In this document: piece after piece, positions 1 to 64,000 of the stretch
Layout of the letters: every line of letters begins with the position of its first letter
How positions within the stretch are numbered: position 1 is the stretch's first letter
Origin: Bacteroidia bacterium
GTDB taxonomy: Bacteria; Bacteroidota; Bacteroidia; DATLTG01
Assembly (NCBI GenBank): GCA_039924845.1
Contig: JBDTAC010000068.1
Coordinates: 925-64,924, forward strand
Direction of reading: 5' to 3'
Length of the DNA: 64,000 nt
Made by a program: the position numbers and the translations under genes
Notes under the pieces: generated by a model
The model's database searches: none
The model's input: only the letters and a program-made list of their open reading frames with translations
What the model was told of the DNA's origin: nothing

Positions 1-1616
1 TTATTTTCAGATTTAAGTTGTTTGAGTTGGGAAACATATTTCTCCATTTCCGACAAACTCAAGGCATTAAAACAATTTTCTTTCGTAAGCATTCCCTTTC
101 GTGCTGTGCCAATCCCGTAAATCATATCGTGGTATCCGCCTTTGTAATGTGCATCCGGATTAATAGAAATTTTCACTCCTTTTTCGATGCAATACGAAAT
201 CCAGCGCCAATCAATATCCAAGCGATAGGGATGCGAATTTAATTCCATAATGACATTATTTTCGGCACAAGCATCAATCATTTTTTCCATCTGCAAAGGA
301 TAACCTGGGCGCGAGAGCAGCAATCTTCCTGTGGGATGACCGAGTATCGTGGTGTACGGATTTTCAATCGCTTTCAGCAAACGTTGCGTGGCTTTTTCTT
401 CGTCCATTTTTAAATTGGAATGCACGGAAGCCACAATGATATCAAACTGCTCCAATATTTTTTCGTCGTAATCTAAACTTCCGTCATTCAAAATATCGGA
501 TTCAATTCCTTTAAAAATTTTGAACGGAAAAAGTTCTTTGTTTAATTTGTCAATTTCTTGAAACTGTGCTAAAACGCGCTCGTATTGCAATCCGTTTGCA
601 TAAACTGCCGATTTTGAATGGTCGCAAATAGTCAAATATTCATAACCTAATTCTTTCGCATATTCAGCCATTTCGCGTAAAGTATTAGTGCCATCGCTGT
701 AAGTGGTGTGATTGTGAATAATGCCTTTTAGATCTTTTAATTCAATGAGTTTCGGAATTTTATTTTCGCGCGCCAACTGAATTTCATTCGTACCTTCGCG
801 CAATTCTGGCTCAATATATTGCATTTTTAAGGATGCGTAAATTTCTTCTTCTGAAAAATAATTTTTCGAAGGCACATTTAATTCGCTAACGTGTTCAAGA
901 CTTCCAGTAGTTTCGAAGAGTTTGAAAAAATAATTTTCGGGAGCGCAATAAATAATTTTTACGGCATTTGTTTTTGGTATTTCAAAATCACTTAAATCTA
1001 TTTCGGTAAGTGTGCCAACTAAAATTTCGATACTGTCTACCACTTCATTTTTTCTTCTCAATTCACCGGTAACACTAATTAATTCGATATCATTCTTTTT
1101 TTCGATTTCAAAAATTATTTTTTCGGCAATCTCTAAAGCGTAAGAATAATGAAGCTTTCCGGCATTTCCTTCCGAAAATTCGATGGATTTTTTAATTTGA
1201 TCCTGGGTTTTTAATCCGAAACCTTTTAGAGTTACCAAACGATTTTCGTGGCACGCATACAATAATTCTCCGACGGATTCGATTTCTAATTCTTTCCAAA
1301 TGGCAGCAATTTTTTTCGGACCAATGCCTTTTATGCTTAGCATTTCAATAATCCCTTCGGGCGTTTTTTTTCTTAGAGCCTCTAATTCGCTTAATTTTCC
1401 TGTAGTTTGCAATTCGAAAATTTTTCCAGCAAGACTTTTACCAATAAGTGGATTTGCTTCCATTTCCAATAAAGACGGACTATCCAAAGCAACGTGCGCT
1501 TTTCCTAATTTGTAAGTTGCATTCGCAATCGCCGCAGATTTGAACGAGTTTTCATTGTGCAACTCCATGAGCTGTGCCGTTAATTTCAGTTCATTTAAAA
1601 TTTCCCGAGTATCCAT
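1..1616 (-). CDS. polX: DNA polymerase X family protein with C-terminal PHP domain (PolX), C-terminus runs off the window edge
   Basis: Manual translation of the minus strand from ATG at 1616 gives an uninterrupted frame to position 1. N-terminal HhH/pol-beta-like region (MDTREILNELKLTAQLMELHNENSFKSAAIANATYKL...). PHP-domain motifs (HPTGRLLLSRPGYPLQMEKMIDACAENNVIMELNSHPYRLDIDWRW). Not in the ORF track because there is no in-window stop. Confidence 0.85.
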   Translation of the reverse strand, partial: MDTREILNELKLTAQLMELHNENSFKSAAIANATYKLGKAHVALDSPSLLEMEANPLIGKSLAGKIFELQTTGKLSELEALRKKTPEGIIEMLSIKGIGPKKIAAIWKELEIESVGELLYACHENRLVTLKGFGLKTQDQIKKSIEFSEGNAGKLHYSYALEIAEKIIFEIEKKNDIELISVTGELRRKNEVVDSIEILVGTLTEIDLSDFEIPKTNAVKIIYCAPENYFFKLFETTGSLEHVSELNVPSKNYFSEEEIYASLKMQYIEPELREGTNEIQLARENKIPKLIELKDLKGIIHNHTTYSDGTNTLREMAEYAKELGYEYLTICDHSKSAVYANGLQYERVLAQFQEIDKLNKELFPFKIFKGIESDILNDGSLDYDEKILEQFDIIVASVHSNLKMDEEKATQRLLKAIENPYTTILGHPTGRLLLSRPGYPLQMEKMIDACAENNVIMELNSHPYRLDIDWRWISYCIEKGVKISINPDAHYKGGYHDMIYGIGTARKGMLTKENCFNALSLSEMEKYVSQLKQLKSEN

Positions 1617-1728
1617 TTGCGTTTGAGTGTTTGCAAATATCTAAAAAAAAAAGGAGCGATGAAAGCAATAAGGAAATACGGGAAAAATCAAAAAAAAAAA
1701 TTAATTTTGAAGCCATACTTTTACTAAA

Positions 1729-2094
1729 ATGACTGTTGTTTTTATAATATTACTTTGTATTGGCTTGGCGGCAGGGATTTTGAGCGGCTTTGTGGGTATC
1801 GGTGGCGGAATCGTGATTGTTCCCTCCTTAATTTTTTTGATTGGATTGTCGCAGTACGAAGCCCAAGGAACAAGTTTGGCGCTGATGCTCCCTCCTATCG
1901 GAATTTTAGCAGCATACAATTATTATAAAAATGGAAATCTCAATATTCGATATGCCGCCATTATCGCAGTAGCATTCGTATTTGGAGGGTTTATCGGCTC
2001 CAAAACTGCTTTGTCTTTAAATGCGCATGCAGTACGAGAAATTTTCGCTTCCGTCCTCTTACTCCTCTCTCTGAAATATATTTTTTCTAAATAA
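1729..2094 (+). CDS. TauE/SafE (DUF81) family sulfite-exporter-like membrane protein
   Basis: 121 aa, about four hydrophobic helices, Gly-rich GFVGIGGGIVIVP motif typical of TauE/SafE. Confidence 0.7.
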   Translation: MTVVFIILLCIGLAAGILSGFVGIGGGIVIVPSLIFLIGLSQYEAQGTSLALMLPPIGILAAYNYYKNGNLNIRYAAIIAVAFVFGGFIGSKTALSLNAHAVREIFASVLLLLSLKYIFSK

Positions 2095-2124
2095 CAAAGA
2101 GTAAAAACCAAAAACTATTTGAAA

Positions 2125-3144
2125 TTATCGTTCCGAAAAACATTTTTTCAAGCCTTCGTATTCCGAAAAAGTTTCTTGTTTTAATTTTTCAATGATTTCT
2201 TTGCAAGAAGAAATCGTTTCAATTAATTCTACTGATTGTCCTGCGCACCAAAGTGTATCATAGTTTCCAGGTTTTACCGAAGCCTCTAATTCTTTCATTC
2301 CTTTAATCTGCACCAACATTTTAAAATATTTTTTAGTGGTTTTATTTTTAGATAAAAACCGCTCAATCATATTTTGTTTGTACCCAATTTTTTTCGCGAA
2401 AGGTGTATTAATAATAGTACACGGCGTTCCTGAAATCCTTTCGGTAAGCACAATATCTTCCATTTTAGAATCTACAATCGCATTTTTATATTCCATTTTT
2501 ACAGTTGCTTCCGTGCTGGCAATAAATCGCGTACCGATGGAAACGCCTGCTGCACCTAATGCGAGCATGGATAAAATTCCTTTTCCGTTTGCAATTCCTC
2601 CAGCTGCCACAACTGGTTTTTCAGGAAAATGTTGGTGCAAAGATGGAATCAACACCTGCAACGGAAACGGTCCAGCATGTCCACCAGCGCCTTGTCCAAC
2701 GGCAATAAAGCCATCGCAATTTAAGTCGAAACATTTTTTTGCATGCGCGATATTGGTTACATCACAAAAAACTTTTCCGCCATAAGCGTGCGCTTGTTCA
2801 ATCACTTCTTTCGGACTTCCAAGCGAAGTAATGTAAAATGGAACTTTTTTTTCGACACAAATTTTTAAATGCTTTTTGTACAAAGGATTGGTTTGTTGCA
2901 CAATTAAATTAATTCCGTAAGTGCCTATTTTATTCTTTTGGGAAGCATTCAAGGTATCTAAAACAGTTTCGAGTTCGCCTTCTTTTCTATAATTTAACGA
3001 AGGAAAAGCACCTGCAATTCCAGCTTCCATTGCAGCTTCTGTCATTGCTACATTCGACACCAAAAACATTGGAGCCATAATTATCGGAAAAGAAATATTC
3101 AGTATTTCTGTGAGTTGGGTAGAAATAGGTTTCGTTTGCATCAA
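2125..3144 (-). CDS. NAD(P)H-dependent flavin oxidoreductase, nitronate monooxygenase/FabK-like
   Basis: 339 aa. FMN-binding TIM-barrel motifs (IIMAPMFLVSN, VAAGGIANGKG, GQGAGGHAG) characteristic of the NMO/2-nitropropane dioxygenase family. Confidence 0.8.
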   Translation of the reverse strand: MMQTKPISTQLTEILNISFPIIMAPMFLVSNVAMTEAAMEAGIAGAFPSLNYRKEGELETVLDTLNASQKNKIGTYGINLIVQQTNPLYKKHLKICVEKKVPFYITSLGSPKEVIEQAHAYGGKVFCDVTNIAHAKKCFDLNCDGFIAVGQGAGGHAGPFPLQVLIPSLHQHFPEKPVVAAGGIANGKGILSMLALGAAGVSIGTRFIASTEATVKMEYKNAIVDSKMEDIVLTERISGTPCTIINTPFAKKIGYKQNMIERFLSKNKTTKKYFKMLVQIKGMKELEASVKPGNYDTLWCAGQSVELIETISSCKEIIEKLKQETFSEYEGLKKCFSER

Positions 3145-3276
3145 AAAATAATTTTTAAAAACCTTGCAAAATTAATCTATTTACTTCGTGCGAAAAAGAT
3201 TTTTTTTATCTGCGAAAGCGAAATCAGCATACTTTTATTATTTAACTTTGGACAGCAATCAAAAAAATATTTTACA

Positions 3277-5040
3277 ATGTACGACTTCCGAATTTTTGAC
3301 ATTCTTCCGCGTTATGCAGAAAAATTTCCACAGCCGGATGCCTTGGCATCAAAGGTAAATAACGAATGGGTAAAAATTAGCACTGCCGATTTTATTGTCA
3401 ATTCAAACTTCATAAGTTGCGGACTTTTACAAGCTGGAATAAAAGCGGGGGATAAAATTGCGACCATTTCTAACAATCGTTATGAATGGAATTTTTTGGA
3501 CATGGGCATGTTGCAAATTGGAGCCATTCACGTGCCAATTTATCCAACCATCAGCGAAGCCGATTATCGTTTTATTTTAAATGATGCAGAAGTAAAATTG
3601 GTGTTTGTTTCGAGCGAAGAATTATTTTTAAAAATAAAAAATATCGCTAGTGAAATCCCAACGATAAACAATCTTTTTACATTCGATTCGGTAATTGGCG
3701 CGAAAAGTTGGACAGAAATTTTAGAAGCTGGAAAAAAAGTTTTTTCGACCACTAATTTAAATGCTCTAAAGGCTGCGGTAAAACCGGATGATATCGCCAC
3801 ACTTATTTATACTTCCGGAACAACAGGAACACCAAAAGGAGTAATTCTTTCGCATAAAAATATTATGAGTAATGTAATTGCCGTTGAAGACCTGCCGCCC
3901 ATTGATAATCAAGCGAAAGCCCTGAGTTTTTTACCAATTAATCACGTATACGAAAGGATGCTTACTTATTTATATATGTATTTGGGCGTTTCTATTTATT
4001 ATGCGGAAAGTATTGATAAATTAATAGATAATATAAAAGAAGTTAAACCCGAAGTGTTTTCAACCGTTCCGCGTTTACTCGAAAAAATATATGAAAAAAT
4101 TGTTGCTACCGGAAGTGGATTAAAAGGTATCAAAAAAATAATTTTCTTTTGGGCTTTAAATCTTGGTTTGCGTTATGAATTAGATGGCAAAAATGGCTGG
4201 TGGTACGCGTATCAACTGAGCATTGCCAACAAACTCGTTTTTAGTAAATGGCGCGAAGCTTTGGGCGGAAACGTAAGAGCCATTGTTTCGGGAAGTGCGC
4301 CTTTGCAACCACGTTTGGCACGTGTTTTTTGGGCAGCAAAAATTATTGTTTTGGAAGGCTACGGATTAACGGAAACTTCTCCTGTTATTTCTGTAAACAC
4401 TACTGCCAAAGGCGGCGCGAAATTCGGAACAGTAGGCCCAATAATTAAAGATGTGGAAGTAAAAATTGCCGCGGATGGAGAAATATTGGTGAAAGGACCT
4501 AACGTTATGTTAGGCTATTACAAACGTCCGGATTTAACGGTGGAAGTAATTGATAGCGAAGGTTGGTTTCACACAGGCGATATTGGTTTGTTGGAAGATG
4601 GAAAATATTTAAAAATTACCGATCGGAAAAAAGAATTATTGAAAACTTCGGGAGGGAAATACATTGCTCCGCAACCGATTGAAAATAAATTTAAGGAATC
4701 GCATTTTATGGAACAAATTATGGTGGTGGGCGATGGACAAAAATTTGCTGGAGCGCTCGTAATACCTGCATTTCCATATTTAAAAGAATGGTGTAATCGG
4801 AAAAATATTCCGTACACAAGCAATGCCGAAATGATTAAAAATCCTTTGGTAATTGCCCGTTTCAAAAAAGAAATTGGAATAATGAATCCAAACTTCGGAC
4901 ACGTGGAACAAATCAAAGAGTTTGCATTGATTGCCGATGAATGGAGCGTAAATACGGGAGAATTAACGCCTACATTAAAATTAAAGCGCAAATTTATTTT
5001 AGCGAAATACAAAAATTTAATGGATAAAATGTATTCCTAA
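3277..5040 (+). CDS. long-chain fatty acid--CoA ligase (AMP-dependent synthetase/ligase)
   Basis: The track ORF 3115-5040 overlaps the upstream gene; the first plausible ATG is 3277 (MYDFRIFDIL). AMP-binding motif TSGTTGTPKGV, GYGLTETS, and a GEI...GYYK..P...DGWFHTGD core. Confidence 0.85.
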   Translation: MYDFRIFDILPRYAEKFPQPDALASKVNNEWVKISTADFIVNSNFISCGLLQAGIKAGDKIATISNNRYEWNFLDMGMLQIGAIHVPIYPTISEADYRFILNDAEVKLVFVSSEELFLKIKNIASEIPTINNLFTFDSVIGAKSWTEILEAGKKVFSTTNLNALKAAVKPDDIATLIYTSGTTGTPKGVILSHKNIMSNVIAVEDLPPIDNQAKALSFLPINHVYERMLTYLYMYLGVSIYYAESIDKLIDNIKEVKPEVFSTVPRLLEKIYEKIVATGSGLKGIKKIIFFWALNLGLRYELDGKNGWWYAYQLSIANKLVFSKWREALGGNVRAIVSGSAPLQPRLARVFWAAKIIVLEGYGLTETSPVISVNTTAKGGAKFGTVGPIIKDVEVKIAADGEILVKGPNVMLGYYKRPDLTVEVIDSEGWFHTGDIGLLEDGKYLKITDRKKELLKTSGGKYIAPQPIENKFKESHFMEQIMVVGDGQKFAGALVIPAFPYLKEWCNRKNIPYTSNAEMIKNPLVIARFKKEIGIMNPNFGHVEQIKEFALIADEWSVNTGELTPTLKLKRKFILAKYKNLMDKMYS

Positions 5041-5319
5041 ATTAGATTTGAGAATTTGAATATGTGCAGATGTAGCGATGCTAATTGAAAATTTATCGTC
5101 ATTCTGAACTTGATTCAGAATCTACGCGAAGAATTTTTTTTCGGTATCGAATCTCGAATAAAATTTAGACTTTTTGTCTACTCCAACGGAGTTATGAAAT
5201 ATAATCTTTTAAGAAAAAAACATCCTACGCTATGCTTTGAAAAATATTTTTTCAAATATATTTTTCTACATCAAAAAAACGGCTTCAAAAAAATAATTTT
5301 TCAAAAGGAATTTTATTGC

Positions 5320-6588
5320 TTAGCGCAAAATGAGTAAGCGCGAAGCATCTAATTTTATAAAAATAAATAATAGAATAGTAAATGCCCAAAGCGAGGAACC
5401 TCCGTAACTGAAGAATGGCAAGGGAATTCCGATAACAGGAACCAATCCAATCGTCATGCCGATGTTTACCATTACGTGAAAAAAGAAAATGGACGCCACG
5501 CCGTAACCGTATATTCTACTGAATAAAGAGCGCTGTCGTTCTGCCAAAAAAACAATTCGACAGATAAAAAACATAAAAGCGATAACTACAAAAGCACTTC
5601 CCAGAAATCCCCATTCTTCGCCGATGGTACAGAAAATAAAATCAGTAGCTTGTTCCGGAACAAAATTATATTTTGTTTGCGTGCCTTGTAAAAAACCTTT
5701 TCCAGTAAAGCCTCCAGAACCAATTGAAATTTTTGCTTGATTGACATTGTAGCCCGATTTTGTTTTTTCGCTGGCATCGCCTTTTCCTAAAAAAACATCC
5801 AATCTCTTTTTTTGATATCCATGCAAATGATTAAATGCGTAACTCGTGCCAACCACAGCTCCGCAGGAAAGCAGCAAAACACTTAGAATCAAAAAAATAT
5901 TTTTCAATTTCTTTTTCATTAACAAAATAAAAATTACTGCAATACCAGAAAGTGTACCGATTAAAATAATTTTATCGACGACCAAAGAAAGCACAAAAAG
6001 CAACAACACCAAAAAGCCCAACAGAAGCATGTTCCCGGATAATCCTTCGCGATACATCACTAAAATAAATACCAAATAAACCAAGGCGATACCCGTTTCG
6101 TTTTCGAGTAAAATGAGTAATGCGGGAAATAAAATAATGAGAAAGGATTTTATTTTGGTGGATAATTTATTCATGTTCGTATCCATATTGCTGAGGTATT
6201 TTGCCAAAGCCAAATCGACGGCAAACTTGGCAAATTCGGCGGGCTGTATAGCCACTTGACCAATCCGAAACCAAGATCTACTACCAGAAATAGTGGTTCC
6301 CAGGAATAAAACTGCGACCAACATCAACATACTTAATACATAAATGGGCCAAGGAAATGCGGTGTAAAAATCAACATCAATAATGAGAATAATAAGGGCG
6401 AGTAAAAATCCGGTTCCAATCCAAATTAATTGTTTGCCGTATTTCTGCGACATGTCAAAAATACTGCTGTGCGCATCGTTGTATATGGCGGCGTACACGT
6501 TCATCCAGCCGATGCACACAAACATCACATACATGATGATAAGTGTCCAATCAACTCCTTCTACTATTTTAGTGCTACTTCTTTTCAA
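5320..6588 (-). CDS. rodA: rod shape-determining protein RodA (SEDS family peptidoglycan glycosyltransferase)
   Basis: 422 aa polytopic membrane protein; FtsW/RodA motifs (PAEFAKF, SGGSS...); overlaps mrdA by 14 nt in a mreBCD-mrdA-rodA block. Confidence 0.9.
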   Translation of the reverse strand: MKRSSTKIVEGVDWTLIIMYVMFVCIGWMNVYAAIYNDAHSSIFDMSQKYGKQLIWIGTGFLLALIILIIDVDFYTAFPWPIYVLSMLMLVAVLFLGTTISGSRSWFRIGQVAIQPAEFAKFAVDLALAKYLSNMDTNMNKLSTKIKSFLIILFPALLILLENETGIALVYLVFILVMYREGLSGNMLLLGFLVLLLFVLSLVVDKIILIGTLSGIAVIFILLMKKKLKNIFLILSVLLLSCGAVVGTSYAFNHLHGYQKKRLDVFLGKGDASEKTKSGYNVNQAKISIGSGGFTGKGFLQGTQTKYNFVPEQATDFIFCTIGEEWGFLGSAFVVIAFMFFICRIVFLAERQRSLFSRIYGYGVASIFFFHVMVNIGMTIGLVPVIGIPLPFFSYGGSSLWAFTILLFIFIKLDASRLLILR

Positions 6589-8410
6589 CGTATTGAATTA
6601 AATTTTCAGCGATAATCTTTTTTTCTAAATCAGGACGAGTAATCGTATCCGTTAAATATTTTTCTATCATTAAACTCGCAATAGGAGCAGCTACTTCTGC
6701 ACCAAATCCGCCACGTTCCACCACAACAGAAATGGCAATTTTTGGATTGTCTTTCGGCGCAAAAGCGATAAAAAGCGAATTGTTTCTTCCCGTCGGATTT
6801 TGCGCTGTTCCTGTTTTTCCGCACATGTCAATTCCGTTTATTTTTGAAGCAGCGGCTGTTCCTTTTTCCACCACTTCCGCCATCGCATCTACAACAATTC
6901 CAAAATATTTTTGATCCACAATAGTATATTGTTTGGTGGTGTATTTTGGCAATTGCATTTTTTTATCACCAATATATTTGATGATATGCGGGATATAATA
7001 AAAACCTCTGTTTGCGATAATTGCCGCTTCGTTGGCGAGTTGTAGTGGGTTTACGCCCAATGCGCCTTGACCAATGGCGAGCGAAATAACATTAGAAGCT
7101 TTCCAAGCACCTTTTCCAAATAAAGTATTGTAATAATTAACGGAAGGCACGGAACCTCTGAGTGCATTGGGTAAATCAATCGCCAACCGCTGACCAATAC
7201 CGAAACTGAAAATAGCCTTTTTCCAAGCCTCAAAACCTTCTACGGTACTTCTATCGTATTGCGGCGCGTCAATCACACTGCGGAAAACATTGCAAAAATA
7301 AGTATTGCAAGAATGTGCAATCGCATCTTCCAAATCAAGGGAACCGTGCGCCGCATCACATTTAACAGTCCAATTACCCATGTGAAAACCGCCATCACAA
7401 TAATAATGCGTACTTGGAGATAACACGCCGTCTTGTTGTCCGATGAGTGCCATGATTGGCTTAAAGGTAGAGCCCGGAGGATATTGCGCCATCAACGCTC
7501 TGTTAAACAAAGGCACTGTAATAGTGTCCAAAGCCAGTTGCGCGTAATTGTGCGAACGCTCTCGTCCGACCAATAAATTTGGATCATAAGAAGGTGAAGT
7601 AACCATCGCTAAAATTTCACCAGTTGCGGGCTCAATGGCAACAATACTTCCAACTTTATTCTGCAATAATTTTTCACCTAACTGTTCTAAAACCGCATCA
7701 ATAGAGGAGGTGAGATTGGCGCCCGGAACGGCAATGGTATCGTATTTCCCGTTTTGATAACTGCCCATTTCTCGGTTGTGCACATCCACCATGATAATTT
7801 TCAATCCTTTTTTTCCACGCAATTCTTTTTCGTAGGATTTCTCTATGCCGCTGATACCAATGTAATCGCCTTGTTTGTAATACGAACTGGTATCGGCAAT
7901 GTCTTCACTTACTTCGCCTACGTAGCCTAAAACGTGTGCTGCTGTTTTCATCGGATACTTTCGGAGCGAGCGCGTTTCAACATAAAATCCGCGAAAGCGA
8001 TACAATTGTTCTTGCAACAAAGCATACGTTTCCGCCGAAAGTTGAGATGCGAAGACTGAAGGAATACGTGGGGAATTAGGACTTGTCGAAGATTTTTTCA
8101 TTTTTTCAATATAATCTTCTTTCGAAATATTGATGAGATTGCAGAGTGCCATCGTATCAATATTTTTTGCTTCGTGCGGCACCACCATCAAATCATACGC
8201 CGCCGAATTATACACTAAAATTTTTCCGTTGCGATCAAAAATATATCCTCTGTCGGGATATTGCGTTACGTAGCGAAAAGCCTGATTGCGCGCATCTAAT
8301 TTGTAACTATCGTCGATGACTTGAATGTAAAAAAGACGGATAATAAAAGCCAATCCGACCAGCAAAAAAATACCAATAATTACGTATTGCCTTTCCGAAA
8401 AACGATTCAT
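6575..8410 (-). CDS. mrdA: penicillin-binding protein 2 (peptidoglycan D,D-transpeptidase MrdA)
   Basis: 611 aa. N-terminal TM anchor; transpeptidase motifs STFK (PGSTFKP), SxN and KTGT (CGKTGTA); conserved position between mreD and rodA. Confidence 0.9.
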   Translation of the reverse strand: MNRFSERQYVIIGIFLLVGLAFIIRLFYIQVIDDSYKLDARNQAFRYVTQYPDRGYIFDRNGKILVYNSAAYDLMVVPHEAKNIDTMALCNLINISKEDYIEKMKKSSTSPNSPRIPSVFASQLSAETYALLQEQLYRFRGFYVETRSLRKYPMKTAAHVLGYVGEVSEDIADTSSYYKQGDYIGISGIEKSYEKELRGKKGLKIIMVDVHNREMGSYQNGKYDTIAVPGANLTSSIDAVLEQLGEKLLQNKVGSIVAIEPATGEILAMVTSPSYDPNLLVGRERSHNYAQLALDTITVPLFNRALMAQYPPGSTFKPIMALIGQQDGVLSPSTHYYCDGGFHMGNWTVKCDAAHGSLDLEDAIAHSCNTYFCNVFRSVIDAPQYDRSTVEGFEAWKKAIFSFGIGQRLAIDLPNALRGSVPSVNYYNTLFGKGAWKASNVISLAIGQGALGVNPLQLANEAAIIANRGFYYIPHIIKYIGDKKMQLPKYTTKQYTIVDQKYFGIVVDAMAEVVEKGTAAASKINGIDMCGKTGTAQNPTGRNNSLFIAFAPKDNPKIAISVVVERGGFGAEVAAPIASLMIEKYLTDTITRPDLEKKIIAENLIQYVEKK

Positions 8411-8922
8411 TTTTGTTTTTCTTTATAAAATAAAAATTGGCTGATGAACAATAAAATAATGGTGGCAATAGAACTAAAAATAATTTTTAAGAAGGTAGAT
8501 CCGAATTCTGAAAAACGAAAAAATTCGACTGTAAATAAAACGGTGTGATGAATGAGTACCAACACGATCGAATAAGGTAAAAACCATTGTAAACCCATCG
8601 AGCGCAAAGTAGGCTCTGCACCAAATTCATATCCATCGCGTGGAGAAATAATGCGCAACACGCTTGGGCGACAATACGCCATAAACACGCAAGCAAACGC
8701 GTGCATTCCCATCGTGTTGTAAAACATATCCATCGTTAAGCCCGTTACAAATGCGATAATCAGCAATAATCCATTGGGAATGGTAAAAGGAAGCATCATC
8801 AAAAATAAAATATAAATAAACGGATTTACGAATTTTCCGAGTTCGATATTTTTCACGATGAGCACCTGCAAAAGCATTAAAATCAGGAAGCGTGCGGTAT
8901 TTCGGAGAACGTCATTGAGCAT
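8407..8922 (-). CDS. mreD: rod shape-determining protein MreD
   Basis: 171 aa hydrophobic protein immediately downstream of mreC, overlapping both neighbours. Confidence 0.7.
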   Translation of the reverse strand: MLNDVLRNTARFLILMLLQVLIVKNIELGKFVNPFIYILFLMMLPFTIPNGLLLIIAFVTGLTMDMFYNTMGMHAFACVFMAYCRPSVLRIISPRDGYEFGAEPTLRSMGLQWFLPYSIVLVLIHHTVLFTVEFFRFSEFGSTFLKIIFSSIATIILLFISQFLFYKEKQK

Positions 8923-9748
8923 TTTGCGAAACTTTTTCTAAACTATCTTGTTCCTCTTTCATCACATTTTCAACTATAAAAACGTAGCTACTTACGGATT
9001 TAAAATCAGTGGAAAGTTTTATTTTTACTTTGAAAAAATATTCTCCGGGAACGGTCGAAAAACTTTCTACTGTACCTACCATTACGCCCTCCGGAAAAAT
9101 TCCAGTGTAAGCGCTTGTCAAAATAGTGTCTCCTTTTTGAAGTTTAATATTTCCAGGAATATCACTTAACTGTGCATAACGATAATCGCCGCCATCCCAC
9201 GAAAGTGGACCAAATGCGCCATATTTTTTTATCATCACACTGATCTTTGTTTCTTTGTGTAAAACCGACATGACGGAACAAAAATTAGCAGAAACATTTT
9301 TTACAATTCCAATAATTCCGGATCCCGAAATAACGCCCATTTCTGGTTTCACACCTTGCGAACTTCCTGCTTCTAAGGTCAGATAATTGCTGCGTTGATC
9401 GGTTGAATTGTTAACGACTTTAGCGCTGATGTATTGATATTTTTGTTTGTGTATGGAATCGTTAATCCAATATTTTTCTGCCTTGGTCTGGATAAAAGAG
9501 GAAAGCAACAAATTGTGCAAACGCGCATTTTCCGTTGCTAAATTTTGATTCGTATTTTTTAAATTGAGGTATTCGTTGGCTTGCGATGAAAGCGTAAAAA
9601 AAAATCCGGCCACTTTGTTGGATGAATTGATAAATCCGGCGCGCTGAAATTTATTATTCTGAACAATTAAAAAGATGGAGAAGCCCTGCAATAGGGCAAA
9701 CAGAAAGAAAAAATGGTGTTTCCAGATAAAGGTAACAAGGTTTCTCAT
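8912..9748 (-). CDS. mreC: rod shape-determining protein MreC
   Basis: 278 aa; N-terminal TM, coiled-coil then beta domain (ILTSAYTGIFPEGVMVGTV); located between mreB and mreD. Confidence 0.85.
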   Translation of the reverse strand: MRNLVTFIWKHHFFFLFALLQGFSIFLIVQNNKFQRAGFINSSNKVAGFFFTLSSQANEYLNLKNTNQNLATENARLHNLLLSSFIQTKAEKYWINDSIHKQKYQYISAKVVNNSTDQRSNYLTLEAGSSQGVKPEMGVISGSGIIGIVKNVSANFCSVMSVLHKETKISVMIKKYGAFGPLSWDGGDYRYAQLSDIPGNIKLQKGDTILTSAYTGIFPEGVMVGTVESFSTVPGEYFFKVKIKLSTDFKSVSSYVFIVENVMKEEQDSLEKVSQNAQ

Positions 9749-9811
9749 GATTTATCTGCTGTAAAGAGGTTTGAAAAAATATTTTTTCAAACCTCTTTTT
9801 CAAGGTCATTT

Positions 9812-10834
9812 TTATTTGATCAAAAACTGAAATTTATTTACATTTTTCAAAGCAATTCCTGTTCCTCTCGCAACTGCTCTGAGTGGATCTTCCGCAATGT
9901 GAACGGGCAATTTCGTTTTCAAGGAAATACGTTTGTCCAATCCGCGCAACATGGAACCGCCGCCCGCCAAATAAATTCCTTTTTTATAAATATCTGCGGA
10001 AAGCTCTGGTGGCGTCATCTCCAGCGCATTTAAAACAGCTTCTTCCACTTTCGAAATGGATTTATCCAATGCTGCCGCAATTTCTCTATATGAAACATGG
10101 ATTTCTTTCGGAACGCCTGTCATCAAATCTCTTCCGTGTACAGCGTAATCTTCAGGTGGATCTTCAATTTCCTCCATCGCTGCACCTACTTTTATTTTTA
10201 CGATTTCTGCGGAGCGTTCACCAATCAATAAATTGTGTTGTCTGCGCATGTATTCTTCGATATTCGCTGTAAAATCATCTCCTGCAATCCGAATAGATTT
10301 ATCGCAAACAATTCCGCCCAACGCGATAACCGCGATTTCACTGGTTCCTCCGCCAATATCAATAATCATATTTCCCATCGGCTCTTCCACGTCAATTCCA
10401 ATTCCGATAGCCGCAGCCATTGGTTCGTGAATCAAATAAACTTCTTTTCCGCCTGCATGTTCTGCGGAATCTCGAACGGCGCGTTTCTCCACTTCCGTGA
10501 TTCCGGAAGGAATACAAATAACCATTTTTAAAGAAGGATTGAACAAATGTTTTCCTGGATTAATCATTTTTATCATCGCGCGAATCATGTGTTCCGCTGC
10601 ATGGAAATCCGCAATTACGCCATCTTTCAGCGGACGAATGGTTTTAATGTTCTCGTGCGTTTTTCCGTGCATTTGCTGCGCCACTTTTCCTACCGCAATT
10701 ACTTTTCCGGTCAATCGGTCAATGGCAACAATAGACGGTTCATCCACCACTACTTTGTCGTTGTGAATAATCAGCGTATTGGCTGTTCCCAAGTCAATCG
10801 CTATTTCTTGTGTTAAAAAATTAAATAAACCCAT
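9812..10834 (-). CDS. mreB: rod shape-determining protein MreB (actin homologue)
   Basis: Start taken at the internal Met (MGLFNFLTQEIAIDLGTANTLI...). Actin-fold motifs DLGTANT and DIGGGTSEIAVI; C-terminal EDPLRAVARGTG. Confidence 0.95.
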   Translation of the reverse strand: MGLFNFLTQEIAIDLGTANTLIIHNDKVVVDEPSIVAIDRLTGKVIAVGKVAQQMHGKTHENIKTIRPLKDGVIADFHAAEHMIRAMIKMINPGKHLFNPSLKMVICIPSGITEVEKRAVRDSAEHAGGKEVYLIHEPMAAAIGIGIDVEEPMGNMIIDIGGGTSEIAVIALGGIVCDKSIRIAGDDFTANIEEYMRRQHNLLIGERSAEIVKIKVGAAMEEIEDPPEDYAVHGRDLMTGVPKEIHVSYREIAAALDKSISKVEEAVLNALEMTPPELSADIYKKGIYLAGGGSMLRGLDKRISLKTKLPVHIAEDPLRAVARGTGIALKNVNKFQFLIK

Positions 10835-10953
10835 TCTTTTTTTATTCGATTTAGGATTCTGAAATTTAGGATTTAAAATTTCCAATCCAATTGTTAGTAT
10901 TAAATTTTTTTAAGAGAATTAAATCCTAAATGAGAAATCCTCAATCATTTATT

Positions 10954-12480
10954 TTAATGTTTAAAATGCCTTGTTCCCGTCATCACCATCGTCATTTTAT
11001 TCGCATCGCAATAGGTAACAGAGTCTTTGTCTTTAATGGATCCTCCCGGCTGAATAACTGCGTTGATTCCCACTTTGTGTGCAATTTCTACGCAATCCGG
11101 AAATGGGAAAAATGCGTCCGATGCCATCACGGAACCTTCCAATGAAAAACCAAAACTGGTGGCTTTGTGAATGGCTTGTTGCAAGGCATCTACGCGAGAT
11201 GTTTGTCCTACACCGCTTGCTAAAAGTTTTTTATTTTTTACCAAAACGATGGTGTTTGATTTACTTTGTTTCACTACTTTATTTGCAAATTCAAGGTCGG
11301 TTAATTCGGCTTGTGTAGGACTTACAAGCGTTACCGTTCGCATGTCTGCGATGGTTTCTGTTTTTAAATCTTTGTCTTGTTCGATGACGCCGTTTAACAG
11401 TGTTCGAAAATTCTTTTTCGGAAGCGAAACTTTTTTCTGCTCTAAAATTATTCGATTCGGTTTTGTTTTTAAAATCTCGAAAGCCTTTTCTTCGTAGGCT
11501 GGCGCGATGATAACTTCAAAAAATAATTTATTTATTTCTTCGGCAGTAGCAACATCTAATGGTACGTTAGTAATTAAAATTCCACCGAAAGCACTTACTG
11601 GATCGCCTGCCAAAGCAGCTTTCCATGCAGTCAATAAATTTTTATCGGAAGCAATTCCGCAAGCATTGTTGTGTTTTAAAATCGCGAAAGTAGTATCGGT
11701 AAATTCTGCCATTAAATTTACGGCAGCATCTACATCCAATAAATTATTATAGGATAATTCTTTCCCGTTTTTCTGTGTAAAAATTTCGTCTAAGTTTCCG
11801 TAAAAAACACCCAATTGATGAGGATTTTCGCCGTAACGTAGCGTTTTAGAATTTAAAACACTTTGCTTGAAAAAATTATTTTTTTCAGAATTAAAGTAAT
11901 TAAAAATAGCGGTGTCGTAATGCGAAGAAACATTAAAAGCCTTTGTTGCCAATGCTTTTCGGTCATCTAACGAAGATTGCCCTTTTTGTTTTTCTAAAAT
12001 AGTTTCGAGCAAAAAAGAGTAATCATTCTTTGAAGAAGTAATCACTACATCTTTAAAGTTTTTGGCTGCGGCACGAATCAATGAAATACCGCCGATGTCA
12101 ATTTTTTCAATTACGTCGCTTTCCGAAGCGCCTAATTTTACAGTGTCTTCAAAAGGATATAAATCAACAATGACTAAATCAATTTCCGGAATTTGATATT
12201 CTTCCAATTGCATTAAATCGTCTTGTAATTCACGTCTGCCAAGGATTCCGCCAAAAATTTTTGGATGCAATGTTTTCACTCTTCCGCCAAGTATCGAAGG
12301 ATAAGATGTCAATTCCTCAACAGGAACAACGCTTACACCTAATTTTTCAATAAAAGTTTGTGTACCTCCTGTACTAAAAATTTTCACCCCAAGTGCTTGA
12401 AGTTGGCGAACAATTGGTTCTAAACCATCTTTAGAATACACTGAAATTAAGGCATTGTTTATTTTTTTCAAACTGCTCAT
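10954..12480 (-). CDS. purH: bifunctional AICAR formyltransferase / IMP cyclohydrolase PurH
   Basis: MGS-like N-terminus (ALISVYSKDGL) and AICARFT domain; C-terminal MTGTRHFKH. The track ORF starts at a TTG; first ATG chosen at 12480. Confidence 0.9.
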   Translation of the reverse strand: MSSLKKINNALISVYSKDGLEPIVRQLQALGVKIFSTGGTQTFIEKLGVSVVPVEELTSYPSILGGRVKTLHPKIFGGILGRRELQDDLMQLEEYQIPEIDLVIVDLYPFEDTVKLGASESDVIEKIDIGGISLIRAAAKNFKDVVITSSKNDYSFLLETILEKQKGQSSLDDRKALATKAFNVSSHYDTAIFNYFNSEKNNFFKQSVLNSKTLRYGENPHQLGVFYGNLDEIFTQKNGKELSYNNLLDVDAAVNLMAEFTDTTFAILKHNNACGIASDKNLLTAWKAALAGDPVSAFGGILITNVPLDVATAEEINKLFFEVIIAPAYEEKAFEILKTKPNRIILEQKKVSLPKKNFRTLLNGVIEQDKDLKTETIADMRTVTLVSPTQAELTDLEFANKVVKQSKSNTIVLVKNKKLLASGVGQTSRVDALQQAIHKATSFGFSLEGSVMASDAFFPFPDCVEIAHKVGINAVIQPGGSIKDKDSVTYCDANKMTMVMTGTRHFKH

Positions 12481-12636
12481 CCTCATTTTTATTAGCTGCA
12501 AAGGTAAGAAATATATATCCGCTATGTAAGTGATATTACCATTGTTAATAAAGATTTTTTTATTGTTGATAAGGCGGTTTTGGAGAGTGAAAAAAGGATG
12601 TTTGAAAAATTATTTTTTCGAGAGTGAAAAAACGGC

Positions 12637-13266
12637 TTAAAAATCTTCTTCGCAGCGGCAGTTTGGCGAAAAATAAATCAACGTATGCGGCAACATTTTT
12701 TTCAAGCGTTTTTGATTGATGTCGCTCACAATAATAACGCGTAAATCCAGCATTTTCAGTCTGCGCAGCTCTTTCATTTGATCCGGGAAAAAAGACAAAT
12801 TGTTATTCCATAAATCCAATATGCGCAAATTGGTAAGTTTCCCGATTTCTGCCGGCAAAGCGTAAAGTCCATTTTGATTGACGTTGAGCCAAAATAAATT
12901 TTTCAAATCGCCTATTTCTGGCGGCAGTGTATCAATATTATTACGCGCCAGTTGCAGTACTTGCAATTGTTTCAATTCCTTGATATCAGAAGGAATAACG
13001 GTAATTTTATTTTTACTTAAGTCGAGGTATTGTAAATTGTGCATCAAAAAAATTTCTTTCGGAAAGGCCTCCAAATGTTTTCTGCGCAACACCAATTTTC
13101 TAACTTCATCGGGATGTTTCATCGCTTCCGCGATACTGGTGCAGGCGTGCATTGTATCTAAGGAAAGCGAATCCAATAACTGCGCTTTTGCTTGTTTTTG
13201 AAAAGCCAAAAAAAGCAGCATCAAAAAAATAATTTTTTGAAAGGAAAAAATCTTTTTCGAATTCAA
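12637..13266 (-). CDS. secreted leucine-rich repeat (LRR) protein
   Basis: Signal peptide (LLFLAFQKQAKA) followed by about six 23-residue LxxLxLxxNxL repeats (LQYLDLSKNKITVIPSDIKELKQLQVLQLARNNIDTLPPEIGDLKNL...). Confidence 0.75.
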   Translation of the reverse strand: MNSKKIFSFQKIIFLMLLFLAFQKQAKAQLLDSLSLDTMHACTSIAEAMKHPDEVRKLVLRRKHLEAFPKEIFLMHNLQYLDLSKNKITVIPSDIKELKQLQVLQLARNNIDTLPPEIGDLKNLFWLNVNQNGLYALPAEIGKLTNLRILDLWNNNLSFFPDQMKELRRLKMLDLRVIIVSDINQKRLKKMLPHTLIYFSPNCRCEEDF

Positions 13267-13269
13267 AAT

Positions 13270-14199
13270 TTAGGAATTTAGAATTTTTAAACTATGTTCT
13301 TTGTCAAGCCCAATCTGCTTTATAAGCGAATCTAAATCTGAAAATTTTTTTTCGTCTCGCAAAAATTCTTTAAAATAAATCACCAACTCTTCTCCGTAAA
13401 TAGACGAATCAAAGTTAAAAATATTTACTTCAATTGTACGCGAAGTGCCTCCAACAGTTGGATTTTTGCCGATGCTCATCATGCCTTTGTACATCTTTTT
13501 TGCGTGCAATATTTCTACGGCGTAAATGCCGTCGGCAGGAATGAGCTTGTGTTTGTCGCTTATTTCGAGGTTTGCCGTGGGATAACCGAGCGTGCGCCCC
13601 AATTGTTTTCCTTGCACTACTTTACCAGTGATAAAATACGGAAAACCTAAGTATTCATTGGCTTTTCGGATGTCGCCCTTTTGCAAAGCTTTGCGAATTT
13701 TTGTAGAACTCACCTCACTATTTTCGACGTCTTTCGCTGGAATTTCTTCCACATCAAAACCGTACAAAGGACCAAATTCTTTTAAATGCTCAAAACTGCC
13801 TTCGCGGTTTCTGCCGAAATGATGGTTATAACCAATCACCAATTTTTTGGTGTGAATTCCATCCACCAAAATACTGCGCACAAAATCGATGGAAGAAAGT
13901 CGTGAAAACTCTTTGGTAAAAGGCAAGACAATTAAATTATCAATACCTGCTTTTTCGAGTAACTGAATTTTTTCGTCTTGCGTCAGCAATAATTTTAAGT
14001 CGTTATCGTCCGGAAAAAGCACCATCCGCGGATGCGGGAAAAAAGTAAGTAAAACGGTTTCGCCTTTTTCTTTTGTAGCGATTTCTTTTAAACGATTAAT
14101 TATTTTGAGATGTCCCAAATGCACGCCATCAAAGGTCCCGGTGGTTACTACAGGAACGATAATTATAGGAAAATCGGCAATGCTGGTAAAAATCTTCAT
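13270..14199 (-). CDS. ribF: bifunctional riboflavin kinase / FMN adenylyltransferase RibF
   Basis: 309 aa. N-terminal nucleotidyltransferase motif GTFDGVHLGH; C-terminal riboflavin kinase domain (GRTLGYPTANL). Confidence 0.9.
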   Translation of the reverse strand: MKIFTSIADFPIIIVPVVTTGTFDGVHLGHLKIINRLKEIATKEKGETVLLTFFPHPRMVLFPDDNDLKLLLTQDEKIQLLEKAGIDNLIVLPFTKEFSRLSSIDFVRSILVDGIHTKKLVIGYNHHFGRNREGSFEHLKEFGPLYGFDVEEIPAKDVENSEVSSTKIRKALQKGDIRKANEYLGFPYFITGKVVQGKQLGRTLGYPTANLEISDKHKLIPADGIYAVEILHAKKMYKGMMSIGKNPTVGGTSRTIEVNIFNFDSSIYGEELVIYFKEFLRDEKKFSDLDSLIKQIGLDKEHSLKILNS

Positions 14200-14382
14200 T
14201 CAAAAAAATAATTTTTGAAACGTTTAAAAAACGCGACAAAAATAGGAAAATTAAGAGGACTTTTAACCAAAAGAAAAATTGAAAACGGATAATTTTAAAG
14301 CTGAAAAAAGAGGTTCAAAAAAATAATTTTTCGAAGCTCTTTTTTTTGACTTCGCGAAAAACAAATTTTATATCTTTGCGCC

Positions 14383-15472
14383 ATGATAACAGCCGAACAA
14401 CTTAAAGACTTGAAAGAGCGCACCGAAGCGTTGAGGAGGCATCTTTGACCTCGATCATAAGTTAAAACAAATAGCCGAAGAAGAAGAAAAAAGTTTAGCT
14501 CCCGATTTTTGGAATGATCCCAAAAAAGCGGAGGAATTGTTGCGTCAAATAAAATCAAAAAAAATGTGGACCAATGCTTTCGATGATTTACAGCGAAGTA
14601 TGGACGATGCATTGTTGATTTTTGATTTCCAAAAACAAGGCGAAGCCACCGAATTGGAAGTGGACGAAACAGTAAAACTCGCCACGCAAAAACTCGAAGA
14701 ATTAGAATTTAAAAATATGCTCAGCGGCAAGGAAGATGTGCTGAGCGCTGTGGTACAAATCAATTCTGGCGCGGGCGGCACGGAAAGTTGCGATTGGGCA
14801 GCGATGTTGATGCGGATGTATATGATGTGGGCGGATAAAAATGGATTTACTATAAAAGAAACCGATCGTCAAGATGGCGATGTGGCGGGAATTAAATCGG
14901 TTACGTTGCAAATTGAAGGCGATTATGCTTTCGGATATTTGAAAGGCGAAAACGGCGTACACCGCTTGGTGCGCATTTCTCCGTTTGATGCCAATGCCAA
15001 ACGACATACTTCTTTTGCGTCTGTTTACGCGTATCCGCTGATTGATGACACGATTGAAATTGACATCAATCCATCTGAAATTGAATTTGAAACATTTCGT
15101 TCGGGAGGAGCTGGCGGACAAAATGTAAACAAGGTAGAAACAGCAGTACGACTGTATCACAAGCCAACAGGAATTGTAATTAAAAATCAAGAATCGCGTT
15201 CGCAATTGCAAAATAAAGAGAATGCGATTAAGCTTTTAAAATCACAATTATTTGAGATGGAAATGCGTAAAAAGCGCGAAGCCATTAATATTATTGAAGG
15301 TTCGAAGAAAAAGATAGAGTGGGGTTCGCAAATCCGAAATTATGTGTTGCATCCGTATAAATTAATTAAAGATGTGCGTACAGAATACGAAACATCCAAC
15401 GTGCAAGCCGTATTGGATGGAGATTTGAACGAATTTATAAAACGATTTTTAATGGAATTTGGTAATTCGTAA
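14383..15472 (+). CDS. prfB: peptide chain release factor 2, translated via programmed +1 ribosomal frameshift
   Basis: Frame 0 runs ATG 14383 ... GAGGAGG CAT CTT TGA (stop 14446-14448). A +1 shift at CTT-TGA-C (14443-14449) joins the 311-aa ORF 14537-15472, which carries GGQ ([17 protein letters not shown]) and SPF (RISPFD) motifs. This is the canonical RF2 autoregulatory site, with an SD-like stimulator 3 nt upstream. Confidence 0.9.
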
Positions 15473-15522
15473 AAAGTGATTAGGTGATTAAGTGATGAGG
15501 TAATTAAGAAGAGAGGAAAAAA

Positions 15523-15894
15523 ATGATTGAGCGTCCGCATAAAAAATTAATTGTTTGGCAAAATGCAATTGAATTTGTGAAGCGTATTTATGTACTTACA
15601 AATAAATTTCCAGAGGGAGGAAAATTCGGATTGATTTCTCAATTGCGAAGAACCGCAGTTTCTGTTCCAACAAATATTTCGGAAGATGCTGCTCGAAATA
15701 CTAAAAAAGAGTTTATTCAATTCTTGTACATTGCTTCCGGTTCTCTGAGTGAAGTAGATACATTACTTACTATTTCTAATGAAATTAACTATATTAATCT
15801 AACAGAATATAATTCCGTAAATGAAATGATGGGAAAAATAAGTGCATTACTCAACAGATTAATTAAAAAATTAAAAGAAGATTTAAAAACCTAA
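15523..15894 (+). CDS. four-helix-bundle protein (TIGR02436; 23S rRNA intervening-sequence protein family)
   Basis: 123 aa. Family signature WQNAIEFVKRIY...FPEGGKFGLISQLRRTAVSVPTNISEDAAR...EFIQFLYIASGSLSEVDTLL. Flanked by inverted repeats (see findings). Confidence 0.8.
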   Translation: MIERPHKKLIVWQNAIEFVKRIYVLTNKFPEGGKFGLISQLRRTAVSVPTNISEDAARNTKKEFIQFLYIASGSLSEVDTLLTISNEINYINLTEYNSVNEMMGKISALLNRLIKKLKEDLKT

Positions 15895-15958
15895 TCACTT
15901 TATCTCTTAGTTTCTTAATCATTTAATTACCTCATTACATAATCACTAATAAAAAAAG

Positions 15959-16300
15959 ATGATAAAAATATATCACAACAACCGATGTTCTAAAAGCCGC
16001 GAAGCGTGCGGCATTTTAACAGACAAAAAAATAATTTTCGAAACGGTAGACTATTTGAAAAATCCACCATCTGAAAATGAATTGAAAAAATTGGTAAAAT
16101 TGCTCGGCATAAAAGCTGAAAATTTAGTGCGAAAAAATGAAATGTTATTCAAAGAAAAATTTTCGAAAAAAAATTTCTCGGAAGACGAATGGATAAAAAT
16201 ATTGGTGGAGAATCCGATATTGATTGAGCGTCCGATTATAGTAAATGGAAATAAAGCGGTGATTGGTCGTCCGCCTGAAAAGGTGTTAGAAATAATTTAA
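15959..16300 (+). CDS. ArsC/Spx-family protein (YffB-like thioredoxin-fold reductase)
   Basis: 113 aa; N-terminal IKIYHNNRCSKSREA with the catalytic Cys in its typical ArsC-family position. Confidence 0.8.
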   Translation: MIKIYHNNRCSKSREACGILTDKKIIFETVDYLKNPPSENELKKLVKLLGIKAENLVRKNEMLFKEKFSKKNFSEDEWIKILVENPILIERPIIVNGNKAVIGRPPEKVLEII

Positions 16301-16358
16301 CGTTCAAAAAAATAATTTTTCAAACCTAAAAATACACGAATAAAAAAACCTAAAAATC

Positions 16359-17750
16359 ATGAATTTCAGAATCGAAAAAGACACGATGGGCGAGGTAAAA
16401 GTACCTGTCGAAAAATATTGGGGCGCGCAAACACAACGTTCCAAAGACAATTTTAAAATTGGCGGACAACACATGCCGGAAGAAATTATCAAGGCATTTG
16501 CCATTTTGAAAAAAGCGGCAGCCATTGCTAATTGCGAATTAGGCGTGCTTCCGAAAGATAAATCCGACATCATCGGAAAAGTATGCGATGAAATTTTAGA
16601 AGGAAAATTAGACGACCAATTTCCTTTGGTAGTTTGGCAAACAGGTTCTGGAACGCAATCGAATATGAACGTGAACGAAGTGGTTGCCAATCGTGCGCAC
16701 GTGTTAATGGGCGGAAAGTTAATGGACGAAAAAAAATCCATTCATCCGAACGATGACGTGAATAAATCACAATCGTCTAACGATACATTTCCCACTGCCA
16801 TGCATATTGCAGCGTATAAATTAATTATCAAAAATACAATTCCAAATATGGAATTATTAAAAAATACATTCGATAAAAAAGCAAAAGACTTCAAAAGCAT
16901 TGTGAAAATAGGTCGTACGCATTGGATGGATGCAACGCCATTAACGCTTGGGCAAGAATTTTCGGGTTACGTTTCTCAATTAGAACACGGAATAATAGCG
17001 CTGAAAAACACATTGAAACACTTGTCGGAATTGGCTTTGGGCGGTTCTGCGGTTGGTACCGGGTTAAATACTCCGAAAGGTTACGATGTGTTGGTGGCGA
17101 AAAAAATTGCGGAACTTTCTGGACTACCTTTTATTACCGCCGAAAATAAATTTGAATCGCTTGCCGCACACGATGCGATTGTGGAAACTTCGGGTGCGTT
17201 GAAAATGATTGCGGTGAGTTTGATGAAAATTGCGAATGACATTCGTTTGTTGGCTTCTGGTCCACGTTGTGGAATTGGTGAAATTTCAATTCCTGAAAAT
17301 GAACCAGGTTCTTCCATTATGCCAGGAAAAGTAAATCCGACACAATGTGAAGCGATGACAATGGTATGTGCGCAAGTTATTGGGAATGACGTTGCGATTT
17401 CGGTGGGCGGGATGAACGGACAATTTGAATTGAATGTTTTTAAACCCGTTATGATTTTTAATTTGTTGATGTCGGCGCGATTAATTGGCGATGCTTGCAA
17501 CTCTTTTAACGAGCATTGCGCTTTGGGTATTGAACCGAATCACGAAAAGATACAACATAATTTAGAAAACTCCCTGATGTTGGTTACCGCGCTCAATACG
17601 CATATCGGCTATGAAAATGCAGCAAAAATTGCAAAAAAAGCACACAAAGAAGGATTAACGCTTCGCAAAGCAGCAATAGATTTAGGTTTATTAACCGATC
17701 AGCAATTTACCGATTGGGTAAAACCGGAGAAAATGATTGGATCCTTATAA
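16359..17750 (+). CDS. fumC: class II fumarate hydratase
   Basis: 463 aa; fumarase/aspartase signature [20 protein letters not shown]; N-terminal [14 protein letters not shown]. Confidence 0.95.
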
Positions 17751-18205
17751 ATTAAGAATTAAAAATTCAGAATGGAGAATTGATTTGGAAATTTGCTAAT
17801 TTGAAAATGTGAATGTCATTCTGAACGGAGTGAAGAATCTTTCCGAAGACAAAAGTTTTTACCGTTTTGAAAAATTATTTTTTTGAGGGGCAGAATATTT
17901 TCTATCCTTATCTATTTGCAAATTCGTTTAAAATCAATTCATATTCTTCAAAGCGATGTTTACGAATCGGCCTTATTTTTGGCTCGGTAGAAAAATATAA
18001 AAGTAAGCAAGGTTTTATTGATTTATAATTCTCCACGTATTCGTACCTTACTAACTCCTTATTTTTAATTCGTTGCTTTATTTTGTTGTGATAAGGATAC
18101 ATTTTATTTACACGATTTTTTTGATTTTACATTGAGTGTATTAAAGGATTTATCCCGTGCTTATTTTTTCATTTTCGTGCTTTTTCATTTTGAAAAATTA
18201 TTTTT

Positions 18206-18943
18206 TCAAAACGTATTTTTTACTTTCAGAATAATTTTATTATTTGTGAGGCTGTACTCAAAATGCGTATTTTCGAGTGTTTTTGTTGAATCGTCTAAAT
18301 TATATTCTTCCGATTTTTTATCCAACACTAATTTTCCATCTCGATTTAAAATTCCCGACAAAATAAATTGATAGGAATTTGGAGTATCTATCCAAAAAGA
18401 AATTTGTCCCAAACAAAATGTTTCTCCCAACTTATTTTCATTTAATTCTGTAAAATTAATACTCGTTGTATGCCACCAAGGGTCTGCTTCGTAGCTGGAA
18501 TAAGAAATTGCCCAAATCAATAACGACAAATGATGATTCAAATTTATTTTCTGCAAACCGTACGCATTGGCGTTTTTCGTCATTCCAATGTCTAATTTCT
18601 CCGCCCATTTCGAAAAACCATGCGCTGCTTTTACCGAATCTATTTTATAAAAATCGCTCAACCGATCTTCATCGTTCATAACAAGACTGTCGTCCAACCA
18701 TTTTGTGGTTAATAATCTTATTTCATTTGCACCCAAAGAATCTTTCGTACTAAAATTAGTCATATAAGTAGAATCAATCCTTACAGGAAATGAATTTGTA
18801 TTTTTAAAATGAAGCAACAACGACTGGAGATTTGGATTTAAAAGCGTTTTATCTGCATTTTTATTTTGAGGATTTCCGAAATAAAAAGCGATTAGTAATA
18901 CCATTAAAATGAATCCCGATTTAAACAGAAAAGAAATTCGCAT
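18206..18943 (-). CDS. hypothetical secreted protein
   Basis: 245-aa ORF with an N-terminal signal-like hydrophobic segment (MRISFLFKSGFILMVLLIAFYFG); no recognisable family. Confidence 0.45.
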   Translation of the reverse strand: MRISFLFKSGFILMVLLIAFYFGNPQNKNADKTLLNPNLQSLLLHFKNTNSFPVRIDSTYMTNFSTKDSLGANEIRLLTTKWLDDSLVMNDEDRLSDFYKIDSVKAAHGFSKWAEKLDIGMTKNANAYGLQKINLNHHLSLLIWAISYSSYEADPWWHTTSINFTELNENKLGETFCLGQISFWIDTPNSYQFILSGILNRDGKLVLDKKSEEYNLDDSTKTLENTHFEYSLTNNKIILKVKNTF

Positions 18944-19120
18944 CGTTGTTTATATTTTGAAAATTATTTTTTGGAACGCTCCTTTTCAAAAATAGTACTA
19001 AAACCAAAGATGCCATTTTTTTGTCTTCGAAAAATTAATTTTTCGAAATACCATTTTTCGTTATTATTCAAAATTACAATTTCCGAAAAAAGAGTATTTT
19101 TGAGGAAATAAATTTTCTCA

Positions 19121-20350
19121 ATGAAAAACATTTTACTCAGTTCGTTATTTTTAATAAGCGCTCTATCCGTTGAAGCAGGCGGATTCCAGGTAAATCTGCA
19201 AGGACAAAAACAAATCGGAATGGGACATACCGGCACGGGTTTGTTGCTCGATGGCGCCTGCATTTTGTTTAATCCTGGCGCTTTGTGTTTTATGGATACG
19301 AATGCAGTAAATGTTTCTGGAAATTTTATTTTTCCGAGAACCGAATATTTAGCTCCTTCGCCCGATACGTACAACGTAGGAACGACACCAGGAGTGGATA
19401 CTCCGTTTAATTTATACGCTAATTTTAAATTCAAAAAAACAGCCAAATGGAATGTGGGATTGGGCGTTTATACGCCTTTTGGCAGTCGCGTAGAATATCC
19501 AAGCAATTGGAAAGGAGAATTTTTACTTCAAAATATTGATTTGAAAACCATTTTTATCCAACCAACTTTCTCTTACCAACTCACCCCGCAATTGGGAATT
19601 GGTTTGGGTGCGGTAATTGGTATCGGATCTTTTCAATTACAGCGCGCCATTCCTGTTCAAAATACCAACGGGACTTACGGAGAAGCCAATTTGAAAGGTA
19701 GCGCAAATGGTTACGGATTCAACGCAGGCATTTACTATAAGCCCACTGAAAAATTTTCTGTCGGATTGGATTTTCGCTCCGATGTGCCTGTCAATATTAC
19801 CAACGGAACGGCTAATTTTACGGTTCCTGCATCCTTGAGTAGTTATTTTCCAACCACTACTTTTACAAGTAAAATTGTAATGCCTTTTGAAGCCAGTATT
19901 GGTTTTGGCTACGTTGTTAATCCGAAATTAAAATTGGCTTTTGATGTAAATTATGTGGGCTGGAATTCCTACGATACGCTGGCTTTCACTTTTAAAACAA
20001 CTACCGCACAACTTCAAAATATTCATTCGCCGAGAGATTATAAAAATGCTTTTATTTTTCGTGTAGGTGCACAATATCAGTTGAGTGAAAAAATAATTTT
20101 ACGAGCGGGAGTGTATTATGATTTGAGTCCAGTGCCCAACGGCTATTTAACACCGGAAACGCCCGATGCCAATAAAATTGGCTTAAGTGCAGGAATGACT
20201 TGGAAAGCATCTAAAAAAATAAATGTGGATTTGTCTTTTTTGTATGATGATGTGGCTACACGCACAGATACCAACATCGAAACACAATTTAGCGGAACGT
20301 ATAAAACGAAAGCTATTATTCCGGGTATCGGCGTAGAATATGTTTTTTAA
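19121..20350 (+). CDS. outer-membrane transport protein, OMPP1/FadL/TodX family
   Basis: Signal peptide; FadL-family N-terminus (GGFQVNLQGQKQIGMGHTGTG); beta-barrel alternating pattern with a C-terminal aromatic residue (GVEYVF). Confidence 0.85.
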   Translation: MKNILLSSLFLISALSVEAGGFQVNLQGQKQIGMGHTGTGLLLDGACILFNPGALCFMDTNAVNVSGNFIFPRTEYLAPSPDTYNVGTTPGVDTPFNLYANFKFKKTAKWNVGLGVYTPFGSRVEYPSNWKGEFLLQNIDLKTIFIQPTFSYQLTPQLGIGLGAVIGIGSFQLQRAIPVQNTNGTYGEANLKGSANGYGFNAGIYYKPTEKFSVGLDFRSDVPVNITNGTANFTVPASLSSYFPTTTFTSKIVMPFEASIGFGYVVNPKLKLAFDVNYVGWNSYDTLAFTFKTTTAQLQNIHSPRDYKNAFIFRVGAQYQLSEKIILRAGVYYDLSPVPNGYLTPETPDANKIGLSAGMTWKASKKINVDLSFLYDDVATRTDTNIETQFSGTYKTKAIIPGIGVEYVF

Positions 20351-20439
20351 AAAATATAAACTACTTTTACAGAAGTATTAAAAAATACCACTCAAAAAAA
20401 TAATTTTTCAACCCTCAATAAACCTTAAAAAAATTCACT

Positions 20440-21696
20440 ATGAAAAAAAATTTCTACTTAAAGATGTTGGCTTTCTTATTTGTTGGTGCGATGGCACAAA
20501 GTGCATCTGCCACAGGAACCATCCCGATTGACACCACACACGGAAGATATTATACGCAAGTATTTTCTTCTGTAACCATTACTTCTGGCGTTACGTATGG
20601 CTCTAATACGGATTATACTGGTAGTCCGGTAACACTCACGATGGATATTTATCAACCTGTCGGAGATACTGTTTCTCAACGTCCTGTTCTTGTTTTTGCA
20701 CACGGAGGCAGTTTTGTCGGCGGTGCCAGCACCGACCAAGATGTAACTTCGCTCTGTACCACTTTTGCGAAAATGGGTTACGTAACAGCATCTATTAATT
20801 ATCGTTTGGGATTTTATCCCTTCGATTCAATTCATGCGGTACCGGCTGTTATTCGGGCTGTTCAAGATATGAAAGCAGCCGTTCGCTTTTTCAGAAAAGA
20901 TTTTGCAACGACCAATACCTATAAAGTACAACCCAATTATGTGTTCGCCGGCGGAAGTTCTGCGGGTGCATTTATGGCATTGCACTTAGCGTATCTAACT
21001 CAAAACAGCGAAGTTCCATCCTATGTAAACATTGCTTCTTTAGGCGGTTTGGAAGGCACAAGTGGAAATCCAGGTTATTCGGATAACGTGAATGGAGTAG
21101 TGAATTTATGTGGTGCTTTGGGAGATTCTGCTTGGATAAAAACAGGCGCAATTCCGTTTGTGAGTATGCAAGGAGATTCTGATCACACCGTTCCTTATGG
21201 CTCTTCGATTATCGTAGTTGCAGGCAATCCGATTATGCGTGTAGATGGAAGTCATTCGCTGCATTTGCGCGCTACACACGTAGGTGTTCCAAATCCTTTT
21301 TATACTTTTTACAATGCAGATCACGTTCCGTATGCTGGAAGTACAGCTGCAGAAATTGCTTACATGGACACCACTGTTAATTTCGTGAAAATATTTTTAC
21401 GTCCTTTATTAGTGCAACCTTCTGTAACAACAGTTCCGCAATTGGTGCAAAATAACGACCTTACTGTTTATCCAAATCCTTCGCAAGGCGATGTATTTAT
21501 TCAATTCAGTAAAAATAATACCAACCAACATTTGGTTCAACTGTACGATGTTGCTGGAAAACAATTGTTGAGCAGCCAATTTAATGGTTCCTTTTACGCG
21601 ATGCAAAGAGGAACGATTGCTCCTGGAATTTATTTTTTGAAAATTACCGATACAGAAACGGCACATACATCCATCAAAAAAATAATTTTTTATTAG
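20440..21696 (+). CDS. alpha/beta-hydrolase (carboxylesterase/lipase-like) with T9SS C-terminal sorting domain
   Basis: Signal peptide; HGG oxyanion motif (VFAHGGSFVGG); nucleophile elbow GGSSAG; C-terminal ~80 aa match the Por/T9SS type-A CTD (LTVYPNPSQGDVFIQF...GIYFLKITDTE). Confidence 0.85.
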   Translation: MKKNFYLKMLAFLFVGAMAQSASATGTIPIDTTHGRYYTQVFSSVTITSGVTYGSNTDYTGSPVTLTMDIYQPVGDTVSQRPVLVFAHGGSFVGGASTDQDVTSLCTTFAKMGYVTASINYRLGFYPFDSIHAVPAVIRAVQDMKAAVRFFRKDFATTNTYKVQPNYVFAGGSSAGAFMALHLAYLTQNSEVPSYVNIASLGGLEGTSGNPGYSDNVNGVVNLCGALGDSAWIKTGAIPFVSMQGDSDHTVPYGSSIIVVAGNPIMRVDGSHSLHLRATHVGVPNPFYTFYNADHVPYAGSTAAEIAYMDTTVNFVKIFLRPLLVQPSVTTVPQLVQNNDLTVYPNPSQGDVFIQFSKNNTNQHLVQLYDVAGKQLLSSQFNGSFYAMQRGTIAPGIYFLKITDTETAHTSIKKIIFY

Positions 21697-21721
21697 AAAA
21701 AATAGTTTCCGAATTGAAAAA

Positions 21722-21751
21722 ATGCAAGCTCTTGAGCTTGCATTTTTTTTA
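21722..21751 (+). terminator. rho-independent terminator after the esterase gene (A-tract/T-tract flanked, potentially bidirectional)
   Basis: AAAAAATGCAAGCTC-TTGA-GAGCTTGCATTTTTTTT: 8-bp GC-containing stem followed by a T8 run. Confidence 0.8.
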
Positions 21752-21859
21752 TGCCTTTTTTGACAGAATCGAATTTAATAGTGTTTGAAAAAATATTTTT
21801 TCAAACACTATTATTGTACCAAAAAATAAATACATTTGTCGCCGAAGTGGTTTTAGATG

Positions 21860-22020
21860 TTTTTCATTAAACATCAAAATTAAAAGGGAATCCTGTTAAA
21901 ATCAGGAACAGTTCCCGCTGCTGTGAGCTCTTACAAATTTTGTCAATTCCATCGCCACTGTTCAAATAACGAATGGGAAGGCCAGACAAAACGGAGCAAG
22001 TCAGAAGACCTGCCAATTCA
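21860..22020 (+). promoter_or_regulatory. cobalamin (B12) riboswitch in the 5' leader of the TonB-dependent receptor
   Basis: Conserved core GGGAATCCTGTTAAAATCAGGAACAGTTCCCGCTGCTGTGA; GCCACTG...GGGAAGGC segment; B12 box AGTCAGAAGACCTGCC at 21999-22014. Confidence 0.8.
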
Positions 22021-22130
22021 GAATTAATTCAATGCTTTCGGGTAAAGAGCTCAGAATGGAAATCGTTTTTGCGATTACTTTTCCTTTCTCTTTTTACTCC
22101 TTTTGTTTCACTTATTTAAAAAAAATTAAA

Positions 22131-24302
22131 ATGAAAAAGGAGAAAAAAAATTATATGAACCTGTTTGTAATAGGTATTTTACTAATTGCACAACAAAGCG
22201 TTTTTGCCCAGCGAGACACATCGCTAATTGCCAAACAAAAATTAAATGAAGTAGTAGTTAGCGCCACCCGTACCGAAAAAAATGTACTTGATGTGGGGCG
22301 AAGTATTACTGTTATTTCGAGCCAAGAAATTCACAATTCCATTTACAATAGTGTGGCAGAATTACTTTCGCAACAAGAAGGCATTTACATTGTGGGAACA
22401 GGTCAAAATCCAGGTTCCAATCAAAGTATTTTTATGCGAGGAGCCGACAACAATCAAACAACGGTTATGATTGATGGAGTGCGGATAACCGATCCTTCAA
22501 CAGTAGATGACGCGATTGATTTATCTGAGCTTTCTTTGGCAAATGTGGATCACATCGAAATTGTAAGAGGTTCGCAAAGTACCTTGTATGGCTCTTCTGC
22601 CATTGGTGGAGTCATCAACATCATCACAAAAAATAATTTTTCAAAAGACTTTCATGTAGATGCTTCGGAAGACGCAGGAACATTCGGAAATCAAACCTCT
22701 ACATTTCGCGAGAATGCTTTTTTGAATTATACTTTTCAAAATGGCTTTTATGTGGAAAGCGGAATCAATAGATGGGATGTACAAGGTTTAAACTCAACGG
22801 TGGATACCGTTACCCATCCTTTGCCGTATCAACAAAATCCAGACAGAGATAATTATGTTAAAACAGAAATGACAGGAACTGTCGGATTTAAAAATGCAAA
22901 ATGGAATGTTTCTGCATCGTATAAATACCTGATTTCAGGTGCTGGAATTGATGCTGGCGCTTACACGAATGCAAATAAGGATACACTTATTTTTACGCGC
23001 AAATCCTATAATTATAATGCGAGTTATAAATTTTCGGATCATTTTAAAATCCAATTTAATGGTGGCATTTCTAATGTGCAACGCAAAGAAATACAAGACA
23101 CAACAATTGATTTTAAATACGGAACACCTGAATATTCGAATGAAATTTATAAAGGAACTTCTGCAACAAACGAGTTTCAATTGCAATATGATTTAAAAAA
23201 TATTTCGCTGATTGCTGGTGGCGGAATGTACAACGAAACCATGACGTCGAGTGGAATTTATGATTCTGATGGATTTATTTCTACGAATAATATAGATTCG
23301 CTAAATGCGCATCAAAATATTACTTACGAATATGCGCAGGCAGATATCAACGGAAAATGTATCAACGAAAAATTGAAAGATTTTAATTTGATTATCGGTG
23401 GGCGATTCAATAATCAAAATACGTACGGAAATAATCTCTCGTACGAACTAAATCCTTCTTATAAATTAAGTGAACACTCTTTGTTGTATGCAAGTTATTC
23501 CACTGGTTTTAATGCACCATCTTTGTATGAGTTATATTCGCCAATAGATGTAGCTTTAAGTTCTTCAATAAATATGGGAGATAAAAATTTGCAAGCTGAA
23601 ACATCGCAAAGTTTTGAAGTGGGTATAAAACACGATTTCGGAAATCACACTCATTTTACTGCTACATGGTTCAACACAGTAGTACAAAATTCGATTCAAT
23701 ACGTGTATTTATGGAATAGTAAAAAACCAATTGATTCACTTTCTTACTTGGATTTTATCGGCGATACGTATGTGAATGCGGGTACACAAACCAATACAGG
23801 ATTTGAATTCACGATTACTTCCGAACTCAGTAAAAAAATATTTTTTTCAGCCAATATGAGCGTTGTAAACGGAACATTGCAATACGATCCGGCTTCTATT
23901 AGTAAAGAACAAACACAGGATAATTATGTGCAATTGTTTGACGGTGGTGCTTTCCTTACACAAAAAACAAATACTTTTGGATTATTGCGCAGACCAGAAA
24001 ACAACGCTAATATAGCAATGACATACAAACCAATCGAAAAATTAATTTTACGAATGGATATTCATATGGTGGGGTCTCGTACAGATGCTGTTTACGAAGG
24101 CAATCTCGGTCCTTATGGTGCGCTTGGCACAACAGATGTAGCAGCATATACCTTGGTCGATTTTAATGCGAAATACAATTTCTGCAAATATTTTTCGGCA
24201 GGCTTCCGTATGGAAAATATTTTCAACACGCCTTACAGCGAAATCAATGGATACACTACCAGAGGCAGAGGAGAATACGTAAATTTGAGATATAATTTTT
24301 AA
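22131..24302 (+). CDS. TonB-dependent receptor, BtuB-like vitamin B12 transporter
   Basis: Start taken at MKKEKKNYMNLFVIGILLIAQQSVFAQ (signal peptide). Plug domain with TonB-box-like NEVVVSATR; beta-barrel with C-terminal NLRYNF; preceded by a B12 riboswitch. Confidence 0.85.
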   Translation: MKKEKKNYMNLFVIGILLIAQQSVFAQRDTSLIAKQKLNEVVVSATRTEKNVLDVGRSITVISSQEIHNSIYNSVAELLSQQEGIYIVGTGQNPGSNQSIFMRGADNNQTTVMIDGVRITDPSTVDDAIDLSELSLANVDHIEIVRGSQSTLYGSSAIGGVINIITKNNFSKDFHVDASEDAGTFGNQTSTFRENAFLNYTFQNGFYVESGINRWDVQGLNSTVDTVTHPLPYQQNPDRDNYVKTEMTGTVGFKNAKWNVSASYKYLISGAGIDAGAYTNANKDTLIFTRKSYNYNASYKFSDHFKIQFNGGISNVQRKEIQDTTIDFKYGTPEYSNEIYKGTSATNEFQLQYDLKNISLIAGGGMYNETMTSSGIYDSDGFISTNNIDSLNAHQNITYEYAQADINGKCINEKLKDFNLIIGGRFNNQNTYGNNLSYELNPSYKLSEHSLLYASYSTGFNAPSLYELYSPIDVALSSSINMGDKNLQAETSQSFEVGIKHDFGNHTHFTATWFNTVVQNSIQYVYLWNSKKPIDSLSYLDFIGDTYVNAGTQTNTGFEFTITSELSKKIFFSANMSVVNGTLQYDPASISKEQTQDNYVQLFDGGAFLTQKTNTFGLLRRPENNANIAMTYKPIEKLILRMDIHMVGSRTDAVYEGNLGPYGALGTTDVAAYTLVDFNAKYNFCKYFSAGFRMENIFNTPYSEINGYTTRGRGEYVNLRYNF

Positions 24303-25021
24303 TGGAGAAAAAAGAAAAAGTTGTTTTTTGTTGGAGCGGAGGCAAAGACTCCGCTCTGGCATTATACAAAATACAGCAGGAAAACAAATATGAAGTTATC
24401 GCATTTTTAACGACGGTGAATGAAAATTTCAAACGTGTTTCGATGCACGGCGTGCGCGAAGAATTACTGGAAATGCAAGCAGATTCTGTGGGAATTCCTT
24501 TGGAGAAAATCTATGTGAATCAAGGTTCCAATGCAGAATACGAAAATAAGATGGAAGAATTTTTACTTCGTTACAAAAAAAAAGGAGTTGAAAAAATAAT
24601 TTTTGGCGACATCTTTTTGGAAGATTTACGCACGTATCGCGATGCTAATTTGGCGAAAGTAAACATGCAAGGAATTTATCCTTTGTGGAAAAAAAATACG
24701 AAGGAGTTGATTACAGAATTTTTGTCGCTCGGTTTCCAAACTATTATTTGTTGTGCCAACGATGCCTTTTTAAATGAACAACACGTAGGCGAAATCATCA
24801 CACAAAAATTTATAACTGATTTGCCAGATAACGTAGATCCTTGTGGAGAAAACGGAGAGTTTCACACCTTTTGTTTTGCAGGACCAATTTTCAAAAAGAA
24901 AATAAATTTTTCAATAGCAGAGAAAATTTATCGTCCGCTTGAAATTAAAAAATCAGAAGATAACTGTTCCTTGCTCGAATCAAAAACATTGGGTTTTTGG
25001 TTTTGTGATTTGAAAAAATAA
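24302..25021 (+). CDS. Dph6-related ATP pyrophosphatase (DUF71/MJ0570 adenine-nucleotide alpha-hydrolase family)
   Basis: PP-loop-like N-terminus VVFCWSGGKDSALAL; start codon overlaps the receptor stop (TAATGG), indicating an operon. Confidence 0.65.
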   Translation: MEKKEKVVFCWSGGKDSALALYKIQQENKYEVIAFLTTVNENFKRVSMHGVREELLEMQADSVGIPLEKIYVNQGSNAEYENKMEEFLLRYKKKGVEKIIFGDIFLEDLRTYRDANLAKVNMQGIYPLWKKNTKELITEFLSLGFQTIICCANDAFLNEQHVGEIITQKFITDLPDNVDPCGENGEFHTFCFAGPIFKKKINFSIAEKIYRPLEIKKSEDNCSLLESKTLGFWFCDLKK

Positions 25022-25050
25022 TTTTTCAAATCCTTTTTATTCGTGAAATT

Positions 25051-26184
25051 TTAAGCCATTTGCATCAAAGCAACAGGCATTACAAGCATTAAAATAGTCT
25101 CGTTTTTATTATCTTTTTCAAGTGGCGCGGGCGTAATAATTCCAGCTCTGTTCGGCGAAGATAATTCCATACACACTTCGTCGCAATCTAAATTGGAAAG
25201 CATTTCAATTAAAAAATTAGCGTTAAAACCAATTTCCATTTCGTCGCCAGAATATTGACATGTCAAACGTTCGTTCGCTTCGCTGGAATATTCAGCATCT
25301 TCAGTAGAAATATTTAATTCGCTTCCAGCAATTTTCAAACGAATCATTTGCGTTGATTTATTCGAGAAAATAGAAACGCGTTTGATAGAACTCAAAAAAG
25401 CATGTTTATCAATCGTTAATTTATAGGGATTGTCTTTCGGAATAACCGCTTCGTAATTCGGATATTGTCCATCAATTAAACGGCAGGTAATAATGGTCGA
25501 ATCAAACGAAAAAGAAACATTCTTTTTATTGTATTCCATTTTCACTTTTCCTTCCACATTGGCTAAAATATTTTTCAATAATCCGAGTGGTTTTTTCGGT
25601 AAAATAAAGGAAGCCGCTGTATTTGATACCGCATCGGAACGTTTGTAACGCACCAATTTATGAGCATCTGTGGCAACAAAAGTTGTTCCTTCTTTCGATA
25701 ACTGACATAAAACGCCCGTCATCACTGGTCTTAATTTATCGGCAGCCGTTGCAAAAATTGTTTTGTTGATGGCAGCAGCCAAAACTGCTGGCTCCAACTC
25801 AACTGCAGAAGGTGCGTCAATAGAAGGAACTTTCGGAAATTCTTTCGGGTTTTGTCCAATCAATTTATATTTTCCAGAATCAGAACTAATTTCTATTCCG
25901 AATAATTCTTCGTCCACTGTAAAGGTAAGCGGTTGATCTGGCAAGGCTTTTAAAATATCCAATAGTAATTTTGCAGGAATGGCAATACTTCCGGCATCTT
26001 TTGCTTCCGCAGGAATGCTGGTAGTCATAGTACTTTCCAAATCAGAAGCAGAAACCGTTAATTTCTTTTTCTCTATTTCGAATAAAAAATTATCTAAAAT
26101 GCGGAGCGTATTGCTCGAATTTAGAACCCCACTCAAAGTTTGAAGTTGTCTCAATAAAGTGGAACTGGATACAATGAACACCAT
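25051..26184 (-). CDS. dnaN: DNA polymerase III beta subunit (sliding clamp)
   Basis: 377 aa; three-domain clamp pattern; N-terminus MVFIVSSSTLLRQLQTLSGVL; typical length. Confidence 0.9.
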   Translation of the reverse strand: MVFIVSSSTLLRQLQTLSGVLNSSNTLRILDNFLFEIEKKKLTVSASDLESTMTTSIPAEAKDAGSIAIPAKLLLDILKALPDQPLTFTVDEELFGIEISSDSGKYKLIGQNPKEFPKVPSIDAPSAVELEPAVLAAAINKTIFATAADKLRPVMTGVLCQLSKEGTTFVATDAHKLVRYKRSDAVSNTAASFILPKKPLGLLKNILANVEGKVKMEYNKKNVSFSFDSTIITCRLIDGQYPNYEAVIPKDNPYKLTIDKHAFLSSIKRVSIFSNKSTQMIRLKIAGSELNISTEDAEYSSEANERLTCQYSGDEMEIGFNANFLIEMLSNLDCDEVCMELSSPNRAGIITPAPLEKDNKNETILMLVMPVALMQMA

Positions 26185-26274
26185 AGAATTTGTCGTTTAA
26201 AAAATTATTTTTTCGAACTACAAATTTAACGTATCAACGCTGTTATTAAAAGGTAGTACCCGAATAGTTATACA

Positions 26275-27333
26275 CTATTTTTTAACAGCGTTATTTGTAT
26301 TCAAATGATCATAATCCGGATTAAAATAATCTTCTGTTTGTAAAATTTTTCCGGCGCCGTAGTATTGCATCAACACAAAATCTTTTCCGTCAATCAAGCC
26401 AAAAAAGCGATCGCTATCGTAAACTAATGGTTTTCCGAATTGATCCAATTGATCTGGCTGTGCAGATTTCGCATACGTTTTCAATGTTTTTTGATTTCCT
26501 TTTACATCCGTTACCGTGATGATAAATCCAGGTGCAGTATTTAAAATAGAATCGCGTGTGTGTATCGGTAAATTATCTGCAAATCCTTCAAAATTTATAT
26601 TTTGGAAATAAGAAAAGTATTGCTTTACAGCGATGGTATCGCATTTCGGGAAAGGGCTGTTGCTTAATGAAACTAAGGAAAAATGATTGGAATTAATGAA
26701 ATTAAGTTGGAAACTTTTTTCTGGCTGTTGATTGTTTTGAACGCGCACCGATTTTATTTCCGTAGGGATATACCTAAAAACGCTGCGATCTCTCCAGCCA
26801 GATTCCTTCGTAAAATAACGCGTAGTCAGGTATCCGTCAAACCCAGGAATGTACATAATAAAAGGATCTGTGCTGTTTTTCCCTGTTTCTGGATCAGAAA
26901 GCAACATATACGTTCCCAACTGATCTTGAGTTTCGCCGCCCACATAATACCTACGCACTAATTTTCCGTTTTGGTAAATTTCCACTTTCGTTCCGCCAGC
27001 AGCCAAATCTTTCAACACATTTGTACGACCGAGTTTGCCAATAGGGCTTTTTACATCTACGTTTTTTATTGTTGTTAATAAAGTATTCATAGCATCGTTG
27101 CGCACATAAAATTTATCGTCCACTTTCCAAACACCAGCTTGTACACGGGTAAGCGTTACTTCTTGTCTATTTTGATTCACTAAAAATATTTTATCAATCG
27201 AAGCCGTATCGCTTACTGCGAAAGCAGTTTCTGCTTTGTTGATGGTGCTGTCTGTTTGCCGGTTGATAAACACGAAAATGGCAATTACCACCAGAAATGC
27301 GACAATCATCAATGGGATTTTATTTTTTTTCAT
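26275..27333 (-). CDS. DUF4340 domain protein (commonly adjacent to gldG)
   Basis: N-terminal TM anchor plus a 330-aa extracytoplasmic domain; position immediately downstream of gldG. Confidence 0.55.
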   Translation of the reverse strand: MKKNKIPLMIVAFLVVIAIFVFINRQTDSTINKAETAFAVSDTASIDKIFLVNQNRQEVTLTRVQAGVWKVDDKFYVRNDAMNTLLTTIKNVDVKSPIGKLGRTNVLKDLAAGGTKVEIYQNGKLVRRYYVGGETQDQLGTYMLLSDPETGKNSTDPFIMYIPGFDGYLTTRYFTKESGWRDRSVFRYIPTEIKSVRVQNNQQPEKSFQLNFINSNHFSLVSLSNSPFPKCDTIAVKQYFSYFQNINFEGFADNLPIHTRDSILNTAPGFIITVTDVKGNQKTLKTYAKSAQPDQLDQFGKPLVYDSDRFFGLIDGKDFVLMQYYGAGKILQTEDYFNPDYDHLNTNNAVKK

Positions 27334-27383
27334 AATAACAAAAATTATTTTGGTTAGAAAAAGGCGTTCAAAAAATTAATTTT

Positions 27384-29081
27384 TCAAAGAGAATATTTTC
27401 GTTTTCTCACAAAAAATTGAATCATTCCGTAAATAATAATTAACAAAGAAGGAAGTACTGTATTGATTATTTGCCATTGCAAGCGCTCGTTCGCTATTTT
27501 TTTCTTGTCGAGCAAACGCAATTTAATTTCTCTTCCGCGCAGCGGAATTAAACTTTCATCACCAGTTAAATAATTGATACAATTGAGTATAAAATTTTTA
27601 TTTCCGTAAGTGCGATTCGTGTAAAAATCATAGCCTAAAGGAAGCGCTCTTCCTGTTGATTGCTGCACTTCGTTTTTGATAACGTTTCCATCCGCAATCA
27701 CAATCATTTTCGTTTCCGGACTTTGATATTTGTAATCAATTTCTTTGTCGTTCACAATTTTTGGGATATCGCGATTGGTGTACAACGATTTGAATTTACC
27801 TTCCAACAGCACTGCCAATGGCTGGAAAGGCTTATCGAATTGCTGCATTGCCAAAGGATATTCCACAATTCCTAAACTTACGCGCGTAGGTGTTTCTGCC
27901 AAACGGCTGTATTTAGAAGTACGTAGTAAAAAGGTTTTTTTAATTCCTTCTGAACCAATAGTATCAAGGGAACTGGCAAAATTAAATTCTATCAAATCTA
28001 AATTCTTTGTAATGATATTTTGAGGATTATTTCCCACCAAGGGCGTATAAACCCAAGGCACCAATTGCCAATCTGGCGGACTACCTCGAAAAGCTTTGTT
28101 AATAGGGATCATGGAACATTGCATGTCCTGAACAATATCCGTATTGATGCGCGCACCGTAATTAAAAAGCATGTCATTCAAATTCAACTCACGCGGAAGC
28201 CCCATCGTAATGCCTGAATGGTGCAAACTATCCATATTAGTATAAACGGAATTAACGAGCCAAAGAATTTTTCCTCCGTGCATCACAAATTGATCAATGA
28301 TAAATTTATCTTTTTCGTTGATAATGGTATCTGGATTGGCGATTATCAACAGTCCAATGTCTTGCAAACTTTTTAATCTTCCCTCTATTTTTACGCGTTT
28401 TGTTACATAAAAATCATTCAAGGTATTGGTAATATCGGCAACTCGCAAGGAGTCTAATTCTCCGTGCCCGTATAAAAAGCCAACTTCACGACGTACCGGA
28501 TTTTTTAAAATGCGCATCGCACTTGCGAAATCATATTCTAATTTTTGAACAGAATTATTCAGTGCTTCGTCTGGCGGAACACCGGGATCATTTTGAAGCA
28601 ATTGAACGGGCGCACTTTGTCCTTTGTAGCTGATTACTGCCCAAGGAAAAATAACCTGTTCGGACGATCCGCCATTGTCGTCCTTCACTTGTAAATTAGT
28701 GGGCGTTAATCCTTGATTGTACAATTGGCGGTAAAAAGCATCGCGTACTTTTGTATCTGGATTAGCAGACGGATTGATAAATTCATATTGAACGTTCCCG
28801 TGAGAATAAGCACGAAACTCATCCAACATTTCTTTCGTTTCACTTTTTAAACGCTTGAATCCTGAAGGGAAATCACCATCCAAATACACTTTTACGTAAA
28901 CAATATCGTTCACGCTTTCCATCATTTTTTTGGTATCGTCCGATAAAGTATACCGTTTTTCGGATGTTAAATCAAAACGATGAAAAACAAAAGAGCCGAT
29001 AAAATTACACAGCACGACAATGGCAATACTGAGCACCAACCAAATGATATCGCGTTTTTTATTTCCTCTTTTCTGTGTCAA
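27384..29081 (-). CDS. gldG: gliding-motility-associated ABC transporter auxiliary component GldG
   Basis: 565 aa, N- and C-terminal TM segments flanking a large periplasmic domain; adjacent to gldF. Confidence 0.75.
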   Translation of the reverse strand: MTQKRGNKKRDIIWLVLSIAIVVLCNFIGSFVFHRFDLTSEKRYTLSDDTKKMMESVNDIVYVKVYLDGDFPSGFKRLKSETKEMLDEFRAYSHGNVQYEFINPSANPDTKVRDAFYRQLYNQGLTPTNLQVKDDNGGSSEQVIFPWAVISYKGQSAPVQLLQNDPGVPPDEALNNSVQKLEYDFASAMRILKNPVRREVGFLYGHGELDSLRVADITNTLNDFYVTKRVKIEGRLKSLQDIGLLIIANPDTIINEKDKFIIDQFVMHGGKILWLVNSVYTNMDSLHHSGITMGLPRELNLNDMLFNYGARINTDIVQDMQCSMIPINKAFRGSPPDWQLVPWVYTPLVGNNPQNIITKNLDLIEFNFASSLDTIGSEGIKKTFLLRTSKYSRLAETPTRVSLGIVEYPLAMQQFDKPFQPLAVLLEGKFKSLYTNRDIPKIVNDKEIDYKYQSPETKMIVIADGNVIKNEVQQSTGRALPLGYDFYTNRTYGNKNFILNCINYLTGDESLIPLRGREIKLRLLDKKKIANERLQWQIINTVLPSLLIIIYGMIQFFVRKRKYSL

Positions 29082-29110
29082 AATTGTCGGTCAAAAAATT
29101 AATTTTTCAA

Positions 29111-29842
29111 TCACCATTTTCTACTTTCTAAAACTGTTTTTGTCAGCAAAATAAAAATACCAATAAGGCTGAGATAATACAAAACATCGCGTGTATCAAT
29201 CACTCCGCGACTCATGGAGGCGTAATGTGCATTGATGCCCAAAGCTAAAATGAAATTATCTACTTTACCAAAAATGTGTGCGGTACTTATAAATTCGAAA
29301 CCGTAATAAAAAAACAAACAAAGTAAAACTGCCAAAATAAAGGCGATAACTTGGTTTTCGGTAACGGAAGAAGCAAAAATACCGATGGCAACAAAGGCGG
29401 CACCTAAAAAAAGCAAGCCGATGTAAGAGCCCCACATTCCTCCAGTATCAATATTTCTGGGAGGATTTCCCAAACGAGAAACACTGTAATAATAAATCAA
29501 TGTGGGTAATAAGGAAAACACAACCAAAAATAATCCGGCAGCGTATTTTGCTAAAATAATTTGAAGATCGGAAAGTGGTTGCGTGAGTAACAATTCGATG
29601 GTTCTACCTTTTCTTTCGTCAGCAAAAGAGCGCATCGTGATGGCAGGAATCAGAAATAAAAACACCCAAGGAGCTACAATAAACAAAGCATCTAACGAAG
29701 AGAATCCACTTTCTAATACATTGGAATCCATCGGTAAAACCCACATAAACAAACCTACAGCCAATAAAAAAACGAGAATAGTAAGGTATCCTATCCATGA
29801 ATTTAGAAAACTGCTAATCTCTTTTTTTAAGAGTGTGAACAT
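29111..29842 (-). CDS. gldF: gliding-motility-associated ABC transporter permease GldF
   Basis: 243 aa ABC-2-type permease with about six TM segments, upstream of gldG. Confidence 0.75.
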   Translation of the reverse strand: MFTLLKKEISSFLNSWIGYLTILVFLLAVGLFMWVLPMDSNVLESGFSSLDALFIVAPWVFLFLIPAITMRSFADERKGRTIELLLTQPLSDLQIILAKYAAGLFLVVFSLLPTLIYYYSVSRLGNPPRNIDTGGMWGSYIGLLFLGAAFVAIGIFASSVTENQVIAFILAVLLCLFFYYGFEFISTAHIFGKVDNFILALGINAHYASMSRGVIDTRDVLYYLSLIGIFILLTKTVLESRKW

Positions 29843-30087
29843 TGGATTGTTTTTGAATTTTCTTTATTTATGAGCAGCGCAAAAATACTTTTTTTCGGCA
29901 ATAAACACGCCTGCACTTTTTTTTATTTAACATTTTTTAAGAACAAGTTTTCTTGGAGATGATAACGGGGGGATTATTTTCCAAAATCAATAAAGCATTT
30001 CGACCGACACGAAATTACACTTTTTATATCAACTTATACTAATTATTATTGATACTTTTGAGTCTCGAAAAAATAATTTTTCAAAGA

Positions 30088-30465
30088 ATGAAAAAAATCA
30101 TTCAAACAACCAAAGCGCCCGCACCGATAGGACCTTATAGTCAGGCTGTTTTTGCAAATAACATGTTATTTGTTTCAGGTCAAATCGCACTCAATCCAAC
30201 TACTGGAAATCTGATAGTGAACGATATAAAATCCGAAACAAAACAAGTAATGGAGAATATAAAAGCCATTTTAGCGGAAGCGAATTTGGATTTTAATTCG
30301 ATTGTAAAAACAAGTATTTTTTTATCAGACATGACTAATTTTTCGGAAGTGAACGAAGTGTACGGTTCTTATTTTACAAGTGATTTTCCTGCGCGTGAAA
30401 CCATTCAGGTAGCACGTTTGCCAAAAGATGTGAATGTGGAGATATCCGTGATTGCGGTGAAATAA
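30088..30465 (+). CDS. ridA: RidA family (YjgF/TdcF) reactive-intermediate deaminase
   Basis: Start at MKKIIQTTKAPAPIGPYSQAV; YjgF signature PARETIQVARLPKDVNVEI. Confidence 0.9.
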   Translation: MKKIIQTTKAPAPIGPYSQAVFANNMLFVSGQIALNPTTGNLIVNDIKSETKQVMENIKAILAEANLDFNSIVKTSIFLSDMTNFSEVNEVYGSYFTSDFPARETIQVARLPKDVNVEISVIAVK

Positions 30466-30522
30466 AGCGATTGCGTTCTGTTAATTTTAGTGTTTGAAAA
30501 ATTAATTTTTCAAACACCTTTT

Positions 30523-32964
30523 TTAGAACGGATAACCAATTCCGAAATTCAGATTTATTTTCGACAAAGCCAAAGGATGATTTCCAAATTGCCAACGTTG
30601 GTTGATCGGATAAGAAGGATCTTTCAGCGGAACAGCAGCATCCAAGCGAATAATAAAAAAACTAAAATCAACACGTAAACCTAACCCTGCGCCAATGGCT
30701 ATTTGTCCGGCAAAGGTATTAACGTTAAATTCTCCTCCGGGTCTATTTGGATCGGGTTTGCGCAACCAAATGTTACCGGCATCCATAAATGCGGCAGCAT
30801 TCAGCATTCTAAAAATATTAAAACGATATTCCATATTTCCTTCCATTAAAATATCGCCTACTTGGTCAAACGTTTCTCCGGTGGCAGAATAGGCTCCAGG
30901 ACCCAATGTTCGCGCTCTCCACGCACGAATATCGTTCGAACCTCCTGCATAAAAAGCCTTTTCAAAAGGAAGCGCATCCAAATTAGAAAGCGCATAACCC
31001 ATTCCTCCTACCGTACGAAAAACAAGTTTGCTATGCGGCGTTAAGATGCGATAATAGCGAAAATCTACATCGGCACGCAAGTATTGCGAGTAAGGTAAAT
31101 TTAAAATTTGATAACTGCCTTCGCTGTTTTTTACGGCGTTTGTGAAATCATCAAAAGCTCGGAGGATATTGCCGGACGATTCTAAATTACCTATAAAAAA
31201 AACAAAATTGTGGCTTTTCCGATTAATGTCTTGATCATTGTATTGGAAAGTATAGCGCGAATCGGTAACCATGTGATTGGTGTAGCTGTTGATGAGCAGT
31301 AAATCCTTTGTTTGCAACAAAGATGATTCAAAAGCGGGTTGCAATCCTACTTTCACAAAACTTATTTCGAGTGGGTTAAGTGTATGTGTTTTACGAATGG
31401 ATTCTTTCCAAGTATAACCGAAAGTAAGATTTGCAATGTAGCGCGTATAATCCGGTCTGCGCTGATAATTCAGTGCGCTGGTAAAGACCGTTTGCGGATC
31501 GGCATTTTTGTAAGCATTTACTTTTATCGGAGTTAAAAAACGCGGAACTGTCAGAGTGGCTTGCGGTCCGAATTCAAGAGTGTTGAATGGCAAAAAATTT
31601 TGCACGGTTGTTTGCGGTCCGGTAGTCGTTACTAATTTTTGCGCTTCAATTCCTCCTTTGAAAGAAATTTGTAAAACTTCCGCGCCCTTAAAAAGGTTTT
31701 TATTCTGATAAATAACACTTCCGGAAACACCTAAATCTCCCGAGGTGTTAGTCCCTTCTGTTTCGATGGTAAATGCTTGTTTTACCACAGGAGCCACTTC
31801 TATATAACAATCCAATAAATTGCCGGGTTGTTTCACAAATCGGATATTGATAAACTTAAACGCCTTTATTTCCGACAATCTCCGATACGTATCGGTGGCA
31901 TTTCTCAATTGATACAAATCGCCTTTTTTTATGAAAATAGCATTTAGAAATAAATTGGGGCGGTAATTTAGTTTGCCAGAATATATAATGAAACAATCGT
32001 TTATATTCAAGGTGTCTTCCGTTATTTTGTCCGCTTTTTGCGGATCATAATCCGTTCTAACAAACACATTGTTGATTCGGTAACGCGGATGCGGAATTTC
32101 AATGGCAGAATCCGAACGCCCCGAAACTTGTTGTTGATACTTACTAAAATCAATAGTAACATCCAACATTCTGTTGCCAATAGTGGTATCAACAGAATAA
32201 TAAATATAATTTTTAGTGAAGTCGAAATAGCCATCGTTATTCAGTAAGGTCGTCAAGCGATCTCTTTCTTTTTCTAAGATATCCAAATCGTAAATCGCAC
32301 CTTGGTTCACCAAACAATTTCCAGAATCGGCATAAATAATAGGCTGCAATTGCGGATCTTTAAATTCATAATTGACATGGCGGATGTAATACGGCTTTTT
32401 AGTTTGCAACAAATAGTACGTAGTTACTTGTTTTCCTTTATATACAGCAGAATCGCGAACGGTATTATCAAAATATCCTTTGTTGTTCAGAAATAAATGA
32501 ATCTGTTGTGCCGATTTTTGCATTAAAGTAGAATCGAATATAACTGGCGGCTCGCCAATTTTGAGTAGCCATTCGTCAAAAGTCAGATGGTCTTTGCTCT
32601 TTAGCTTTTTGCCTTCTGCTGCACGTTTCAGGTTAATCGCATCTATTTTTTTGTCGTGCGCAATTTTTTTCTGATTGGCTTTGTCTTCGTTTACTAAATT
32701 GTAAATACCTAAGTGAAAGCGCACAATTCCGAGAATTTTACGATTGGGTTTTTGCTTGATATAGCTTTCTATTTGGGCGCGTTCTATTTTGGTATGTTTG
32801 TCAACGATGATGTTTTTATTGAGCAGAAATTCACCATCATGCAGTCTGCGGGTAGGATTACAGGCGTATTCAAAAAAAAGCGTGCTGAAAACAAGGCAGG
32901 TATATATGCTGTATTTTTTCAAAGAAAATCGTTCGGAAATTTGTAATTTTGACATTCTGTTCAA
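30523..32964 (-). CDS. BamA/TamA (Omp85) family outer-membrane protein, TamL-like
   Basis: 813 aa; N-terminal lipoprotein-like signal (LFFEYAC); POTRA-like repeats followed by a 16-strand barrel ending GIGYPF. Confidence 0.75.
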   Translation of the reverse strand: MNRMSKLQISERFSLKKYSIYTCLVFSTLFFEYACNPTRRLHDGEFLLNKNIIVDKHTKIERAQIESYIKQKPNRKILGIVRFHLGIYNLVNEDKANQKKIAHDKKIDAINLKRAAEGKKLKSKDHLTFDEWLLKIGEPPVIFDSTLMQKSAQQIHLFLNNKGYFDNTVRDSAVYKGKQVTTYYLLQTKKPYYIRHVNYEFKDPQLQPIIYADSGNCLVNQGAIYDLDILEKERDRLTTLLNNDGYFDFTKNYIYYSVDTTIGNRMLDVTIDFSKYQQQVSGRSDSAIEIPHPRYRINNVFVRTDYDPQKADKITEDTLNINDCFIIYSGKLNYRPNLFLNAIFIKKGDLYQLRNATDTYRRLSEIKAFKFINIRFVKQPGNLLDCYIEVAPVVKQAFTIETEGTNTSGDLGVSGSVIYQNKNLFKGAEVLQISFKGGIEAQKLVTTTGPQTTVQNFLPFNTLEFGPQATLTVPRFLTPIKVNAYKNADPQTVFTSALNYQRRPDYTRYIANLTFGYTWKESIRKTHTLNPLEISFVKVGLQPAFESSLLQTKDLLLINSYTNHMVTDSRYTFQYNDQDINRKSHNFVFFIGNLESSGNILRAFDDFTNAVKNSEGSYQILNLPYSQYLRADVDFRYYRILTPHSKLVFRTVGGMGYALSNLDALPFEKAFYAGGSNDIRAWRARTLGPGAYSATGETFDQVGDILMEGNMEYRFNIFRMLNAAAFMDAGNIWLRKPDPNRPGGEFNVNTFAGQIAIGAGLGLRVDFSFFIIRLDAAVPLKDPSYPINQRWQFGNHPLALSKINLNFGIGYPF

Positions 32965-33031
32965 TGCGCCTTAATTGGCAAAATTAATATTATTTATCAG
33001 TTTTTTAGACGATAATTTAGGCTTAAAATAA

Positions 33032-33805
33032 ATGCTTTCAAAAAATCAAATTAAACAGGTTACCGGATTACAGTTCAAAAAAAACAGAGCATTGGAGCAT
33101 TGTTTCGTGGCGGAAGGAGCTAAAATCGTGCCTGAATTACTGCGTTCTAAAATAATAGTACGCGCCTTATTCGGAACTGCTGACTTCTTCGAAAAAATAT
33201 TTTTGGAGACGATTCCCGAAAGCATTGAAAAAATAATAGTGTCAGAACTTGAATTGAAAAAAATCTCTTCGCTCAGTACGCCCAATGAAGTATTGGCTGT
33301 TTGCGAAATCCCAGTTCATTCCTTGATAAATTCAGAATTAAAAAATCAACTGAGTATTGTGTTGGACGATGTGCGGGATCCTGGAAATCTGGGCACCATT
33401 GTTCGCATTGCTGATTGGTTCGGAATTGCGAACATTATTTGTTCGCCCGAAACAGTGGATGTGTACAATCCCAAAGTGATTCAAGCTACGATGGGCTCCA
33501 TTGCTCGCGTAAATGTGTGTTATATGGATTTGAAACATTTATTTTCCAATACGACTTTCGAGCATGATTTTTCAATTTACGGAGCTGTATTAAACGGAGA
33601 AAATGTTTTCGAAAAGCGATTAAATCAAACTGGTTTTATCGTGATTGGAAATGAATCCAAAGGAATTTCCGAAAAATTACTTCCTCATATTAATGAAAAG
33701 ATATCCATTCCTTCCTTTTCATTAAACCAAATGGATGCTGCGGATTCTCTCAACGCTGCTATTGCTACCGCTGTTTTGTGTGCAGAATTTAGAAGAAGAA
33801 AATAG
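33032..33805 (+). CDS. TrmH/SpoU-family RNA 2'-O-methyltransferase
   Basis: SPOUT motifs (LDDVRDPGNLGTIVRIADWFG, IGNESKGIS, LNAAIATAVL). Confidence 0.85.
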   Translation: MLSKNQIKQVTGLQFKKNRALEHCFVAEGAKIVPELLRSKIIVRALFGTADFFEKIFLETIPESIEKIIVSELELKKISSLSTPNEVLAVCEIPVHSLINSELKNQLSIVLDDVRDPGNLGTIVRIADWFGIANIICSPETVDVYNPKVIQATMGSIARVNVCYMDLKHLFSNTTFEHDFSIYGAVLNGENVFEKRLNQTGFIVIGNESKGISEKLLPHINEKISIPSFSLNQMDAADSLNAAIATAVLCAEFRRRK

Positions 33806-33902
33806 AATAATGGAGAATTGACAATGGTTAATTGATAATTAAAAGGGAGTCTCTTTCTGAAATGATTCAGCATTTGATGTTGGGTGTTTAGAACTAACAG
33901 CC

Positions 33903-34090
33903 GCATAAATGCTCGATGCGATTGCATAAATGCTCAATCGGATTGCTATATCGTTCAGTCAGATTGAGTAAATGCTCAATCAGATTGCATTATCGCTCAG
34001 TCAGATTGGTTAAATGTTCACCGAAATTGCATTATCGCTCAGTCAGATTGAGTAAATGTTCAGCGAGATTGCATAATGTCCAGCGGGGGA
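33903..34090 (+). repeat. tandem array, ~8.5 copies of a 21-bp unit (42-bp super-period)
   Basis: Units: CATAAATGCTCAATCGGATTG / CATTATCGCTCAGTCAGATTG / AGTAAATGCTCAATCAGATTG ... each ending GATTG. Confidence 0.9.
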
Positions 34091-34287
34091 CAAAAAAGCA
34101 AATCCAATTTATCTCTGCTGGAGAGGGCAGGGGGAGAAAAATAGTTTGCTTATCATTTTCGATTGAATTACATTTACCAAGCTAAATTCATGCTCGTGAA
34201 GAAAATAATTTTTCAAGCCTCATTAATTACCTTCCTTTTTCCGAGCCTTAATTTCCTTCAAGCGCAAACCAAAATAGGTTCTAAAAA

Positions 34288-35190
34288 ATGAAAAATACTT
34301 TATCCATTTCAGATAGTTTTGTTAAAACCTATACAGCAGGATTTAGGTTCGGCTTCAACGGAAAAGAAAAAGACAACGAGCTTTACGGTATTGGAAATGA
34401 CTACGATTACGGCATGAGGATGTATTATGCGAGATTAGGAAGATGGTTCAGCATAGACAACCTTTTTGCAAAGTATCCTTATCAAAGTCCATATTCTTTC
34501 GTTGGAAATTCTCCAATTTTAAAACAAGAATTTGATGGTATGGATTATGGAGTTTATACTAATCACGATACGAAAACCATTATTATAAAAGCAACTTACT
34601 ACACACAAAAAGGAGATAAAGATTCATATAACTCAGCGGTACAGGCAACCCAATATTGGAATAACCAAAGCGGAAAATTTCAATATGAGGTGGGAAGTGG
34701 CAATGATAAGGTTCGTTATAATATAAAATTTGAACTTACTGTGAAACAATCAGCTAATCCAGAATATGATGCAATAATAGAAGGAAAAGATTCTAAAGGT
34801 AATTATTTAGGTGAGAGTAATATTTATAGTGTTAAAAAAGATGATAATCCTGTTTTTGTTGATCCGAAAGTAAAAGATGAGGGAGGAGCAGGTGTAACTT
34901 ATCAAAATGGAACCCATATTGCTGTTCAAAAATCTTACGAATCAACTGATGGTGTAGGTGCCCATGAGGTCGGTCATACATTGGGAATAGATCACAAGGA
35001 GAATGGCTTAATGACCGTGAGTGTTAATGACCAAAATCATTCAAACTCGGTTGATAGATTTACGATTAAAGATATTTTTGCTAATGTAACTAAGCACGAT
35101 CCGACAAAAGGTGATGGTAATGCGACAGTACATGAAACAGGTAACAAACCCGCAAATTTTGATCAAGGCAAAGTAATTTTAAAACCATAA
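34288..35190 (+). CDS. orphan RHS C-terminal cassette: RHS core-end (DPxGL region) fused to a metzincin-like zinc-protease toxin domain
   Basis: N-terminus FRFGFNGKEKDNELYGIGNDYDYGMRMYYARLGRWFSIDNLFAKYPYQSPYSFVGNSPILKQEFDGM is an RHS repeat-associated core end. HEVGHTLGIDH matches HExxHxxGxxH. No upstream RHS repeats. Confidence 0.7.
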   Translation: MKNTLSISDSFVKTYTAGFRFGFNGKEKDNELYGIGNDYDYGMRMYYARLGRWFSIDNLFAKYPYQSPYSFVGNSPILKQEFDGMDYGVYTNHDTKTIIIKATYYTQKGDKDSYNSAVQATQYWNNQSGKFQYEVGSGNDKVRYNIKFELTVKQSANPEYDAIIEGKDSKGNYLGESNIYSVKKDDNPVFVDPKVKDEGGAGVTYQNGTHIAVQKSYESTDGVGAHEVGHTLGIDHKENGLMTVSVNDQNHSNSVDRFTIKDIFANVTKHDPTKGDGNATVHETGNKPANFDQGKVILKP

Positions 35191-35195
35191 ATGTT

Positions 35196-35621
35196 ATGAA
35201 AAATAAATTACTATTTGGAATATTTTTTTTAACATTATTGTTCTGTGGATTTGTCCAATCCAAAAAGATTGACAATGGCTATTATATTCCAGGTCGTTAT
35301 AAAATGACGAAAACAAAAAGTAAAGATAAAAATTCGGATAGCGTGTTGGTAAGTGGAAAAATTTTCACCGAAAAAGGAGAATCCGCGTTTCAGGAACCTA
35401 TAAAATTTGAAGGTAAAACATCTTGGGATAATGAGAATTTATTTTCAGATGGCTGGAATTATGCAGATAGTACAGGATTTTTTAGCGTAAAAATAAAAAA
35501 AGGAACTTTCAAAATTCGATGTACATCTACTTGGGGTAAAATAACAACAAAAAAAATAAAATTTAATCCAAAATTTGCATATTACTTCATTATTTATTTA
35601 GGAGATTCTAAGGTGTATTAA
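35196..35621 (+). CDS. putative cognate immunity protein (secreted, carboxypeptidase-regulatory-like beta-sandwich)
   Basis: 141 aa; signal peptide (LLFGIFFLTLLFCG); immediately follows toxin cassette 1. Confidence 0.45.
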   Translation: MKNKLLFGIFFLTLLFCGFVQSKKIDNGYYIPGRYKMTKTKSKDKNSDSVLVSGKIFTEKGESAFQEPIKFEGKTSWDNENLFSDGWNYADSTGFFSVKIKKGTFKIRCTSTWGKITTKKIKFNPKFAYYFIIYLGDSKVY

Positions 35622-35677
35622 GGTAGTGTTCAGAATGTCACCTGCGTTTTTCTGTTCAAAAAAATAATTTTTCAGTA

Positions 35678-37234
35678 ATGGAAAAACAAGTAAAAGCGTT
35701 TTTGGTAAAACACAATGTGTCATACGTTCATGTAAACGTGCCATACGTTCATGTAAACGTGTCATACGTTCAGATAAACGTGCCATACGTTCAGGTAAAC
35801 GTGTCATGCGTTCATGTAAACGTGCCATACGTTCATGTAAACGTGCCTAAGGTTCAGCTAAACATGCCTTATGTTCAGCTAAACATGTCGTACGTTACGG
35901 TTTATGGAAAGATAAAGGAAGTAGTCAGGACAGCAAGCAGTGCCTTACCTGATTTAGCGTTTAACTACGACCCAAGTGGAAACCGCATCAGCAAAGTAGT
36001 GAAACCACACGGCAGCAGCAAGGAAAACGGAGGTACAGACGAGCCTTTGCGTTGGACTTATACTTATTACGTTCGTGATGCACAAGGCAATGAATTGGTG
36101 GTGTATCAGCAGAAGTTAGATACCGTTGGCACCAACATTAGTTTAAGTTATAAGGAAACCGAACGCAACATTTACGGAAGTTCGCGCTTGGGTACAGAAG
36201 TGGGCGCAACCGAAATGATTGGTGCATTGCCACTCACAAATATTGATACCATTAACCATTATTTGGGAAACATACATTACGAAGCTGCTAATCATTTAGG
36301 TAATGTGTTGAGCGTTTTCACGGATAAAAAGATACCGATACAAAGCCTTACCAATCCTATGCTAATTGCCTCTTACGAGCCGGATATACTTAGCAGCACC
36401 GATTATTATCCTTTTGGCGCGCCCCTATATAGCAGGAATTTTAACAATACTGCGTTTAGGTTCGGCTTCAACGGAATGGAGAAAGATAATGACATATACG
36501 GCACCGGAAATGCTTATACAACAGAGTTTAGAATGCTTGACACACGCTTGGGTGGCAGGTGGTGGAGTTTAGACCCTGATATAAAACCTTGGGAAAGTCC
36601 TTATGCAGGATTTAGTGATAACCCTATTGTTTATAGCGATCCTTTTGGAAAGGATATCACGAATCCTGGAAAATACGTTTTAAGCAACAAAGCATTAATT
36701 CAAAAACTAAAGGCATTTGATATTGCTTTATCAGCAATTTCAGGACGTGATATACATTCATACAAAATTCCTATTACTGGAGGAGATAGATACAGAGATA
36801 AAGACGGAAAAATACGTTCTAGGTCAAATGGAGGTATTATTGGAAAATCAGCATCTCAATCTAGGCATCTTCAAGAAAATGGTGCATTAGCAGTAGATTT
36901 AGCGACAGGAGGTTGGGATTTAAAAACATTAGAAAAGGCGGCTAAAAAAGCGGGTTTAAGGATTAACCCTGATGGAGAGCCTTATACTGATGGGCATTTT
37001 CATCTTGACATGGGATTAGGAAAAAACGCAGATGAGGCAAAAAAAGTATATGATGCCTCAAATCCAGATAAAACACAAAGACCAACAGATAAGGATTTAC
37101 GCGTTAATGATAAAGAGGCAAAGTCAACAAGTTTAAATAATGATACTGGAGGCTATAAGCCCGATTCTGTCGCTCCTGCTACTCAAGATAAATTAAAATC
37201 TCCACCGCCTGCTAACGAACAAATAAAACAATAA
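35678..37234 (+). CDS. RHS-repeat protein 3' fragment: terminal YD repeats, core end, and M15/LAS-family zinc peptidase (peptidoglycan-hydrolase-like) toxin domain
   Basis: YD repeats (AFNYDPSGNRISKVV; RWTYTYYVRDAQGNELVVYQ). Core end FRFGFNGMEKDNDIYGTGNAYTTEFRMLDTRLGGRWWSLDP...DPFGKD. LAS peptidase motifs SRHLQENGALAVD (SxHxxGxAxD) and DGHFHLD (HxH). The first ~75 codons are the translated 21-bp repeat array, so the true start is probably later. Confidence 0.65.
   Translation: MEKQVKAFLVKHNVSYVHVNVPYVHVNVSYVQINVPYVQVNVSCVHVNVPYVHVNVPKVQLNMPYVQLNMSYVTVYGKIKEVVRTASSALPDLAFNYDPSGNRISKVVKPHGSSKENGGTDEPLRWTYTYYVRDAQGNELVVYQQKLDTVGTNISLSYKETERNIYGSSRLGTEVGATEMIGALPLTNIDTINHYLGNIHYEAANHLGNVLSVFTDKKIPIQSLTNPMLIASYEPDILSSTDYYPFGAPLYSRNFNNTAFRFGFNGMEKDNDIYGTGNAYTTEFRMLDTRLGGRWWSLDPDIKPWESPYAGFSDNPIVYSDPFGKDITNPGKYVLSNKALIQKLKAFDIALSAISGRDIHSYKIPITGGDRYRDKDGKIRSRSNGGIIGKSASQSRHLQENGALAVDLATGGWDLKTLEKAAKKAGLRINPDGEPYTDGHFHLDMGLGKNADEAKKVYDASNPDKTQRPTDKDLRVNDKEAKSTSLNNDTGGYKPDSVAPATQDKLKSPPPANEQIKQ
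35716..35905 (+). repeat. tandem array, ~9 copies of a 21-bp unit (42-bp super-period), related to the 33903-34090 array
   Basis: Units GTGTCATACGTTCATGTAAAC / GTGCCATACGTTCATGTAAAC alternate. The shared skeleton with array A is gYtcaNNNaaaNNtgcNNtaYc. Lies in-frame inside the 5' end of ORF 35678-37234. Confidence 0.9.
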
Positions 37235-37318
37235 ACATGAAAAAATTAAGGGATAAACTAAAAAAATAGGACATTAGAAAAAAATGATTAGTACAAAAAG
37301 TGATTATTATAAATTTCA

Positions 37319-37810
37319 ATGTTTACGTCTAAATTTTTAAATCAAATGAAAATGCGAATATGCGTAATTCTGTTTTCAATATATTTTATTGGGTGCAAAA
37401 CCAATAATTCGAAAACAAATAATCTTAATTGTCCAGAATTTTATCCCGAAATTGAGCATGTTTATTGGGCAGAACAAGGATTTACAATACCATCTGATAC
37501 CTTACACGATTATTGGTATAGATTGATTACTTTTTCAGAGGAAGAAGGATTTTGTACCATTATAGAAGAACTGCGACAGGGAAAAGTTGAAGGAGCTGGT
37601 AAAATGCAAGTTGTTAAGCAAATAAATATTACACATGTAAAAGGAATAGAGAATGAAAATGGCATATCGTTAGATTATGATGTGAAAAAATGGATAAGCC
37701 CCAAAGAAGTTGTATTAATATTAGAGGAACAACCTAAAACGACAAATAATTATTCTTGCAAAATTGTAAATTTAGATAACTTATCCGTAAAAGATACGAC
37801 TCTAAAATAA
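37319..37810 (+). CDS. putative lipoprotein immunity protein for the M15-peptidase toxin
   Basis: 163 aa; lipobox-like ILFSIYFIGC; periplasmic localisation would match a cell-wall-targeting toxin. Confidence 0.45.
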   Translation: MFTSKFLNQMKMRICVILFSIYFIGCKTNNSKTNNLNCPEFYPEIEHVYWAEQGFTIPSDTLHDYWYRLITFSEEEGFCTIIEELRQGKVEGAGKMQVVKQINITHVKGIENENGISLDYDVKKWISPKEVVLILEEQPKTTNNYSCKIVNLDNLSVKDTTLK

Positions 37811-37875
37811 TGTTAGTGAGTAGTGCGATAGGTAGTGTTCCAATTTGCACCTGTCCTTTTTAAAAAATCAAAAAC

Positions 37876-38146
37876 GTATTTCAAAAAATAATTTTTCAAA
37901 CCAAAAAAGCATTTCAAAAAATAATTTTTCGGAGAAGAAAAATAAAAACTTGATTGAAAAAACGTATTTGAAAAAATAATTTTTCAAATCAAAAAACGGT
38001 TTCAAAAAATAATTTTTCAAACGAAAAACACATTTCAAAAAATAATTTTTCGGAGCAGCAAAATAAAAAATTGGAATAAAAAACCAGTTTCATAAAATAA
38101 TTTTTCAAACTAAAAAAAAGTTTTCAAAAAAATAATTTTCTGAACG
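37876..38146 (+). repeat. tandem array of about eight copies of the palindromic TTTCAAAAAATAATTTTTC motif with 10-35-bp A-rich spacers
   Basis: For example GTATTTCAAAAAATAATTTTTCAAACCAAAAAAGCATTTCAAAAAATAATTTTTCGGAG... repeated. A partial duplicate lies at 46311-46395. Confidence 0.9.
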
Positions 38147-38292
38147 AGAAAAAAAATGGTTTGCAAAAAAAAGTTTTTAAAAACCATTTCAGCCGTATCA
38201 GGGATGGTGTAGCTACAAGAAGGAGCAGCAGCAATTGACAATGGAGAATTAGTAATTAATAATTGATAATTACTAATTGCAGATTATTTGCA

Positions 38293-38402
38293 AGTCGCTT
38301 TTTCCTGATAGAAATTTAAACACAAAAACAATTTGGCAAAGTGTTATTGCCAACTGGCTCAACGAGAAAAAATACCGCTCGAACAAGTTCAATTATTGGC
38401 AG
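38293..38402 (+). pseudogene. decayed copy of the 3' end of the tyrosine recombinase gene 42554-43411
   Basis: About 110 bp (CGCTTTTTCCTGATAGAAATTTAAACACAAAAACAATTTGGCAAAGTGTTATTGCCAACTGGCTCAACGAGAAAAAA...CAATTATTGGCAGG) is about 90% identical to 43212-43320 but frameshifted. Fused to the following ORF. Confidence 0.65.
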
Positions 38403-39525
38403 GACGCTTTCCAATAAACGAGAAGCGTTTACAAAAGAATATGCCAAGCGATTAGAGCAGGTACAAATAGAATGCAAGGATGCGCTAAAAGTAATTGAGC
38501 AATACGATGGCAAGGATACTTTTTTTTATCTCGACCCACCCTATTTTAATTCCGACTGCGGACATTACAAAGGCTATACAGAACAAGACTACGAAAAGCT
38601 ATTACAAGCACTTGAAAAGATACAAGGTAAATTTCTACTGAGTAGTTATCCGTCCGAACTGCTCAATACCTACGTAACAAAAAACAACTGGCGCAAACAA
38701 GAAAAAGAACAAACGATACTTCTCAGTCATCAAACAAAAAAAAAGAAAACAGAAGTGATGGTTTATAGCTACGATGCGCTGCAACAAAAAATTCATACTC
38801 GCAAGCAAAAACAAGGGCTTCGGATAAAATATAGTGCTATAAAATGCTTGCACAAACAAAAAAAAGTGTCGTGGTTCGCAAGCATGAAAAACATCTATGA
38901 TGCGCGAGGGCAAGCCTTTCAGCCGACACCCTCAGATAAAGCGGTATTTAAAAAGCTCCATGCCTCTATGAACAATGGGATACGAAGTGCCAAATCTACC
39001 ACAGCAAAAAAGTGGTTGCAAAACAAATCTTTGAGTATAGAAAAGAGCGGAGCGGTATTTAATTCAGGACAAATCCATCATCGGAAAACCAAAGAATTTA
39101 TTGAAGAACTAAAAAGCATCGGATTTTTAATAGCATCCACCGCAGCTACCAATACAGGAGAAACAGGCTATTGTTGTTTTGGAAAAAACGCGATTCTTTT
39201 TCCACTACGTAACAAAGAAAACGAAGTGCTAAACTTTTATGCTATCGGCATTACAAAAGACAAACAGGAATATTTAAACAGCTTAGGACTTTATCCGAAC
39301 TACCCACATCCACAATGCAAACGCTTGTACCTAACAGAAACTATTTTGGATGCAGCTACACTTTTAGAATCCAATGTGATGGATAACAAAGAAGCTGTTC
39401 TCGCTTTGCACAACGGAGAAATGAGTAAAGAACATATCGAAGCGATAGAAGGATTAAATGACTTGGAAGAAATTATTTTAATTGAGAAATGTGGCTCTGC
39501 CACTGATTTACAAATTAAGAATTAA
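38341..39525 (+). CDS. chimeric/hypothetical ORF: C-terminal half of a D12-class N6-adenine DNA methyltransferase (DPPY motif) lacking its AdoMet-binding N-terminus, followed by an uncharacterised (possibly toprim-like) domain
   Basis: KDALKVIEQYDGKDTFFYLDPPYFNSDCGHYKGYTEQDYEKLLQALEKIQGKFLLSSY matches Dam-family motif IV and downstream region. Motif I (FxGxG) is absent; the recombinase fragment lies directly upstream. Confidence 0.45.
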   Translation: MLLPTGSTRKNTARTSSIIGRTLSNKREAFTKEYAKRLEQVQIECKDALKVIEQYDGKDTFFYLDPPYFNSDCGHYKGYTEQDYEKLLQALEKIQGKFLLSSYPSELLNTYVTKNNWRKQEKEQTILLSHQTKKKKTEVMVYSYDALQQKIHTRKQKQGLRIKYSAIKCLHKQKKVSWFASMKNIYDARGQAFQPTPSDKAVFKKLHASMNNGIRSAKSTTAKKWLQNKSLSIEKSGAVFNSGQIHHRKTKEFIEELKSIGFLIASTAATNTGETGYCCFGKNAILFPLRNKENEVLNFYAIGITKDKQEYLNSLGLYPNYPHPQCKRLYLTETILDAATLLESNVMDNKEAVLALHNGEMSKEHIEAIEGLNDLEEIILIEKCGSATDLQIKN

Positions 39526-39569
39526 GAATGCAGGATTAAGAATTACGAATTACAAAATGAAAATATAAA

Positions 39570-41414
39570 ATGGAAAACGAACAAATAATAAAGCAGCCTA
39601 TGGCTGTGGAAAACGAACAAACAATAGAACAGCCTGCGGCTGTGGAGGAGCAGATACGAGAGATAGGTGTAAGAGCCAAAGTTCAAAGAGTAGCAATTCC
39701 TGAAAAGGAAAACTTGAATGAATTTTATCAAAAATATGCCAGCGATGGAATTGCTAAACTCATTGCCTTGCCGCCACAGTTAAGAGTAGTGAATGAATAT
39801 AAATTGGTTTTAAGCAGGACGGAAAACGATTACAATGTATTGGGCGCGTTAGGTCAAGACTTGGGCAGTATGCAAATAACCTTGATGGTAGAAGAAAAAA
39901 AACACGGCAGAAAAGAAAGAGTAAAAATAGATTTATACGAGCGGCAACACCTCCTGCAATTTGCAGCACAAATCGCAGAACTGTTTCATCAAAACACTGC
40001 AGGCATAGAAAACGATTTAATCCTGCTGACGGATTTACTCGAAACTTTTCGAGAAAAACAAACAGAACAGGCACAGCCTGTTTTTAATAATAAAAGAAAT
40101 TACGCAGCCCTATTACCCGAAACAAAAAAAAATTGCGTAGCATTTTTGTCAAACAAAAATTTGATGCAAAACATAGACAAGCTGATTGAACAATCAGGCG
40201 TGGTAGGAGAAGAAAATAGTCGCAGACTTTTATTTGTTGTTGCTTCTACTTACAAGATGAAAGAAACACTTCATGTATTGGTTCAAGGAAACAGCGGAAG
40301 CGGAAAAAGTCATTTGATAAATACGATAGGACAATGCCTGCCGCAAGAAGATGTACTCAGTATGACACGAGTAACAAGTAAATCCTTTTACCATTACAAC
40401 AAAGAAGAACTGATGGATAAAGTTATCCTACTTCAAGATTATGATTCATTAGAAGAAGAAGCTGGATATGCTTTCAGAGAATTACAAAGCGCAGGAACGA
40501 TTCATTGTTCCACCACACAAAAGGATCGCACAGGAGCGATAGTATCAACGATGAAAACAGTCAAGAGCCATTTTGCTTCTTTGATAGCTACCACCCAAGC
40601 AGAAATGCACTACGATACCATGAACCGTTCTGTTATGATAGGCATAGACGAAAGCCAAGAACAAACAAAAAAAATAATGGAGTATCAACACAAAAAATTA
40701 GCAGGACACATAGACAGCAAAGAAGAAGAAAAAGCGAAATTTTTTTTACAAAATTGTATCAGAGCATTACAGCCGATGGAAGTTGTGAATCCGTATTCAG
40801 ATAAAATACAAATTCCGCTACAAGCTAAAACTATGCGAAGGCTACATACTCAGTACCAAGTTTTCATAAAACAAATCACGCTGTTGCATCAATACCAACG
40901 CAAGAAAGACGAACAAGGTAGATTAATCACTGAGGAACAAGACATAGAAATCGCGAGCCGAATTTTCTTTGATGCTATAATGATGAAAATAGATGACTTG
41001 GATTCTTCTCTCAGACATTTTTTTGATGAACTGAAAAACTATGTTACAACTATCAATAAAGAGAAACAGGCACAGGCACAGCCTGTTCTTTTATCCGAAC
41101 CAACAAAAAGCGAAAACGCGAATCAAACCGATAAAATAAATAGTCAGCCGCACAGCGGCATAGTCTTTACGCAAAGAGAAATTAGGCTTGCATTAAACCT
41201 AAGTAAAACACAATGCTTTCGGCAAATGGAAGAACTGGAAAAATTGGAATACGTGCAGAGAATAGGCGGTTATGCCAACAGAGGTTTTCAATACAAAATA
41301 ACCTATTGGGACGATATGAAAACCGAGAAAGAAAGAATTAAAAGCGCATTCTGCGCTTTTGGTGGTTCTTGGCGTTCCAAAGAGCTTGGAACGCCACCTC
41401 TTATGCAGCACTGA
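39570..41414 (+). CDS. P-loop NTPase, putative replication/mobilisation protein of the integrative element (primase-associated helicase-like / VirE-like)
   Basis: Walker A VQGNSGSGKSHL; Walker B-like VILLQDYDSLEE; C-terminal winged-helix-like region; N-terminal direct peptide repeat ENEQ(I/T)IEQP. Confidence 0.55.
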   Translation: MENEQIIKQPMAVENEQTIEQPAAVEEQIREIGVRAKVQRVAIPEKENLNEFYQKYASDGIAKLIALPPQLRVVNEYKLVLSRTENDYNVLGALGQDLGSMQITLMVEEKKHGRKERVKIDLYERQHLLQFAAQIAELFHQNTAGIENDLILLTDLLETFREKQTEQAQPVFNNKRNYAALLPETKKNCVAFLSNKNLMQNIDKLIEQSGVVGEENSRRLLFVVASTYKMKETLHVLVQGNSGSGKSHLINTIGQCLPQEDVLSMTRVTSKSFYHYNKEELMDKVILLQDYDSLEEEAGYAFRELQSAGTIHCSTTQKDRTGAIVSTMKTVKSHFASLIATTQAEMHYDTMNRSVMIGIDESQEQTKKIMEYQHKKLAGHIDSKEEEKAKFFLQNCIRALQPMEVVNPYSDKIQIPLQAKTMRRLHTQYQVFIKQITLLHQYQRKKDEQGRLITEEQDIEIASRIFFDAIMMKIDDLDSSLRHFFDELKNYVTTINKEKQAQAQPVLLSEPTKSENANQTDKINSQPHSGIVFTQREIRLALNLSKTQCFRQMEELEKLEYVQRIGGYANRGFQYKITYWDDMKTEKERIKSAFCAFGGSWRSKELGTPPLMQH

Positions 41415-41577
41415 GAAAAGCTCTTGGCGTTCCATAATTCCAAGAGTACATAGTTTACAGCAAGAATTAAAAATTAATTGAAAATGGATAATGGAGAATT
41501 GAAAATGAAAAAACACGAAACAAAAACACCGAACAAAAATTCTGCATTCTTAATTCTGAATCCTTAATTTAATAAAA

Positions 41578-42501
41578 ATGAAAAGCCTACCACTCTACAA
41601 CAAACAATACGAACAGTATTATCAAGATTTTGCAAAAGCATTGCAAACAAAAGGCTATGCTAAATCAGAAATGTATGCAGTAAGCGCACGTGAATTTTTA
41701 TTCTTTTTGGAAAGCAAAACTATTACAGACGTAAAACAGGTTAAAGCAAGCGATGTGATAGCATATTATGAATACTTAGGAGAAAGACCAAATAAACGCA
41801 GATTAGGCGGCTTGAGCAATTCAATGATAAGAGGACAGCTTTTTGCCCTACGCCTCTTTTTTGATTATTTGACGGATGTGGGTATCATAGAAGGTTCTCC
41901 TGCACGTTTACCAAAATTCAGTATCGGTAAAAATGGAGAAAGAGAAATGCTGAGTGTAGAAGAAACAAAAGAATTGTATCAGGCAACAAAAACAAAAAGA
42001 GAAAAAGCGATTCTATCGCTGGCTTATGGATGTGGATTGCGAAGAACAGAAATACAAAATTTGAATACGTCCGATGTACAATTGAGCAAAGGACTTTTAT
42101 TAGTTAGAGATGGAAAGAATCACAGAAGCAGAACTGTTCCACTTTCGGATAGTGTACTACAATCACTTCGAGAATATTTGATTTACGAAAGAGAACAATA
42201 CATCAACAGAAGACAAAAACACATCGAATCCTCTTTTATTTTAAACAATTCAGGATTAAGAATGCAAGGAGACAACTTGTACAAAGATTTGAAAGAAATT
42301 CTAAAAAGAACAACAATAAAAAAAGAAATCTGTTTGCACTCTCTACGTCATAGCATCGCTACTCACTTGCTTGACAAAGGAGCAGATATTGAATTTGTAA
42401 AGAATTTTTTGGGGCATCAAAGTATTGATACTTCACACATTTATTCCAAGCGCAGAAAGCAACAACTAAATTTTAAAATAGCGATTCACAGAAACAGCTA
42501 A
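41578..42501 (+). CDS. tyrosine site-specific recombinase (phage integrase/XerCD family)
   Basis: N-terminal SAM-like core-binding domain; catalytic residues R (GLRRTE), HxxR (HSLRHSIATHLL) and Y (SHIYSKR). Confidence 0.85.
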   Translation: MKSLPLYNKQYEQYYQDFAKALQTKGYAKSEMYAVSAREFLFFLESKTITDVKQVKASDVIAYYEYLGERPNKRRLGGLSNSMIRGQLFALRLFFDYLTDVGIIEGSPARLPKFSIGKNGEREMLSVEETKELYQATKTKREKAILSLAYGCGLRRTEIQNLNTSDVQLSKGLLLVRDGKNHRSRTVPLSDSVLQSLREYLIYEREQYINRRQKHIESSFILNNSGLRMQGDNLYKDLKEILKRTTIKKEICLHSLRHSIATHLLDKGADIEFVKNFLGHQSIDTSHIYSKRRKQQLNFKIAIHRNS

Positions 42502-42553
42502 TTGAAAATGGAGAATTGATAATTGAAAATTACAAATTGAAAAAGCGAAACAA

Positions 42554-43411
42554 ATGAAAACACTTGAAAATTATTTACACGAACAGCACCACACGGCACA
42601 AACGATTAAGAGTTATCTCTATACGGTTTCCGTCTTCCTCAGCTCACATCCGAAAGCCGATGAATACAAACATCAAGACATACTTAACTACATGAGCGAT
42701 GTTAGAAAATTCTATCCCGATACATATACTTCCAATACAGTACTTGCAGGTATAAAAAAGTATTATGATTATTTAATTGAAATCGGAAAAAGAAATTTTC
42801 ATCCGTGTAAAACGCTGTATTTAAAAAGCAAAAGAACAAGAGATATAATTCATCAAGATTTATTTTCAAGCAAAGAATTAGAAATACTGATGGAAAGAGA
42901 AGAGCGTTATGCTGACAACAAACTCAGAAATCAAACAATTGTATCCTTGCTGATTTATCAAGGACTAAGTGTTTCAGAAATTATACACTTAAAAACAGAA
43001 CACATCAATTTAGAAAATGGAATAATTTTTATCAAAGAAAGTAAGCAGCATTCTCAAAGGCATTTAGAGATTCATCCGAAACAATTTAATTTGCTTTACC
43101 GATTAATACACGAAGTAAAAAGAGAAGCACAGGTACAAACAGTACTCACAGGAAGCACAGGAAAACCGCTAAACAACGAACATTTCAATTATTTAATCTT
43201 TACCTATAAACCGCTTTTTCCTGATAGAAATTTAAACACAAAAACGATTCGTCAAAGTGTTATTGCTAACTGGCTCAACGAGAAAAAAATACCACTCGAA
43301 CAAGTTCAATTATTGGCAGGGCATCGCTGGACTTCTTCTACCGAACGATACAAACAAAATAATCTCAACGAACAAAGAACGCTTATCAATAAATGGTTTC
43401 CGTTAAATTAA
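42554..43411 (+). CDS. tyrosine site-specific recombinase (second, divergent paralogue)
   Basis: Integrase catalytic-domain pattern (LSVSEI ... R, HxxR-like GHRWTSSTERY). Its 3' 110-180 bp is repeated at 38293 and 46541. Confidence 0.8.
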   Translation: MKTLENYLHEQHHTAQTIKSYLYTVSVFLSSHPKADEYKHQDILNYMSDVRKFYPDTYTSNTVLAGIKKYYDYLIEIGKRNFHPCKTLYLKSKRTRDIIHQDLFSSKELEILMEREERYADNKLRNQTIVSLLIYQGLSVSEIIHLKTEHINLENGIIFIKESKQHSQRHLEIHPKQFNLLYRLIHEVKREAQVQTVLTGSTGKPLNNEHFNYLIFTYKPLFPDRNLNTKTIRQSVIANWLNEKKIPLEQVQLLAGHRWTSSTERYKQNNLNEQRTLINKWFPLN

Positions 43412-43420
43412 ATTTTACTT

Positions 43421-44347
43421 TTGTACTATGAATTAATTTTATTTCAAATGAAGGAGACACATTATTTAGCAGTTGAAACATCTAATATTACTGAGGATTG
43501 GGCTGATTTTTTAAATCAAAACAGGCTTACTAAATTAAATAAACACCCACAAACGATAGAGTTTGATATGCTTAATGTAAGATTTATTAAACCACATCAC
43601 GTTGTGTCATTAGCTTGTTTGATTGAAGAATATCATTTAAAAAAAATTGAAATTAGTTTCAAAAACACAAGTTCTAAAGGAGCGAAGTATTTGGAAAAAC
43701 TTAATTTTTTTCAATATTGGGAAGAAGGATTTAACAGAAAAGACTATAGACAAACACAAATAGGAACTGCATTTTGCCTTTGGAAATTACATCCTGAAAT
43801 GATAAGCCCTTATACTTCTATGTCGACAAATTATTATCGGAATCATTTTTTTAGCGGTAAAGATTTACAGCCGTTGGATACGGCTTTGGTAGAAATATTT
43901 AACAACATTATTGACCACGCACAATCAGAAGTGAGCGGATATGTTTTCACACAATATTATCCGAACAAAAACGAAATAGTATTGTCGATGTGTGATTTTG
44001 GTAAAGGAATTCCAAACACAATCAACACGTTTTTAAAACAAGAAGGGAAAGAACCTTTGACAGATGACGAAGCTTTGGAGAAAGCCTTCGAAAAAGGATT
44101 TTCCACAAAATCTACTCCACAGAACAGAGGTTTCGGGCTTAACAATGTTATCTCAGCTGTTAAAACGCTAAAAAGTGGTTTGACAATTACTTCAAATCAC
44201 GGATTTGTGGAACAAAATAGTACTTACTTTCGTAAAAGAGCCATCGCTAATAATTTTCCAGGTACTCAGATTGTAATTAAACTGAAAACAGAGAATCTAA
44301 GACCTCTTGAAACAGAAGAGATTTCCGAACAAGAATTTTATTTGTAA
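43421..44347 (+). CDS. GHKL-superfamily (histidine-kinase-like) ATPase with uncharacterised N-terminal domain
   Basis: N box NNIIDHA; G1 box DFGKGI; G2 box GFGLNN; no HisKA/DHp domain. Confidence 0.65.
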   Translation: MYYELILFQMKETHYLAVETSNITEDWADFLNQNRLTKLNKHPQTIEFDMLNVRFIKPHHVVSLACLIEEYHLKKIEISFKNTSSKGAKYLEKLNFFQYWEEGFNRKDYRQTQIGTAFCLWKLHPEMISPYTSMSTNYYRNHFFSGKDLQPLDTALVEIFNNIIDHAQSEVSGYVFTQYYPNKNEIVLSMCDFGKGIPNTINTFLKQEGKEPLTDDEALEKAFEKGFSTKSTPQNRGFGLNNVISAVKTLKSGLTITSNHGFVEQNSTYFRKRAIANNFPGTQIVIKLKTENLRPLETEEISEQEFYL

Positions 44348-44369
44348 CTTTGCAAAATATATATGCCCC

Positions 44370-44672
44370 ATGAACACTAAGACTGTAGTAATAAACCTGA
44401 TGGATACTGTTGCTGGTACAGCTACCACAACGGAGGGACTTGCTTTATACTTAGCGATGAGTAAAGCGATGGACACAGGCAAAAATGTAAAATTATCGCT
44501 AAAAGATTGCACTCCGTTATCGTCATCATTTCTTAATTCGACTTTCGGAGAATTGTATGACAGATACGGCTATGACAAGATTAAAGAACGTGTAGTCCTT
44601 ATAAATTATTTCCCATCTCACGCGATGGCAATTAAAAAATACCTGCAAGATTTGAATAATCTTGTTAGCTGA
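44370..44672 (+). CDS. STAS-like (DUF4325-type) small protein, partner of the upstream GHKL ATPase
   Basis: About 100 aa (MNTKTVVINLMDTVAGTATTTEGLALYLAMSKAMDTGKNVKLSLKDCTPLSSSFLNSTFGELY...). ATG 23 nt after the upstream stop; the track ORF uses an upstream TTG. Confidence 0.6.
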   Translation: MNTKTVVINLMDTVAGTATTTEGLALYLAMSKAMDTGKNVKLSLKDCTPLSSSFLNSTFGELYDRYGYDKIKERVVLINYFPSHAMAIKKYLQDLNNLVS

Positions 44673-44692
44673 TTTCTTGATTAAAATTGTTT

Positions 44693-44730
44693 AAAATCCA
44701 TTCTCAAAAGGAATGGATTTTTTATTTTTC
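44693..44730 (+). terminator. rho-independent terminator-like hairpin within the duplicated cassette leader
   Basis: AAAATCCATTC-TCAAAAG-GAATGGATTTT followed by TTATTTTTC; an identical element lies at 47430-47467. Confidence 0.7.
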
Positions 44731-44766
44731 ATGCAATTTATTTTGTATTTTTATCGAAAGAAAAAA

Positions 44767-45738
44767 ATGAAAAATACTTTTTCCATTTCAGTTAGTTTTT
44801 TTGAAACCTATACAGGAAGATTTAGTTTCGGCTTCAACGGAAAAGAAAAAGATAACGAGCTATACGGAACTGGAAACGCCTACGATTACGGCATGAGGAT
44901 GTACGATGCGAGATTGGGTAGGTTTATGAGTGTTGACCCTTTGACGGCAAAATATCCGATGCTAACACCTTTCCAATTTTCAAGTAATACGCCTATTGCA
45001 GGGATTGATAGAGATGGGCTAGAGTTTTATTATAAACCAAATGGACAATTTATAAAACGAATCGGTAAAAGTCAGCAAGTTTTTACAGCGGACGATGTAG
45101 AAGTTCAAAAGACTAAAACAGCTACAGTTTTCGTTCCAATAAATCCACGATCATTAAATATCAATCACTCTGAATTTATCAAATTTGCAGGTACTGCATA
45201 TGGAGAAAGTTCTGTCGGTGATAAAGTTTATAACAAAAAAGAAGTATGGGGAATAGCAAGTGCGATGTTGAATTATAAAAAAATTAGCGGGAAATCTGTT
45301 ATTGCTTACGCTTCAAGTAATCCAAACGCTCAGTTTAAAATATTTAGCAATACTTCAGACAAAGCAAGAAATGGAACATTTCAGCAAACTGCTATTGCTG
45401 GTGCAATTAATGCTTTGACAGATGGTGTAGATTACTCAAATGGTGGAACAAACTGGGCAGGAAATGACATTGCTAGCCCTAAAGAAAAATGGGCTGAAGG
45501 GTTACGTTTTTCCTCTCAAGCAGATAATTTATTTGGTTTAAAAAACAATGCTAAACCTGGCGTGGGATATTTTTTTAATAAAGCGGGAAAAGAAACTGGC
45601 ATACGAGGCACCTATGATTATAAATGGGAAACTACTGCTGCGTATGGAGGAATAGGAATAGGAGGTAAAACTTACGGAACTACATTTATGAAAGTTACAG
45701 ATGAATATAAAAAAGCAACAGGAGCGAAAGGGAATTAG
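44767..45738 (+). CDS. orphan RHS C-terminal cassette with uncharacterised toxin domain
   Basis: MKNTFSISVSFFETYTGRFSFGFNGKEKDNELYGTGNAYDYGMRMYDARLGRFMSVDPL...IAGIDRDGLE is the RHS core end with a DPxGL-type boundary. The following 240 aa are novel. The track ORF start at 44713 adds a leader-encoded artefact. Confidence 0.65.
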   Translation: MKNTFSISVSFFETYTGRFSFGFNGKEKDNELYGTGNAYDYGMRMYDARLGRFMSVDPLTAKYPMLTPFQFSSNTPIAGIDRDGLEFYYKPNGQFIKRIGKSQQVFTADDVEVQKTKTATVFVPINPRSLNINHSEFIKFAGTAYGESSVGDKVYNKKEVWGIASAMLNYKKISGKSVIAYASSNPNAQFKIFSNTSDKARNGTFQQTAIAGAINALTDGVDYSNGGTNWAGNDIASPKEKWAEGLRFSSQADNLFGLKNNAKPGVGYFFNKAGKETGIRGTYDYKWETTAAYGGIGIGGKTYGTTFMKVTDEYKKATGAKGN

Positions 45739-46264
45739 TACTTCATTTTGTTTTTTACTAATTGCCTTGCTTTTAAATTTGCCTTGTTTAGGACAAAAAA
45801 TTAGTATAAAAGATATTTCGAGCGAATTTCTTATGGGCTCCTCGATTGAGGATTCCTCATTGGATGTGTTTACTCGCCCCGACTCAATCCAATTTAGTTT
45901 ATCGTATAATCATATTTATAATACGAGTAAAGGGAAAACAGATTATTTTATCGTTAATCAGGATTCGTTATTTATCAACGTTGGACTTATTTACGACAAA
46001 GGATTAATGTTTGTTTATCAAGGAATATATAACAGCGACACAGTACGAAACAGTAACGTTAATTTTGTTTTATTCAAATCCCAATTAGAAGGATGCAATA
46101 GTGGTTTATGTGAGTTTAATTATTATTATTTAATAGAATTAGATGATGAACAAAAAGTTTCAAATTCGATTGAATACCTTTCAAAAGATGATAATATAAA
46201 AGACATTGTGGTAATTATGGATAATATCATCTTTACAAAAGGAATTTGTAACTGGGACAAGTAG
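45701..46264 (+). CDS. putative immunity protein (secreted)
   Basis: 187 aa with signal-like FCFLLIALLLNLPCLG; follows cassette 3. Start uncertain: it overlaps the toxin end by 38 nt. Confidence 0.4.
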   Translation: MNIKKQQERKGISTSFCFLLIALLLNLPCLGQKISIKDISSEFLMGSSIEDSSLDVFTRPDSIQFSLSYNHIYNTSKGKTDYFIVNQDSLFINVGLIYDKGLMFVYQGIYNSDTVRNSNVNFVLFKSQLEGCNSGLCEFNYYYLIELDDEQKVSNSIEYLSKDDNIKDIVVIMDNIIFTKGICNWDK

Positions 46265-46540
46265 GTAGTGTTGGTAGTGTTCCAATTTGCACCTGAGCTT
46301 TTTAATTCATAAAATAATTTTTCAAACGAAAAAAAAGTTTTCAAAAAATAATTTTCTGAACGAAAAAAAAGAGTTTGCAAAAAAAAGTTTTTGAAAACCA
46401 TTTCAGCCGTATCAGGGATAGCGTAGCCAAGAGGGGAAGCAGAGCAATGGACCATTCAGCCCCACCTAAATCCTCCCCAAAGGAGAGGACTTAAAAGAAA
46501 AAAAAATTGGAAATGATTTTGCCGATTGGAATTTCAAATT

Positions 46541-46719
46541 GCTAACCGAAAACAATTCCACAAAGTGTTATTGCTAATTGGCTGAACGAGAAAAAAATAT
46601 TCTTAGAACAGGTTCAATTATTAGCAGGTCATCGCTGGACTTCTTCTACCGAACGCTACAAACAAAATAATTTAAACGAACAAAGAACGCTTATCAATAA
46701 ATGGTTTCCGTTAAATTAA
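46541..46719 (+). pseudogene. second decayed copy of the tyrosine recombinase 3' end, retaining the stop codon
   Basis: About 180 bp is about 90% identical to 43235-43411 (…SVIANWLNEKKIFLEQVQLLAGHRWTSSTERYKQNNLNEQRTLINKWFPLN*) with no upstream gene body. Confidence 0.7.
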
Positions 46720-46786
46720 AAAAATGAAAAATTGTAAAATGGAATGAAATTTTCGATATTTTTGTAATAGTTAAAAGACAGTAAGT

Positions 46787-47233
46787 ATGCGTGTATATAT
46801 TGACACATCGGTTATAGGAGGATATTTTGATGAAGAATTTGAAGAATGGACAATCAAGTTATTTAAGGAGTTTGAAAAGCGAACGAAAATTCCTGTGGTT
46901 TCTGATTTAACTATTCAAGAACTCGAAAATGCACCAAAGCATATTATGACATTTTTTGAATCAATAAAAACGGAACGAATTTTGTTAGATACTGAGAGCA
47001 TACAATTAGCGAGGAATTATATTAAGGAGAAAGCAATAACAGCTAAATCCTTTAACGATGCATTACATATTGCAACAGCAACAGTTAATCGTTTGGATGT
47101 TCTTGTTAGCTGGAATTTTAAGCATATTGTAAACTTGGATAGAATTAGGCTGTATAACGCTGTAAATTTAAAAAATGGTTATCCATTAATGGAGATAAGA
47201 ACTCCAAGAGAAATTTTAACTAAAAATGAATAA
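46787..47233 (+). CDS. PIN-domain protein (VapC-like ribonuclease toxin)
   Basis: MRVYIDTSVIGG with acidic residues at the conserved PIN positions (D6; E/D in the ELE region; DALHIATA). Confidence 0.75.
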   Translation: MRVYIDTSVIGGYFDEEFEEWTIKLFKEFEKRTKIPVVSDLTIQELENAPKHIMTFFESIKTERILLDTESIQLARNYIKEKAITAKSFNDALHIATATVNRLDVLVSWNFKHIVNLDRIRLYNAVNLKNGYPLMEIRTPREILTKNE

Positions 47234-47398
47234 GAAAATGAAAACGGGAAAGAAAAAATTTGATGCTGTGCAAATGACACGGGACATCAGAAACAAAATG
47301 GGTGAAAAGTACTATCAAAGCATAGACCTTTTATTGAAGGATATGGAGAAGGTGCGAAAAAAATATAAAATTACGTCTAAGACACAAAAAGCTGCTTA
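47228..47398 (+). CDS. small basic ORF (56 aa) overlapping the PIN gene stop; possible partner/antitoxin
   Basis: ATGA overlap with the PIN stop codon; MNKKMKTGKKKFDAVQMTRDIRNKMGEKYYQSIDLLLKDMEKVRKKYKITSKTQKAA. Below the ORF-track length cut-off. Confidence 0.35.
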
Positions 47399-47429
47399 GT
47401 ACTATATTTATTCTTGATTAAAATTGTTT

Positions 47430-47467
47430 AAAATCCATTCTCAAAAGGAATGGATTTTTTATTTTTA
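47430..47467 (+). terminator. rho-independent terminator-like hairpin (duplicate of 44693-44730)
   Basis: AAAATCCATTC-TCAAAAG-GAATGGATTTTTTATTTTT. Confidence 0.7.
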
Positions 47468-47503
47468 ATACAACTTTTTTTGTATTTTTATCAAAAGAAA
47501 AAA

Positions 47504-48376
47504 ATGAAAAATAATTTTTCTATTTCAGTTAGTTTTGTTGAAACCTATACAGGAAGATTTAGGTTCGGATTAAGTGGAATGGAGAAAGACGATGAGATTT
47601 ATGGCACTGGAAACGCCTACACCACCGAGTTTAGAGAACTGGACACCCGTTTAGGTGGCAGGTGTTGGAGCTTAGACACGAAAACAAAAGCAGGGGAATC
47701 TCCTTATGTTGGTTTTGGTGATAATCCGATTGTTTACTGCGATCCTTTTGGTAAGGATACATTGCCTTCAAGTAGTAGCGGCTTACCTTTAAAAAATTTG
47801 AAACCAGTATCAATAGTGGCAGATAGACCAAAACCGCCTCCTACTGAAAGTGAAGTTCCTCAGTCTGCACAAAATGCTATTTTAGGAGATACGGTAAGTT
47901 TTGCTAAGAATAATGGAGAATCTTTGGATTTAATTGGTGATTTAGGTTCTGGTTTAAAAGAAACAGCCAAAATAGTAAAAAATAGCCATGTTGCAGCAGT
48001 AGTAGGATATGCAGGAGATGGATTGAATTTTATAGGCTACGGAGGCGACATTCTTAATTTTGAGGCTAATAGAGAAGATTACGTAAGTGGAGAAATAAGT
48101 GGCAAAAGATTTGCCTACAAAACAACAGGAACTGTTCTTTCGGTTGGAACGGACTTAGCAGTTTCTTATGGATTATTAGAGTCAATAGGGATTGGGGCAG
48201 GAATCGGTTCAACAGGATTTGACCCTGCTGGTGCTTTATTAGGAGGAGCTGTAGGAGGACTTTTCTGGTTAGGAGAAAAAGCGTACGATCATCTTCCAAA
48301 AAAATCTTCAAAAGAATATTCAAAAGAATCTCAAGAATTTGAAAAGATTATTACAAGTAATCATTTTATACTATAA
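47504..48376 (+). CDS. orphan RHS C-terminal cassette with glycine-zipper (putative membrane-disrupting) toxin domain
   Basis: MKNNFSISVSFVETYTGRFRFGLSGMEKDDEIYGTGNAYTTEFRELDTRLGGRCWSLD...DPFGKD, then a Gly-rich GxxxG segment (GIGAGIGSTGFDPAGALLGGAVGGLFWLG). Confidence 0.65.
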   Translation: MKNNFSISVSFVETYTGRFRFGLSGMEKDDEIYGTGNAYTTEFRELDTRLGGRCWSLDTKTKAGESPYVGFGDNPIVYCDPFGKDTLPSSSSGLPLKNLKPVSIVADRPKPPPTESEVPQSAQNAILGDTVSFAKNNGESLDLIGDLGSGLKETAKIVKNSHVAAVVGYAGDGLNFIGYGGDILNFEANREDYVSGEISGKRFAYKTTGTVLSVGTDLAVSYGLLESIGIGAGIGSTGFDPAGALLGGAVGGLFWLGEKAYDHLPKKSSKEYSKESQEFEKIITSNHFIL

Positions 48377-48385
48377 ACAGAGGCT

Positions 48386-48907
48386 GTGGACTCCTCGTTA
48401 AAACATAAAAACATTATGACCTTAAAAATTACCCTTAAAAACCAATTCGATGCCTTTAACTATCAAATTTTTGGGATTGTTATAATGGGTATTTATTTAT
48501 ATTTTTTTCCAGGTTTAGGATACTTAATAGCACTTACTTGTGGATGGTTATTTTCTGCTCTTCCTGCCATTTATTTACATATAGAATATTACTTAAGAAA
48601 CAAAGGAGAAGAAATTACCATAAATTTTGACGAACTAATTGTGAAAAAAAATGGTGTTGAAAAAAAATACAAAAACCAAGATTTTGAAAAAATAGTTGTG
48701 TACATGGCAGTATCGTACAATTTCGCCATTATAGGAATGCAGTATTATTTTTACACTCGCCTTATCACAACAAAAGGAGAAGAAATTATCATCACTTGTT
48801 TAATGACTCGAAAGATGGAAGAAGTATTAAAAACATTGGGTGCTCCTTATAAAATTAGTAGACTGCCCCTTTTTTACAGCTTGCGTTTTGGTCGGTTAAA
48901 AAAATAA
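48386..48907 (+). CDS. putative membrane immunity protein
   Basis: 173 aa with at least two TM helices (IFGIVIMGIYLYFFPGLGYLIALTCGWLFSALPAIYL); immediately downstream of cassette 4. Confidence 0.45.
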   Translation: MDSSLKHKNIMTLKITLKNQFDAFNYQIFGIVIMGIYLYFFPGLGYLIALTCGWLFSALPAIYLHIEYYLRNKGEEITINFDELIVKKNGVEKKYKNQDFEKIVVYMAVSYNFAIIGMQYYFYTRLITTKGEEIIITCLMTRKMEEVLKTLGAPYKISRLPLFYSLRFGRLKK

Positions 48908-50166
48908 TTTTTCAACCACCAATTATTGGAGAAAAAACAAGTTTCAAAAAATAATTTTTTCGAAAGCACTTTCTCAACAGATGCAATGACAGCATTTGCA
49001 ACGGTTTTGACTTGGTCATCTGTTAAATCATAAAAAACAGGCAAGGATATTTCACGCGAATAATTATCGAATGTAACAGGATAGTTTTTTACATCATATC
49101 CAAGCGATTTGTAAAAACTCATCATCGGAACGGGAATAAAATGCACGTTCACGGAAACATCTAAATCAAAAATAGATTGAATGATTTCGTCGCGTTGTGG
49201 TTCCGTAATTCCTTTTATCCGCAAAGGATATAAATGGAAGGAAGAAGTTTTCTCATTTGTATTTTGTTCTGGAATTTCTGCCCATTTGTGTTTGGAAAGG
49301 TATTGATTGTAAACAGAAATAATGTGTTTCCGTTTTACTAAGGTGTCGTTTTTATAACGCGCTAATTCTACTCTGCCAATGGATGCTGCGATGTCCGTCA
49401 TGTTGCATTTATAGCCGGGTTCTACAATATCGTAGCGCCAATTTCCTTTTTGTGATTTTGCCAGCGCATCTTTATTTTGTCCGTGCAAAGATTTTATGCA
49501 AAGCGATTGATACAAACTATCGTTATCAAAAGGAGCGGGAAAATTCAGTGCAATGGCGCCACCTTCGGCAGTAGTTAAATTTTTTACGGCATGAAAAGAA
49601 AAGACCGAAACATCTGTTAAACTGCCCGATGTACGGTTTTTATAAATCGCGCCAAACGAATGTGCTGCATCTGCGAGAATTAAAATACGACCTAATTTTT
49701 TTTGTTCTAAAGTATCTCCCGAAAATTTATTTTTCAAACGAATGACTAATTCATTTAATTCATCGTAATCACATGGAAATCCACCAAAATCCACTGGCAT
49801 AATTACTTTTGTTTTGGATGTAATTGCTTTTTCAATCGCAGAAATGGAAATATTAAAATCATTTTTATTCACATCCACAAAAACAGGAGTAGCGCCGCAG
49901 TGCATAATTACATTGGCAGTAGCGGCATACGTATAAGCTGGAAGAATAACTTCGTCGCCGGCTTTTACACCAAACCAACGCAACATTAATTCCATGCCTG
50001 CCGTAGCCGAATTTAAACACAGCGTGCTTTTGTTGCCGCAATAGTGTGTTATTTCTTTCTCGAAAAATTTTGTTTTCGGACCGGTGGTAATCCAGCCAGA
50101 TTGCAAGGCGAGCGTTACTTCGTCGATTATTTTTTGGTCGATGTGCGGAGGCGAAAATGGGATCAT
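48874..50166 (-). CDS. DegT/DnrJ/EryC1/StrS-family PLP-dependent sugar aminotransferase (ArnB-like)
   Basis: Start at MIPFSPPHIDQKIIDEV; PLP-lysine region (SFHAVKNLTTAEGGAI). The last ~25 codons are encoded by two copies of the palindromic motif (…KKLFFETCFFSNNWWLKNYFFNRPKRKL). Confidence 0.85.
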   Translation of the reverse strand: MIPFSPPHIDQKIIDEVTLALQSGWITTGPKTKFFEKEITHYCGNKSTLCLNSATAGMELMLRWFGVKAGDEVILPAYTYAATANVIMHCGATPVFVDVNKNDFNISISAIEKAITSKTKVIMPVDFGGFPCDYDELNELVIRLKNKFSGDTLEQKKLGRILILADAAHSFGAIYKNRTSGSLTDVSVFSFHAVKNLTTAEGGAIALNFPAPFDNDSLYQSLCIKSLHGQNKDALAKSQKGNWRYDIVEPGYKCNMTDIAASIGRVELARYKNDTLVKRKHIISVYNQYLSKHKWAEIPEQNTNEKTSSFHLYPLRIKGITEPQRDEIIQSIFDLDVSVNVHFIPVPMMSFYKSLGYDVKNYPVTFDNYSREISLPVFYDLTDDQVKTVANAVIASVEKVLSKKLFFETCFFSNNWWLKNYFFNRPKRKL

Positions 50167-50269
50167 AAAAAAAGTTTGAAAAGCAAAGGTATAAAACGAT
50201 TGAAAATGAAGAAACACTTTCGCTATAATCGGTCTTTTGTATAACTTTGTCTGCCAGAAAAATATTTTT

Positions 50270-52270
50270 ATGATTACAGCTCAAACAGAAATTCGGTTTA
50301 ACCGAAAAAAATACAAAGATTCTACCCTTCTTGCGCTCTACAATGGCTTACTGAAGCCGCGCATGATAGAAGAAAAAATGCTTTTATTACTTCGTCAAGG
50401 AAAAATTTCCAAATGGTTTTCGGGTATCGGACAAGAAGCTTCATCTGTGGGAGTGGCGATGGCATTGGAAAAAGAAGAATATATTTTGCCGATGCACCGC
50501 AATCTGGGTGTTTTTACTTCGCGTGAAATTCCTTTGAATCGTCTTTTTGCTCAATTTCAAGGGAAAGAAAGCGGCTTTACAAAAGGTAGAGATCGCTCGT
50601 TTCATTTCGGAACGCAGGAATATAAAATTATCGGAATGATTTCGCATCTCGGTCCGCAATTGGGGATTGCCGACGGAATTGCATTGGGGAATCTTTTGAA
50701 AAAAAACAATCAAGTAACAGCAGTTTATTCGGGTGATGGCGGCGCGAGCGAAGGTGATTTTCATGAATCGCTGAACGTGGCTGCTGTGTGGGATTTGCCA
50801 GTTATTTTTGTTGTGGAAAATAACGGTTATGGTTTGTCTACGCCTTCGAACGAGCAATTTCGTTGTAAACAATTTATTGATAAAGCCATTGGTTATGGGA
50901 TGGAAGGCGTGCAGGTAGACGGAAATAATGTGTTGGAAGTGTACGACACGGTTTTGAAAATTGCAGAATCCATTCGTAAACGTCCGCATCCGATATTGTT
51001 GGAATGTATGACGTTTCGTATGCGCGGACACGAAGAAGCGTCGGGTACCAAATATGTTCCGAAAGAATTGATGGAAGAATGGGGAAAAAAAGATCCTCTG
51101 AATAATTATGAAAAATATTTGTTGGAAGAAAGTGTGTTGACCGAAACGATTATTCAAGAATACCGCAGCGAAATAAAACAGGAAATTGATAAAGGCTTGG
51201 AAATTGCATACGCTGAAAACATCGTAAAGCCAGATGCGCAAAGAGAATTAGGTGATATGTACGCACCTTTTGCAAATGTTTCCGTTGCTCCGAAATCTGA
51301 AAAAAAATCAAGTAAACGTTTGATTGACGCTATTTCTGATGGTTTACGTCAGGCGATGAGAAAACATTCTGAATTGGTTTTAATGGGACAAGATATTGCG
51401 GAGTACGGTGGAGTTTTTAAAATCACGGAAGGCTTTTTGGCGGAGTTTGGAAAAGAGCGTGTGCGCAATACGCCTTTGTGCGAATCGGCGATTATCGGTT
51501 CTGGATTCGGCTTGTCTATCAACGGTTTTAAGGCAATGGTGGAAATGCAGTTTGCGGATTTCGTAACCTGTGGATTCAATCAAATTATCAATAATTTAGC
51601 GAAATCGCATTACCGTTGGGGACAAAATGCCGATGTGGTAATTCGTATGCCGACAGGTGCAGGCGTAGGAGCTGGACCGTTTCATTCTCAATCTAACGAA
51701 GCTTGGTTTTTTCATACACCCGGATTAAAAATTGTGTATCCTGCTTTTCCATCTGATGCAAAAGGTTTGTTGTTAGCAGCTTTTGACGATACAAACCCAG
51801 TTTTGTTTTTCGAACACAAAGCACTTTACAGAAGTATTTCGGAAGATATTTCGGATGATTATTATACGATTGAAATTGGAAAAGCAAAATTGTTGAAAAC
51901 AGGAACTCAACTTTCTGTTATTACCTACGGAATGGGCGTGCATTGGGCTTTAGAGATTTTGAATTTGCATCCTGAAATTTCTGCCGACTTGATTGATTTG
52001 CGAACTTTATTGCCTTACGACAAACAAGCTATTATTGATTCCGTGAAAAAAACTGGAAAAGCTTTGGTGTTGCACGAAGATACTTTTACAGGCGGAATTG
52101 GCGGCGAAATTGCCTCCATGATTTCTGAAAATTGTTTTGAAAGTCTGGATGCGCCAGTGGTGCGGAGCGCGAGTTTGGATACTCCCGTTCCGATGTCGGC
52201 AGAATTAGAAGCTGATTTTTTACCGAAAGAGAGATTTGAAAAACAATTAATAGCGCTTTTTAACTATTGA
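50270..52270 (+). CDS. fused 2-oxoacid dehydrogenase E1 component alpha/beta subunits (TPP-dependent)
   Basis: Alpha-subunit TPP motif (GDGGASEGDFHESLNVAAVWDLPVIFVVENNGYGLST) followed by the beta/transketolase-like domain in a single 667-aa ORF. Confidence 0.85.
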   Translation: MITAQTEIRFNRKKYKDSTLLALYNGLLKPRMIEEKMLLLLRQGKISKWFSGIGQEASSVGVAMALEKEEYILPMHRNLGVFTSREIPLNRLFAQFQGKESGFTKGRDRSFHFGTQEYKIIGMISHLGPQLGIADGIALGNLLKKNNQVTAVYSGDGGASEGDFHESLNVAAVWDLPVIFVVENNGYGLSTPSNEQFRCKQFIDKAIGYGMEGVQVDGNNVLEVYDTVLKIAESIRKRPHPILLECMTFRMRGHEEASGTKYVPKELMEEWGKKDPLNNYEKYLLEESVLTETIIQEYRSEIKQEIDKGLEIAYAENIVKPDAQRELGDMYAPFANVSVAPKSEKKSSKRLIDAISDGLRQAMRKHSELVLMGQDIAEYGGVFKITEGFLAEFGKERVRNTPLCESAIIGSGFGLSINGFKAMVEMQFADFVTCGFNQIINNLAKSHYRWGQNADVVIRMPTGAGVGAGPFHSQSNEAWFFHTPGLKIVYPAFPSDAKGLLLAAFDDTNPVLFFEHKALYRSISEDISDDYYTIEIGKAKLLKTGTQLSVITYGMGVHWALEILNLHPEISADLIDLRTLLPYDKQAIIDSVKKTGKALVLHEDTFTGGIGGEIASMISENCFESLDAPVVRSASLDTPVPMSAELEADFLPKERFEKQLIALFNY

Positions 52271-52364
52271 AAAAAATAATTTTCGGAAGCCTTTTTTTAA
52301 GAGTTGAATTTTAGATGAATCTTTTCCAAGAATACGCTAAATTTGAGGAAATTATTTTTCAGGA

Positions 52365-54959
52365 ATGGGCAAGCGCAGATTGCGATCAAAACTAATCGAA
52401 ACCTTCAGCAAAAAATCCGTTTGGCAAGTATTGCTGGCTTTGCTGATGCTTTCTTTGTGTTTGTTTTTCGTGAAAAATCAGCACTTGGAATTGGTCGCCA
52501 TTCAAGACAAATTAGAAAATGCCAATTTATTTTACGTAGGCATCGGATTTCTTTTTACCATTTTTTACATTCTGCTGCAAGGCTTGATGTATCAATACAG
52601 TTTTAAATCCATTTACCAAAAAGTGGGTTTAAAAACAGCTTGCATTTTATTTTTAAAACGAAATGTAGTGAGTGTTTTCTTGCCTGCCGGAGGTTTTTCT
52701 TCGCTCGCTTTTTTCACAAAACCCATCGAACAAAAAAATATTACGAAAACACAAATTCATTTTGCATCCTACATTTACGGGCTTTGCGGAATTGTTTCGG
52801 TCGCGGTTGTTGCCATCCCAACTTTGCTGTACATGCTTCTCAAAAACAGCATTACGTCCAACGAAATGTTCGCTTTTGGGGGATTGATTTTACTGATTTT
52901 TATTTTAGTTTTCGCTGCTTATTCTTTGATGAAAGAAGGAGTCGTGTATCGCTTTGTCATTCGCTACGTACCTGATTTAGCAATGATTTTAGATGAACTT
53001 CGAAATCAAAAAGTAAGTAAGAAAAATTTTATTTTAGTAAATATTCTTTCCTTTTTTATCGAAGTAGTCGGTATTGCGCACGTGTATATCGCCATGTTGG
53101 CACTCGGTATTTCACCTTCATTCGAAGCCGCCATAATTGCCTATGTGGTGATGGTGATGTTACTCATTGTTTCTCCATTTTTGCGCGGCATGGGAGCCAT
53201 CGAAGTAACCATGACGTACACTTTGGTTCAATACGGATTTACTACTATTGGCGCAGCTTCTGTAACATTATTATTTCGGTTTTTCGAATTTTGGTTGCCG
53301 CTTTTAACAGGCGCTGTTACGTTTATTTTAAAGAAAGATAATTTACTATTGCGCATTTTGCCTTCCATCATTATTTTAATTCTCGGCATCATTAATATTA
53401 TTTCTGCCATCACTCCATCTATACCAGCACGATTGCATTTGCTGGAAAGTATTTTGCCTTTGGATGTCATCAATATTTCTAATTTTTTAGTAATTGTTTT
53501 TGGATTTATGTTGATTATTTTATCCATGTATTTGTTACGAGGTGTAAAAACTGCGTGGTGGTTGGCGGTTGTGATTACTGCCTTATCCGTTTTGGGACAC
53601 ATCGCAAAAGCCTTTGATTACGAAGAAGCCACGCTTGCGCTGATATCTTGCGCAGCACTTATTTACACGAAAAAACAATATTCTGTGAAACCTGATCCAC
53701 GTTTGGCACGACTCAGTATTACTACTTTTTTAATCACTTTTGCCTGTGTTTTTTTATACGGAATTCTCGGATTTTATTTTTTAGACAAACGACATTTCCA
53801 AATAGATTTTTCGTGGACGGCATCTATAAAAACATTTTTGAAAATATTCTTTTTATTTGATGCCGGAGAACTCCATCCACACACAAAATTTGCGCGAAAT
53901 TTTTTATTTTCTATTTATTTCTTTGGCTTTGCAGCCATTTCGTTTGTGCTGTTCAGTATTTTGCGACCTTTTGTGAAAGACCAACAATCGGAAGAAAGTG
54001 AGGTAGATGAAGCGGAAAAATTAGTACAGAAATATGGAAAATCATCGCTCGATTATTTCAAAACTTATTTGGATAAATATTTCTTTTTTACTGCCGATCG
54101 CGAAGCATTTATTTCTTATAAAGTCGGCGGAAATTATGCCATTGTATTGGAAGATCCAGTTTGTGCCGATGTAAACAAAATGACAGAAGCCATTGTCGAA
54201 TTTGAAAAATATTGTCGTGACAATGGACTGAAAGCGCTTTATTATCGAGTTCCAGAAGCCAGTTTGCCGATTTATACTTCATTGAAAAAAAAGCATTTAA
54301 TTATTGGTCAAGAAGCCGTTTTGGATCTTTCTACATTTAGTTTGCAAGGTGGAAAAATGAAATCCATTCGCAATGCGATTAAGAAAGTAGAAACTTCGGG
54401 TTATCATTTAAAAATACACGAAGCGCCTGTAAAGGATGGCGTTTTGCAAAAATTAAAATCTGTTTCAGACGAATGGTTGAAGGATAATAATAGAGATGAA
54501 TTGTATTTATCGCAAGGTATTTTTGATTTCGAAACTTTGAAAATAACGCCTATTTTGACTGTTGAAAATGCGGAAGAACAAGTAGTGGCTTTTGTAAATA
54601 TAATGCCAGATTATTTTCCAGAAAGTGGCACGTACGATTTAATTCGAAAAACAAATGCGGCGCCCAACGGCTCACTCGATTTTTTAATGGTGAGTATGTT
54701 TGAGTATTTTAAAACAAAAAATATTCGCTACGTAAATTTAGGTTTGGCAACACTTTCAGGAATTGAAAAAGGCGAAAACTTTACGGAAAAAACAATGAAA
54801 TTCGCTTACGAAAATATTCGCTCCTTTTCACATTACAAAGGCTTGAGAGATTACAAAGAAAAATTTGGACCCGACTGGAAAAATAAATTTTTGATTTATG
54901 ATAACAGTTACGATTTATTGCAAATACCCAGCGCCATTTCGAAAGTTACAAAAGAATAA
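52365..54959 (+). CDS. MprF-like bifunctional aminoacyl-phosphatidylglycerol synthase/flippase (LPG_synthase_TM + DUF2156)
   Basis: About 14 N-terminal TM helices plus a 330-aa C-terminal soluble domain of the phosphatidylglycerol lysyltransferase type. Confidence 0.7.
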   Translation: MGKRRLRSKLIETFSKKSVWQVLLALLMLSLCLFFVKNQHLELVAIQDKLENANLFYVGIGFLFTIFYILLQGLMYQYSFKSIYQKVGLKTACILFLKRNVVSVFLPAGGFSSLAFFTKPIEQKNITKTQIHFASYIYGLCGIVSVAVVAIPTLLYMLLKNSITSNEMFAFGGLILLIFILVFAAYSLMKEGVVYRFVIRYVPDLAMILDELRNQKVSKKNFILVNILSFFIEVVGIAHVYIAMLALGISPSFEAAIIAYVVMVMLLIVSPFLRGMGAIEVTMTYTLVQYGFTTIGAASVTLLFRFFEFWLPLLTGAVTFILKKDNLLLRILPSIIILILGIINIISAITPSIPARLHLLESILPLDVINISNFLVIVFGFMLIILSMYLLRGVKTAWWLAVVITALSVLGHIAKAFDYEEATLALISCAALIYTKKQYSVKPDPRLARLSITTFLITFACVFLYGILGFYFLDKRHFQIDFSWTASIKTFLKIFFLFDAGELHPHTKFARNFLFSIYFFGFAAISFVLFSILRPFVKDQQSEESEVDEAEKLVQKYGKSSLDYFKTYLDKYFFFTADREAFISYKVGGNYAIVLEDPVCADVNKMTEAIVEFEKYCRDNGLKALYYRVPEASLPIYTSLKKKHLIIGQEAVLDLSTFSLQGGKMKSIRNAIKKVETSGYHLKIHEAPVKDGVLQKLKSVSDEWLKDNNRDELYLSQGIFDFETLKITPILTVENAEEQVVAFVNIMPDYFPESGTYDLIRKTNAAPNGSLDFLMVSMFEYFKTKNIRYVNLGLATLSGIEKGENFTEKTMKFAYENIRSFSHYKGLRDYKEKFGPDWKNKFLIYDNSYDLLQIPSAISKVTKE

Positions 54960-55047
54960 GTTTTTTCTTTTCGAAAAAATGATTTAAAAAAATAATTTTT
55001 CAATTCGAAATTTTGACTTCAAAAAGAGGCTTCAAAAAAATAATTTT

Positions 55048-57027
55048 TCAAAAGCGAATATCTTCTTCGTGATGGATTATTTTTTGAGCGGAAAGTTTTT
55101 GATACTTCTTATATTTTTCGATGTTTCCTTTTTTCAAAAAATAATTTTCTAAAAAACGACAATCTACATTATTTATAGAATCTGTACGAACAGCGATTTC
55201 GTAGTAATCTGCCGTTTTCAGAGAATCGTTTTTCCATAAATAAATGGTTCCTAAATTGGAGTAAATGGCTGCCGATTTTATTCCTTTATCTAAAGCTCCA
55301 TAATTGAGCGCAAAAGCAGCATCGTAAAATTCGTGATGTAAATATAAATTGGTCAAACTGACGTAAGCGGGCATAAAATGAGGGTTTAATGCAATGGATT
55401 TTAAAAAATATTTTTCTGAAAGACTGTCGTTGCCAAGTAAATGTTCGCAAGTGGCAAGGTTAAAAAACGCGACGACATAATTCGTATCCACTTCCACGGC
55501 TTTCTGCAAAAGCGGCAGTGCGGCAGAATCGTTTTTTTCAAAAATCATCTCTGCTTTTCCAAGGTCATTTAGCGAAGTCCTATCGTCGGGATAAATTCCC
55601 AAAATAGTTTTGTAGGAAGCAATTGCAGCATTTTTTAATTGCTCTTTGGTTTGTCCTGTCGTGTTATCGTCAGCGTAATAATATTCCAAGCATTTAGTAG
55701 CATATAGTTGTTGTAAATGGACGGATTTTTCGGCAACAACAATATCGTGAGAATATAAGGTATAATGATTTTTCCAATCAAAATTTCGTGCAATGGTCCG
55801 TACTGAAAATAAAACTAATACGATAGAAATAGTAAATAAAAAAGGACGATTCAGTTTCAAAAGTCTTACTTGATGTGATGTATAAGAGATTTTAAAAATC
55901 TCCAATAATCCGATTGCCAATAAAATACAAAGACCCAATGAAGGAATGTATGCGAAACGTTCAGCGACAATCCCAACAGCAGGAACCAAAATATTAAGGA
56001 ACATAGAAATCGAAATAAAAAAATAAAGAATACCAAATGCAAAAACCTTTTTTTTCTTTAATCCAATAAATGCCAAGATGAGAAAAGAGACGACGATTAT
56101 AAGCGACATTATAAGAATCATTTTATTCGGATACAAAATATCCACTTGGTTGTAGCCGTAATAACAAATTAATTTTTTCGGGAAAACGAATAGTTGAATA
56201 TACCAAAAAAAAGTAGCCAATGCGGCAATTCCCCGTGTGGCATATCCACGTATAAAATACAAAGGGTTTTCGATGTACCCCAAAACCCGATGTTTTGGAA
56301 TTCCGAATAATAATTTTTTTTGTATCAATATAAAAACGATTACCGAAAGTAGTAAACATCCAAAACAAATAACTAATTGCTTCCAATTACATTTGCCGAA
56401 AAAGTAGAGGAATAAGGGAATAATTACGATAAACGTCATGGCATCAATTTTAGAGGCCATCGCTACAATGAATGTAATTCCTCCCAAAAAAATATTTTTA
56501 ACACGATTGGTTTCTGCATATTTTATAAAAAAATATGCAGACAAAATAGAGCTAAAAAAACTAAATAATGCGTCTCTGTTTTTTAAACTATCTACTACTT
56601 CAGCATGGATAGGATGCACCAAAAACAGTGTAGTAACGAGCAGTGGCAAGAGAATGGAATAATTTTTAAATAATTTTTGCAGGAATAAAAAAAGAAAAAT
56701 ACACGTAAATGCATAAATCAGAATATTTATAAAATGACTGATGTGTGGATTTTCGCCAAACAGCGAATATTCCATTGCAAAACTGACTTTGACGATGGGG
56801 CGATATCCATAATCTTCATTTTCTGCGTGCGAATAACGCGTGGTAAATATCTCAGGAATTGCTTTTATCCCTTGATGAATTTGAGCATTTTGGTAAATAA
56901 CAAGCTCATCGTCCAGTGCATATCCATTACGAATGCTGTTTCCATAAACCAGAAAGCAAAGAACTCCCAGAAAAATGCAAATTTTCAGTTTCTCACTTTT
57001 TAAACAATGGATTAGTTGATTTTTCAT
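55048..57027 (-). CDS. TMTC/DUF1736-type polytopic membrane protein with C-terminal TPR repeats (GT-C, PMT/ArnT-like glycosyltransferase candidate)
   Basis: N-terminal YGNSIRNGYALDDELV...GYRPIVKVSFAMEYSLFGENPHISHFINILIYAFTC (DUF1736/PMT_2-like); about 11 TMs; TPR repeats in the last 250 aa. Confidence 0.6.
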   Translation of the reverse strand: MKNQLIHCLKSEKLKICIFLGVLCFLVYGNSIRNGYALDDELVIYQNAQIHQGIKAIPEIFTTRYSHAENEDYGYRPIVKVSFAMEYSLFGENPHISHFINILIYAFTCIFLFLFLQKLFKNYSILLPLLVTTLFLVHPIHAEVVDSLKNRDALFSFFSSILSAYFFIKYAETNRVKNIFLGGITFIVAMASKIDAMTFIVIIPLFLYFFGKCNWKQLVICFGCLLLSVIVFILIQKKLLFGIPKHRVLGYIENPLYFIRGYATRGIAALATFFWYIQLFVFPKKLICYYGYNQVDILYPNKMILIMSLIIVVSFLILAFIGLKKKKVFAFGILYFFISISMFLNILVPAVGIVAERFAYIPSLGLCILLAIGLLEIFKISYTSHQVRLLKLNRPFLFTISIVLVLFSVRTIARNFDWKNHYTLYSHDIVVAEKSVHLQQLYATKCLEYYYADDNTTGQTKEQLKNAAIASYKTILGIYPDDRTSLNDLGKAEMIFEKNDSAALPLLQKAVEVDTNYVVAFFNLATCEHLLGNDSLSEKYFLKSIALNPHFMPAYVSLTNLYLHHEFYDAAFALNYGALDKGIKSAAIYSNLGTIYLWKNDSLKTADYYEIAVRTDSINNVDCRFLENYFLKKGNIEKYKKYQKLSAQKIIHHEEDIRF

Positions 57028-57039
57028 TTGCTCAAAAAC

Positions 57040-59055
57040 TTATTCTGAAATGGGAGATGGCGGAATTATTTTCTCATCTTGTTGCAACAAATTTTCATAT
57101 TCATTGTATTTAATTACATCATTTTTACGAAGGTAATACTGCGCTAAAAAACCACAAAGCGCTTCGTTTCCTGGATTTATACGCATCGCTTCATCGTATT
57201 CAGTCATTGCCTTTGTTGTATCCTTTTCGTAAATATATACATTCCCAATATCAATATACGGAACTTCCGACTTAACGCCTCTGCTGATAGCGGTATCGTT
57301 TATGGCGAGCGCTTTTTCATATTGTTTTCGGCTGCAATAAATCATACTTAAATTACTGTACGGATTCACAAATTCGGGTCTTAACGCAATAGATTTTAAA
57401 TAATATTTTTCAGCTTCTCCGTATTTTTTTTCAATCTGATAAATAGATCCGATGTTGAAATAAGCCTCTACGTAAGTGGAATCACACGCAATCGTTTGCT
57501 TCATCAAATCAATCGCTTTGGCGTAATCTCCAGAATACATCACGTAAGCAAGCCCTAAATTATGCAATGCCGATGCGTATTTCGGATAAATAGAAATCGC
57601 TTTTTCGTAATGCAAAATTCCGGATTCTATCCAATTTTTTTTAAGATCATTATCAGATGTTTTTTTTGCTTGTTCCATACATATTGCTGCATATAGCGCA
57701 TTTAATTTCGCCGAATTGTCAGCAATTTTCACATCGTGTGTGTATAAAGAGAAATGGTTTTCCCAATCTGGATTACGTGCAATAACACGTATGGAAGAGA
57801 AAAATACAAGTAAAAAAACGAGGCTTAAAAAGCTTTTCTTCCAAAAATTTATTTTGCTTTCGCGAAGCGTAAAAGGAATTTGAAATATACGAAATAACAA
57901 TACACTTATTACGATGCAAAAACCGAGTGAAGCAATGTATGAAAAACGCTCTGCCACAATCCCTACCGCAGGAATAAGGATATTTAAAAACATGGAAATG
58001 GAGATAAAAAAATAGAAAATTCCGAATGCTAAAATATCCTTTTTTCGAAAATTTATAAAAGCATAAGCGATTGCTGTTATTGATACAAGTACGCTAATCA
58101 ATACCATAAAAAAATTTGGATGTAAAACTTCAATTTGATTGTATCCGTAATAGGAAATTAAGGTTTTAGGGAAGCACAACAATTTTATATAAAAGAAAAA
58201 TGAAACGCATCCGGCGCCCAATCGGGTTAAAAGAGTATGATTGAAATAAAGTGGGTTTTCAAAATACAAAAAATGACGAACACCATGTTCTGTGTGAAAC
58301 AAAATGTGCTGCCAGAGTGATGAAATAATAAGTGCAAATAGTATTCCTACGACTATAAAAATTATTTTTTTGCCACCAGTTTCTGTAAAAAAATAAACCG
58401 TTAAAGGAATAATTATTAAAAAAGGAAGCACATCAATTTTAGAAAGTAGCGCAAATAAGAAAAAAAATATTCCGCCACTAAAAGCTCTTATTTTTCCGAA
58501 TTCTGCGTAGCGTATAAAAAAATAAAGTGCTACAAGAACGCTAAAAAAACTAAACAAGACATCTCTGTTTTTTAAACTGTCCACCACTTCTGTGTGTGCC
58601 GGATGCACGAGAAAAAAAGTACTGATTAAAAAAGGTAGAGCAATGTGGTAGTTAAAAAGTATTTTTTTCAATAGGAAAAAAAGAAAAATGCACGTAAAGG
58701 CATAAAGCAAAATATTAATCAGATGGCTGATGTGAGGGTTTTCGCCAAACAATGAATTTTCTATCGCAAAGCTCGCCTTTACGATGGGGCGATAACCAAA
58801 TTGTTCGCCATTATTATAGTGCGTAATGTAATGTGAGGTAAAAATTGCAGGAATATCATTAATGCCTTGAGCAGGCTGCCCATTAAAATGAGTAACCAAT
58901 TCATCGTCTAGCGAATACTTATTGGAAATGCTGTTCCCATATAGAATAAAAGCAAATGCGATGAAATAGATAAAAGTTTTTAGCCGAAAAAATCGAGTAT
59001 TAGGTACGGTGTTAACTAAAACTTTTTCAGGCTTCTTTTTTTTACTCTTATCCAT
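57040..59055 (-). CDS. second TMTC/DUF1736-type TPR membrane protein (tandem paralogue)
   Basis: Same architecture; about 45% identical to 55048-57027 (YGNSISNKYSLDDELV...GYRPIVKASFAIENSLFGENPHISHLINILLYAFTC). Confidence 0.6.
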   Translation of the reverse strand: MDKSKKKKPEKVLVNTVPNTRFFRLKTFIYFIAFAFILYGNSISNKYSLDDELVTHFNGQPAQGINDIPAIFTSHYITHYNNGEQFGYRPIVKASFAIENSLFGENPHISHLINILLYAFTCIFLFFLLKKILFNYHIALPFLISTFFLVHPAHTEVVDSLKNRDVLFSFFSVLVALYFFIRYAEFGKIRAFSGGIFFFLFALLSKIDVLPFLIIIPLTVYFFTETGGKKIIFIVVGILFALIISSLWQHILFHTEHGVRHFLYFENPLYFNHTLLTRLGAGCVSFFFYIKLLCFPKTLISYYGYNQIEVLHPNFFMVLISVLVSITAIAYAFINFRKKDILAFGIFYFFISISMFLNILIPAVGIVAERFSYIASLGFCIVISVLLFRIFQIPFTLRESKINFWKKSFLSLVFLLVFFSSIRVIARNPDWENHFSLYTHDVKIADNSAKLNALYAAICMEQAKKTSDNDLKKNWIESGILHYEKAISIYPKYASALHNLGLAYVMYSGDYAKAIDLMKQTIACDSTYVEAYFNIGSIYQIEKKYGEAEKYYLKSIALRPEFVNPYSNLSMIYCSRKQYEKALAINDTAISRGVKSEVPYIDIGNVYIYEKDTTKAMTEYDEAMRINPGNEALCGFLAQYYLRKNDVIKYNEYENLLQQDEKIIPPSPISE

Positions 59056-59168
59056 CCATCTATTTTTTTGAAGAGAAACAAATTTCGTTAATAATTGCTA
59101 ACCTCCAAATTTTATATTGCTTCTATCAAAAAAAATGTATTTTTGTTTATACTGAATTTTTTTAAATT

Positions 59169-60176
59169 GTGAACGCCTACATCAAAGCCATCAGTTATTA
59201 TTTACCTGAAAAAATATTTTCGAATGAAGAGTTTTTTTCAATTTTCACAACTATTTCCAATAAAGAAAATTTAGAAAAAATTGGTGTTCGAGAAAGGCGA
59301 ATAGTGGAAAATTCTGTTACTTCCTCTGATATTGCCATCGAAGCAGCAAACATTTTCTTTAATGAGCATTCCATCGATAAAAGTGAAATTGATTTTTTGC
59401 TTTTTTGTTCGCTGGAATTAGATTATTACACGCCATCTACAGCTTGTATTATTCAAGAAAAATTAGGCTTGTCGCAGCATTGTGGAGCGCTTGATTTTAA
59501 TCTTGGCTGTAGCGGATATGTATATGGATTGAGCATTGCAAAAGGGTTAGTCGAAACAGGCGCGGCGAAAAATATATTGTTATTGACGGCATCTACACTC
59601 ACAAAAAAAATTCATCCGAAAGACAAAGGTTCTCGTTTTGTTTTTGGCGATGGAGCCGCCGCAACGCTTATTTCAGGAAGAGAAAAAAAAGGAATCGAAA
59701 AATTTATTTTTGGAACGGACGGAAAAAGGTTCGAAAAAATAATCGTGAAAGATGGAGGTGTTCGCAATCCGATTTCCGAAAAATCTTTTATAGATACTAC
59801 AGATGAATACGGAAATACTAGTAACTCCGCCAGTTTTTACATGGATGGCACGAGCGTTTTTATTTTTGGTTTAAAGAAAGTTCCAGAAATGGTAAAAAAT
59901 TTATTGGAAAAATCGAATAAACAAATCGAGGATATAGATTTGTTTATTTTTCATCAAGCCAATTTATATTTGATAGAAAAAATCAGAGAAAAATTAAAAA
60001 TTCCGGAAAAAAAAATTTTTAATTATATGGAAAATTGTGGAAATACAGTTTCGTCTACCATTCCAATCGCTTTGTATGAAGCCATAAAAGCAGGAAAAGC
60101 AAGCCCTGGAAAAAATATTTTTTTGGCAGGCTTCGGTGTAGGATTATCCTGGGCGGCTACAATTATTCAACTCTAA
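59169..60176 (+). CDS. 3-oxoacyl-ACP synthase III (KAS III, FabH-like)
   Basis: Active-site Cys in LGCSGYVYG; His/Asn in HQANLYLIEK and CGNTVSSTIPIAL. Confidence 0.85.
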   Translation: MNAYIKAISYYLPEKIFSNEEFFSIFTTISNKENLEKIGVRERRIVENSVTSSDIAIEAANIFFNEHSIDKSEIDFLLFCSLELDYYTPSTACIIQEKLGLSQHCGALDFNLGCSGYVYGLSIAKGLVETGAAKNILLLTASTLTKKIHPKDKGSRFVFGDGAAATLISGREKKGIEKFIFGTDGKRFEKIIVKDGGVRNPISEKSFIDTTDEYGNTSNSASFYMDGTSVFIFGLKKVPEMVKNLLEKSNKQIEDIDLFIFHQANLYLIEKIREKLKIPEKKIFNYMENCGNTVSSTIPIALYEAIKAGKASPGKNIFLAGFGVGLSWAATIIQL

Positions 60177-60208
60177 TTTAATTTGTATTTTTACAAAAAA
60201 CAGAACTT

Positions 60209-60439
60209 ATGAATATCAACGATTTTATCACACAAATAGAGAACGAAATCGAGGAAATTACGCCTGGAAGTTTGAAGTCAGAAACAGTATTTAGAAATCT
60301 TCCAGAATGGAGTTCGATGCATGCGCTGATTATTATTGCCTTGATTGATATCGAATACGATGTAACCATTACTGGCGAAGATTTACGAAAAAGCACTACC
60401 ATTTCAGACCTCTTTCAAATTGTGAAAAGCAAAAAATAA
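60209..60439 (+). CDS. acyl carrier protein-like
   Basis: 76 aa, acidic, helical; candidate phosphopantetheine site in ...NLPEWSSMHALIII; located between two KAS III genes. Confidence 0.65.
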   Translation: MNINDFITQIENEIEEITPGSLKSETVFRNLPEWSSMHALIIIALIDIEYDVTITGEDLRKSTTISDLFQIVKSKK

Positions 60440-60440
60440 A

Positions 60441-61496
60441 ATGGCTTTTTTATCTGTTAAAAATATAAAGATAGCCGGCATTGCAGCTTGCGTTCCAAAA
60501 AACGAAGAGTCGAATTTGGATTACGATTGGATTTCTTTGGCGGAACGAGAATTGCTTATTAAGACAACCGGAATTGCAAAGCGCAGAGTGGCACTTGATG
60601 GATTGTGTACTTCAGATATGTGCTATGCTTCGGCAAATACTTTGTTTCAAGAATTGAATATTGATAGAAGCGAAATAGACATTGTGATTTTTGTTTCGCA
60701 ATCCCCTGATTATTTTTTACCTGCTACCAGTATTATTTTGCAAGATCGATTGCAATTACCCAAAACTACAATGGCTTTTGATATGCAATTGGGTTGTTCT
60801 GGATATGTTTATGGTTTATCGGTTATCAGCAATTTGATGAACGCGAATAAGTTTCGAAAAGGATTATTAATGGTGGGTGATAAATCCAGTTTCTCTCAAT
60901 CGAAAAAAGATAAAAGTACCTATCCTATTTTTGGAGATGCGGGAACTGCTACGCTTTTAGAATACAATGAAAAAGCGGATCAAATGGATTTCAATTTACA
61001 AAGTGACGGCTCAGGATATAAAGCGATTATTATTCCTGACGGTGGCACTCGCAGCCCTTACAACAAAGATTCTGAAACAATGGTTGAGATTGAAAAGGGT
61101 ATTATACGTAGCCGTAAAAATTTAGTATTGGATGGCTTGGAAGTATTTAATTTTTCCTTACGGGAAGCAACCCCCAATATAAATAATTTACTAAAACACA
61201 TTGGCAAAACAACAGCCGATTTCGATTATTTTCTATTTCATCAAGCCAACAAATTGATGAACGAAAGCATTCGAAAAAAATTAAAAATAGCTCCTGAAAA
61301 AGTGCCATACTCTCTAACAAATTACGGCAATACAAGTTCAGCATCTATCCCATTAACAATTGTTACAGAATTAACTGAAAAAATAAAAAATAAAAAAATA
61401 TCTTTGTTATTATCAGCATTTGGTGTAGGTTTATCTTGGGGTTCGGCTACCTTGAAAACAGAAAATTTAATTTGTCCAAAATTAATAGAGCTATAA
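60441..61496 (+). CDS. second KAS III-like 3-oxoacyl-ACP synthase
   Basis: LGCSGYVYG, HQANKLMNE, YGNTSSASIPL motifs. Confidence 0.8.
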   Translation: MAFLSVKNIKIAGIAACVPKNEESNLDYDWISLAERELLIKTTGIAKRRVALDGLCTSDMCYASANTLFQELNIDRSEIDIVIFVSQSPDYFLPATSIILQDRLQLPKTTMAFDMQLGCSGYVYGLSVISNLMNANKFRKGLLMVGDKSSFSQSKKDKSTYPIFGDAGTATLLEYNEKADQMDFNLQSDGSGYKAIIIPDGGTRSPYNKDSETMVEIEKGIIRSRKNLVLDGLEVFNFSLREATPNINNLLKHIGKTTADFDYFLFHQANKLMNESIRKKLKIAPEKVPYSLTNYGNTSSASIPLTIVTELTEKIKNKKISLLLSAFGVGLSWGSATLKTENLICPKLIEL

Positions 61497-61497
61497 A

Positions 61498-62244
61498 ATG
61501 ACACCTTTTCATCTCTTCAAAAAAAAAATTTTTGTAACGGGCGCTTCTTCTGGAATCGGCCGGCAAATTGCCATTAGCATTACGGAAATGGGGGGAAGCG
61601 TTATTATAAGTGGAAGAAATTTAGAACGATTGGAAGAAACAAAAAAGATGTTAAAAGGGAATGATAATGTAATTATCTCTGCGGACTTATTAAGAGAAAA
61701 CGATATCGAAAATTTAACAGAAAAGATAGCACCTGTTGATGGTATAGTCAATTGCGCGGGTGTTGTAAAACCCTTTCCGATAAAATTTATTACTCAAGAG
61801 AAAATAGACGAAACTTTTCAACTCAATTATAAATCACAAGTATTATTGATTTCGCAATTGATGCGTAAGAAAAAAATAAATAAAAATGCGGCGATTGTTT
61901 TTTTATCATCGGTTTCAGCAGAACATCCACACAGAGGAGGCTCACTTTATGCAGGATCAAAGGCAGCCATTGAAGCATTCAGTAAAGTCTGTGCATTGGA
62001 GTTCTATTCGCAAGGCATACGTTCAAATTGTTTGGTGCCAGCAATGGTAAAAACGCCCATGTATGATTCTGCCGAAAAAGATGCATCTAAAGAAACGATG
62101 GATGAACATATCAATAAATATCCACTTGGAGTGGGTGATCCAAAAGACGTTGCCAATGCAGCTGTTTTTTTACTCTCCGAAGCATCGCGTTGGATGACTG
62201 GAACAACTATTATTTTAGATGGAGGCTTTTTACTCGGAAAATAA
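61498..62244 (+). CDS. SDR-family oxidoreductase (FabG-like 3-oxoacyl-ACP reductase)
   Basis: TGASSGIGRQIA Rossmann motif; catalytic YAGSK; NAG-like NCAGVV. Confidence 0.85.
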   Translation: MTPFHLFKKKIFVTGASSGIGRQIAISITEMGGSVIISGRNLERLEETKKMLKGNDNVIISADLLRENDIENLTEKIAPVDGIVNCAGVVKPFPIKFITQEKIDETFQLNYKSQVLLISQLMRKKKINKNAAIVFLSSVSAEHPHRGGSLYAGSKAAIEAFSKVCALEFYSQGIRSNCLVPAMVKTPMYDSAEKDASKETMDEHINKYPLGVGDPKDVANAAVFLLSEASRWMTGTTIILDGGFLLGK

Positions 62245-63172
62245 CATGGAAAAATCTTACATCTCTGTCATAATACCCGTTTTCAATAGTGAGCGCAATT
62301 TGCAAGAACTTTTTCAACGCATTGATGCCGCTTTTTCAAAATTAGAAAACTCGTATCAATTAATTTTGATAGACGATGGTAGCTCCGATAAAAGTTGGCT
62401 GGAAATTGACAAATTAAAACGAGAAAATCCATCGAAAATAATTGGTATTAAATTGGCTAAAAATTTCGGGCAGCACAATGCTATTTTGTGCGGCTTCCAT
62501 TTTTGCAAAGGCGATTTGGTACTTACCATGGACGATGATTTACAACATCCTCCAGAAGAGATTGAAAAATTAATTTTTCGACAAGAACAAACAAATGCCG
62601 ACGTAATTTATGGTATCCCGATAAATAAAAAACATGCTGCTTGGCGCAATGTAGGAAGTAATCTGATGAAAAAAACTTCCGAATATTCTACCAAAAAAAT
62701 TTCAGGTGGTTCTGCCTTTCGCCTTATCAATCGTACTATTACCGATGAAATAAAAAACAATCAACATACTAATTTTTTATTTTTAGATACCATTATCAAC
62801 TGGTACACAAGTCATATCGAATTGGTGGATGTAGATCATCATCATCGTAAAGCTGGAAAATCAGGATATACCTTTTTCAAATTAATACAGATGTACCTAA
62901 ATATTACCATTAATTATACGGCAACGCCTTTAAAATTAATGACCTATGGAGGCTTGTTTTTTTCTATTATTACATTTATTTTTGGTGTACATTTTATCGC
63001 AAAAAAAATATTGCATCACGCCCCTTTGGGTTATACTTCTATTATTGTAAGTGTTTTATTTGGCACGAGTCTTATTTTATTTTGTCTTGGAATCATTGGT
63101 CAGTATTTGTATAAATTATACCAATTACAAAATAAAAAGCCTCCTTATGCTATTCAAAAAGTTTTAAAGTGA
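62219..63172 (+). CDS. family-2 glycosyltransferase (polyprenol-phosphate sugar transferase, ArnC/GtrB-like) with C-terminal TM anchor
   Basis: SVIIPVFNSERNL; DDGSSD; DDDLQHP (DxD); two C-terminal TM helices. Confidence 0.85.
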   Translation: MEAFYSENNMEKSYISVIIPVFNSERNLQELFQRIDAAFSKLENSYQLILIDDGSSDKSWLEIDKLKRENPSKIIGIKLAKNFGQHNAILCGFHFCKGDLVLTMDDDLQHPPEEIEKLIFRQEQTNADVIYGIPINKKHAAWRNVGSNLMKKTSEYSTKKISGGSAFRLINRTITDEIKNNQHTNFLFLDTIINWYTSHIELVDVDHHHRKAGKSGYTFFKLIQMYLNITINYTATPLKLMTYGGLFFSIITFIFGVHFIAKKILHHAPLGYTSIIVSVLFGTSLILFCLGIIGQYLYKLYQLQNKKPPYAIQKVLK

Positions 63173-63852
63173 GAATTCATAAATACGGAATTACATTAAC
63201 TCGCTTAAAGGCGGATGATCTTGAATTGGTGAGGATAAAGCGCAACTCACAAGATATTAGCAGCGTGATGCAATACCAGGAAATAATTACGCCGGGAATG
63301 CAACAAAAATGGTTCGAATCCATTAATACCATATACCATAACTATTTTATCATTCATTATCAAGGTGAGAAAATTGGCTTGATAAACGGCAAAAACAGCG
63401 ATTACGAAAAACGAACTTCCGAAGGCGGAATGTTTGTTTGGGATAAACAATACTGGGGAACCATCATTCCTGCGATGTGTTCTGTTATCATGTCTGACCA
63501 CGCTTTTTTGATTTGCGGGTACAAAAAAAATTACATTAAAATTTTAAATTCCAACCAAAAAGCAATTGTGTATAACAAGCAAATTGGATACGTTCCTACA
63601 AAAGATTATGCGTCTGATAAAGATGTTCAATGGTTTGAATTGACCAAAGAAAAATATGAAAAACACGTCGTGAAAATTAGGAAGGCAATCGGTATTATTA
63701 CGAATGATTTTTCACCGCTTACGATTGAAAATATTGATTTTAAAGATGATTCAGATGAGGAAATTAAAGTGTTATACAAACCTCTCCCCTCATTTATTCG
63801 AGAAAACATTGCGAATATTATTTTAAAGCGAGAAGGCAGAAATATTCTTTGA
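63169..63852 (+). CDS. hypothetical protein (possibly an acyltransferase-like fold); last gene of the KASIII-ACP-SDR-GT2 operon
   Basis: 227-aa ORF whose start overlaps the GT2 stop; no confident motif. Confidence 0.35.
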   Translation: MRIHKYGITLTRLKADDLELVRIKRNSQDISSVMQYQEIITPGMQQKWFESINTIYHNYFIIHYQGEKIGLINGKNSDYEKRTSEGGMFVWDKQYWGTIIPAMCSVIMSDHAFLICGYKKNYIKILNSNQKAIVYNKQIGYVPTKDYASDKDVQWFELTKEKYEKHVVKIRKAIGIITNDFSPLTIENIDFKDDSDEEIKVLYKPLPSFIRENIANIILKREGRNIL

Positions 63853-63868
63853 TTTAGTTCTTAAAAAA

Positions 63869-64000
63869 TCAAAATTTATTTTTTTGAGCTTTTTTCATTT
63901 TGTCAATTTGTTTCGAATAATAATTGATGTATCCGAACCATTCGTACATTTTTTTGCTGGACAAATGAAAAAAATCTCGTATAAAAAAAGGCAGCTTGTA
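63869..64000 (-). CDS. 3' end of a minus-strand CDS running off the window edge (unknown function)
   Basis: Open frame from 64000 down to TGA (reverse complement of 63869-63871): ...YEWFGYINYYSKQIDKMKKAQKNKF*. Confidence 0.3.
   Translation of the reverse strand, partial: YKLPFFIRDFFHLSSKKMYEWFGYINYYSKQIDKMKKAQKNKF

Follow-up and report, generated by a model that had tools for sequence, protein, structure and literature searches.

How did the 3' end of a tyrosine recombinase gene, here called int2, come to lie three times within one island of a 64,000-nucleotide stretch of Bacteroidia DNA (hereafter, the window)? An earlier note had offered two answers: serial integration and decay of related elements at one attachment site, or a crossover site embedded in the gene end, as in shufflons. 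The int2 tails are best read as remnants of older, eroded recombinase modules.

Layout of the island and its int2 3' ends

Orphan Rhs C-terminal toxin/immunity cassettes make up the island, at about 34.3-48.9 kb, as an array that includes one module. Its features are the following:

34288..35646, + strand: orphan Rhs C-terminal cassette, with a 300-aa ORF (34288-35190) made of the Rhs core end and a metallopeptidase-like tip
35678..37810, + strand: 5'-truncated Rhs fragment of 518 aa and a 163-aa putative immunity ORF (37319-37810)
37831..38295, + strand: left context A, with a cassette-end motif (37831-37853), 33/55-nt tandem repeats (37865-38190) and a conserved segment (38184-38232)
38296..38404, + strand: copy A, int2 3' end remnant, codons about 221-257
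38395..39525, + strand: truncated first module gene, C-terminal half of a D12 N6-adenine methyltransferase, then a primase-like domain
39570..41414, + strand: helicase-like P-loop protein of 614 aa, putative replication protein of the module
41578..42501, + strand: int1, XerC/D-like tyrosine recombinase (Pfam PF00589, E 3e-34)
42554..43411, + strand: int2, second tyrosine recombinase, 285 aa
43421..46264, + strand: cargo B, that of the resident unit, with Pfam and NCBIfam matches
46264..46540, + strand: left context C, with the cassette-end motif twice (46264 and 46273), tandem repeats (46306-46397) and a conserved segment (46398-46442)
46541..46720, + strand: copy C, what is left of another int2 gene, codons about 229-285 and the stop
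46787..48959, + strand: cargo C, that of the eroded unit, with a PIN-domain protein (46787-47233, Pfam PIN) and a 57-aa ORF (47226-47399)

Matches to the Rhs core model TIGR03696 were found in three of the four Rhs ORFs (34288, 35678 and 44713), and the fourth (47450) was assigned through leader homology, the leaders at 44674-44883 and 47411-47620 being 89% identical, and 79% identical to 36455-36656. The ORF at 34288 matches the core with an E value of 5e-8, its metallopeptidase matches being weak, and is followed by a 141-aa putative immunity ORF (35196-35621) and the cassette-end motif GGTAGTGTTCAGAATGTCACCTG at 35622. The 518-aa fragment consists of 21-nt tandem repeats (35717-35896), a YD-repeat region, the core (TIGR03696 at aa 243-324, under the curated cut-off) and a toxin tip, and its homologues come after int2 in L079, L028 and L075. 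The small downstream ORFs are taken as putative immunity genes from their position alone.

In agreement with the earlier note, which placed a GHKL/STAS pair and a toxin cassette at 43.4-46.5 kb, cargo B contains a GHKL ATPase (43421-44347), a STAS-like DUF4325 protein (44307-44672), an orphan Rhs C-terminal cassette (44713-45738) and a putative immunity ORF (45701-46264); an equivalent is found after an int2 3' end in L067 (70%, 82% and 60% aa identity). Cargo C adds to its PIN protein and 57-aa ORF an orphan Rhs C-terminal cassette (47450-48376) and a putative immunity ORF (48386-48907), and L075 displays the same unit, with a matching fragment, PIN (77%), 57-aa ORF (71%) and Rhs. The accessory pairs of the two cargoes (GHKL/STAS and PIN/57-aa ORF) are unrelated. 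The array ends with two TTCAAAAAATAATTTTT motifs (48896-48959) overlapping the end of a convergent DegT-family aminotransferase ORF. At least eight co-oriented ORFs follow int2, and GC is 0.29-0.40 across 43.4-48.9 kb.

One module survives in the window, at 38.4-43.4 kb, with its own 5' end lost. The replication and recombination genes that the earlier note saw there are the methyltransferase/primase-like, helicase-like, int1 and int2 genes. The ORF 38341-39525 starts with the C-terminal half of a D12/Dam methyltransferase (Pfam positions 128-236 of 253; matches in Pfam, NCBIfam and PHROG), which extends to about 38775 and is read through into the primase-like part at about 38940-39525, where the DnaG_N match is weak (E 0.001). 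This truncated methyltransferase shares 65% identity with residues 128-260 of P0232, in which a complete methyltransferase is fused to the helicase-like protein; the order in P0232/L079 is this fusion, then int1, int2 and Rhs. The primase-like half is kept in about 70 loci. The helicase-like protein has more than 1000 homologues, some fused to primase or methyltransferase, and a precomputed Pfam assignment to PF27228 (MTBMA_p00010_2nd), while the local Pfam copy gave weak AAA matches alone and no sequence match was found in PDB. Catalytic motifs of int1 are recognised by eye (GLRRTEI, HSLRH and GH..Y), and Arg-I of int2 is replaced by Ser. The XerD model gives 158.9 bits to int1 and 81.7 bits to int2, both under its cut-off of 329.6, and the XerC model also scores int1 below its own; being under these equivalog cut-offs, the pair was rejected as chromosomal XerC/XerD. 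The GmtY model matches int1 weakly (28 bits, cut-off 340). The nearest int2 relative found is 65% identical, and an exact-match scan of metagenomes gave no match.

The sequence repeated in copies A and C is the last 200 nt of int2 (43212-43411), and all three copies are in direct orientation. Repeat finding and realignment both uphold the claim that the extra segments align to the intact 3' end at roughly 90% identity: copy A (38296-38404) matches 43212-43321 over 110 nt with five mismatched and one deleted nucleotide (95%, blastn E 1e-43), and copy C (46541-46719) matches 43233-43411 at 157 of 179 positions (88%, E 2e-62), with the int2 stop codon included and homology reaching 46720. These repeats are far beyond chance. 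Copy A carries a frameshift and its catalytic Arg codon is changed to Trp, while the frame of copy C is open, its start codon is absent and its catalytic Arg is changed to Pro. Copy C and int2 differ, in the aligned part, at nine synonymous and two non-synonymous codons; such mostly synonymous differences mean that copy C derives from a separate, once-functional gene. Their identity is 79% in the left half and 97% in the right half (Fisher p 2e-4), and int2 itself is a mosaic, the left part of its 3' end resembling copy A and the right part copy C.

The edges of the copies were also compared. Clear homology begins ~24 nt later within int2 for copy C than for copy A, so their 5' joints are probably not identical. 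Copy A lacks the int2 terminus altogether and enters the ORF 38341-39525 directly, as expected from the described fusion to a 5'-truncated methyltransferase, the joint being at 38404|38405, inside a possible ATTGGCAGG microhomology. The methyltransferase being a native module gene (P0232/L079), this right edge is where a deletion ran into that gene and not an element end, and the copies as att-like borders of modules that can still be excised stay a conjecture.

The left context attributed in common to both copies is confirmed for its motif, tandem repeats and segment, but not for roughly the last 65-80 nt directly 5' of each copy, which differ. GGTAGTGTTCCAATTTGCACCTG occurs at 37831 and 46273 only in the whole window (0 expected), repeats containing TTCAAAAAATAATTTTT lie at 37865-38190 and 46306-46397, and the CCATTTCAGCCGTATCAGGGAT segment is 86% identical between 38148-38228 and 46362-46442. 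The spacer of context A (38233-38295) resembles intergenic spacers of the module itself, and the 3' part of context C is an unrelated 80-nt stretch with a small hairpin. Since TTCAAAAAATAATTTTT is also found at gene ends elsewhere in the window, it is a genome-wide motif and not an island-specific one. The directional motif GGTAGTGTT, which is not a palindrome, follows immunity genes.

The module in related Bacteroidota loci

About 140 related Bacteroidota loci, from genomes and metagenomes of soils, lakes, peat, sludge and isolates, were compared. Among intact int2 copies in genome loci (n=62), all 57 whose upstream sequence is long enough are immediately preceded by int1, 40 of 49 have the helicase-like gene, and 49 of 56 are followed by co-oriented Rhs-core cassettes at a distance of up to 6.5 kb (median gap 791 nt); metagenome loci display the same layout. 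In dozens of pairwise comparisons homology between modules breaks off no more than about 40 nt from the int2 stop codon, which, on the evidence of these alignments, is the boundary between conserved module and variable cargo across Bacteroidota. L059 and L063 share both flanks (93-97%) and differ in their arrays (7.7 vs 4 kb), divergence beginning 25 nt past the int2 stop, so that variation between related strains, which the earlier note asked for, does occur at the int2-end boundary. Such an int1/int2 platform at the head of Rhs arrays seems undescribed so far.

Inside contigs, orphan int2 3' ends were seen in 15 or more other loci. Their 5' breakpoints are scattered between aa 90 and aa 247; three or four fragments that are unrelated begin near aa 183, a clustering that may exceed chance. 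Many of the fragments have a frame that stays open as far as the natural stop. Where a locus was seeded by an intact gene, orphan fragments were C-terminal in seven cases and N-terminal in none. SSV-type integration, in which int is split and its halves lie at opposite ends of the element, was discarded, as the resident int2 is intact and none of the loci yielded an orphan N-terminal fragment. A fragment with its cargo matches an intact int2 with like cargo in L074 and L063 (97.6%), L071 and L028, and L017 and L010, and the fragment of L075, the counterpart of window unit C, is cut elsewhere (about aa 185). Erosion from the 5' side is graded, with nine loci keeping int1-int2 without the helicase-like gene and three having a truncated int1. 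The fragment of L005 differs from its own int2 by 16 synonymous and 8 non-synonymous codon differences and again shows a mosaic identity pattern. Several co-oriented modules share a contig or genome in L003, L032, L036, L056, L061, L105, L014/L020 and L046/L048, and L077 has one context-plus-fragment unit in three copies between toxin-antitoxin cassettes.

Origin of the repeated 3' ends

Considering that (i) one intact and two fragmentary int2 copies stand in direct orientation and related loci hold multiple modules, (ii) truncations are graded and cargo is shared between loci, and (iii) the divergence of copy C from int2 is mostly synonymous, we judge it rather likely that related units accumulated one behind another, lost sequence from their 5' side and later underwent gene conversion. 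Of the earlier proposal, serial insertion of related units and their decay into int-end scars are supported; a single attachment site for all insertions would be a further assumption. The island is a tandem pile-up of related units, each originally a module (methyltransferase and/or primase-like gene, helicase-like gene, int1 and int2) followed by cargo, often a toxin-antitoxin or defence-like pair ahead of an orphan Rhs C-terminal toxin and the immunity gene that goes with it. Units would arrive by int1/int2 site-specific integration next to the int2 terminus. Copy C is all that persists of an older unit's int2, its final 180 nt, while the cargo of that unit (PIN pair and Rhs cassette) was retained, and copy A is the rest of another int2 3' end, joined by one deletion to methyltransferase codon ~125. 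Deletions of module genes would be tolerated and those reaching the addictive or protective downstream cargo would not, so that int2 3' ends survive; selection on cargo would then explain the 3'/5' asymmetry. The mosaic structure of int2 may be accounted for, after the fact, by later exchange between copies through gene conversion or homologous recombination. The context shared by A and C and the L077 triplicate are not predicted by independent random truncations; such sharing needs an extra step, duplication or spread of the junction unit. The fragments that begin near aa 183 and the open frames of many fragments likewise speak against plain erosion.

The repeated context-plus-fragment units in the window and L077, the strongly biased retention of 3' ends, a module/cargo breakpoint that falls in the final int2 codons across many lineages and the direct repeats 43233-43411 and 46541-46719, which bracket cargo B exactly, would also be expected if int2-like fragments were functional recombination sites, with the int1/int2 att overlapping the int2 3' terminus. 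Cassettes of context plus fragment would then excise as circles and re-insert in trans beside any resident int2, an integron-like capture whose 'attC' is a piece of recombinase gene. In this respect, CCGTTAAA flanks the variable array of L059 and of L063 on either side, with no further occurrence on the int2 strand of either locus, and the 8-mer also terminates int2 and copy C in the window. Nevertheless, such a working site appears doubtful: no general att-like direct repeat, of the kind that the earlier note wanted to see defined, was found at cassette junctions or in other loci, and most junctions in the about 140 loci lack an int2 fragment. Words common to the int2 terminus and downstream arrays (142 on the same strand vs 109 on the opposite one, with the window itself and an inverted pair contributing most of them) show no real same-strand excess, and no synonymous-site constraint was detected in the int2 3' region, third-position identity (0.26-0.36) being no higher than in the gene overall (0.32). 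Fragment 5' edges are scattered, the L077 fragment termini are decayed, the terminus is absent from copy A, and the near-identical right halves of int2 and copy C misfit a simple reciprocal crossover of diverged partners.

Expansion of one unit by segmental duplication and unequal homologous recombination, with no serial integration, is quite improbable. Int2-like and Rhs-leader sequences would be the recombining repeats, cargo being replaced by homologous exchange and copies homogenised by conversion, in line with the left context common to A and C and made of motifs specific to the window's genome, the 89% identical leaders between cassettes, and the mosaic identity in the window and L005. 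However, the mainly synonymous differences in the left half of copy C point to evolution in a separate functional gene, the accessory pairs are unrelated, and homologues in other genomes exist both for cargo C plus fragment and for cargo B plus int2 end. In those homologues int2 part and cargo have diverged to a similar degree, so that the units are older than the window array; the data lean to units B and C each being nearer, over their whole length, to units of other genomes than to one another. That the window comes from a metagenome-assembled contig, and that several related contigs break inside int2 (L066, L067, L069 and L070), might suggest chimeric assembly across the repeat; this, or a shufflon-type inversion switch, we consider very improbable. 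Collapse or chimerism at identical repeats is unlikely because the copies are 5-12% diverged in unique contexts, and isolate genomes show like architecture (Flavobacterium L036, L042, L050 and L073). Inversion is impossible because all copies are direct and have no inverted partner; four weak inverted repeats were found at 36-49 kb, none pairing int2 ends, and with no invertible DNA flanked the shufflon analogy was given up.

Under the favoured tandem accretion and erosion, the scars themselves are ordinary genomic debris, and the more useful yield is the conserved module heading Rhs/toxin-antitoxin arrays in about 140 Bacteroidota loci, with its conserved-to-variable switch at one recombinase stop codon. 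It is conceivable, though unlikely, that it represents a widespread, undescribed Bacteroidota gene-capture system with a recombination site overlapping the last int2 codons, formed by two XerC/D-like recombinases, one without the catalytic arginine, and a helicase-like replication protein. Rhs tips, immunity genes and toxin-antitoxin or defence pairs would be inserted and shuffled at the int2 end, and cassettes keeping the int2 3' end (window, L077) would stay mobilisable in trans. If true, this could also be how rAID-type immunity arrays grow, a mechanism long sought, the growth of orphan toxin/immunity arrays being stated as an open question in the rAID papers (10.1101/471110; PMC12247911; PMC3482391). 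The module family offers defined joints, pairs of closely related loci that differ in their arrays, and a system of two recombinases testable in Flavobacterium isolates.

Comparison with known systems

Rhs C-terminal displacement arrays consist of orphan rhs tips and immunity genes (Jackson et al. 2009, in the account given by PMC13183296). The island shares with them co-oriented orphan cassettes with the TIGR03696 core end, a variable tip and a small downstream ORF, as well as the conserved leader between cassettes (89%) and older, leader-sharing 5'-truncated copies displaced downstream. On the contrary, it is headed and interrupted by a recombinase/replication module instead of a full-length rhs gene, non-Rhs pairs (GHKL/STAS, PIN) lie between the recombinase end and the Rhs tip, and the recombinase gene itself is 5'-truncated in the manner of rhs genes.

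XerC/D-like recombinases also adjoin rAID-1 and polyimmunity loci (10.1101/471110; PMC12247911; PMC3482391). rAID-1 is defined by a recombinase at least 44% identical to BF9343_RS08045 and at least two co-oriented downstream genes with GC <=41% (10.1101/471110); the downstream genes of the island agree in orientation and GC, a weakly discriminating feature here, with the flanking genome also being low in GC. Compared by description, both have a XerD-like recombinase heading a co-oriented, AT-rich array of conflict genes in Bacteroidota, repetitive intergenic motifs and array content that varies between related genomes. However, rAID-1 is described with one recombinase and mainly immunity genes in gut Bacteroidales (10.1101/471110), while the present module has two recombinases, a helicase-like gene and one resembling a primase or methyltransferase; its arrays include toxin tips in addition to immunity genes, and its hosts are mostly environmental Bacteroidota.

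As in integrons, a tyrosine recombinase stands beside a variable, co-oriented array that starts at a fixed point next to the recombinase gene and includes toxin-antitoxin cassettes. An integron was nonetheless rejected: the integron-integrase model TIGR02249 gives 96.9 bits to int1 and 27.5 bits to int2 (cut-off 265), int2 points into the array, co-oriented with it, in the window and related loci, whereas the integron integrase points away, no attC-like repeat was found at cassette junctions, and cassettes have their own Bacteroidota-type promoter-like boxes (by eye).

Tandem accretion at one site is known, for example, from Xer-dependent elements stacked at dif. There, as here, related co-oriented units follow each other in tandem, each with a recombination-related end and the older ones degraded. 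The units described here differ in bringing their own XerC/D-like pair and in leaving behind a recombinase gene fragment instead of an att repeat. Finally, Gamma-Mobile-Trio islands combine a tyrosine recombinase and partner proteins with defence and secreted-toxin cargo (10.1101/2023.03.28.534373); in another phylum and with other partner proteins, the module described here is likewise a platform of tyrosine recombinase and partners that carries defence and toxin cargo.

Island composition and the repeated int2 ends

A 68-kb contig from a Bacteroidia MAG matches the window, in which genes sharing one orientation form an island. The island is bordered on the left by a SpoU-type methylase gene (33032-33805) and on the right by a DegT-family aminotransferase gene (48874-50217) that is convergent with it. 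Four orphan Rhs ORFs, at 34288, 35678, 44713 and 47450, lie along it, and behind each comes a small ORF placed where an immunity gene would be expected. The end of the Rhs core domain (TIGR03696), followed by differing tips, is found in three of the four, the one at 47450 being assigned from homology of its leader, and the cassette leaders are 79-89% identical among one another. One module sits within this array.

Genes of the module in the window
38341-39525, methyltransferase remnant with primase-like domain
39570-41414, helicase-like P-loop protein of 614 aa (precomputed Pfam PF27228)
41578-42501, int1, tyrosine recombinase
42554-43411, int2, tyrosine recombinase of 285 aa, last module gene

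Genes for a GHKL ATPase and a STAS-like DUF4325 protein (43421-44672) come after int2. No PDB sequence matches were obtained for the helicase-like and primase-like proteins, known RNA families gave nothing but sub-threshold chance matches across the island, and no tRNA genes were found in the window.

As the earlier note had reported, the 3' end of int2 recurs, repeat finding and alignment yielding two extra copies in direct orientation. Copy A (38296-38404) corresponds to int2 43212-43321 with 95% identity, five mismatches and one absent A (E 1e-43), and continues directly into an ORF that begins with the C-terminal half of a D12 adenine methyltransferase, so that the fusion described in that note is confirmed. 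Copy C (46541-46719) corresponds to 43233-43411 with 157/179 identical positions (88%, E 2e-62), stop codon included; its homology to int2 extends one base past the 179-nt match and then stops, and behind it lie a PIN-protein gene and a 57-aa ORF. The common left context proposed for both copies holds for the 23-mer GGTAGTGTTCCAATTTGCACCTG, present within the window solely at 37831 and 46273, for tandem repeats containing TTCAAAAAATAATTTTT and for an 81-nt segment (86% identity between the two sites), but not for the nearest 65-80 nt upstream, which differ; clear homology of copy C to int2 begins ~24 nt later than that of copy A.

Beyond these copies, TTCAAAAAATAATTTTT is also found at the ends of other genes, with 18 near-matches in the window (3140-55149; 16 on the + strand) against 0.08 expected. 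All 13 near-matches of AATGGAGAATTGA are on the + strand (17771, 33809, 41490 and 42507 among them), some immediately following the stop codon of the SpoU gene or that of ORF 16359-17750, others in the intergenic spacers of the module, just ahead of int1 and int2. Both are intergenic motifs specific to the window's genome, and the left context is composed of motifs of this kind; its sequences, when sought in related loci, gave no matches.

Some further features of the island deserve mention. In several genomes (the window, L067 313-1547, L013 and L062) the GHKL ATPase and STAS-like DUF4325 genes follow int2 directly as a pair, the ATPase shows a partial PADLOC match to DrmA (E 3e-11), and the two may form a defence or regulatory pair. 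Two arrays of 21-nt tandem repeats, 8-9 copies each, are located at the left edge of the island (33903-34076) and, at 35717-35896, near the start of a 5'-truncated Rhs ORF (35678-37234), and give spurious repetitive ORFs on both strands. The minus-strand aminotransferase ORF has a C-terminus seemingly lengthened through the island's terminal TTCAAAAAATAATTTTT repeats (48874-48960), suggesting that the array abuts, or has changed, the 3' end of that gene.

A conserved module and its boundary with the cargo

Related loci were retrieved with an alignment of int2 homologues, 78 from reference genomes and 80 from metagenomes, with one more from a protein look-up; they come from Flavobacterium isolates, Chitinophaga, Bacteroidales, Cytophagaceae, Vicingaceae and others. 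Among the genome loci, with 62 intact int2 copies, int1 lies directly upstream of int2 in 57/57 with enough sequence, the helicase-like gene is found in 40/49, and co-oriented Rhs-core cassettes follow within 6.5 kb downstream of int2 in 49/56, at a median gap of 791 nt. The architecture of module plus Rhs cassettes is strikingly constant across these loci. In P0232 a complete D12 methyltransferase is fused to the helicase-like protein, with int1, int2 and an Rhs fragment behind it, and the window's remnant is 65% identical to it from residue 128 on; the methyltransferase is a native module gene. In a search for close strains, metagenome contigs were scanned for exact matches to the int2 terminus, and none was found. 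A phage origin was rejected, no relatives having turned up in the viral contig collection.

Regarding the recombinases, the first of the catalytic arginines of tyrosine recombinases is missing from the int2 family (GLSVSEI versus GLRVSEL in XerA, alignment A3), with S/T/M/N/H in that column across the family, and so is the histidine of the HxxR motif. Inspection by eye shows the catalytic motifs in int1. int2 could be a partner of int1 that is partly inactive. Two loci (L003 10001-19010 and L056 4878-12019) contain two complete modules facing each other with Rhs cassettes between them, whose leaders form 190-nt inverted repeats, 87-96% identical, that could allow inversion of the array between.

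In dozens of pairwise comparisons among related loci, nucleotide homology extends through the module and ends within ~40 nt of the int2 stop codon, in many cases within the final two to seven codons, beyond which the cargo differs. The strain-to-strain variation that the earlier note expected was found, and it is located at the int2 terminus: loci L059 and L063 are 97% identical over a 10.9-kb stretch that reaches 25 nt beyond the int2 stop, after which their arrays differ (7.7 versus 4 kb) before homology resumes. Each of the two breakpoints carries the 8-mer CCGTTAAA, which is absent from the rest of that strand; in the window, int2 and copy C both terminate in this 8-mer too.

A directional motif, GGTAGTGTT, extended GGTAGTGTTC..A.T..CACCTG, stands behind the stop codons of the window's putative immunity genes, all but the last (48386-48907, array end).

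Sites of GGTAGTGTT
Window: 35622, 37831, 46264, 46273
L059: 13417, 13526, 13769, 14290
L063: 13313
L067: 3215
Also in L018, L118 and others

Across related loci the motif is five-fold enriched on the int2 strand (30 versus 5 occurrences, ~6 expected per strand). Homology blocks within the otherwise different L059 and L063 arrays start exactly at it, and one Rhs leader in L059 directly adjoins it. The motif possibly marks the end of a cassette or a point of recombination.

Origin of the orphan int2 3' ends

Contig-internal orphan C-terminal pieces of int2, co-oriented with the cargo downstream, were found in many related loci (L004, L005, L017, L040, L048, L068, L071-L077, L154, L155, L157 and L159), with scattered 5' edges at ~aa 90, 103, 132, 158, 183, 200, 211, 221, 229, 231, 234 and 247. 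No orphan N-terminal pieces were found, and loci seeded by intact int2 gave 7 C-terminal pieces against 0 N-terminal. Loss of modules from the 5' side is graded, nine loci having int1-int2 only and three a truncated int1. Fragment and cargo in L074 are homologous to intact int2 and cargo in L063 (97.6%, with a sharp joint at ~aa 211), and the same holds for L071 versus L028 and L017 versus L010. The window's GHKL/STAS/Rhs cargo also stands behind an int2 end in L067, and its fragment/PIN/57-aa/Rhs unit recurs in L075, the fragment being cut there at ~aa 185 and not at ~aa 229. From these pairs it follows that the fragments derive from whole units. Serial integration with decay is the better of the two readings previously offered. 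In L077 (1-6400), an array adjoining clpB contains Fic-, HipA- and RelE-like toxin-antitoxin cassettes with three copies of a 420-nt unit between them; the unit ends in a decayed int2 3' fragment, and the contig has neither Rhs cassettes nor an intact module.

Unrelated fragments in L005, L073, L075 and L076 start nearly at one residue, ~aa 183 (motif YINE.R), and several orphan fragments are intact ORFs of 72-110 aa with their own start codon, the cause being either a hot spot for deletions or selection for a short product.

Deletions in module genes would be harmless, while those reaching into the toxin-antitoxin or immunity cargo just downstream would be selected against, and the survival of 3' ends can be explained in this way without working sites. 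Retention of a promoter is an unneeded cause, each cargo having its own TAnnTTTG-like box, seen by eye downstream of the int2 stop. That the fragments are still working recombination sites seems unlikely. Such a role would suit the position of the module/cargo boundary, which falls at the int2 terminus, the paired CCGTTAAA sites, the 180-nt repeats that exactly bracket the GHKL/STAS/Rhs cargo, and the context-plus-fragment units that recur in the window and, as three copies between cassettes, in L077. Against it, (i) most junctions in ~140 loci have no fragment, (ii) the fragment termini in L077 are decayed, (iii) shared words lack a same-strand excess, 11-mers of the int2 terminus compared with downstream arrays for a short att- or attC-like repeat giving no general signal over the opposite-strand control, and (iv) synonymous positions of the int2 3' region are conserved no more than elsewhere, third-position identity, as a sign of an embedded cis element, being flat at 0.26-0.37 in 114 int2 genes.

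As for the window's own copies, the aligned part of copy C differs from int2 by nine synonymous and two non-synonymous codons, so its divergence took place within a working gene and not by decay of a duplicate of the resident int2. The pair is a mosaic, the left half having 70/89 identical positions and the right half 87/90 (Fisher p 2e-4). Copy A, 95% identical to int2, spans exactly the left half, and L005 shows a mosaic of the same kind. The right edge of copy A is joined to methyltransferase codon ~125 within ATTGGCAGG, assignable to either parent, and so marks a deletion rather than the end of an element. The simplest account would start with tandem accretion of units, after which the unit of copy C would have lost everything upstream of int2 codon ~229. 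Another int2 end, upstream of the resident module and already cut down to codons 221-285, would then have lost its tail in a single deletion that also took the first 125 codons of the resident methyltransferase, patches being finally exchanged among the remaining copies by gene conversion. The idea that the module or a cargo circle entered an older fragment by one Campbell-type integration was rejected, since the mosaic, A-like on its left and C-like on its right, matches neither reciprocal product, which leaves gene conversion as the fallback.

Relation to known systems

The copies of the int2 end are ordinary scars, and what they reveal is a platform that is widespread, experimentally approachable and apparently undescribed, literature searches having yielded no description of a two-recombinase and helicase-like module with Rhs arrays. 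The shufflon comparison drawn earlier fails, all copies being in direct orientation, as does splitting of the SSV type, no orphan N-terminal int2 piece having been found, and an integron is ruled out by integrase model scores, gene orientation and the lack of attC-type sites found. The window's Rhs cassettes fit arrays of Rhs C-terminal displacement. For rAID-1 and polyimmunity loci (Zhang et al.), whose mechanism of array growth is stated to be unknown (10.1101/471110; PMC12247911; PMC3482391), the likeness consists in an XerD-like recombinase heading a co-oriented array of conflict genes.

Follow-up and report, generated by a model that had tools for sequence, protein, structure and literature searches.

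Two kinase–substrate switches are the closest described relatives of the locus considered here. VapK, VapS and the PIN toxin VapC constitute the toxin–antitoxin system VapKSC, which is activated by ssDNA and acts against phages (Chambers et al., EMBO J 2026, PMC13373217; PDB 9Z7O). CapK and CapS are DNA-damage-activated regulators of immune operons (PMC13373217; PDB 9Z71-9Z73). The switch of a GHKL kinase and its STAS substrate links phage infection or DNA damage with two outputs, which are a repressor in the case of CapS and a PIN toxin in the case of VapC (PMC13373217). An aromatic residue, F54 of VapK and W68 of CapK, was reported to stack on the activating ssDNA, and the C-terminal helix of VapS (residues 94-116) is required for inhibition of VapC (PMC13373217). 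The published VapKSC survey retained three-gene loci only (PMC13373217), and therefore a two-gene clade was not described there; we found no description of the two-gene form in the literature. The PIN.4 group of VapC proteins has been noted as 'transcriptionally coupled to DUF4325 genes' (Matelska et al., NAR 2017, PMC5499597), which looks like the VapS–VapC coupling of VapKSC.

We analysed a stretch of 64,000 nucleotides from a Bacteroidia bacterium (contig JBDTAC010000068.1), below called the window. It contains a two-gene operon, whose genes are named A and B.

43448..44347, forward strand: gene A, VapK-like protein of 299 amino acids (Pfam, AF2, Foldseek, family profile, hhalign against VapK)
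44370..44672, forward strand: gene B, VapS-like single-domain STAS protein of 100 amino acids, DUF4325 (Pfam, profile against PDB, AF2, Foldseek)

The original prediction held that this pairing was not an assigned system. This has to be amended, as both proteins are homologous to VapK and VapS of VapKSC and related to CapK/CapS; it remains true of the toxin-less two-gene clade. On balance, the pair is probably a kinase–substrate switch of the VapK/VapS (CapK/CapS) type that is transcribed on its own and spreads horizontally, with the mechanism and role proposed below.

The open frame around gene A spans 43421-44347 on the forward strand. The likely start is the ATG at 43448, as homologues have the same start position in the family alignment. 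The 299-aa product is identical to the NCBI protein 'ATP-binding protein [Bacteroidia bacterium]'. Its domains and motifs are as follows.

A, residues ~1-95: N-terminal STAS-like domain
A, residues ~85-135: aromatic-rich linker
A, residues ~135-285: C-terminal GHKL serine-kinase domain
43583..43585, forward strand: codon F46, aligned with VapK F54 in the hhalign register and with CapK W68
43892..43918, forward strand: N box E149-IFNNIID-H157 with the Mg-ATP-binding Asn N153, on invariant columns
43994..44011, forward strand: G1 box D183-FGKGI-188, with D183, G185 and G187 invariant
44123..44140, forward strand: G2 box, or ATP lid, N226-RGFGL-231, with N226, G228 and G230 invariant

The N, G1 and G2 boxes predicted in the frame 43421-44347 (NNIIDHA, DFGKGI, GFGLNN) are present and lie on invariant columns of an alignment of 52 sequences, the invariant residues being E149, N153, D156, H157, D183, G185, G187, N226, G228 and G230. 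Pfam searches, proposed together with that prediction, detected both expected domains, namely HATPase_c (8.8e-7; HATPase_c_2 at 1.4e-5) in A and DUF4325 in B. They found no HisKA/DHp domain in A, as predicted, and no HTH; the STAS strand begins at residue 4 in the AF2 model (pLDDT 92.5, pTM 0.90). Foldseek matched A to the CpxA CA domain, SpoIIAB (TM 0.67-0.71) and the SulP STAS domain 3mgl, and its C-terminal domain groups with SpoIIAB, RsbW and histidine-kinase CA domains; the Foldseek E-values are weak, no better than 4e-4 for A and 0.08 for B. The family profile of A matched the prestin STAS domain at E 0.0027 and CheA and histidine-kinase CA domains at 1e-4. The N-terminal region, previously described as having no recognizable function, can now be assigned: the N-terminal ~130 residues are a STAS-like domain by Foldseek, the family profile and hhalign against VapK.

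Hhalign aligned A33-277 with VapK 41-286 (99.4%, E 8.8e-22, 229 columns), covering both domains, and BLASTP gave 31% identity at E 8e-16. The two kinases have the same STAS plus GHKL architecture without an HTH. Residues E149, N153 and H157 of A align with E156, N160 and H164 of VapK. The aromatic residue involved in ssDNA activation is kept as well, F46 of A corresponding to VapK F54; it is present in at least 90% of the 52 homologues. However, the A clade has conserved motifs of its own, aromatic ones in the linker between the STAS and kinase domains and LACLIEEY in the STAS helix (52-sequence alignment). The linker is conserved within the clade and, by hhalign, is not common to VapK. Since the linker is the expected sensing groove, the activating ligand may differ.

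The ATG of gene B is located at 44370, 22 nt past the stop codon of A, and the product belongs to the Pfam family DUF4325 'STAS-like' (1.5e-8), in agreement with the ~100-aa STAS-like protein predicted just downstream of A. The AF2 model (pLDDT 88.8) contains a single STAS domain; neither Pfam nor the model revealed a winged helix or any other DNA-binding domain. The top Foldseek matches are RsbS, RsbV (TM 0.62) and SpoIIAA. A search with the single B sequence yielded only two proteins, and homologues were therefore harvested from the loci and searched with a profile. The only real match of the 60-sequence profile in PDB was 9z7o_A, 'Escherichia VapS' (E 1.3e-11), whereas the CapS structures in PDB were not matched. 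The relatives of B are 87-125 aa long (best 120 of 273). Like VapS, B is a small DUF4325 STAS protein encoded just 3' of the kinase with Ser or Thr in the same loop.

44520..44537, forward strand: candidate phospho-acceptor loop of B, S51-S52-S53-F54-L55-N56 (conservation and HMM alignment to VapS)

Position 52 is Ser or Thr and position 53 is Ser in all 74 sequences. S52 aligns with VapS S48 (HMM alignment; VapS numbering per SEQRES/DBREF). S53 directly precedes the conserved Phe, the pair S53-F54 being the counterpart of CapS S54-F55.

The switch mechanism is well supported, and by analogy with the described systems it would operate as follows. Protein A, a STAS plus GHKL serine/threonine kinase, would probably be activated by ssDNA or a similar nucleic-acid cue produced during phage infection or DNA damage. 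The cue would bind in the groove between the STAS and kinase domains, where F46 and the aromatic-rich linker are located. Active A would phosphorylate B at S52 or S53, at the start of the second long helix, and this would break the protein–protein interface of unphosphorylated B, as in VapS, CapS, SpoIIAA and RsbV. The partner at this interface would be neither a VapC toxin nor DNA in the two-gene clade, and thus may be either A or some conserved protein of the host or a phage whose gene lies elsewhere. If it is A, the pair would form a classical partner switch, with B occupying the anti-sigma-like kinase until phosphorylated. Once freed from B, the kinase would bind or phosphorylate a cellular target.

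As to the output, a target outside the operon is a possible route that we would place short of probable; that A itself is the effector is somewhat doubtful, and the rest of our expectation falls on something else. The lack in B of both known output devices, the C-terminal helix of VapS and the wHTH of CapS, counts against the explanation. The most likely role would be that of an accessory stress or anti-phage (abortive-infection-like) module, or of a mobile-element stabiliser; for the two-gene form a defence function is what we infer. One possibility, rather unlikely in our estimate, is that the two genes suffice as a minimal immune or abortive-infection system without a dedicated toxin, the kinase being both sensor and effector and curbed by its STAS substrate. 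Phosphorylation of the substrate would set the kinase acting on a target, cellular or phage, that is universally conserved. Both the spread of the pair on its own across phyla, prophages and plasmids and the repeated knock-outs of the kinase gene would then be accounted for. The locus represents a third, large branch of the kinase–STAS switch, without either known output. Identification of the target of B or A could reveal a new effector logic of bacterial immunity or a new readout of DNA damage by mobile elements, and would provide a function for DUF4325 genes now annotated merely as 'STAS-like domain-containing protein'. Since only two small proteins are involved, the question lends itself to direct tests.

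No VapC gene was found next to the pair, either in the window or in the 105 related two-gene pairs from all DNA collected; among the loci only L015, L106-L109 and L115 have VapC (tblastn and a 3-sequence VapC HMM). This distinguishes the operon from VapKSC. B ends ~9 residues past the STAS core, whereas VapS continues for ~26 more residues that form the VapC-inhibiting helix; the median length of B is 99 aa in the two-gene clade vs 114-125 aa in the VapC loci. The 105 pairs separate cleanly from true vapKSC kinases, with profile scores of at least 138 bits vs at most 111 bits. By sequence comparison, A–B is an effector-less relative of VapK/VapS forming a distinct two-gene clade.

The homology to VapK/VapS combined with the absence of VapC could also mean that the pair is a decaying remnant of vapKSC that has lost its toxin gene, and the nonsense and frameshift mutations seen in some A genes agree with that. 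This explanation is largely refuted and we regard it as very improbable, given the clean separation of the clade, the consistently shorter B and the invariant catalytic and acceptor residues. The clade also spans Bacteroidota, phages of Firmicutes and a Burkholderia phage. Both genes are under purifying selection, dN/dS being ~0.1 for A and B alike in unsaturated comparisons. The mutations themselves, independent nonsense or frameshift events in A at 6 of 67 loci, were counted in favour of the kinase–substrate switch.

The pairing is strict. Wherever the downstream sequence sufficed, the A homologue was followed by a B homologue, giving 74 distinct pairs and B sequences in genomes. No conserved third gene was found when 990 neighbouring ORFs from 67 dereplicated loci were clustered, nor by Pfam analysis of ten same-strand downstream genes. 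In 37 of 63 loci the gene 3' of B is encoded on the other strand, and the downstream genes that share its strand are mutually unrelated. The pair is usually its own transcription unit with its own promoter. The consensus of the Bacteroidetes -7 promoter element is TAnnTTTG. Within -150..+30 of the start of the A ORF it occurs in 26 of 64 related loci vs 10.8% of background windows; the matches near A mostly cluster 20-30 nt upstream in the related loci. The match in the window is conserved in L009, the closest relative. The signals and boundaries around the pair are listed below.

41578-42501 and 42554-43411: two tyrosine recombinase genes upstream of A
43212..43419, forward strand: 3' end of the recombinase-2 gene, forming the left boundary of the slot; repeated at 46508-46726 (remnant) and 38296-38403
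43416..43423, forward strand: TACTTTTG, match to the -7 element TAnnTTTG, 25-32 nt upstream of the A ATG
44674..44883, forward strand: 210-nt leader of Rhs orphan cassettes, forming the right boundary of the slot; repeated at 47411-47620 (89%) and 34195-34404 (63%)
44693-44721, forward strand: hairpin of 12 bp followed by a T-run, resembling an intrinsic terminator, after B; part of the repeated Rhs-cassette leader

The original prediction had placed the pair, as cargo, between recombinase genes and toxin cassettes. The flanks are as described; the toxin cassettes downstream are orphan Rhs cassettes, accompanied by a PIN gene. However, the pair is not cargo of the recombinase-bearing element: it fills a repeat-bounded slot adjoining that element. 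The same junctions are kept in L009, and a paralogous slot in the window holds the PIN gene and a small ORF. The predicted terminator right after B is indeed there, but it belongs to the repeated 210-nt leader, which begins 2 nt past the stop codon of B. GC content does not set the region apart as foreign. The PIN gene (46787-47233, 2.1 kb downstream) was considered as a displaced VapC and rejected, as it matched neither the VapC of 9Z7O nor the VapC profile. Thus, unlike in the PIN.4 group, there is no PIN–DUF4325 coupling at A–B: the PIN gene of the window is in a different slot and not of the VapKSC type.

As in CapK/CapS, a STAS-bearing GHKL kinase precedes a STAS substrate, and like capKS the pair is often found immediately 3' of restriction-modification (R-M) operons. 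Six of 67 loci have type I R-M genes within 10 kb, which in L007, L085 and L087 immediately precede the pair in the same orientation. An Rhs cassette follows B in the window, L009 and L042. One could therefore suppose a regulator of the CapK/CapS kind, controlling the adjoining operon, upstream R-M or downstream Rhs cassettes, upon DNA damage. We consider this improbable. A lacks the N-terminal HTH of CapK, B is a bare 100-aa STAS domain without the winged-helix DNA-binding domain of CapS, and its profile does not detect CapS in PDB. Nor is the pair positioned upstream of an immune operon in the CapKS manner: there is no conserved downstream operon, the next gene being usually on the opposite strand or unrelated, and B is followed by a terminator.

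The predicted resemblance to RsbW/RsbV was borne out: Foldseek places the C-terminal domain of A with SpoIIAB/RsbW and B with RsbS/RsbV/SpoIIAA, and SpoIIAB/SpoIIAA and RsbW/RsbV are the best or near-best structural matches of the two proteins. A has the same GHKL serine-kinase fold and N box (ExxxNxIxH) as SpoIIAB, and B, like SpoIIAA and RsbV, is a single-domain STAS substrate with a phosphorylatable Ser opening a helix. On these grounds the pair might be a housekeeping partner switch controlling a sigma factor encoded elsewhere, as is also suggested by ECF sigma factor genes within 10 kb in 6 of 67 loci, and by a chromosomal site that is conserved across species in Hymenobacter and Flavobacterium (some Flavobacteriaceae). 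However, the extra N-terminal STAS domain and linker of A (299 aa vs 132-141 aa in the matched SpoIIAB chains) are absent from anti-sigma kinases. Switches of the RsbW/RsbV type have a cognate sigma factor, and usually a PP2C phosphatase, in their operon or regulon. No sigma factor is linked to the pair consistently, the positions of the ECF genes being scattered, and the clustering of the 990 neighbouring ORFs produced no conserved neighbour such as a PP2C phosphatase and no conserved phosphatase cluster. A consistent location of the pairs in housekeeping sigma-factor operons, which the original prediction held to speak against a defence role, was not found; the contexts vary, and among them are prophage ends, a P2-phage hotspot, plasmids, R-M, Abi and integrase genes. 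Such accessory and mobile contexts, rather than a developmental or stress regulon, together with the patchy distribution and the repeated knock-outs of the kinase, make a housekeeping switch as improbable as the CapKS-like regulator.

Relatives are distributed patchily, 207 being found among 185,579 species represented by one genome each. The two-gene branch comprises 358 clusters at 50% identity (E ≤ 1e-30) and occurs in Bacteroidota, Streptococcus prophages, a P2-like Burkholderia phage, plasmids and viral contigs, including 17 IMG/VR viral contigs. In Streptococcus prophages the pair is located at the prophage end, after the lysin. In the P2-like Burkholderia phage vB_E188 it lies between the integrase and the BrnTA/portal genes. 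Hymenobacter plasmids carry the pair, on one of them near an integrase, and tyrosine integrases occur within 10 kb in 9 of 67 loci. A DUF4325 gene following a 293-aa ORF was listed between the repressor and integrase genes in a paper on a Francisella prophage; tblastn with A did not recover that pair.

These contexts, together with the position directly 3' of two tyrosine recombinase genes, the junctions kept in L009 and the toxin–antitoxin-like PIN module in the sister slot, would fit a module for maintenance or induction of the carrier element. Serving the element, such a module would detect ssDNA or DNA damage; it would either control excision or induction, or stabilise the recombinase/Rhs-cassette array by addiction. 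The Francisella listing agrees with this reading, with the reservation just given. Still, we consider it unlikely, if less so than the two regulatory readings above. B lacks a DNA-binding domain, recombinase genes are missing from the surroundings of most loci, and in Streptococcus prophages the pair lies at the far end of the prophage, that of the lysis module, a place typical of accessory genes. Addiction also requires a toxic component, and toxicity of A–B is only hypothetical.

The preferred reading of the pair as a mobile kinase–substrate switch agrees with its occurrence, like that of VapKSC, near defence genes and on mobile elements. The neighbourhood survey suggested with the original prediction gave a mixed answer about defence islands. 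R-M, Abi and integrase genes are often adjacent, and at L114 both AbiGi and an R-M gene adjoin the pair. However, in many cases the locus is a small islet adjoining housekeeping genes (gltX, mfd, icmF), and neither defence nor mobile genes were detected in its vicinity; this, like the cross-species conservation of the site in Hymenobacter and Flavobacterium, weighs against the preferred reading. PADLOC-DB v2.0.0 has no system-specific model for either protein: A gave only a domain-level match to the DrmA model PDLC02567 (positions 136-276 of 1750), and B a weak, non-significant match to Cas11f (E 0.0057). Among the neighbours at 33 sampled loci, strong PADLOC matches were type I, IIG and III R-M, PrrC, HEC-01A, PDC-M65 and PDC-S01; the proteins were pooled, so these are family counts and not system calls or per-locus rates. 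Matches to mad3 were discounted as possible cross-matches to Mfd-like helicases.

At L015 a complete vapKSC operon adjoins the pair; the two are separate and divergently oriented. A natural fusion of the kinase and its substrate is encoded on a Nostoc plasmid, with the SSSF motif kept.

The two same-strand ORFs of the original prediction, here called A and B, are real, and a candidate terminator does follow the pair:

43421 (TTG) or 43448 (ATG) to 44347, plus strand: ORF A, 299 aa in the ATG version
44370-44672, plus strand: ORF B, 100 aa, separated from the stop codon of A by 22 nt
44693-44721, 3' of B: terminator-like hairpin

The 299-aa version of A is identical to the NCBI protein 'ATP-binding protein [Bacteroidia bacterium]', and its start agrees with the homologue starts in the family alignment. 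In Pfam, A matches HATPase_c (8.8e-7) and HATPase_c_2 and contains no HisKA domain, and B matches DUF4325, 'STAS-like domain' (1.5e-8); both results agree with what had been proposed. The additional NCBIfam matches, to histidine kinases and SpoIIAB, are weak. The predicted N, G1 and G2 boxes of A coincide with invariant columns of a 52-member alignment (E149, N153, D156, H157, D183, G185, G187, N226, G228, G230). A Bacteroidetes-type -7 promoter box (TAnnTTTG) is found at 43416-43423. The pair is preceded by two tyrosine recombinase genes and followed by orphan Rhs cassettes and a PIN gene.

The AlphaFold2 model of A, computed from the family alignment, has two domains (pLDDT 92.5, pTM 0.90). 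In PDB, Foldseek pairs the C-terminal domain with histidine-kinase CA domains and the anti-sigma kinase SpoIIAB (TM 0.67-0.71 relative to target) and, less strongly, with the mycobacterial anti-sigma F factor (8ih8). The N-terminal domain matches the SulP STAS domain 3mgl (94 columns, rmsd 3.2 Å), and by sequence the family profile matches the prestin STAS domain (residues 16-88, E 0.0027) as well as CheA/HK CA domains (1e-4). Thus the N-terminal region, for which no function had been proposed, is a STAS domain. The model of B (pLDDT 88.8) is most similar to RsbS, RsbV (TM 0.62), SpoIIAA and SLC26 STAS domains, with weak E-values. The GHKL domain of A (43448-44344) also matches positions 136-276 of 1750 in the PADLOC model PDLC02567 of DrmA (DISARM) with E 3e-11, which points to an N-terminal GHKL domain in this model, related to the kinase family of A.

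The pairing had been considered not to be an assigned system; systems of this kind were published in 2026 (Chambers et al., EMBO J 2026, PMC13373217). In the CapK/CapS system, ssDNA activates the HTH-STAS-GHKL kinase CapK via W68, and the repressor CapS, with STAS and wHTH domains, is phosphorylated on S54. VapK, a STAS-GHKL protein with F54, phosphorylates the antitoxin VapS (a STAS domain with a C-terminal helix) on S48, which releases the PIN toxin VapC. The VapS tail 94-116 is needed for VapC inhibition, and the VapKSC operon protected E. coli against phage Bas42 (PMC13373217). We took the VapK, VapS and VapC sequences from the supplementary structure files of that paper. A aligns with VapK over both domains (hhalign 99.4%, E 8.8e-22, 229 columns), with 31% identity over the kinase domain in BLASTP. 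The B-family profile has one real entry in PDB, 9z7o_A 'Escherichia VapS' (E 1.3e-11), and does not match CapS there. By sequence, A is homologous to VapK in both of its domains, and B to VapS.

F46 of A is aligned with F54 of VapK, and S52 of B, which is Ser or Thr in 74/74 B sequences, with S48 of VapS. The adjacent S53 (Ser in 74/74) occupies the Ser-before-Phe position of CapS S54. These comparisons give good support to A being a SpoIIAB/VapK-type serine kinase that binds ATP, with B as its substrate and S52 or S53 as the probable acceptor, and the kinase-substrate step itself is highly probable. By analogy with its relatives, the activator of A would be ssDNA bound in the groove between the STAS and GHKL domains, F46 being conserved. 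However, only the A clade has the linker motifs FFxYWxxGFxR and LCLWK and the helix LACLIEEY, and thus the activating cue could differ from that of VapK. In CapS, VapS and classical STAS antagonists the unphosphorylated serine lies in a protein interface which is broken by phosphorylation; the partner at such an interface of B would have to be A or a protein encoded elsewhere. Unlike CapK/CapS, the A-B branch has no DNA-binding domain, and a CapKS-like regulatory role of the pair seems quite improbable.

No VapC was found by tblastn and a three-sequence VapC profile next to the two-gene pairs or the pair in the window. The same searches found VapC only in genuine vapKSC loci, namely on a Deinococcus plasmid, on four viral contigs and in one further related locus, L015. 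Against the A profile, 138 bits is the lowest score among the 105 pairs lacking VapC, in which B has a median length of 99 aa; the six kinases of vapKSC loci reach 111 bits at most, and the VapS proteins there have 114-125 aa. Thus B lacks the VapC-inhibiting tail. That the pair is a decayed vapKSC operon is extremely unlikely. What is new here is an abundant branch, without toxin and without DNA-binding domain, of an already published kind of system. It is not described by Chambers et al., as their survey retained only loci with all three genes (PMC13373217); a literature search found no other paper describing this clade, and PADLOC has no model for the pair.

In L015 (7485-11220) a complete minus-strand vapKSC operon (VapK 9243-8443, VapS 8361-8032, VapC 7976-7485) adjoins a divergently oriented two-gene pair (10001-11220), so both paralogous systems coexist in one island. 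The Nostoc cf. commune plasmid pANSO36B (L116, 1914-3158) encodes a 414-aa natural fusion of a STAS–GHKL kinase with a C-terminal VapS/B-like STAS domain; the latter keeps the ISSSF motif, and a DUF5895 gene is next.

A word-indexed search found 62 full-length A homologues. When one genome per species was scanned, 207 relatives emerged; the top 80 are nearly all from Bacteroidota, with three from Streptococcus. In an exhaustive HMMER search of 1.84 billion representatives, 358 clusters passed E ≤ 1e-30, and a threshold of E ≤ 1e-10 gave 3,513. Where a locus extends far enough downstream, another ORF begins -20 to +141 nt after the A homologue; it has 87-122 aa, apart from a single ATG-limited call of 70 aa, and all 74 distinct sequences of this ORF (74/74) are B homologues. 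There are 273 B relatives at E ≤ 1e-5; the 120 listed have 87-125 aa and are named solely 'STAS-like/DUF4325 domain-containing protein'. Unsaturated comparisons give a dN/dS ratio of about 0.1 for A and B alike. Across the genomic loci compared, the pair is a conserved unit. Both proteins match PHROGs families of unknown function, phrog_3364 (2e-42) and phrog_9989.

In 67 dereplicated loci, no conserved third gene adjoins the pair. The gene after B is encoded on the other strand in 37/63 cases, and same-strand downstream genes are mutually unrelated (NMN transporter, Rpe, P450, HTH protein). The TAnnTTTG box occurs near the start of A in 26/64 loci, compared to 10.8% of background windows, mostly 20-30 nt upstream. 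Recurrent neighbours are tyrosine integrases (9/67 loci), type I R-M genes (6/67; in L007, L085 and L087 they immediately precede the pair in the same orientation) and housekeeping genes marking insertion points (gltX, ybeY, gidA, mfd, icmF). In several species of some lineages the same housekeeping gene is immediately upstream: mfd in L034, L062 and L024, gltX in L031, L033, L040 and L067, icmF in L014, L017 and L028. This suggests lineage-specific vertical inheritance or preferred insertion points. A housekeeping partner switch is a distinctly unlikely role.

The neighbours within 6 kb in 33 loci, scanned with PADLOC in two pools, include very strong matches to type I, IIG and III R-M, PrrC, HEC-01A, PDC-M65A/B and PDC-S01. 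AbiGi and an R-M gene adjoin a 55%-identical A homologue. Mobile elements carry the two-gene form as well: it follows the lysin at the end of prophages of Streptococcus agalactiae and S. dysgalactiae, lies between integrase and BrnTA/portal genes of a P2-like Burkholderia phage, and is present on Hymenobacter plasmids and on 17 IMG/VR contigs. A mobile stress or anti-phage switch is the most likely role of the pair, proposed with moderate confidence; a mobile-element sensor or addiction module is possible, but unlikely.

A is broken in 6/67 loci, all from Flavobacteriaceae, by independent mutations at different positions: nonsense in L050, L057 and L068 (codons 52, 73 and 155), frameshifts near codons 48-64 in L058, L076 and L082. 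Each has a single stop codon or frameshift in an otherwise well conserved A, and an intact B ORF was called in each of the five loci checked for it (L050, L057, L058, L076 and L082). This fits an accessory, possibly costly gene, though some of these loci are from MAGs; Tamlana sp. I1 and Maribacter chungangensis, which account for two of the six, are isolates.

In the window, repeat analysis places the pair in a slot with exact boundaries:

to 43419: left boundary, last ~200 nt of the recombinase-2 gene, repeated at 46508-46726 (remnant) and 38296-38403
from 44674: right boundary, 210-nt Rhs-cassette leader, terminator included, repeated at 47411 and 34195
46787-47399: sister slot between copies of both repeats, toxin-first PIN gene (148 aa) and basic 57-aa ORF with 8-nt overlap, instead of A-B

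The PIN gene (46787-47233) was rejected as a VapKSC-type VapC, as it matches neither the VapKSC VapC sequence nor the VapC profile.

The nearest relative (L009, 70% identity, another Bacteroidia MAG) likewise has the recombinase 3' end followed by A, B and the Rhs leader, though its toxin tip differs; in another locus, L042, an Rhs cassette follows B. The segment 38296-43320 (~4.9 kb) is flanked by a 108-nt direct repeat of 95-97% identity (38296-38403, 43212-43320). It contains a D12-methylase/DnaG-like fusion ORF (38341-39525), a 614-aa P-loop protein (39570-41414) and two tyrosine recombinases, and looks like a separate small integrative element inserted in the 3' end of a recombinase gene. 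The pair would then lie beside this element, not inside it. The prediction of cargo between recombinase genes and toxin cassettes describes the flanks correctly, but the recombinase-bearing element is adjacent to the pair.

The region 33800-49000 is a repeated array. Its unit consists of a tyrosine recombinase gene or ~200-nt 3' remnant, a small two-gene module (A-B, 43448-44672, or PIN with the 57-aa ORF), an orphan Rhs toxin tip with a putative immunity gene, and A/T-rich 33/55-nt repeats:

34288-35190 with following ORFs; 44713-45738 and 45701-46264; 47450-48376 and 48386-48907: Rhs tips and putative immunity genes
37865-38194, 46311-46442, 48932-48959: A/T-rich repeats

Such an arrangement resembles a cassette array of polymorphic toxins associated with recombinases. 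Tandem repeats of 21 nt occur at 33903-34070, in the intergenic region after a SpoU methylase gene, and at 35666-35896, within the ORF 35678-37234, where they encode 7-residue protein repeats.

Follow-up and report, generated by a model that had tools for sequence, protein, structure and literature searches.

The window, the whole 64,000-nucleotide stretch of DNA analysed here, ends in some 15 kb that a preliminary description had read as a single envelope-modification supercluster. All of the genes that it named are present where it placed them and have the domain content that it gave; the GNAT, sulfotransferase, oxygenase and E1 fusion genes were missing from it. The genes are as follows (window coordinates, strand, assignment and basis).

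48874..50166, minus strand: neighbouring PglE/WcfR/PseC-like DegT aminotransferase, 430 aa (NCBIfam matches below cut-off; ortholog loci)
50237..52270, plus strand: neighbouring 2-oxoacid dehydrogenase E1 alpha-beta fusion, 677 aa (E1_dh, Transket_pyr, Transketolase_C)
52365..54959, plus strand: neighbouring MprF-like aminoacyl-phosphatidylglycerol synthase/flippase, 864 aa (LPG_synthase_TM, LPG_synthase_C)
55048..57027, minus strand: putative TMTC-like GT-C glycosyltransferase, paralog a, 659 aa (Pfam PMT_2 9.5e-5, TPR)
57040..59055, minus strand: putative TMTC-like GT-C glycosyltransferase, paralog b, 671 aa (motifs, Pfam, AF2 model)
59169..60176, plus strand: KAS III no. 1, FabH1, 335 aa (Pfam ACP_syn_III and ACP_syn_III_C; NCBIfam NF006829, 270.8 bits, above the cut-off of 249)
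60209..60439, plus strand: dedicated acyl carrier protein (ACP), 76 aa (weak NCBIfam ACP matches)
60441..61496, plus strand: KAS III no. 2, FabH2, 351 aa, universal core gene (domain matches, invariant triad)
61498..62244, plus strand: FabG-like SDR ketoreductase (KR), 248 aa, core gene (adh_short_C2 3e-46, KR 1.3e-10)
62246..63172, plus strand: ArnC/GtrB-like GT2 polyprenyl-phosphate glycosyltransferase, 308 aa, core gene (Glycos_transf_2 6e-28)
63169..63852, plus strand: GNAT N-acyltransferase, 227 aa, core gene (PDB profile, AF2/Foldseek, NCBIfam)
63869..64000 in the window, extending to ~64957 on the source contig, minus strand: PAPS-type sulfotransferase, with its stop codon and the ~43 codons before it (3' end) inside the window (Sulfotransfer_1/3)

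The flagged 15 kb is two things: about half is a conserved, uncharacterised gene set and the rest consists of unrelated neighbours. The comparison set comprised the best 80 related genomic loci, all Bacteroidota MAGs; counts below refer to 37 full-length cassette loci and 21 control loci. ACP, FabH2 (KAS III), KR, the ArnC/GtrB-like GT2 and the GNAT were found in 37/37 full-length loci; these five genes are the invariant core of the set in uncultured Bacteroidota, and they are translationally coupled. In the window, 32 bp separate FabH1 from ACP, a single base pair lies at each of the ACP/FabH2, FabH2/KR and KR/GT2 junctions, and the GT2 and GNAT reading frames share 4 bp (GT2 stop, GNAT start). 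With start codons set directly against the preceding stops or overlapping them, the KAS III-ACP-KAS III-KR module is operonic with the ArnC-like GT2, in support of the earlier grouping of the two. One locus, L170, has the core genes in a different order, with GT2 and GNAT as a single polypeptide.

The core is strongly linked to sulfotransferases, 2OG oxygenases and TMTC-like GT-C/TPR proteins. A sulfotransferase lies near the cassette in 31 of the 37 full loci and in none of the 21 controls (Fisher 9e-11), and a TPR/GT-C gene in 20/37 versus 2/21 (Fisher 7.5e-4), both values overstating independence because the loci are phylogenetically related; 2OG oxygenases (Cupin_8 or OlsC-like) are frequent among related loci. 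Co-occurrence thus stood well above the control set for the TPR/GT-C and sulfotransferase genes as well as for KAS, ACP, KR, GT2 and GNAT, for which the claim of a single cluster holds, and was not found above controls for MprF, the E1 fusion or the window DegT, for which it fails. The real unit is a pair of divergent operons at ~55.0-64.0 kb, running ~2 kb past the window end.

MprF and the E1 fusion are unrelated neighbours that fall outside the system, and the window DegT is probably one too. The MprF-like protein (NCBIfam bifunc_MprF, 554.9 bits versus a cut-off of 600) had been taken for a cassette partner, a role contradicted by its occurrence in 0/37 full cassette loci; it was likewise found in 0/80 DegT loci. 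An ortholog of the E1 fusion was near the cassette in 0/37 full loci and in no other locus. Only L018 and L020 have a paralog of the fusion, with 31-32% identity, following the GNAT. The window DegT occupies an ORF at 48874-50217 (minus strand) whose true start is the ATG at 50166, and scores 294.6 bits for PseC (cut-off 423.5) and 262.8 bits for ArnB (cut-off 631). Its orthologs were surveyed at 80 loci (47-72% identity), where they sit among PglC-type Bac_transf, PglF-like dehydratases, GT1s and Wzy; a PglC-like Bac_transf is beside them in 56/80, as in ordinary polysaccharide loci, and the cassette in 0/80. The reading of this DegT as ArnB-like is not sustained by these surroundings.

Within the acyl module, FabH1 is limited to loci of the window type ("type A"), Bacteroidales-type loci having a FAAL-ACP gene instead. 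Both KAS III proteins keep an invariant Cys-His-Asn triad. The FabH1 position equivalent to E. coli Phe87 is occupied by T, G, A or V, and FabH2 (52-76% identity between loci) has replaced the E. coli FabH CoA-adenine residues W32 and R151 together with the ACP-docking residues K214 and R249. The ACP gene is always directly 5' of FabH2, and the serine aligned with AcpP Ser36 is kept in 62 loci within the motif W-x-S. TGxxxGxG and YxxxK motifs are visible in the ketoreductase translation.

The closest solved relatives of the GT2 in the PDB are ArnC (1.9e-44), GtrB (1e-37) and DPMS (5e-21), with NCBIfam scores of 180.7 bits for ArnC (below the cut-off of 529) and 133.4 bits for PgfS; a C-terminal TM hairpin is formed by helices at residues 246-264 and 275-293. 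For the GNAT, the best solved matches include polyamine acetyltransferases: profile searches against the PDB returned SpeG (2e-11), FdhC (2e-9, spanning the longest stretch) and PseH (1.6e-7). The AF2 model (pLDDT 95) had PseH (4ri1) as its best Foldseek match with SpeG making up most of the list, and NCBIfam PseH scored 41.9 bits, under the cut-off of 93.1. FdhC moves a 3-hydroxybutanoyl group onto an amino sugar. GT2-GNAT fusion proteins were found (P0436 and P0441), which, with the invariant adjacency of the two genes, argues for a shared nucleotide-sugar substrate. The GT2 part of these fusions is without the TM hairpin, so a polyprenyl-phosphate acceptor is not guaranteed for every variant. 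The suggestion that an acylated amino sugar is assembled on a polyprenol carrier and transferred in the periplasm agrees with a PseH/FdhC/SpeG-type GNAT in the operon and with the GT2 fusions.

The sulfotransferase gene lies at 13429-14517 (minus strand) of the source contig (L001), equivalent to window position 63869 onward and mostly beyond base 64000, and is followed past the window end by a Cupin_8 oxygenase gene. Its nearest solved relatives are the CurM ST (1.9e-7), the OLS ST and TPSTs; the CurM ST acts on ACP-bound 3-hydroxyacyl groups. No flippase candidate was seen within the window, and a Wzx-like flippase occurs in 30 related loci. A DegT lies within 10 kb of the cassette in 15 loci overall, including only 9/37 full loci. 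This protein is of the WecE type, has 26-29% identity to the window DegT, scores 414.6 against NCBIfam dTDP-4-amino-4,6-dideoxygalactose transaminase (above the cut-off of 375) and is the only aminotransferase repeatedly linked to the cassette. Since so few loci carry it and the 64-kb window has no WecE-type DegT, the amino sugar is a putative acceptor.

The two GT-C paralogs share 43% identity. Paralog a has ~9-11 N-terminal TM helices (KD profile) followed by a C-terminal TPR domain, with a YALDD motif at residue 35; paralog b and the KAS operon are divergent, with 113 bp between them, and the AF2 model of paralog b (pLDDT 89.9) comprises a TM bundle (20-431) and a TPR domain (434-663). Invariant residues of the family, in paralog b numbering, are D50-D51, Y88-R89-P90 and H151-P152-x-H154-x-E156. 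Assignment to a TMTC-like class draws on these motifs, on topology and on sub-threshold Pfam matches (TMTC_DUF1736 in 14/20 members, PMT_2 in 9/20); the profile search matched the TM part to no sequence of solved structure, and Foldseek returned TPR proteins only. The proposed link to TMTC/PMT-like GT-C proteins is repeated across genomes: a GT-C gene is directly divergent from FabH1 in L001, L002, L008, L010, L012, L016 and L017, and 17/37 full loci have no GT-C within 10 kb.

We tentatively propose, at a little short of an even chance, that the cassette encodes an Arn/Gtr-like lipid-carrier glycosylation route by which an N-(hydroxyacyl), probably sulfated amino sugar would be delivered outside the cytoplasm by TMTC-like proteins; its product, acyl length and acceptor we infer as follows. 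FabH1 would start the chain on the dedicated ACP by condensing malonyl-ACP with an acyl-CoA primer, and KR would reduce the 3-keto group. FabH2, which has lost the CoA-binding residues of housekeeping FabH, would extend this product, still bound to ACP, by one more round, and renewed reduction by KR would yield a 3-hydroxy- or 3,5-dihydroxy-acyl-ACP. If the module works as wfpC-F of Flavobacterium psychrophilum, the chain would be C6; it would be longer should more trust be due to the FAAL replacement, the OlsC-like hydroxylase and the small residue at FabH1 position 87. Still in the cytoplasm, either the acyl chain or the sugar may be modified by the CurM-ST-like sulfotransferase and by the oxygenase (Cupin_8 or OlsC-like). 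The PseH/FdhC-like GNAT would then transfer the acyl group to the amine of a nucleotide-activated amino sugar, predicted to be a dTDP-4-amino-4,6-dideoxyhexose where DegT is linked, and the ArnC/GtrB-like GT2 would load the acylated product onto polyprenyl phosphate. Once this lipid-linked sugar has been flipped, the two TMTC-like GT-C enzymes might transfer it from its carrier to acceptors that their periplasmic TPR domains select; Ser/Thr residues in envelope proteins are the likeliest.

That the entire 15 kb (DegT, MprF, GT-Cs, KAS module and GT2) instead forms one Arn-like acyl-amino-sugar route, joined to lipid aminoacylation and governing surface charge and cationic-peptide resistance, is highly unlikely and is largely refuted by the gene-neighbourhood survey. 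The genes are physically near and all envelope-related by domain, chance would seldom place a DegT as near as 9 kb to the cassette and, being without its usual PglC partner at its own locus, the window DegT could have been recruited. Against this stand the null counts for MprF, the E1 ortholog and the DegT orthologs and four separate transcription directions among the genes. The resistance claim, moreover, had rested on the analogy with Arn and MprF, whereas the conserved sulfotransferases indicate an anionic modification rather than added positive charge. An accessory role in O-antigen or capsule synthesis, in which the acylated sugar enters an Und-PP-linked, polymerised repeat unit and the TPR/GT-C proteins are unrelated or ligase/polymerase-like, is also improbable. 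The gene order and sizes shared with the wfp genes favour it, as do the Wzx-like flippase and the WecE-type DegT, but the recurrent neighbours include no phosphoglycosyltransferase (Bac_transf or WecA), Wzy or GT1/GT4 series, the sole recurrent glycosyltransferase is an ArnC/GtrB-type monosaccharide-to-polyprenyl-phosphate enzyme, and the window cassette lies amid housekeeping genes (Kup, FtsZ, FtsA, MreB and others).

Alternatively, the acyl module and GNAT might make an N-acylated polyamine or amino acid, a sulfated, hydroxylated amphiphile or signal, with the GT2 glycosylating this product or a separate target and no amino sugar involved. We consider this unlikely, albeit with some weight: SpeG spermidine acetyltransferases are the strongest sequence matches of the GNAT, most loci have no DegT, and three features (FAAL-ACP in place of FabH1, an OlsC/LpxO-like acyl 2-hydroxylase and the small FabH1 residue) suggest a fatty-type chain. 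The fusions and invariant adjacency nevertheless favour one nucleotide-sugar substrate, PseH and FdhC are respectively the top fold match and the longest-stretch match, the recurrently linked aminotransferase is of a sugar-modifying type (WecE), and an ArnC/GtrB-type GT2 is not known to use a small-amine acceptor. GNAT-type loaders occur in curacin- and olefin-synthase-type pathways, and the kinship of the sulfotransferase with CurM and the olefin-synthase enzymes could mean that the GNAT decarboxylates or loads malonyl groups, as the curacin CurA GNAT does, with sulfation as in CurM leading to a decarboxylated or eliminated lipid. This is barely credible given that the GNAT profile matches in the PDB are all amine N-acyltransferases with no loader GNAT among them, that the loci have no thioesterase and that the GT2 fusion is left unexplained; the decarboxylase activity of MadA, for its part, belongs to a hot-dog domain, not a GNAT (PMC8666670).

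The DD, YRP and HPxHTE motifs of the GT-C family correspond to the recorded TMTC segments DD, "SHKSYRP" and "HPIHT" (PMC7801869). In F. psychrophilum, wfpC-D-E-F-G is predicted to yield an N-(3,5-dihydroxyhexanoyl) amino sugar, a precedent that supports the earlier idea of N-acylation by a short 3-hydroxyacyl group; wfpC-F have the same gene order as the KAS III-ACP-KAS III-KR module of the window and matching sizes (FabH 333, ACP 76, FabH 350 and FabG 242 aa) (PMC6519341).

The 48874-63852 region had been presented in the preliminary description as an envelope-modification supercluster uniting DegT, GT2, GT-C, MprF and KAS III-ACP-KAS III-KR genes. ORF listing together with Pfam and NCBIfam scans upheld all of its domain calls, and each gene it named is present; an E1 fusion and a GNAT gene had been overlooked within the same interval.

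Genes of the 48874-63852 region
48874-50217, minus strand: DegT aminotransferase (actual start ATG 50166)
50237-52270, plus strand: E1 alpha-beta fusion, 2-oxoacid dehydrogenase (ORF listing and Pfam/NCBIfam)
52365-54959, plus strand: MprF-like protein (Pfam/NCBIfam)
55048-57027, minus strand: polytopic TPR protein (GT-C) no. 1 (Pfam/NCBIfam, hydropathy)
57040-59055, minus strand: polytopic TPR protein (GT-C) no. 2 (Pfam/NCBIfam, hydropathy)
59169-60176, plus strand: KAS III (FabH1), 335 aa
60209-60439, plus strand: ACP, 76 aa
60441-61496, plus strand: KAS III (FabH2), 351 aa
61498-62244, plus strand: SDR ketoreductase (KR), 248 aa
62246-63172, plus strand: GT2 with two C-terminal TM helices
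63169-63852, plus strand: GNAT, its start overlapping the GT2 stop

GNAT, FabH2 and the TPR proteins have 100% identical NCBI/Logan entries, carried by a 68-kb contig. Beyond GNAT, the source contig (L001) continues with a sulfotransferase gene in convergent orientation, a Cupin_8 oxygenase gene, and then Kup, YqeY, FtsZ and FtsA. Of the sulfotransferase gene the window holds the last 132 nt only, the remainder lying past the window end. A scan of 48.5-64 kb with sigma-70 promoter and intrinsic-terminator models, which do not cover Bacteroidota promoters, returned counts equal to those of shuffled sequence (55 vs 57 and 13 vs 12.4, respectively) and carries no information on where operons begin or end.

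Related loci were collected by exact look-ups of GNAT and FabH2 homologs, by scanning 185,579 species genomes with the GNAT alignment (the best 80 loci being retained, all from MAGs and almost all labelled Bacteroidota) and by a metagenome scan with the DegT protein of the window, which yielded 80 loci. Co-occurrence was assessed from gene strings, from a matrix of tblastn hits and by clustering all neighbouring ORFs de novo. Loci of at least 20 kb were treated as full-length, and 21 loci of the same phylum served as controls. The core of ACP, FabH2, KR, GT2 and GNAT genes was found in 37/37 full-length loci carrying the family. Sulfotransferases, often in two copies, accompanied 31 of the 37 cassette loci and none of the 21 controls (Fisher 9e-11), and TPR/GT-C proteins of the window family were present in 20/37 and 2/21, respectively (Fisher 7.5e-4); both tests ignore the shared ancestry of the loci and so overstate their independence. 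Nearly every window-like locus also encodes a 2OG oxygenase (Cupin_8 or OlsC/LpxO-like Asp_Arg_Hydrox). In this subtype the TPR/GT-C gene usually lies directly next to FabH1 in divergent orientation, as in the window, and the adjacent, divergent arrangement recurs in 6 other loci. This linkage of genes, like the families to which the enzymes belong, is a direct observation.

Genes for Wzy, Bac_transf and GT1 proteins were detected neither in the window (tblastn with family representatives) nor among recurrent neighbours of the cassette. No small polytopic ORF of the GtrA, ArnE/F or GtcA flippase type was found in 55-64 kb or just downstream. A Wzx/MOP-type flippase gene occurs in 30 related loci, mostly of the Bacteroidales type.

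The proposal that the whole region forms a supercluster setting surface charge found no support in the gene-neighbourhood survey where MprF, E1 and DegT are concerned. The first of these matches LPG_synthase_TM (1e-20) and LPG_synthase_C (2.2e-61) and scores 554.9 bits against bifunc_MprF, just below the cut-off of 600; it stands beside the cassette in 0/37 full loci. It is a genuine MprF-like gene that is unlinked to the cassette.

The best NCBIfam matches of the window DegT are PseC and ArnB, both under their cut-offs (ArnB at 262.8 bits vs 631, with PseC higher). Its orthologs are common (47-72% identical) and adjoin a PglC-type Bac_transf gene in 56 of the 80 loci collected with it, directly so in 49; PglF-like dehydratases, GT1s and Wzy also lie nearby, while the cassette, MprF and E1 occur in none of the 80. 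As no PglC, PglF-like, GT1 or Wzy partner is encoded within the 64-kb window, the window DegT is an orphan of a polysaccharide-locus family. It may have been recruited to the cassette, an idea that the survey does not support. A different DegT recurs in 15 cassette loci, its members being 39-65% identical to one another and 26-29% identical to the window protein. This WecE-type subfamily scores above the cut-off of the NCBIfam model of dTDP-4-amino-4,6-dideoxygalactose transaminase (414.6 vs 375) and has no copy in the window; most cassette loci are without a DegT gene within 10 kb.

The E1 gene of the window lies 7 kb from the cassette, and no ortholog of the fusion was found near the cassette in the survey loci. 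A role for E1 as primer supplier for the KAS module was treated as a lead rather than a claim, given that no ortholog is linked and just a distant paralog follows GNAT in two loci. This paralog, a full-length alpha-beta fusion 31-32% identical to that of the window, comes directly after GNAT on the same strand (L018 10762-12858; L020 10722-12809). Taken with the position of the window E1, it hints that the cassette is occasionally linked to a TPP enzyme, which might supply primers. MprF, DegT and E1, plausible as envelope genes beside such a cluster, are bystanders, which offers a lesson for annotation practice.

The GT2 protein matches Pfam Glycos_transf_2 and its translation contains the motifs DDGSSD and MDDDLQH, in keeping with a DxD catalytic domain. 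A search of PDB entries gave ArnC (1.9e-44) and GtrB (1e-37) as its best solved relatives over residues 6-307, and its two C-terminal TM helices, at 246-264 and 275-293, form a membrane hairpin; its NCBIfam ArnC score is 180.7 bits, under the cut-off of 529. The GT2 and GNAT genes are always adjacent across loci, and overlap in the window. Searching 1.8 billion representative proteins with a profile recovered 442 clusters of the family (E ≤ 1e-30), among them two GT2-GNAT fusion proteins (P0436 and P0441), both without the membrane hairpin. P0436 aligns with the GT2 catalytic domain of the window (1e-27) and with GNAT (2e-34). The P0436 locus has the order fusion, ACP, KAS III, KR and B12 radical SAM; in L170 (8001-12968), which shows this order, glycoside hydrolases and a SusD-like gene adjoin. 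Judging from these sequence relationships, GT2 and GNAT are predicted to work together.

The AF2 model of GNAT (pLDDT 95) has PseH (4ri1, E 1.3e-12) as its top Foldseek match, followed by SpeG polyamine acetyltransferases; profile comparison ranks SpeG before FdhC (2e-9, residues 10-179) and then PseH. Against the curated PseH model the protein scores 41.9 bits, under the 93.1 cut-off, and its match to SpeG is no weaker than that to the sugar enzymes. GNAT shares the fold of PseH and FdhC, yet carries an additional C-terminal helical extension of ~70 residues, and its acyl donor is presumably an acyl-ACP rather than an acyl-CoA. FdhC, studied in the Holden laboratory, reportedly transfers a 3-hydroxybutanoyl group onto a dTDP-amino sugar. 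The WecE-type transaminase linked in 15 cassette loci parallels the WecE/WecD pair, GNAT being comparable with WecD by analogy. We rejected the alternative that GNAT is a MadA-type malonyl-ACP decarboxylase, since MadA activity resides in its hot-dog domain (PMC8666670) and GNAT matches amine acyltransferases. Relatives with 40-44% identity also stand alone, without cassette genes (L005/L006 10001-10756 and L079 10001-10615), showing that this GNAT family extends beyond the cassette. In L005, T9SS-tailed proteins and a two-component system are encoded around the lone gene.

The tblastn matrix had given the appearance of a six-gene cassette in every locus. This was rejected, as the 33-36% 'FabH1' matches in Bacteroidales-type loci proved to be cross-hits on FabH2. 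Reciprocal assignment placed FabH1 in only ~23 loci, mostly window-like (type A), with 21 full-length FabH1-type ORFs. Bacteroidales and Lentimicrobium loci (type B; examples are L030, L032, L043, L047, L057, L060 and L077) have instead one to three genes for a fusion of fatty-acyl-AMP ligase (FAAL) and carrier domains. They often gain a PhpK-like B12 radical-SAM enzyme. Further additions are either Wzx-like flippases and a WecE-type DegT or a DltB-like MBOAT with a 335-aa partner. Priming by KAS III and priming by FAAL are thus exchanged as modules between locus types, a swap suggesting that FabH1 merely supplies the starter on ACP and that FabH2 would extend the ACP-bound acyl group.

Comparison with E. 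coli FabH (a reference sequence identical to PDB 1hn9) fits this division of labour. Cys112, His244 and Asn274, in E. coli numbering, are kept in both FabH1 and FabH2, and FabH2 has lost W32 and R151 (CoA adenine) as well as K214 and R249 (ACP docking). Phe87, which restricts E. coli FabH to short primers, is replaced by T/G/A/V in FabH1 and by I/L in FabH2. The phosphopantetheine serine of ACP is kept in 62/62 loci examined.

Two further features of type B loci were recorded. The conserved partner of the DltB-like MBOAT is a protein of 335-380 aa belonging to no known family (for example L030:12044-13189), and the pair suggests a second, extracytoplasmic acylation step in these loci. In addition, 10 type B loci have, next to the core operon and in most cases directly upstream of FabH2, a gene for a ~460-aa protein that bears the C-terminal sorting domain of type IX secretion (L036, L037, L041, L049, L053-L055, L061, L076; for example L055:5016-6497); a role as secreted acceptor or as processing enzyme is conceivable.

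Among solved structures, the cassette sulfotransferase is closest, though weakly (E 2e-7), to the sulfotransferases of CurM and the olefin synthases, with tyrosylprotein sulfotransferases scoring almost as high. The CurM and olefin-synthase enzymes act on ACP-bound 3-hydroxyacyl groups, the type of substrate that the KAS/KR module would produce here; unlike the curacin and olefin-synthase systems, the cassette loci have no thioesterase partner. An analogy with Nod-factor synthesis (NodE/F/G, NodC, NodH) was discarded: the GT2 is of ArnC/GtrB type, its NodC match (3.7e-8) being confined to the N-terminus, and the NoeE match of the sulfotransferase covers the PAPS loop alone.

Hydropathy and an AF2 model (pLDDT 89.9) divide the GT-C protein into a membrane helix bundle at 20-431, somewhat odd-looking, and a TPR solenoid at 434-663; Pfam TPR matches occupy the C-terminal third (about 460-660) of both window proteins. 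By the logic of the DD loop, the TPR domain would be extracytoplasmic. Residues D50 D51, Y88 R89 P90 and H151 P152 H154 E156 are invariant in family alignments of 20 and 44 sequences, and the DD motif is present in 26/26 complete GT-C proteins of the locus set. These DD, YRP and HPxHTE motifs correspond to the DD motif, 'SHKSYRP' motif and 'HPIHT' segment of human TMTCs (PMC7801869). The window proteins fall under the Pfam gathering scores for PMT_2 (23.1 vs 26.1) and DUF1736 (16-18 vs 27), and across the family 14/20 members match DUF1736 (best 3.5e-8) and 9/20 match PMT_2 (best 1.7e-8). Many homologs are precomputed as PF13231 or PF08409, and some are labelled 'protein O-mannosyl-transferase' or 'GT39' by their sources. 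When the full profile was compared with PDB sequences, TPR proteins dominated the results; the TM domain alone gave zero matches at E ≤ 10.

The animal TMTC O-mannosyltransferases have many homologs in bacteria; one search returned 944 relatives. The literature searched, with the gene combination, bacterial TMTC homologs and Bacteroidota O-mannosyltransferases as subjects, assigns a function to none of these homologs and contains no description of the present cluster. By linking TMTC-like enzymes to a specific donor-building operon, the cluster furnishes a concrete, testable hypothesis for their cargo.

Other parts of the window were also noted. A plus-strand run with high AT skew (38341-48907), between housekeeping genes and DegT, looks like a defence or mobile island. 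It contains a type II methyltransferase-like gene (38341-39525), a weak mad8 match (39570-41414), a GHKL ATPase gene (43421-44347) overlapping a DUF4325 STAS-like ORF (44307-44672), a PIN gene (46787-47233) and several ORFs without a family match. A GldG-like ABC auxiliary protein (ABC_transp_aux, 27384-29081) and a T9SS-tailed esterase (20440-21696) indicate an organism with gliding and type IX secretion machinery, which could deliver modified surface proteins.

We infer the chemistry of the pathway by analogy with the Arn and Gtr routes, with FdhC, PseH and WecE/WecD, and with the wfpC-G genes. The private KAS/ACP/KR set would generate a 3-hydroxy- or 3,5-dihydroxy-acyl-ACP, to be decorated by the CurM-like sulfotransferase and the oxygenase. 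With that acyl group GNAT would modify a nucleotide amino sugar, GT2 would pass the acylated sugar to polyprenyl phosphate, and the TMTC-like enzymes would carry out periplasmic transfer of the sugar, probably to proteins. By the wfp analogy the acyl chain would be C6, whereas a longer chain is suggested by the exchange of FabH1 for FAAL, by the OlsC-like hydroxylase and by the small side chain that FabH1 has at position 87. It is possible, albeit rather unlikely, that uncultured Bacteroidota have here the first TMTC-type system for protein glycosylation in bacteria to be encoded together with its donor pathway, in which envelope or surface proteins would receive a single amino sugar bearing a sulfated, polyhydroxylated acyl group from a private mini fatty-acid synthase. 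If true, it would constitute an anionic lipo-glyco modification without described counterpart.

Several known systems bear comparison with this arrangement. Like TfpW and the eukaryotic TMTC1-4 protein O-mannosyltransferases of the GT-C/PMT clan, the GT-C proteins have ~11 TM helices followed by a TPR domain, which is lumenal in the eukaryotic enzymes and would be periplasmic here. With TMTC1-4 they also share the first-loop DD motif and the YRP and HPxHTE motifs; a loop resembling DUF1736 is a candidate for a further common feature. TfpW of P. aeruginosa, a GT-C plus TPR protein with 11 TM helices, glycosylates pilin with D-Araf through pathway genes homologous to the mycobacterial decaprenyl-phosphate route (bioRxiv 10.1101/2020.04.19.049825), and so demonstrates that a bacterial GT-C/TPR enzyme is able to glycosylate a protein. 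The donor sugar here is probably neither mannose nor arabinose, in contrast to TMTC and TfpW.

By analogy, the cassette would work like the three-component lipid-carrier monosaccharide glycosylation systems. As in Arn (ArnC/ArnEF/ArnT), Gtr (GtrB/GtrA/GtrC), CsbB/GtcA/YfhO and actinobacterial Ppm1/Pmt, a hairpin GT2 is paired with GT-C membrane transferases bearing a periplasmic DD motif. N-acylation of the sugar would precede its transfer to the lipid carrier, a further parallel to Arn. The GT-C proteins, however, are TMTC-like with TPR, unlike ArnT, GtrC or YfhO; sulfotransferases and 2OG oxygenases are additional, and the window has no flippase gene. The cassette is not an Arn pathway, given that equivalog tests for ArnB, ArnC and ArnT were negative and that neither ArnA nor ArnD was found among the ORFs at 38-64 kb, in the L001 flank or among recurrent neighbour families. 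ArnEF is likewise missing, ArnT is a GT83 enzyme without TPR whereas the window GT-C is TMTC/PMT_2-like with TPR, and the N-acyl group would come from KAS III/ACP/KR via GNAT rather than from a formyltransferase.

A parallel for the acyl module is provided by the O-polysaccharide genes wfpC-wfpD-wfpE-wfpF-wfpG of F. psychrophilum, predicted to make N-(3,5-dihydroxyhexanoyl)-Qui2NAc4N (PMC6519341). The wfpC-F and window genes share the same order and near-equal sizes (KAS III 333/335 aa, ACP 76/76, KAS III 350/351 and KR 242/248). In both, an acyltransferase predicted to move the acyl group from ACP to a sugar amine follows, although that of wfp is PglD-like (left-handed beta-helix) and that of the cassette a GNAT. 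The wfp genes belong to a Wzy-type O-antigen locus with PglC, whereas the cassette is accompanied by an ArnC-like GT2, a sulfotransferase, an oxygenase and TMTC-like GT-C proteins. In Arn and Gtr logic a sugar is acylated, loaded onto a lipid carrier and then transferred outside the cytoplasm; the cassette would extend this to a sugar with a purpose-built N-acyl group, assembled on its own ACP and probably sulfated.
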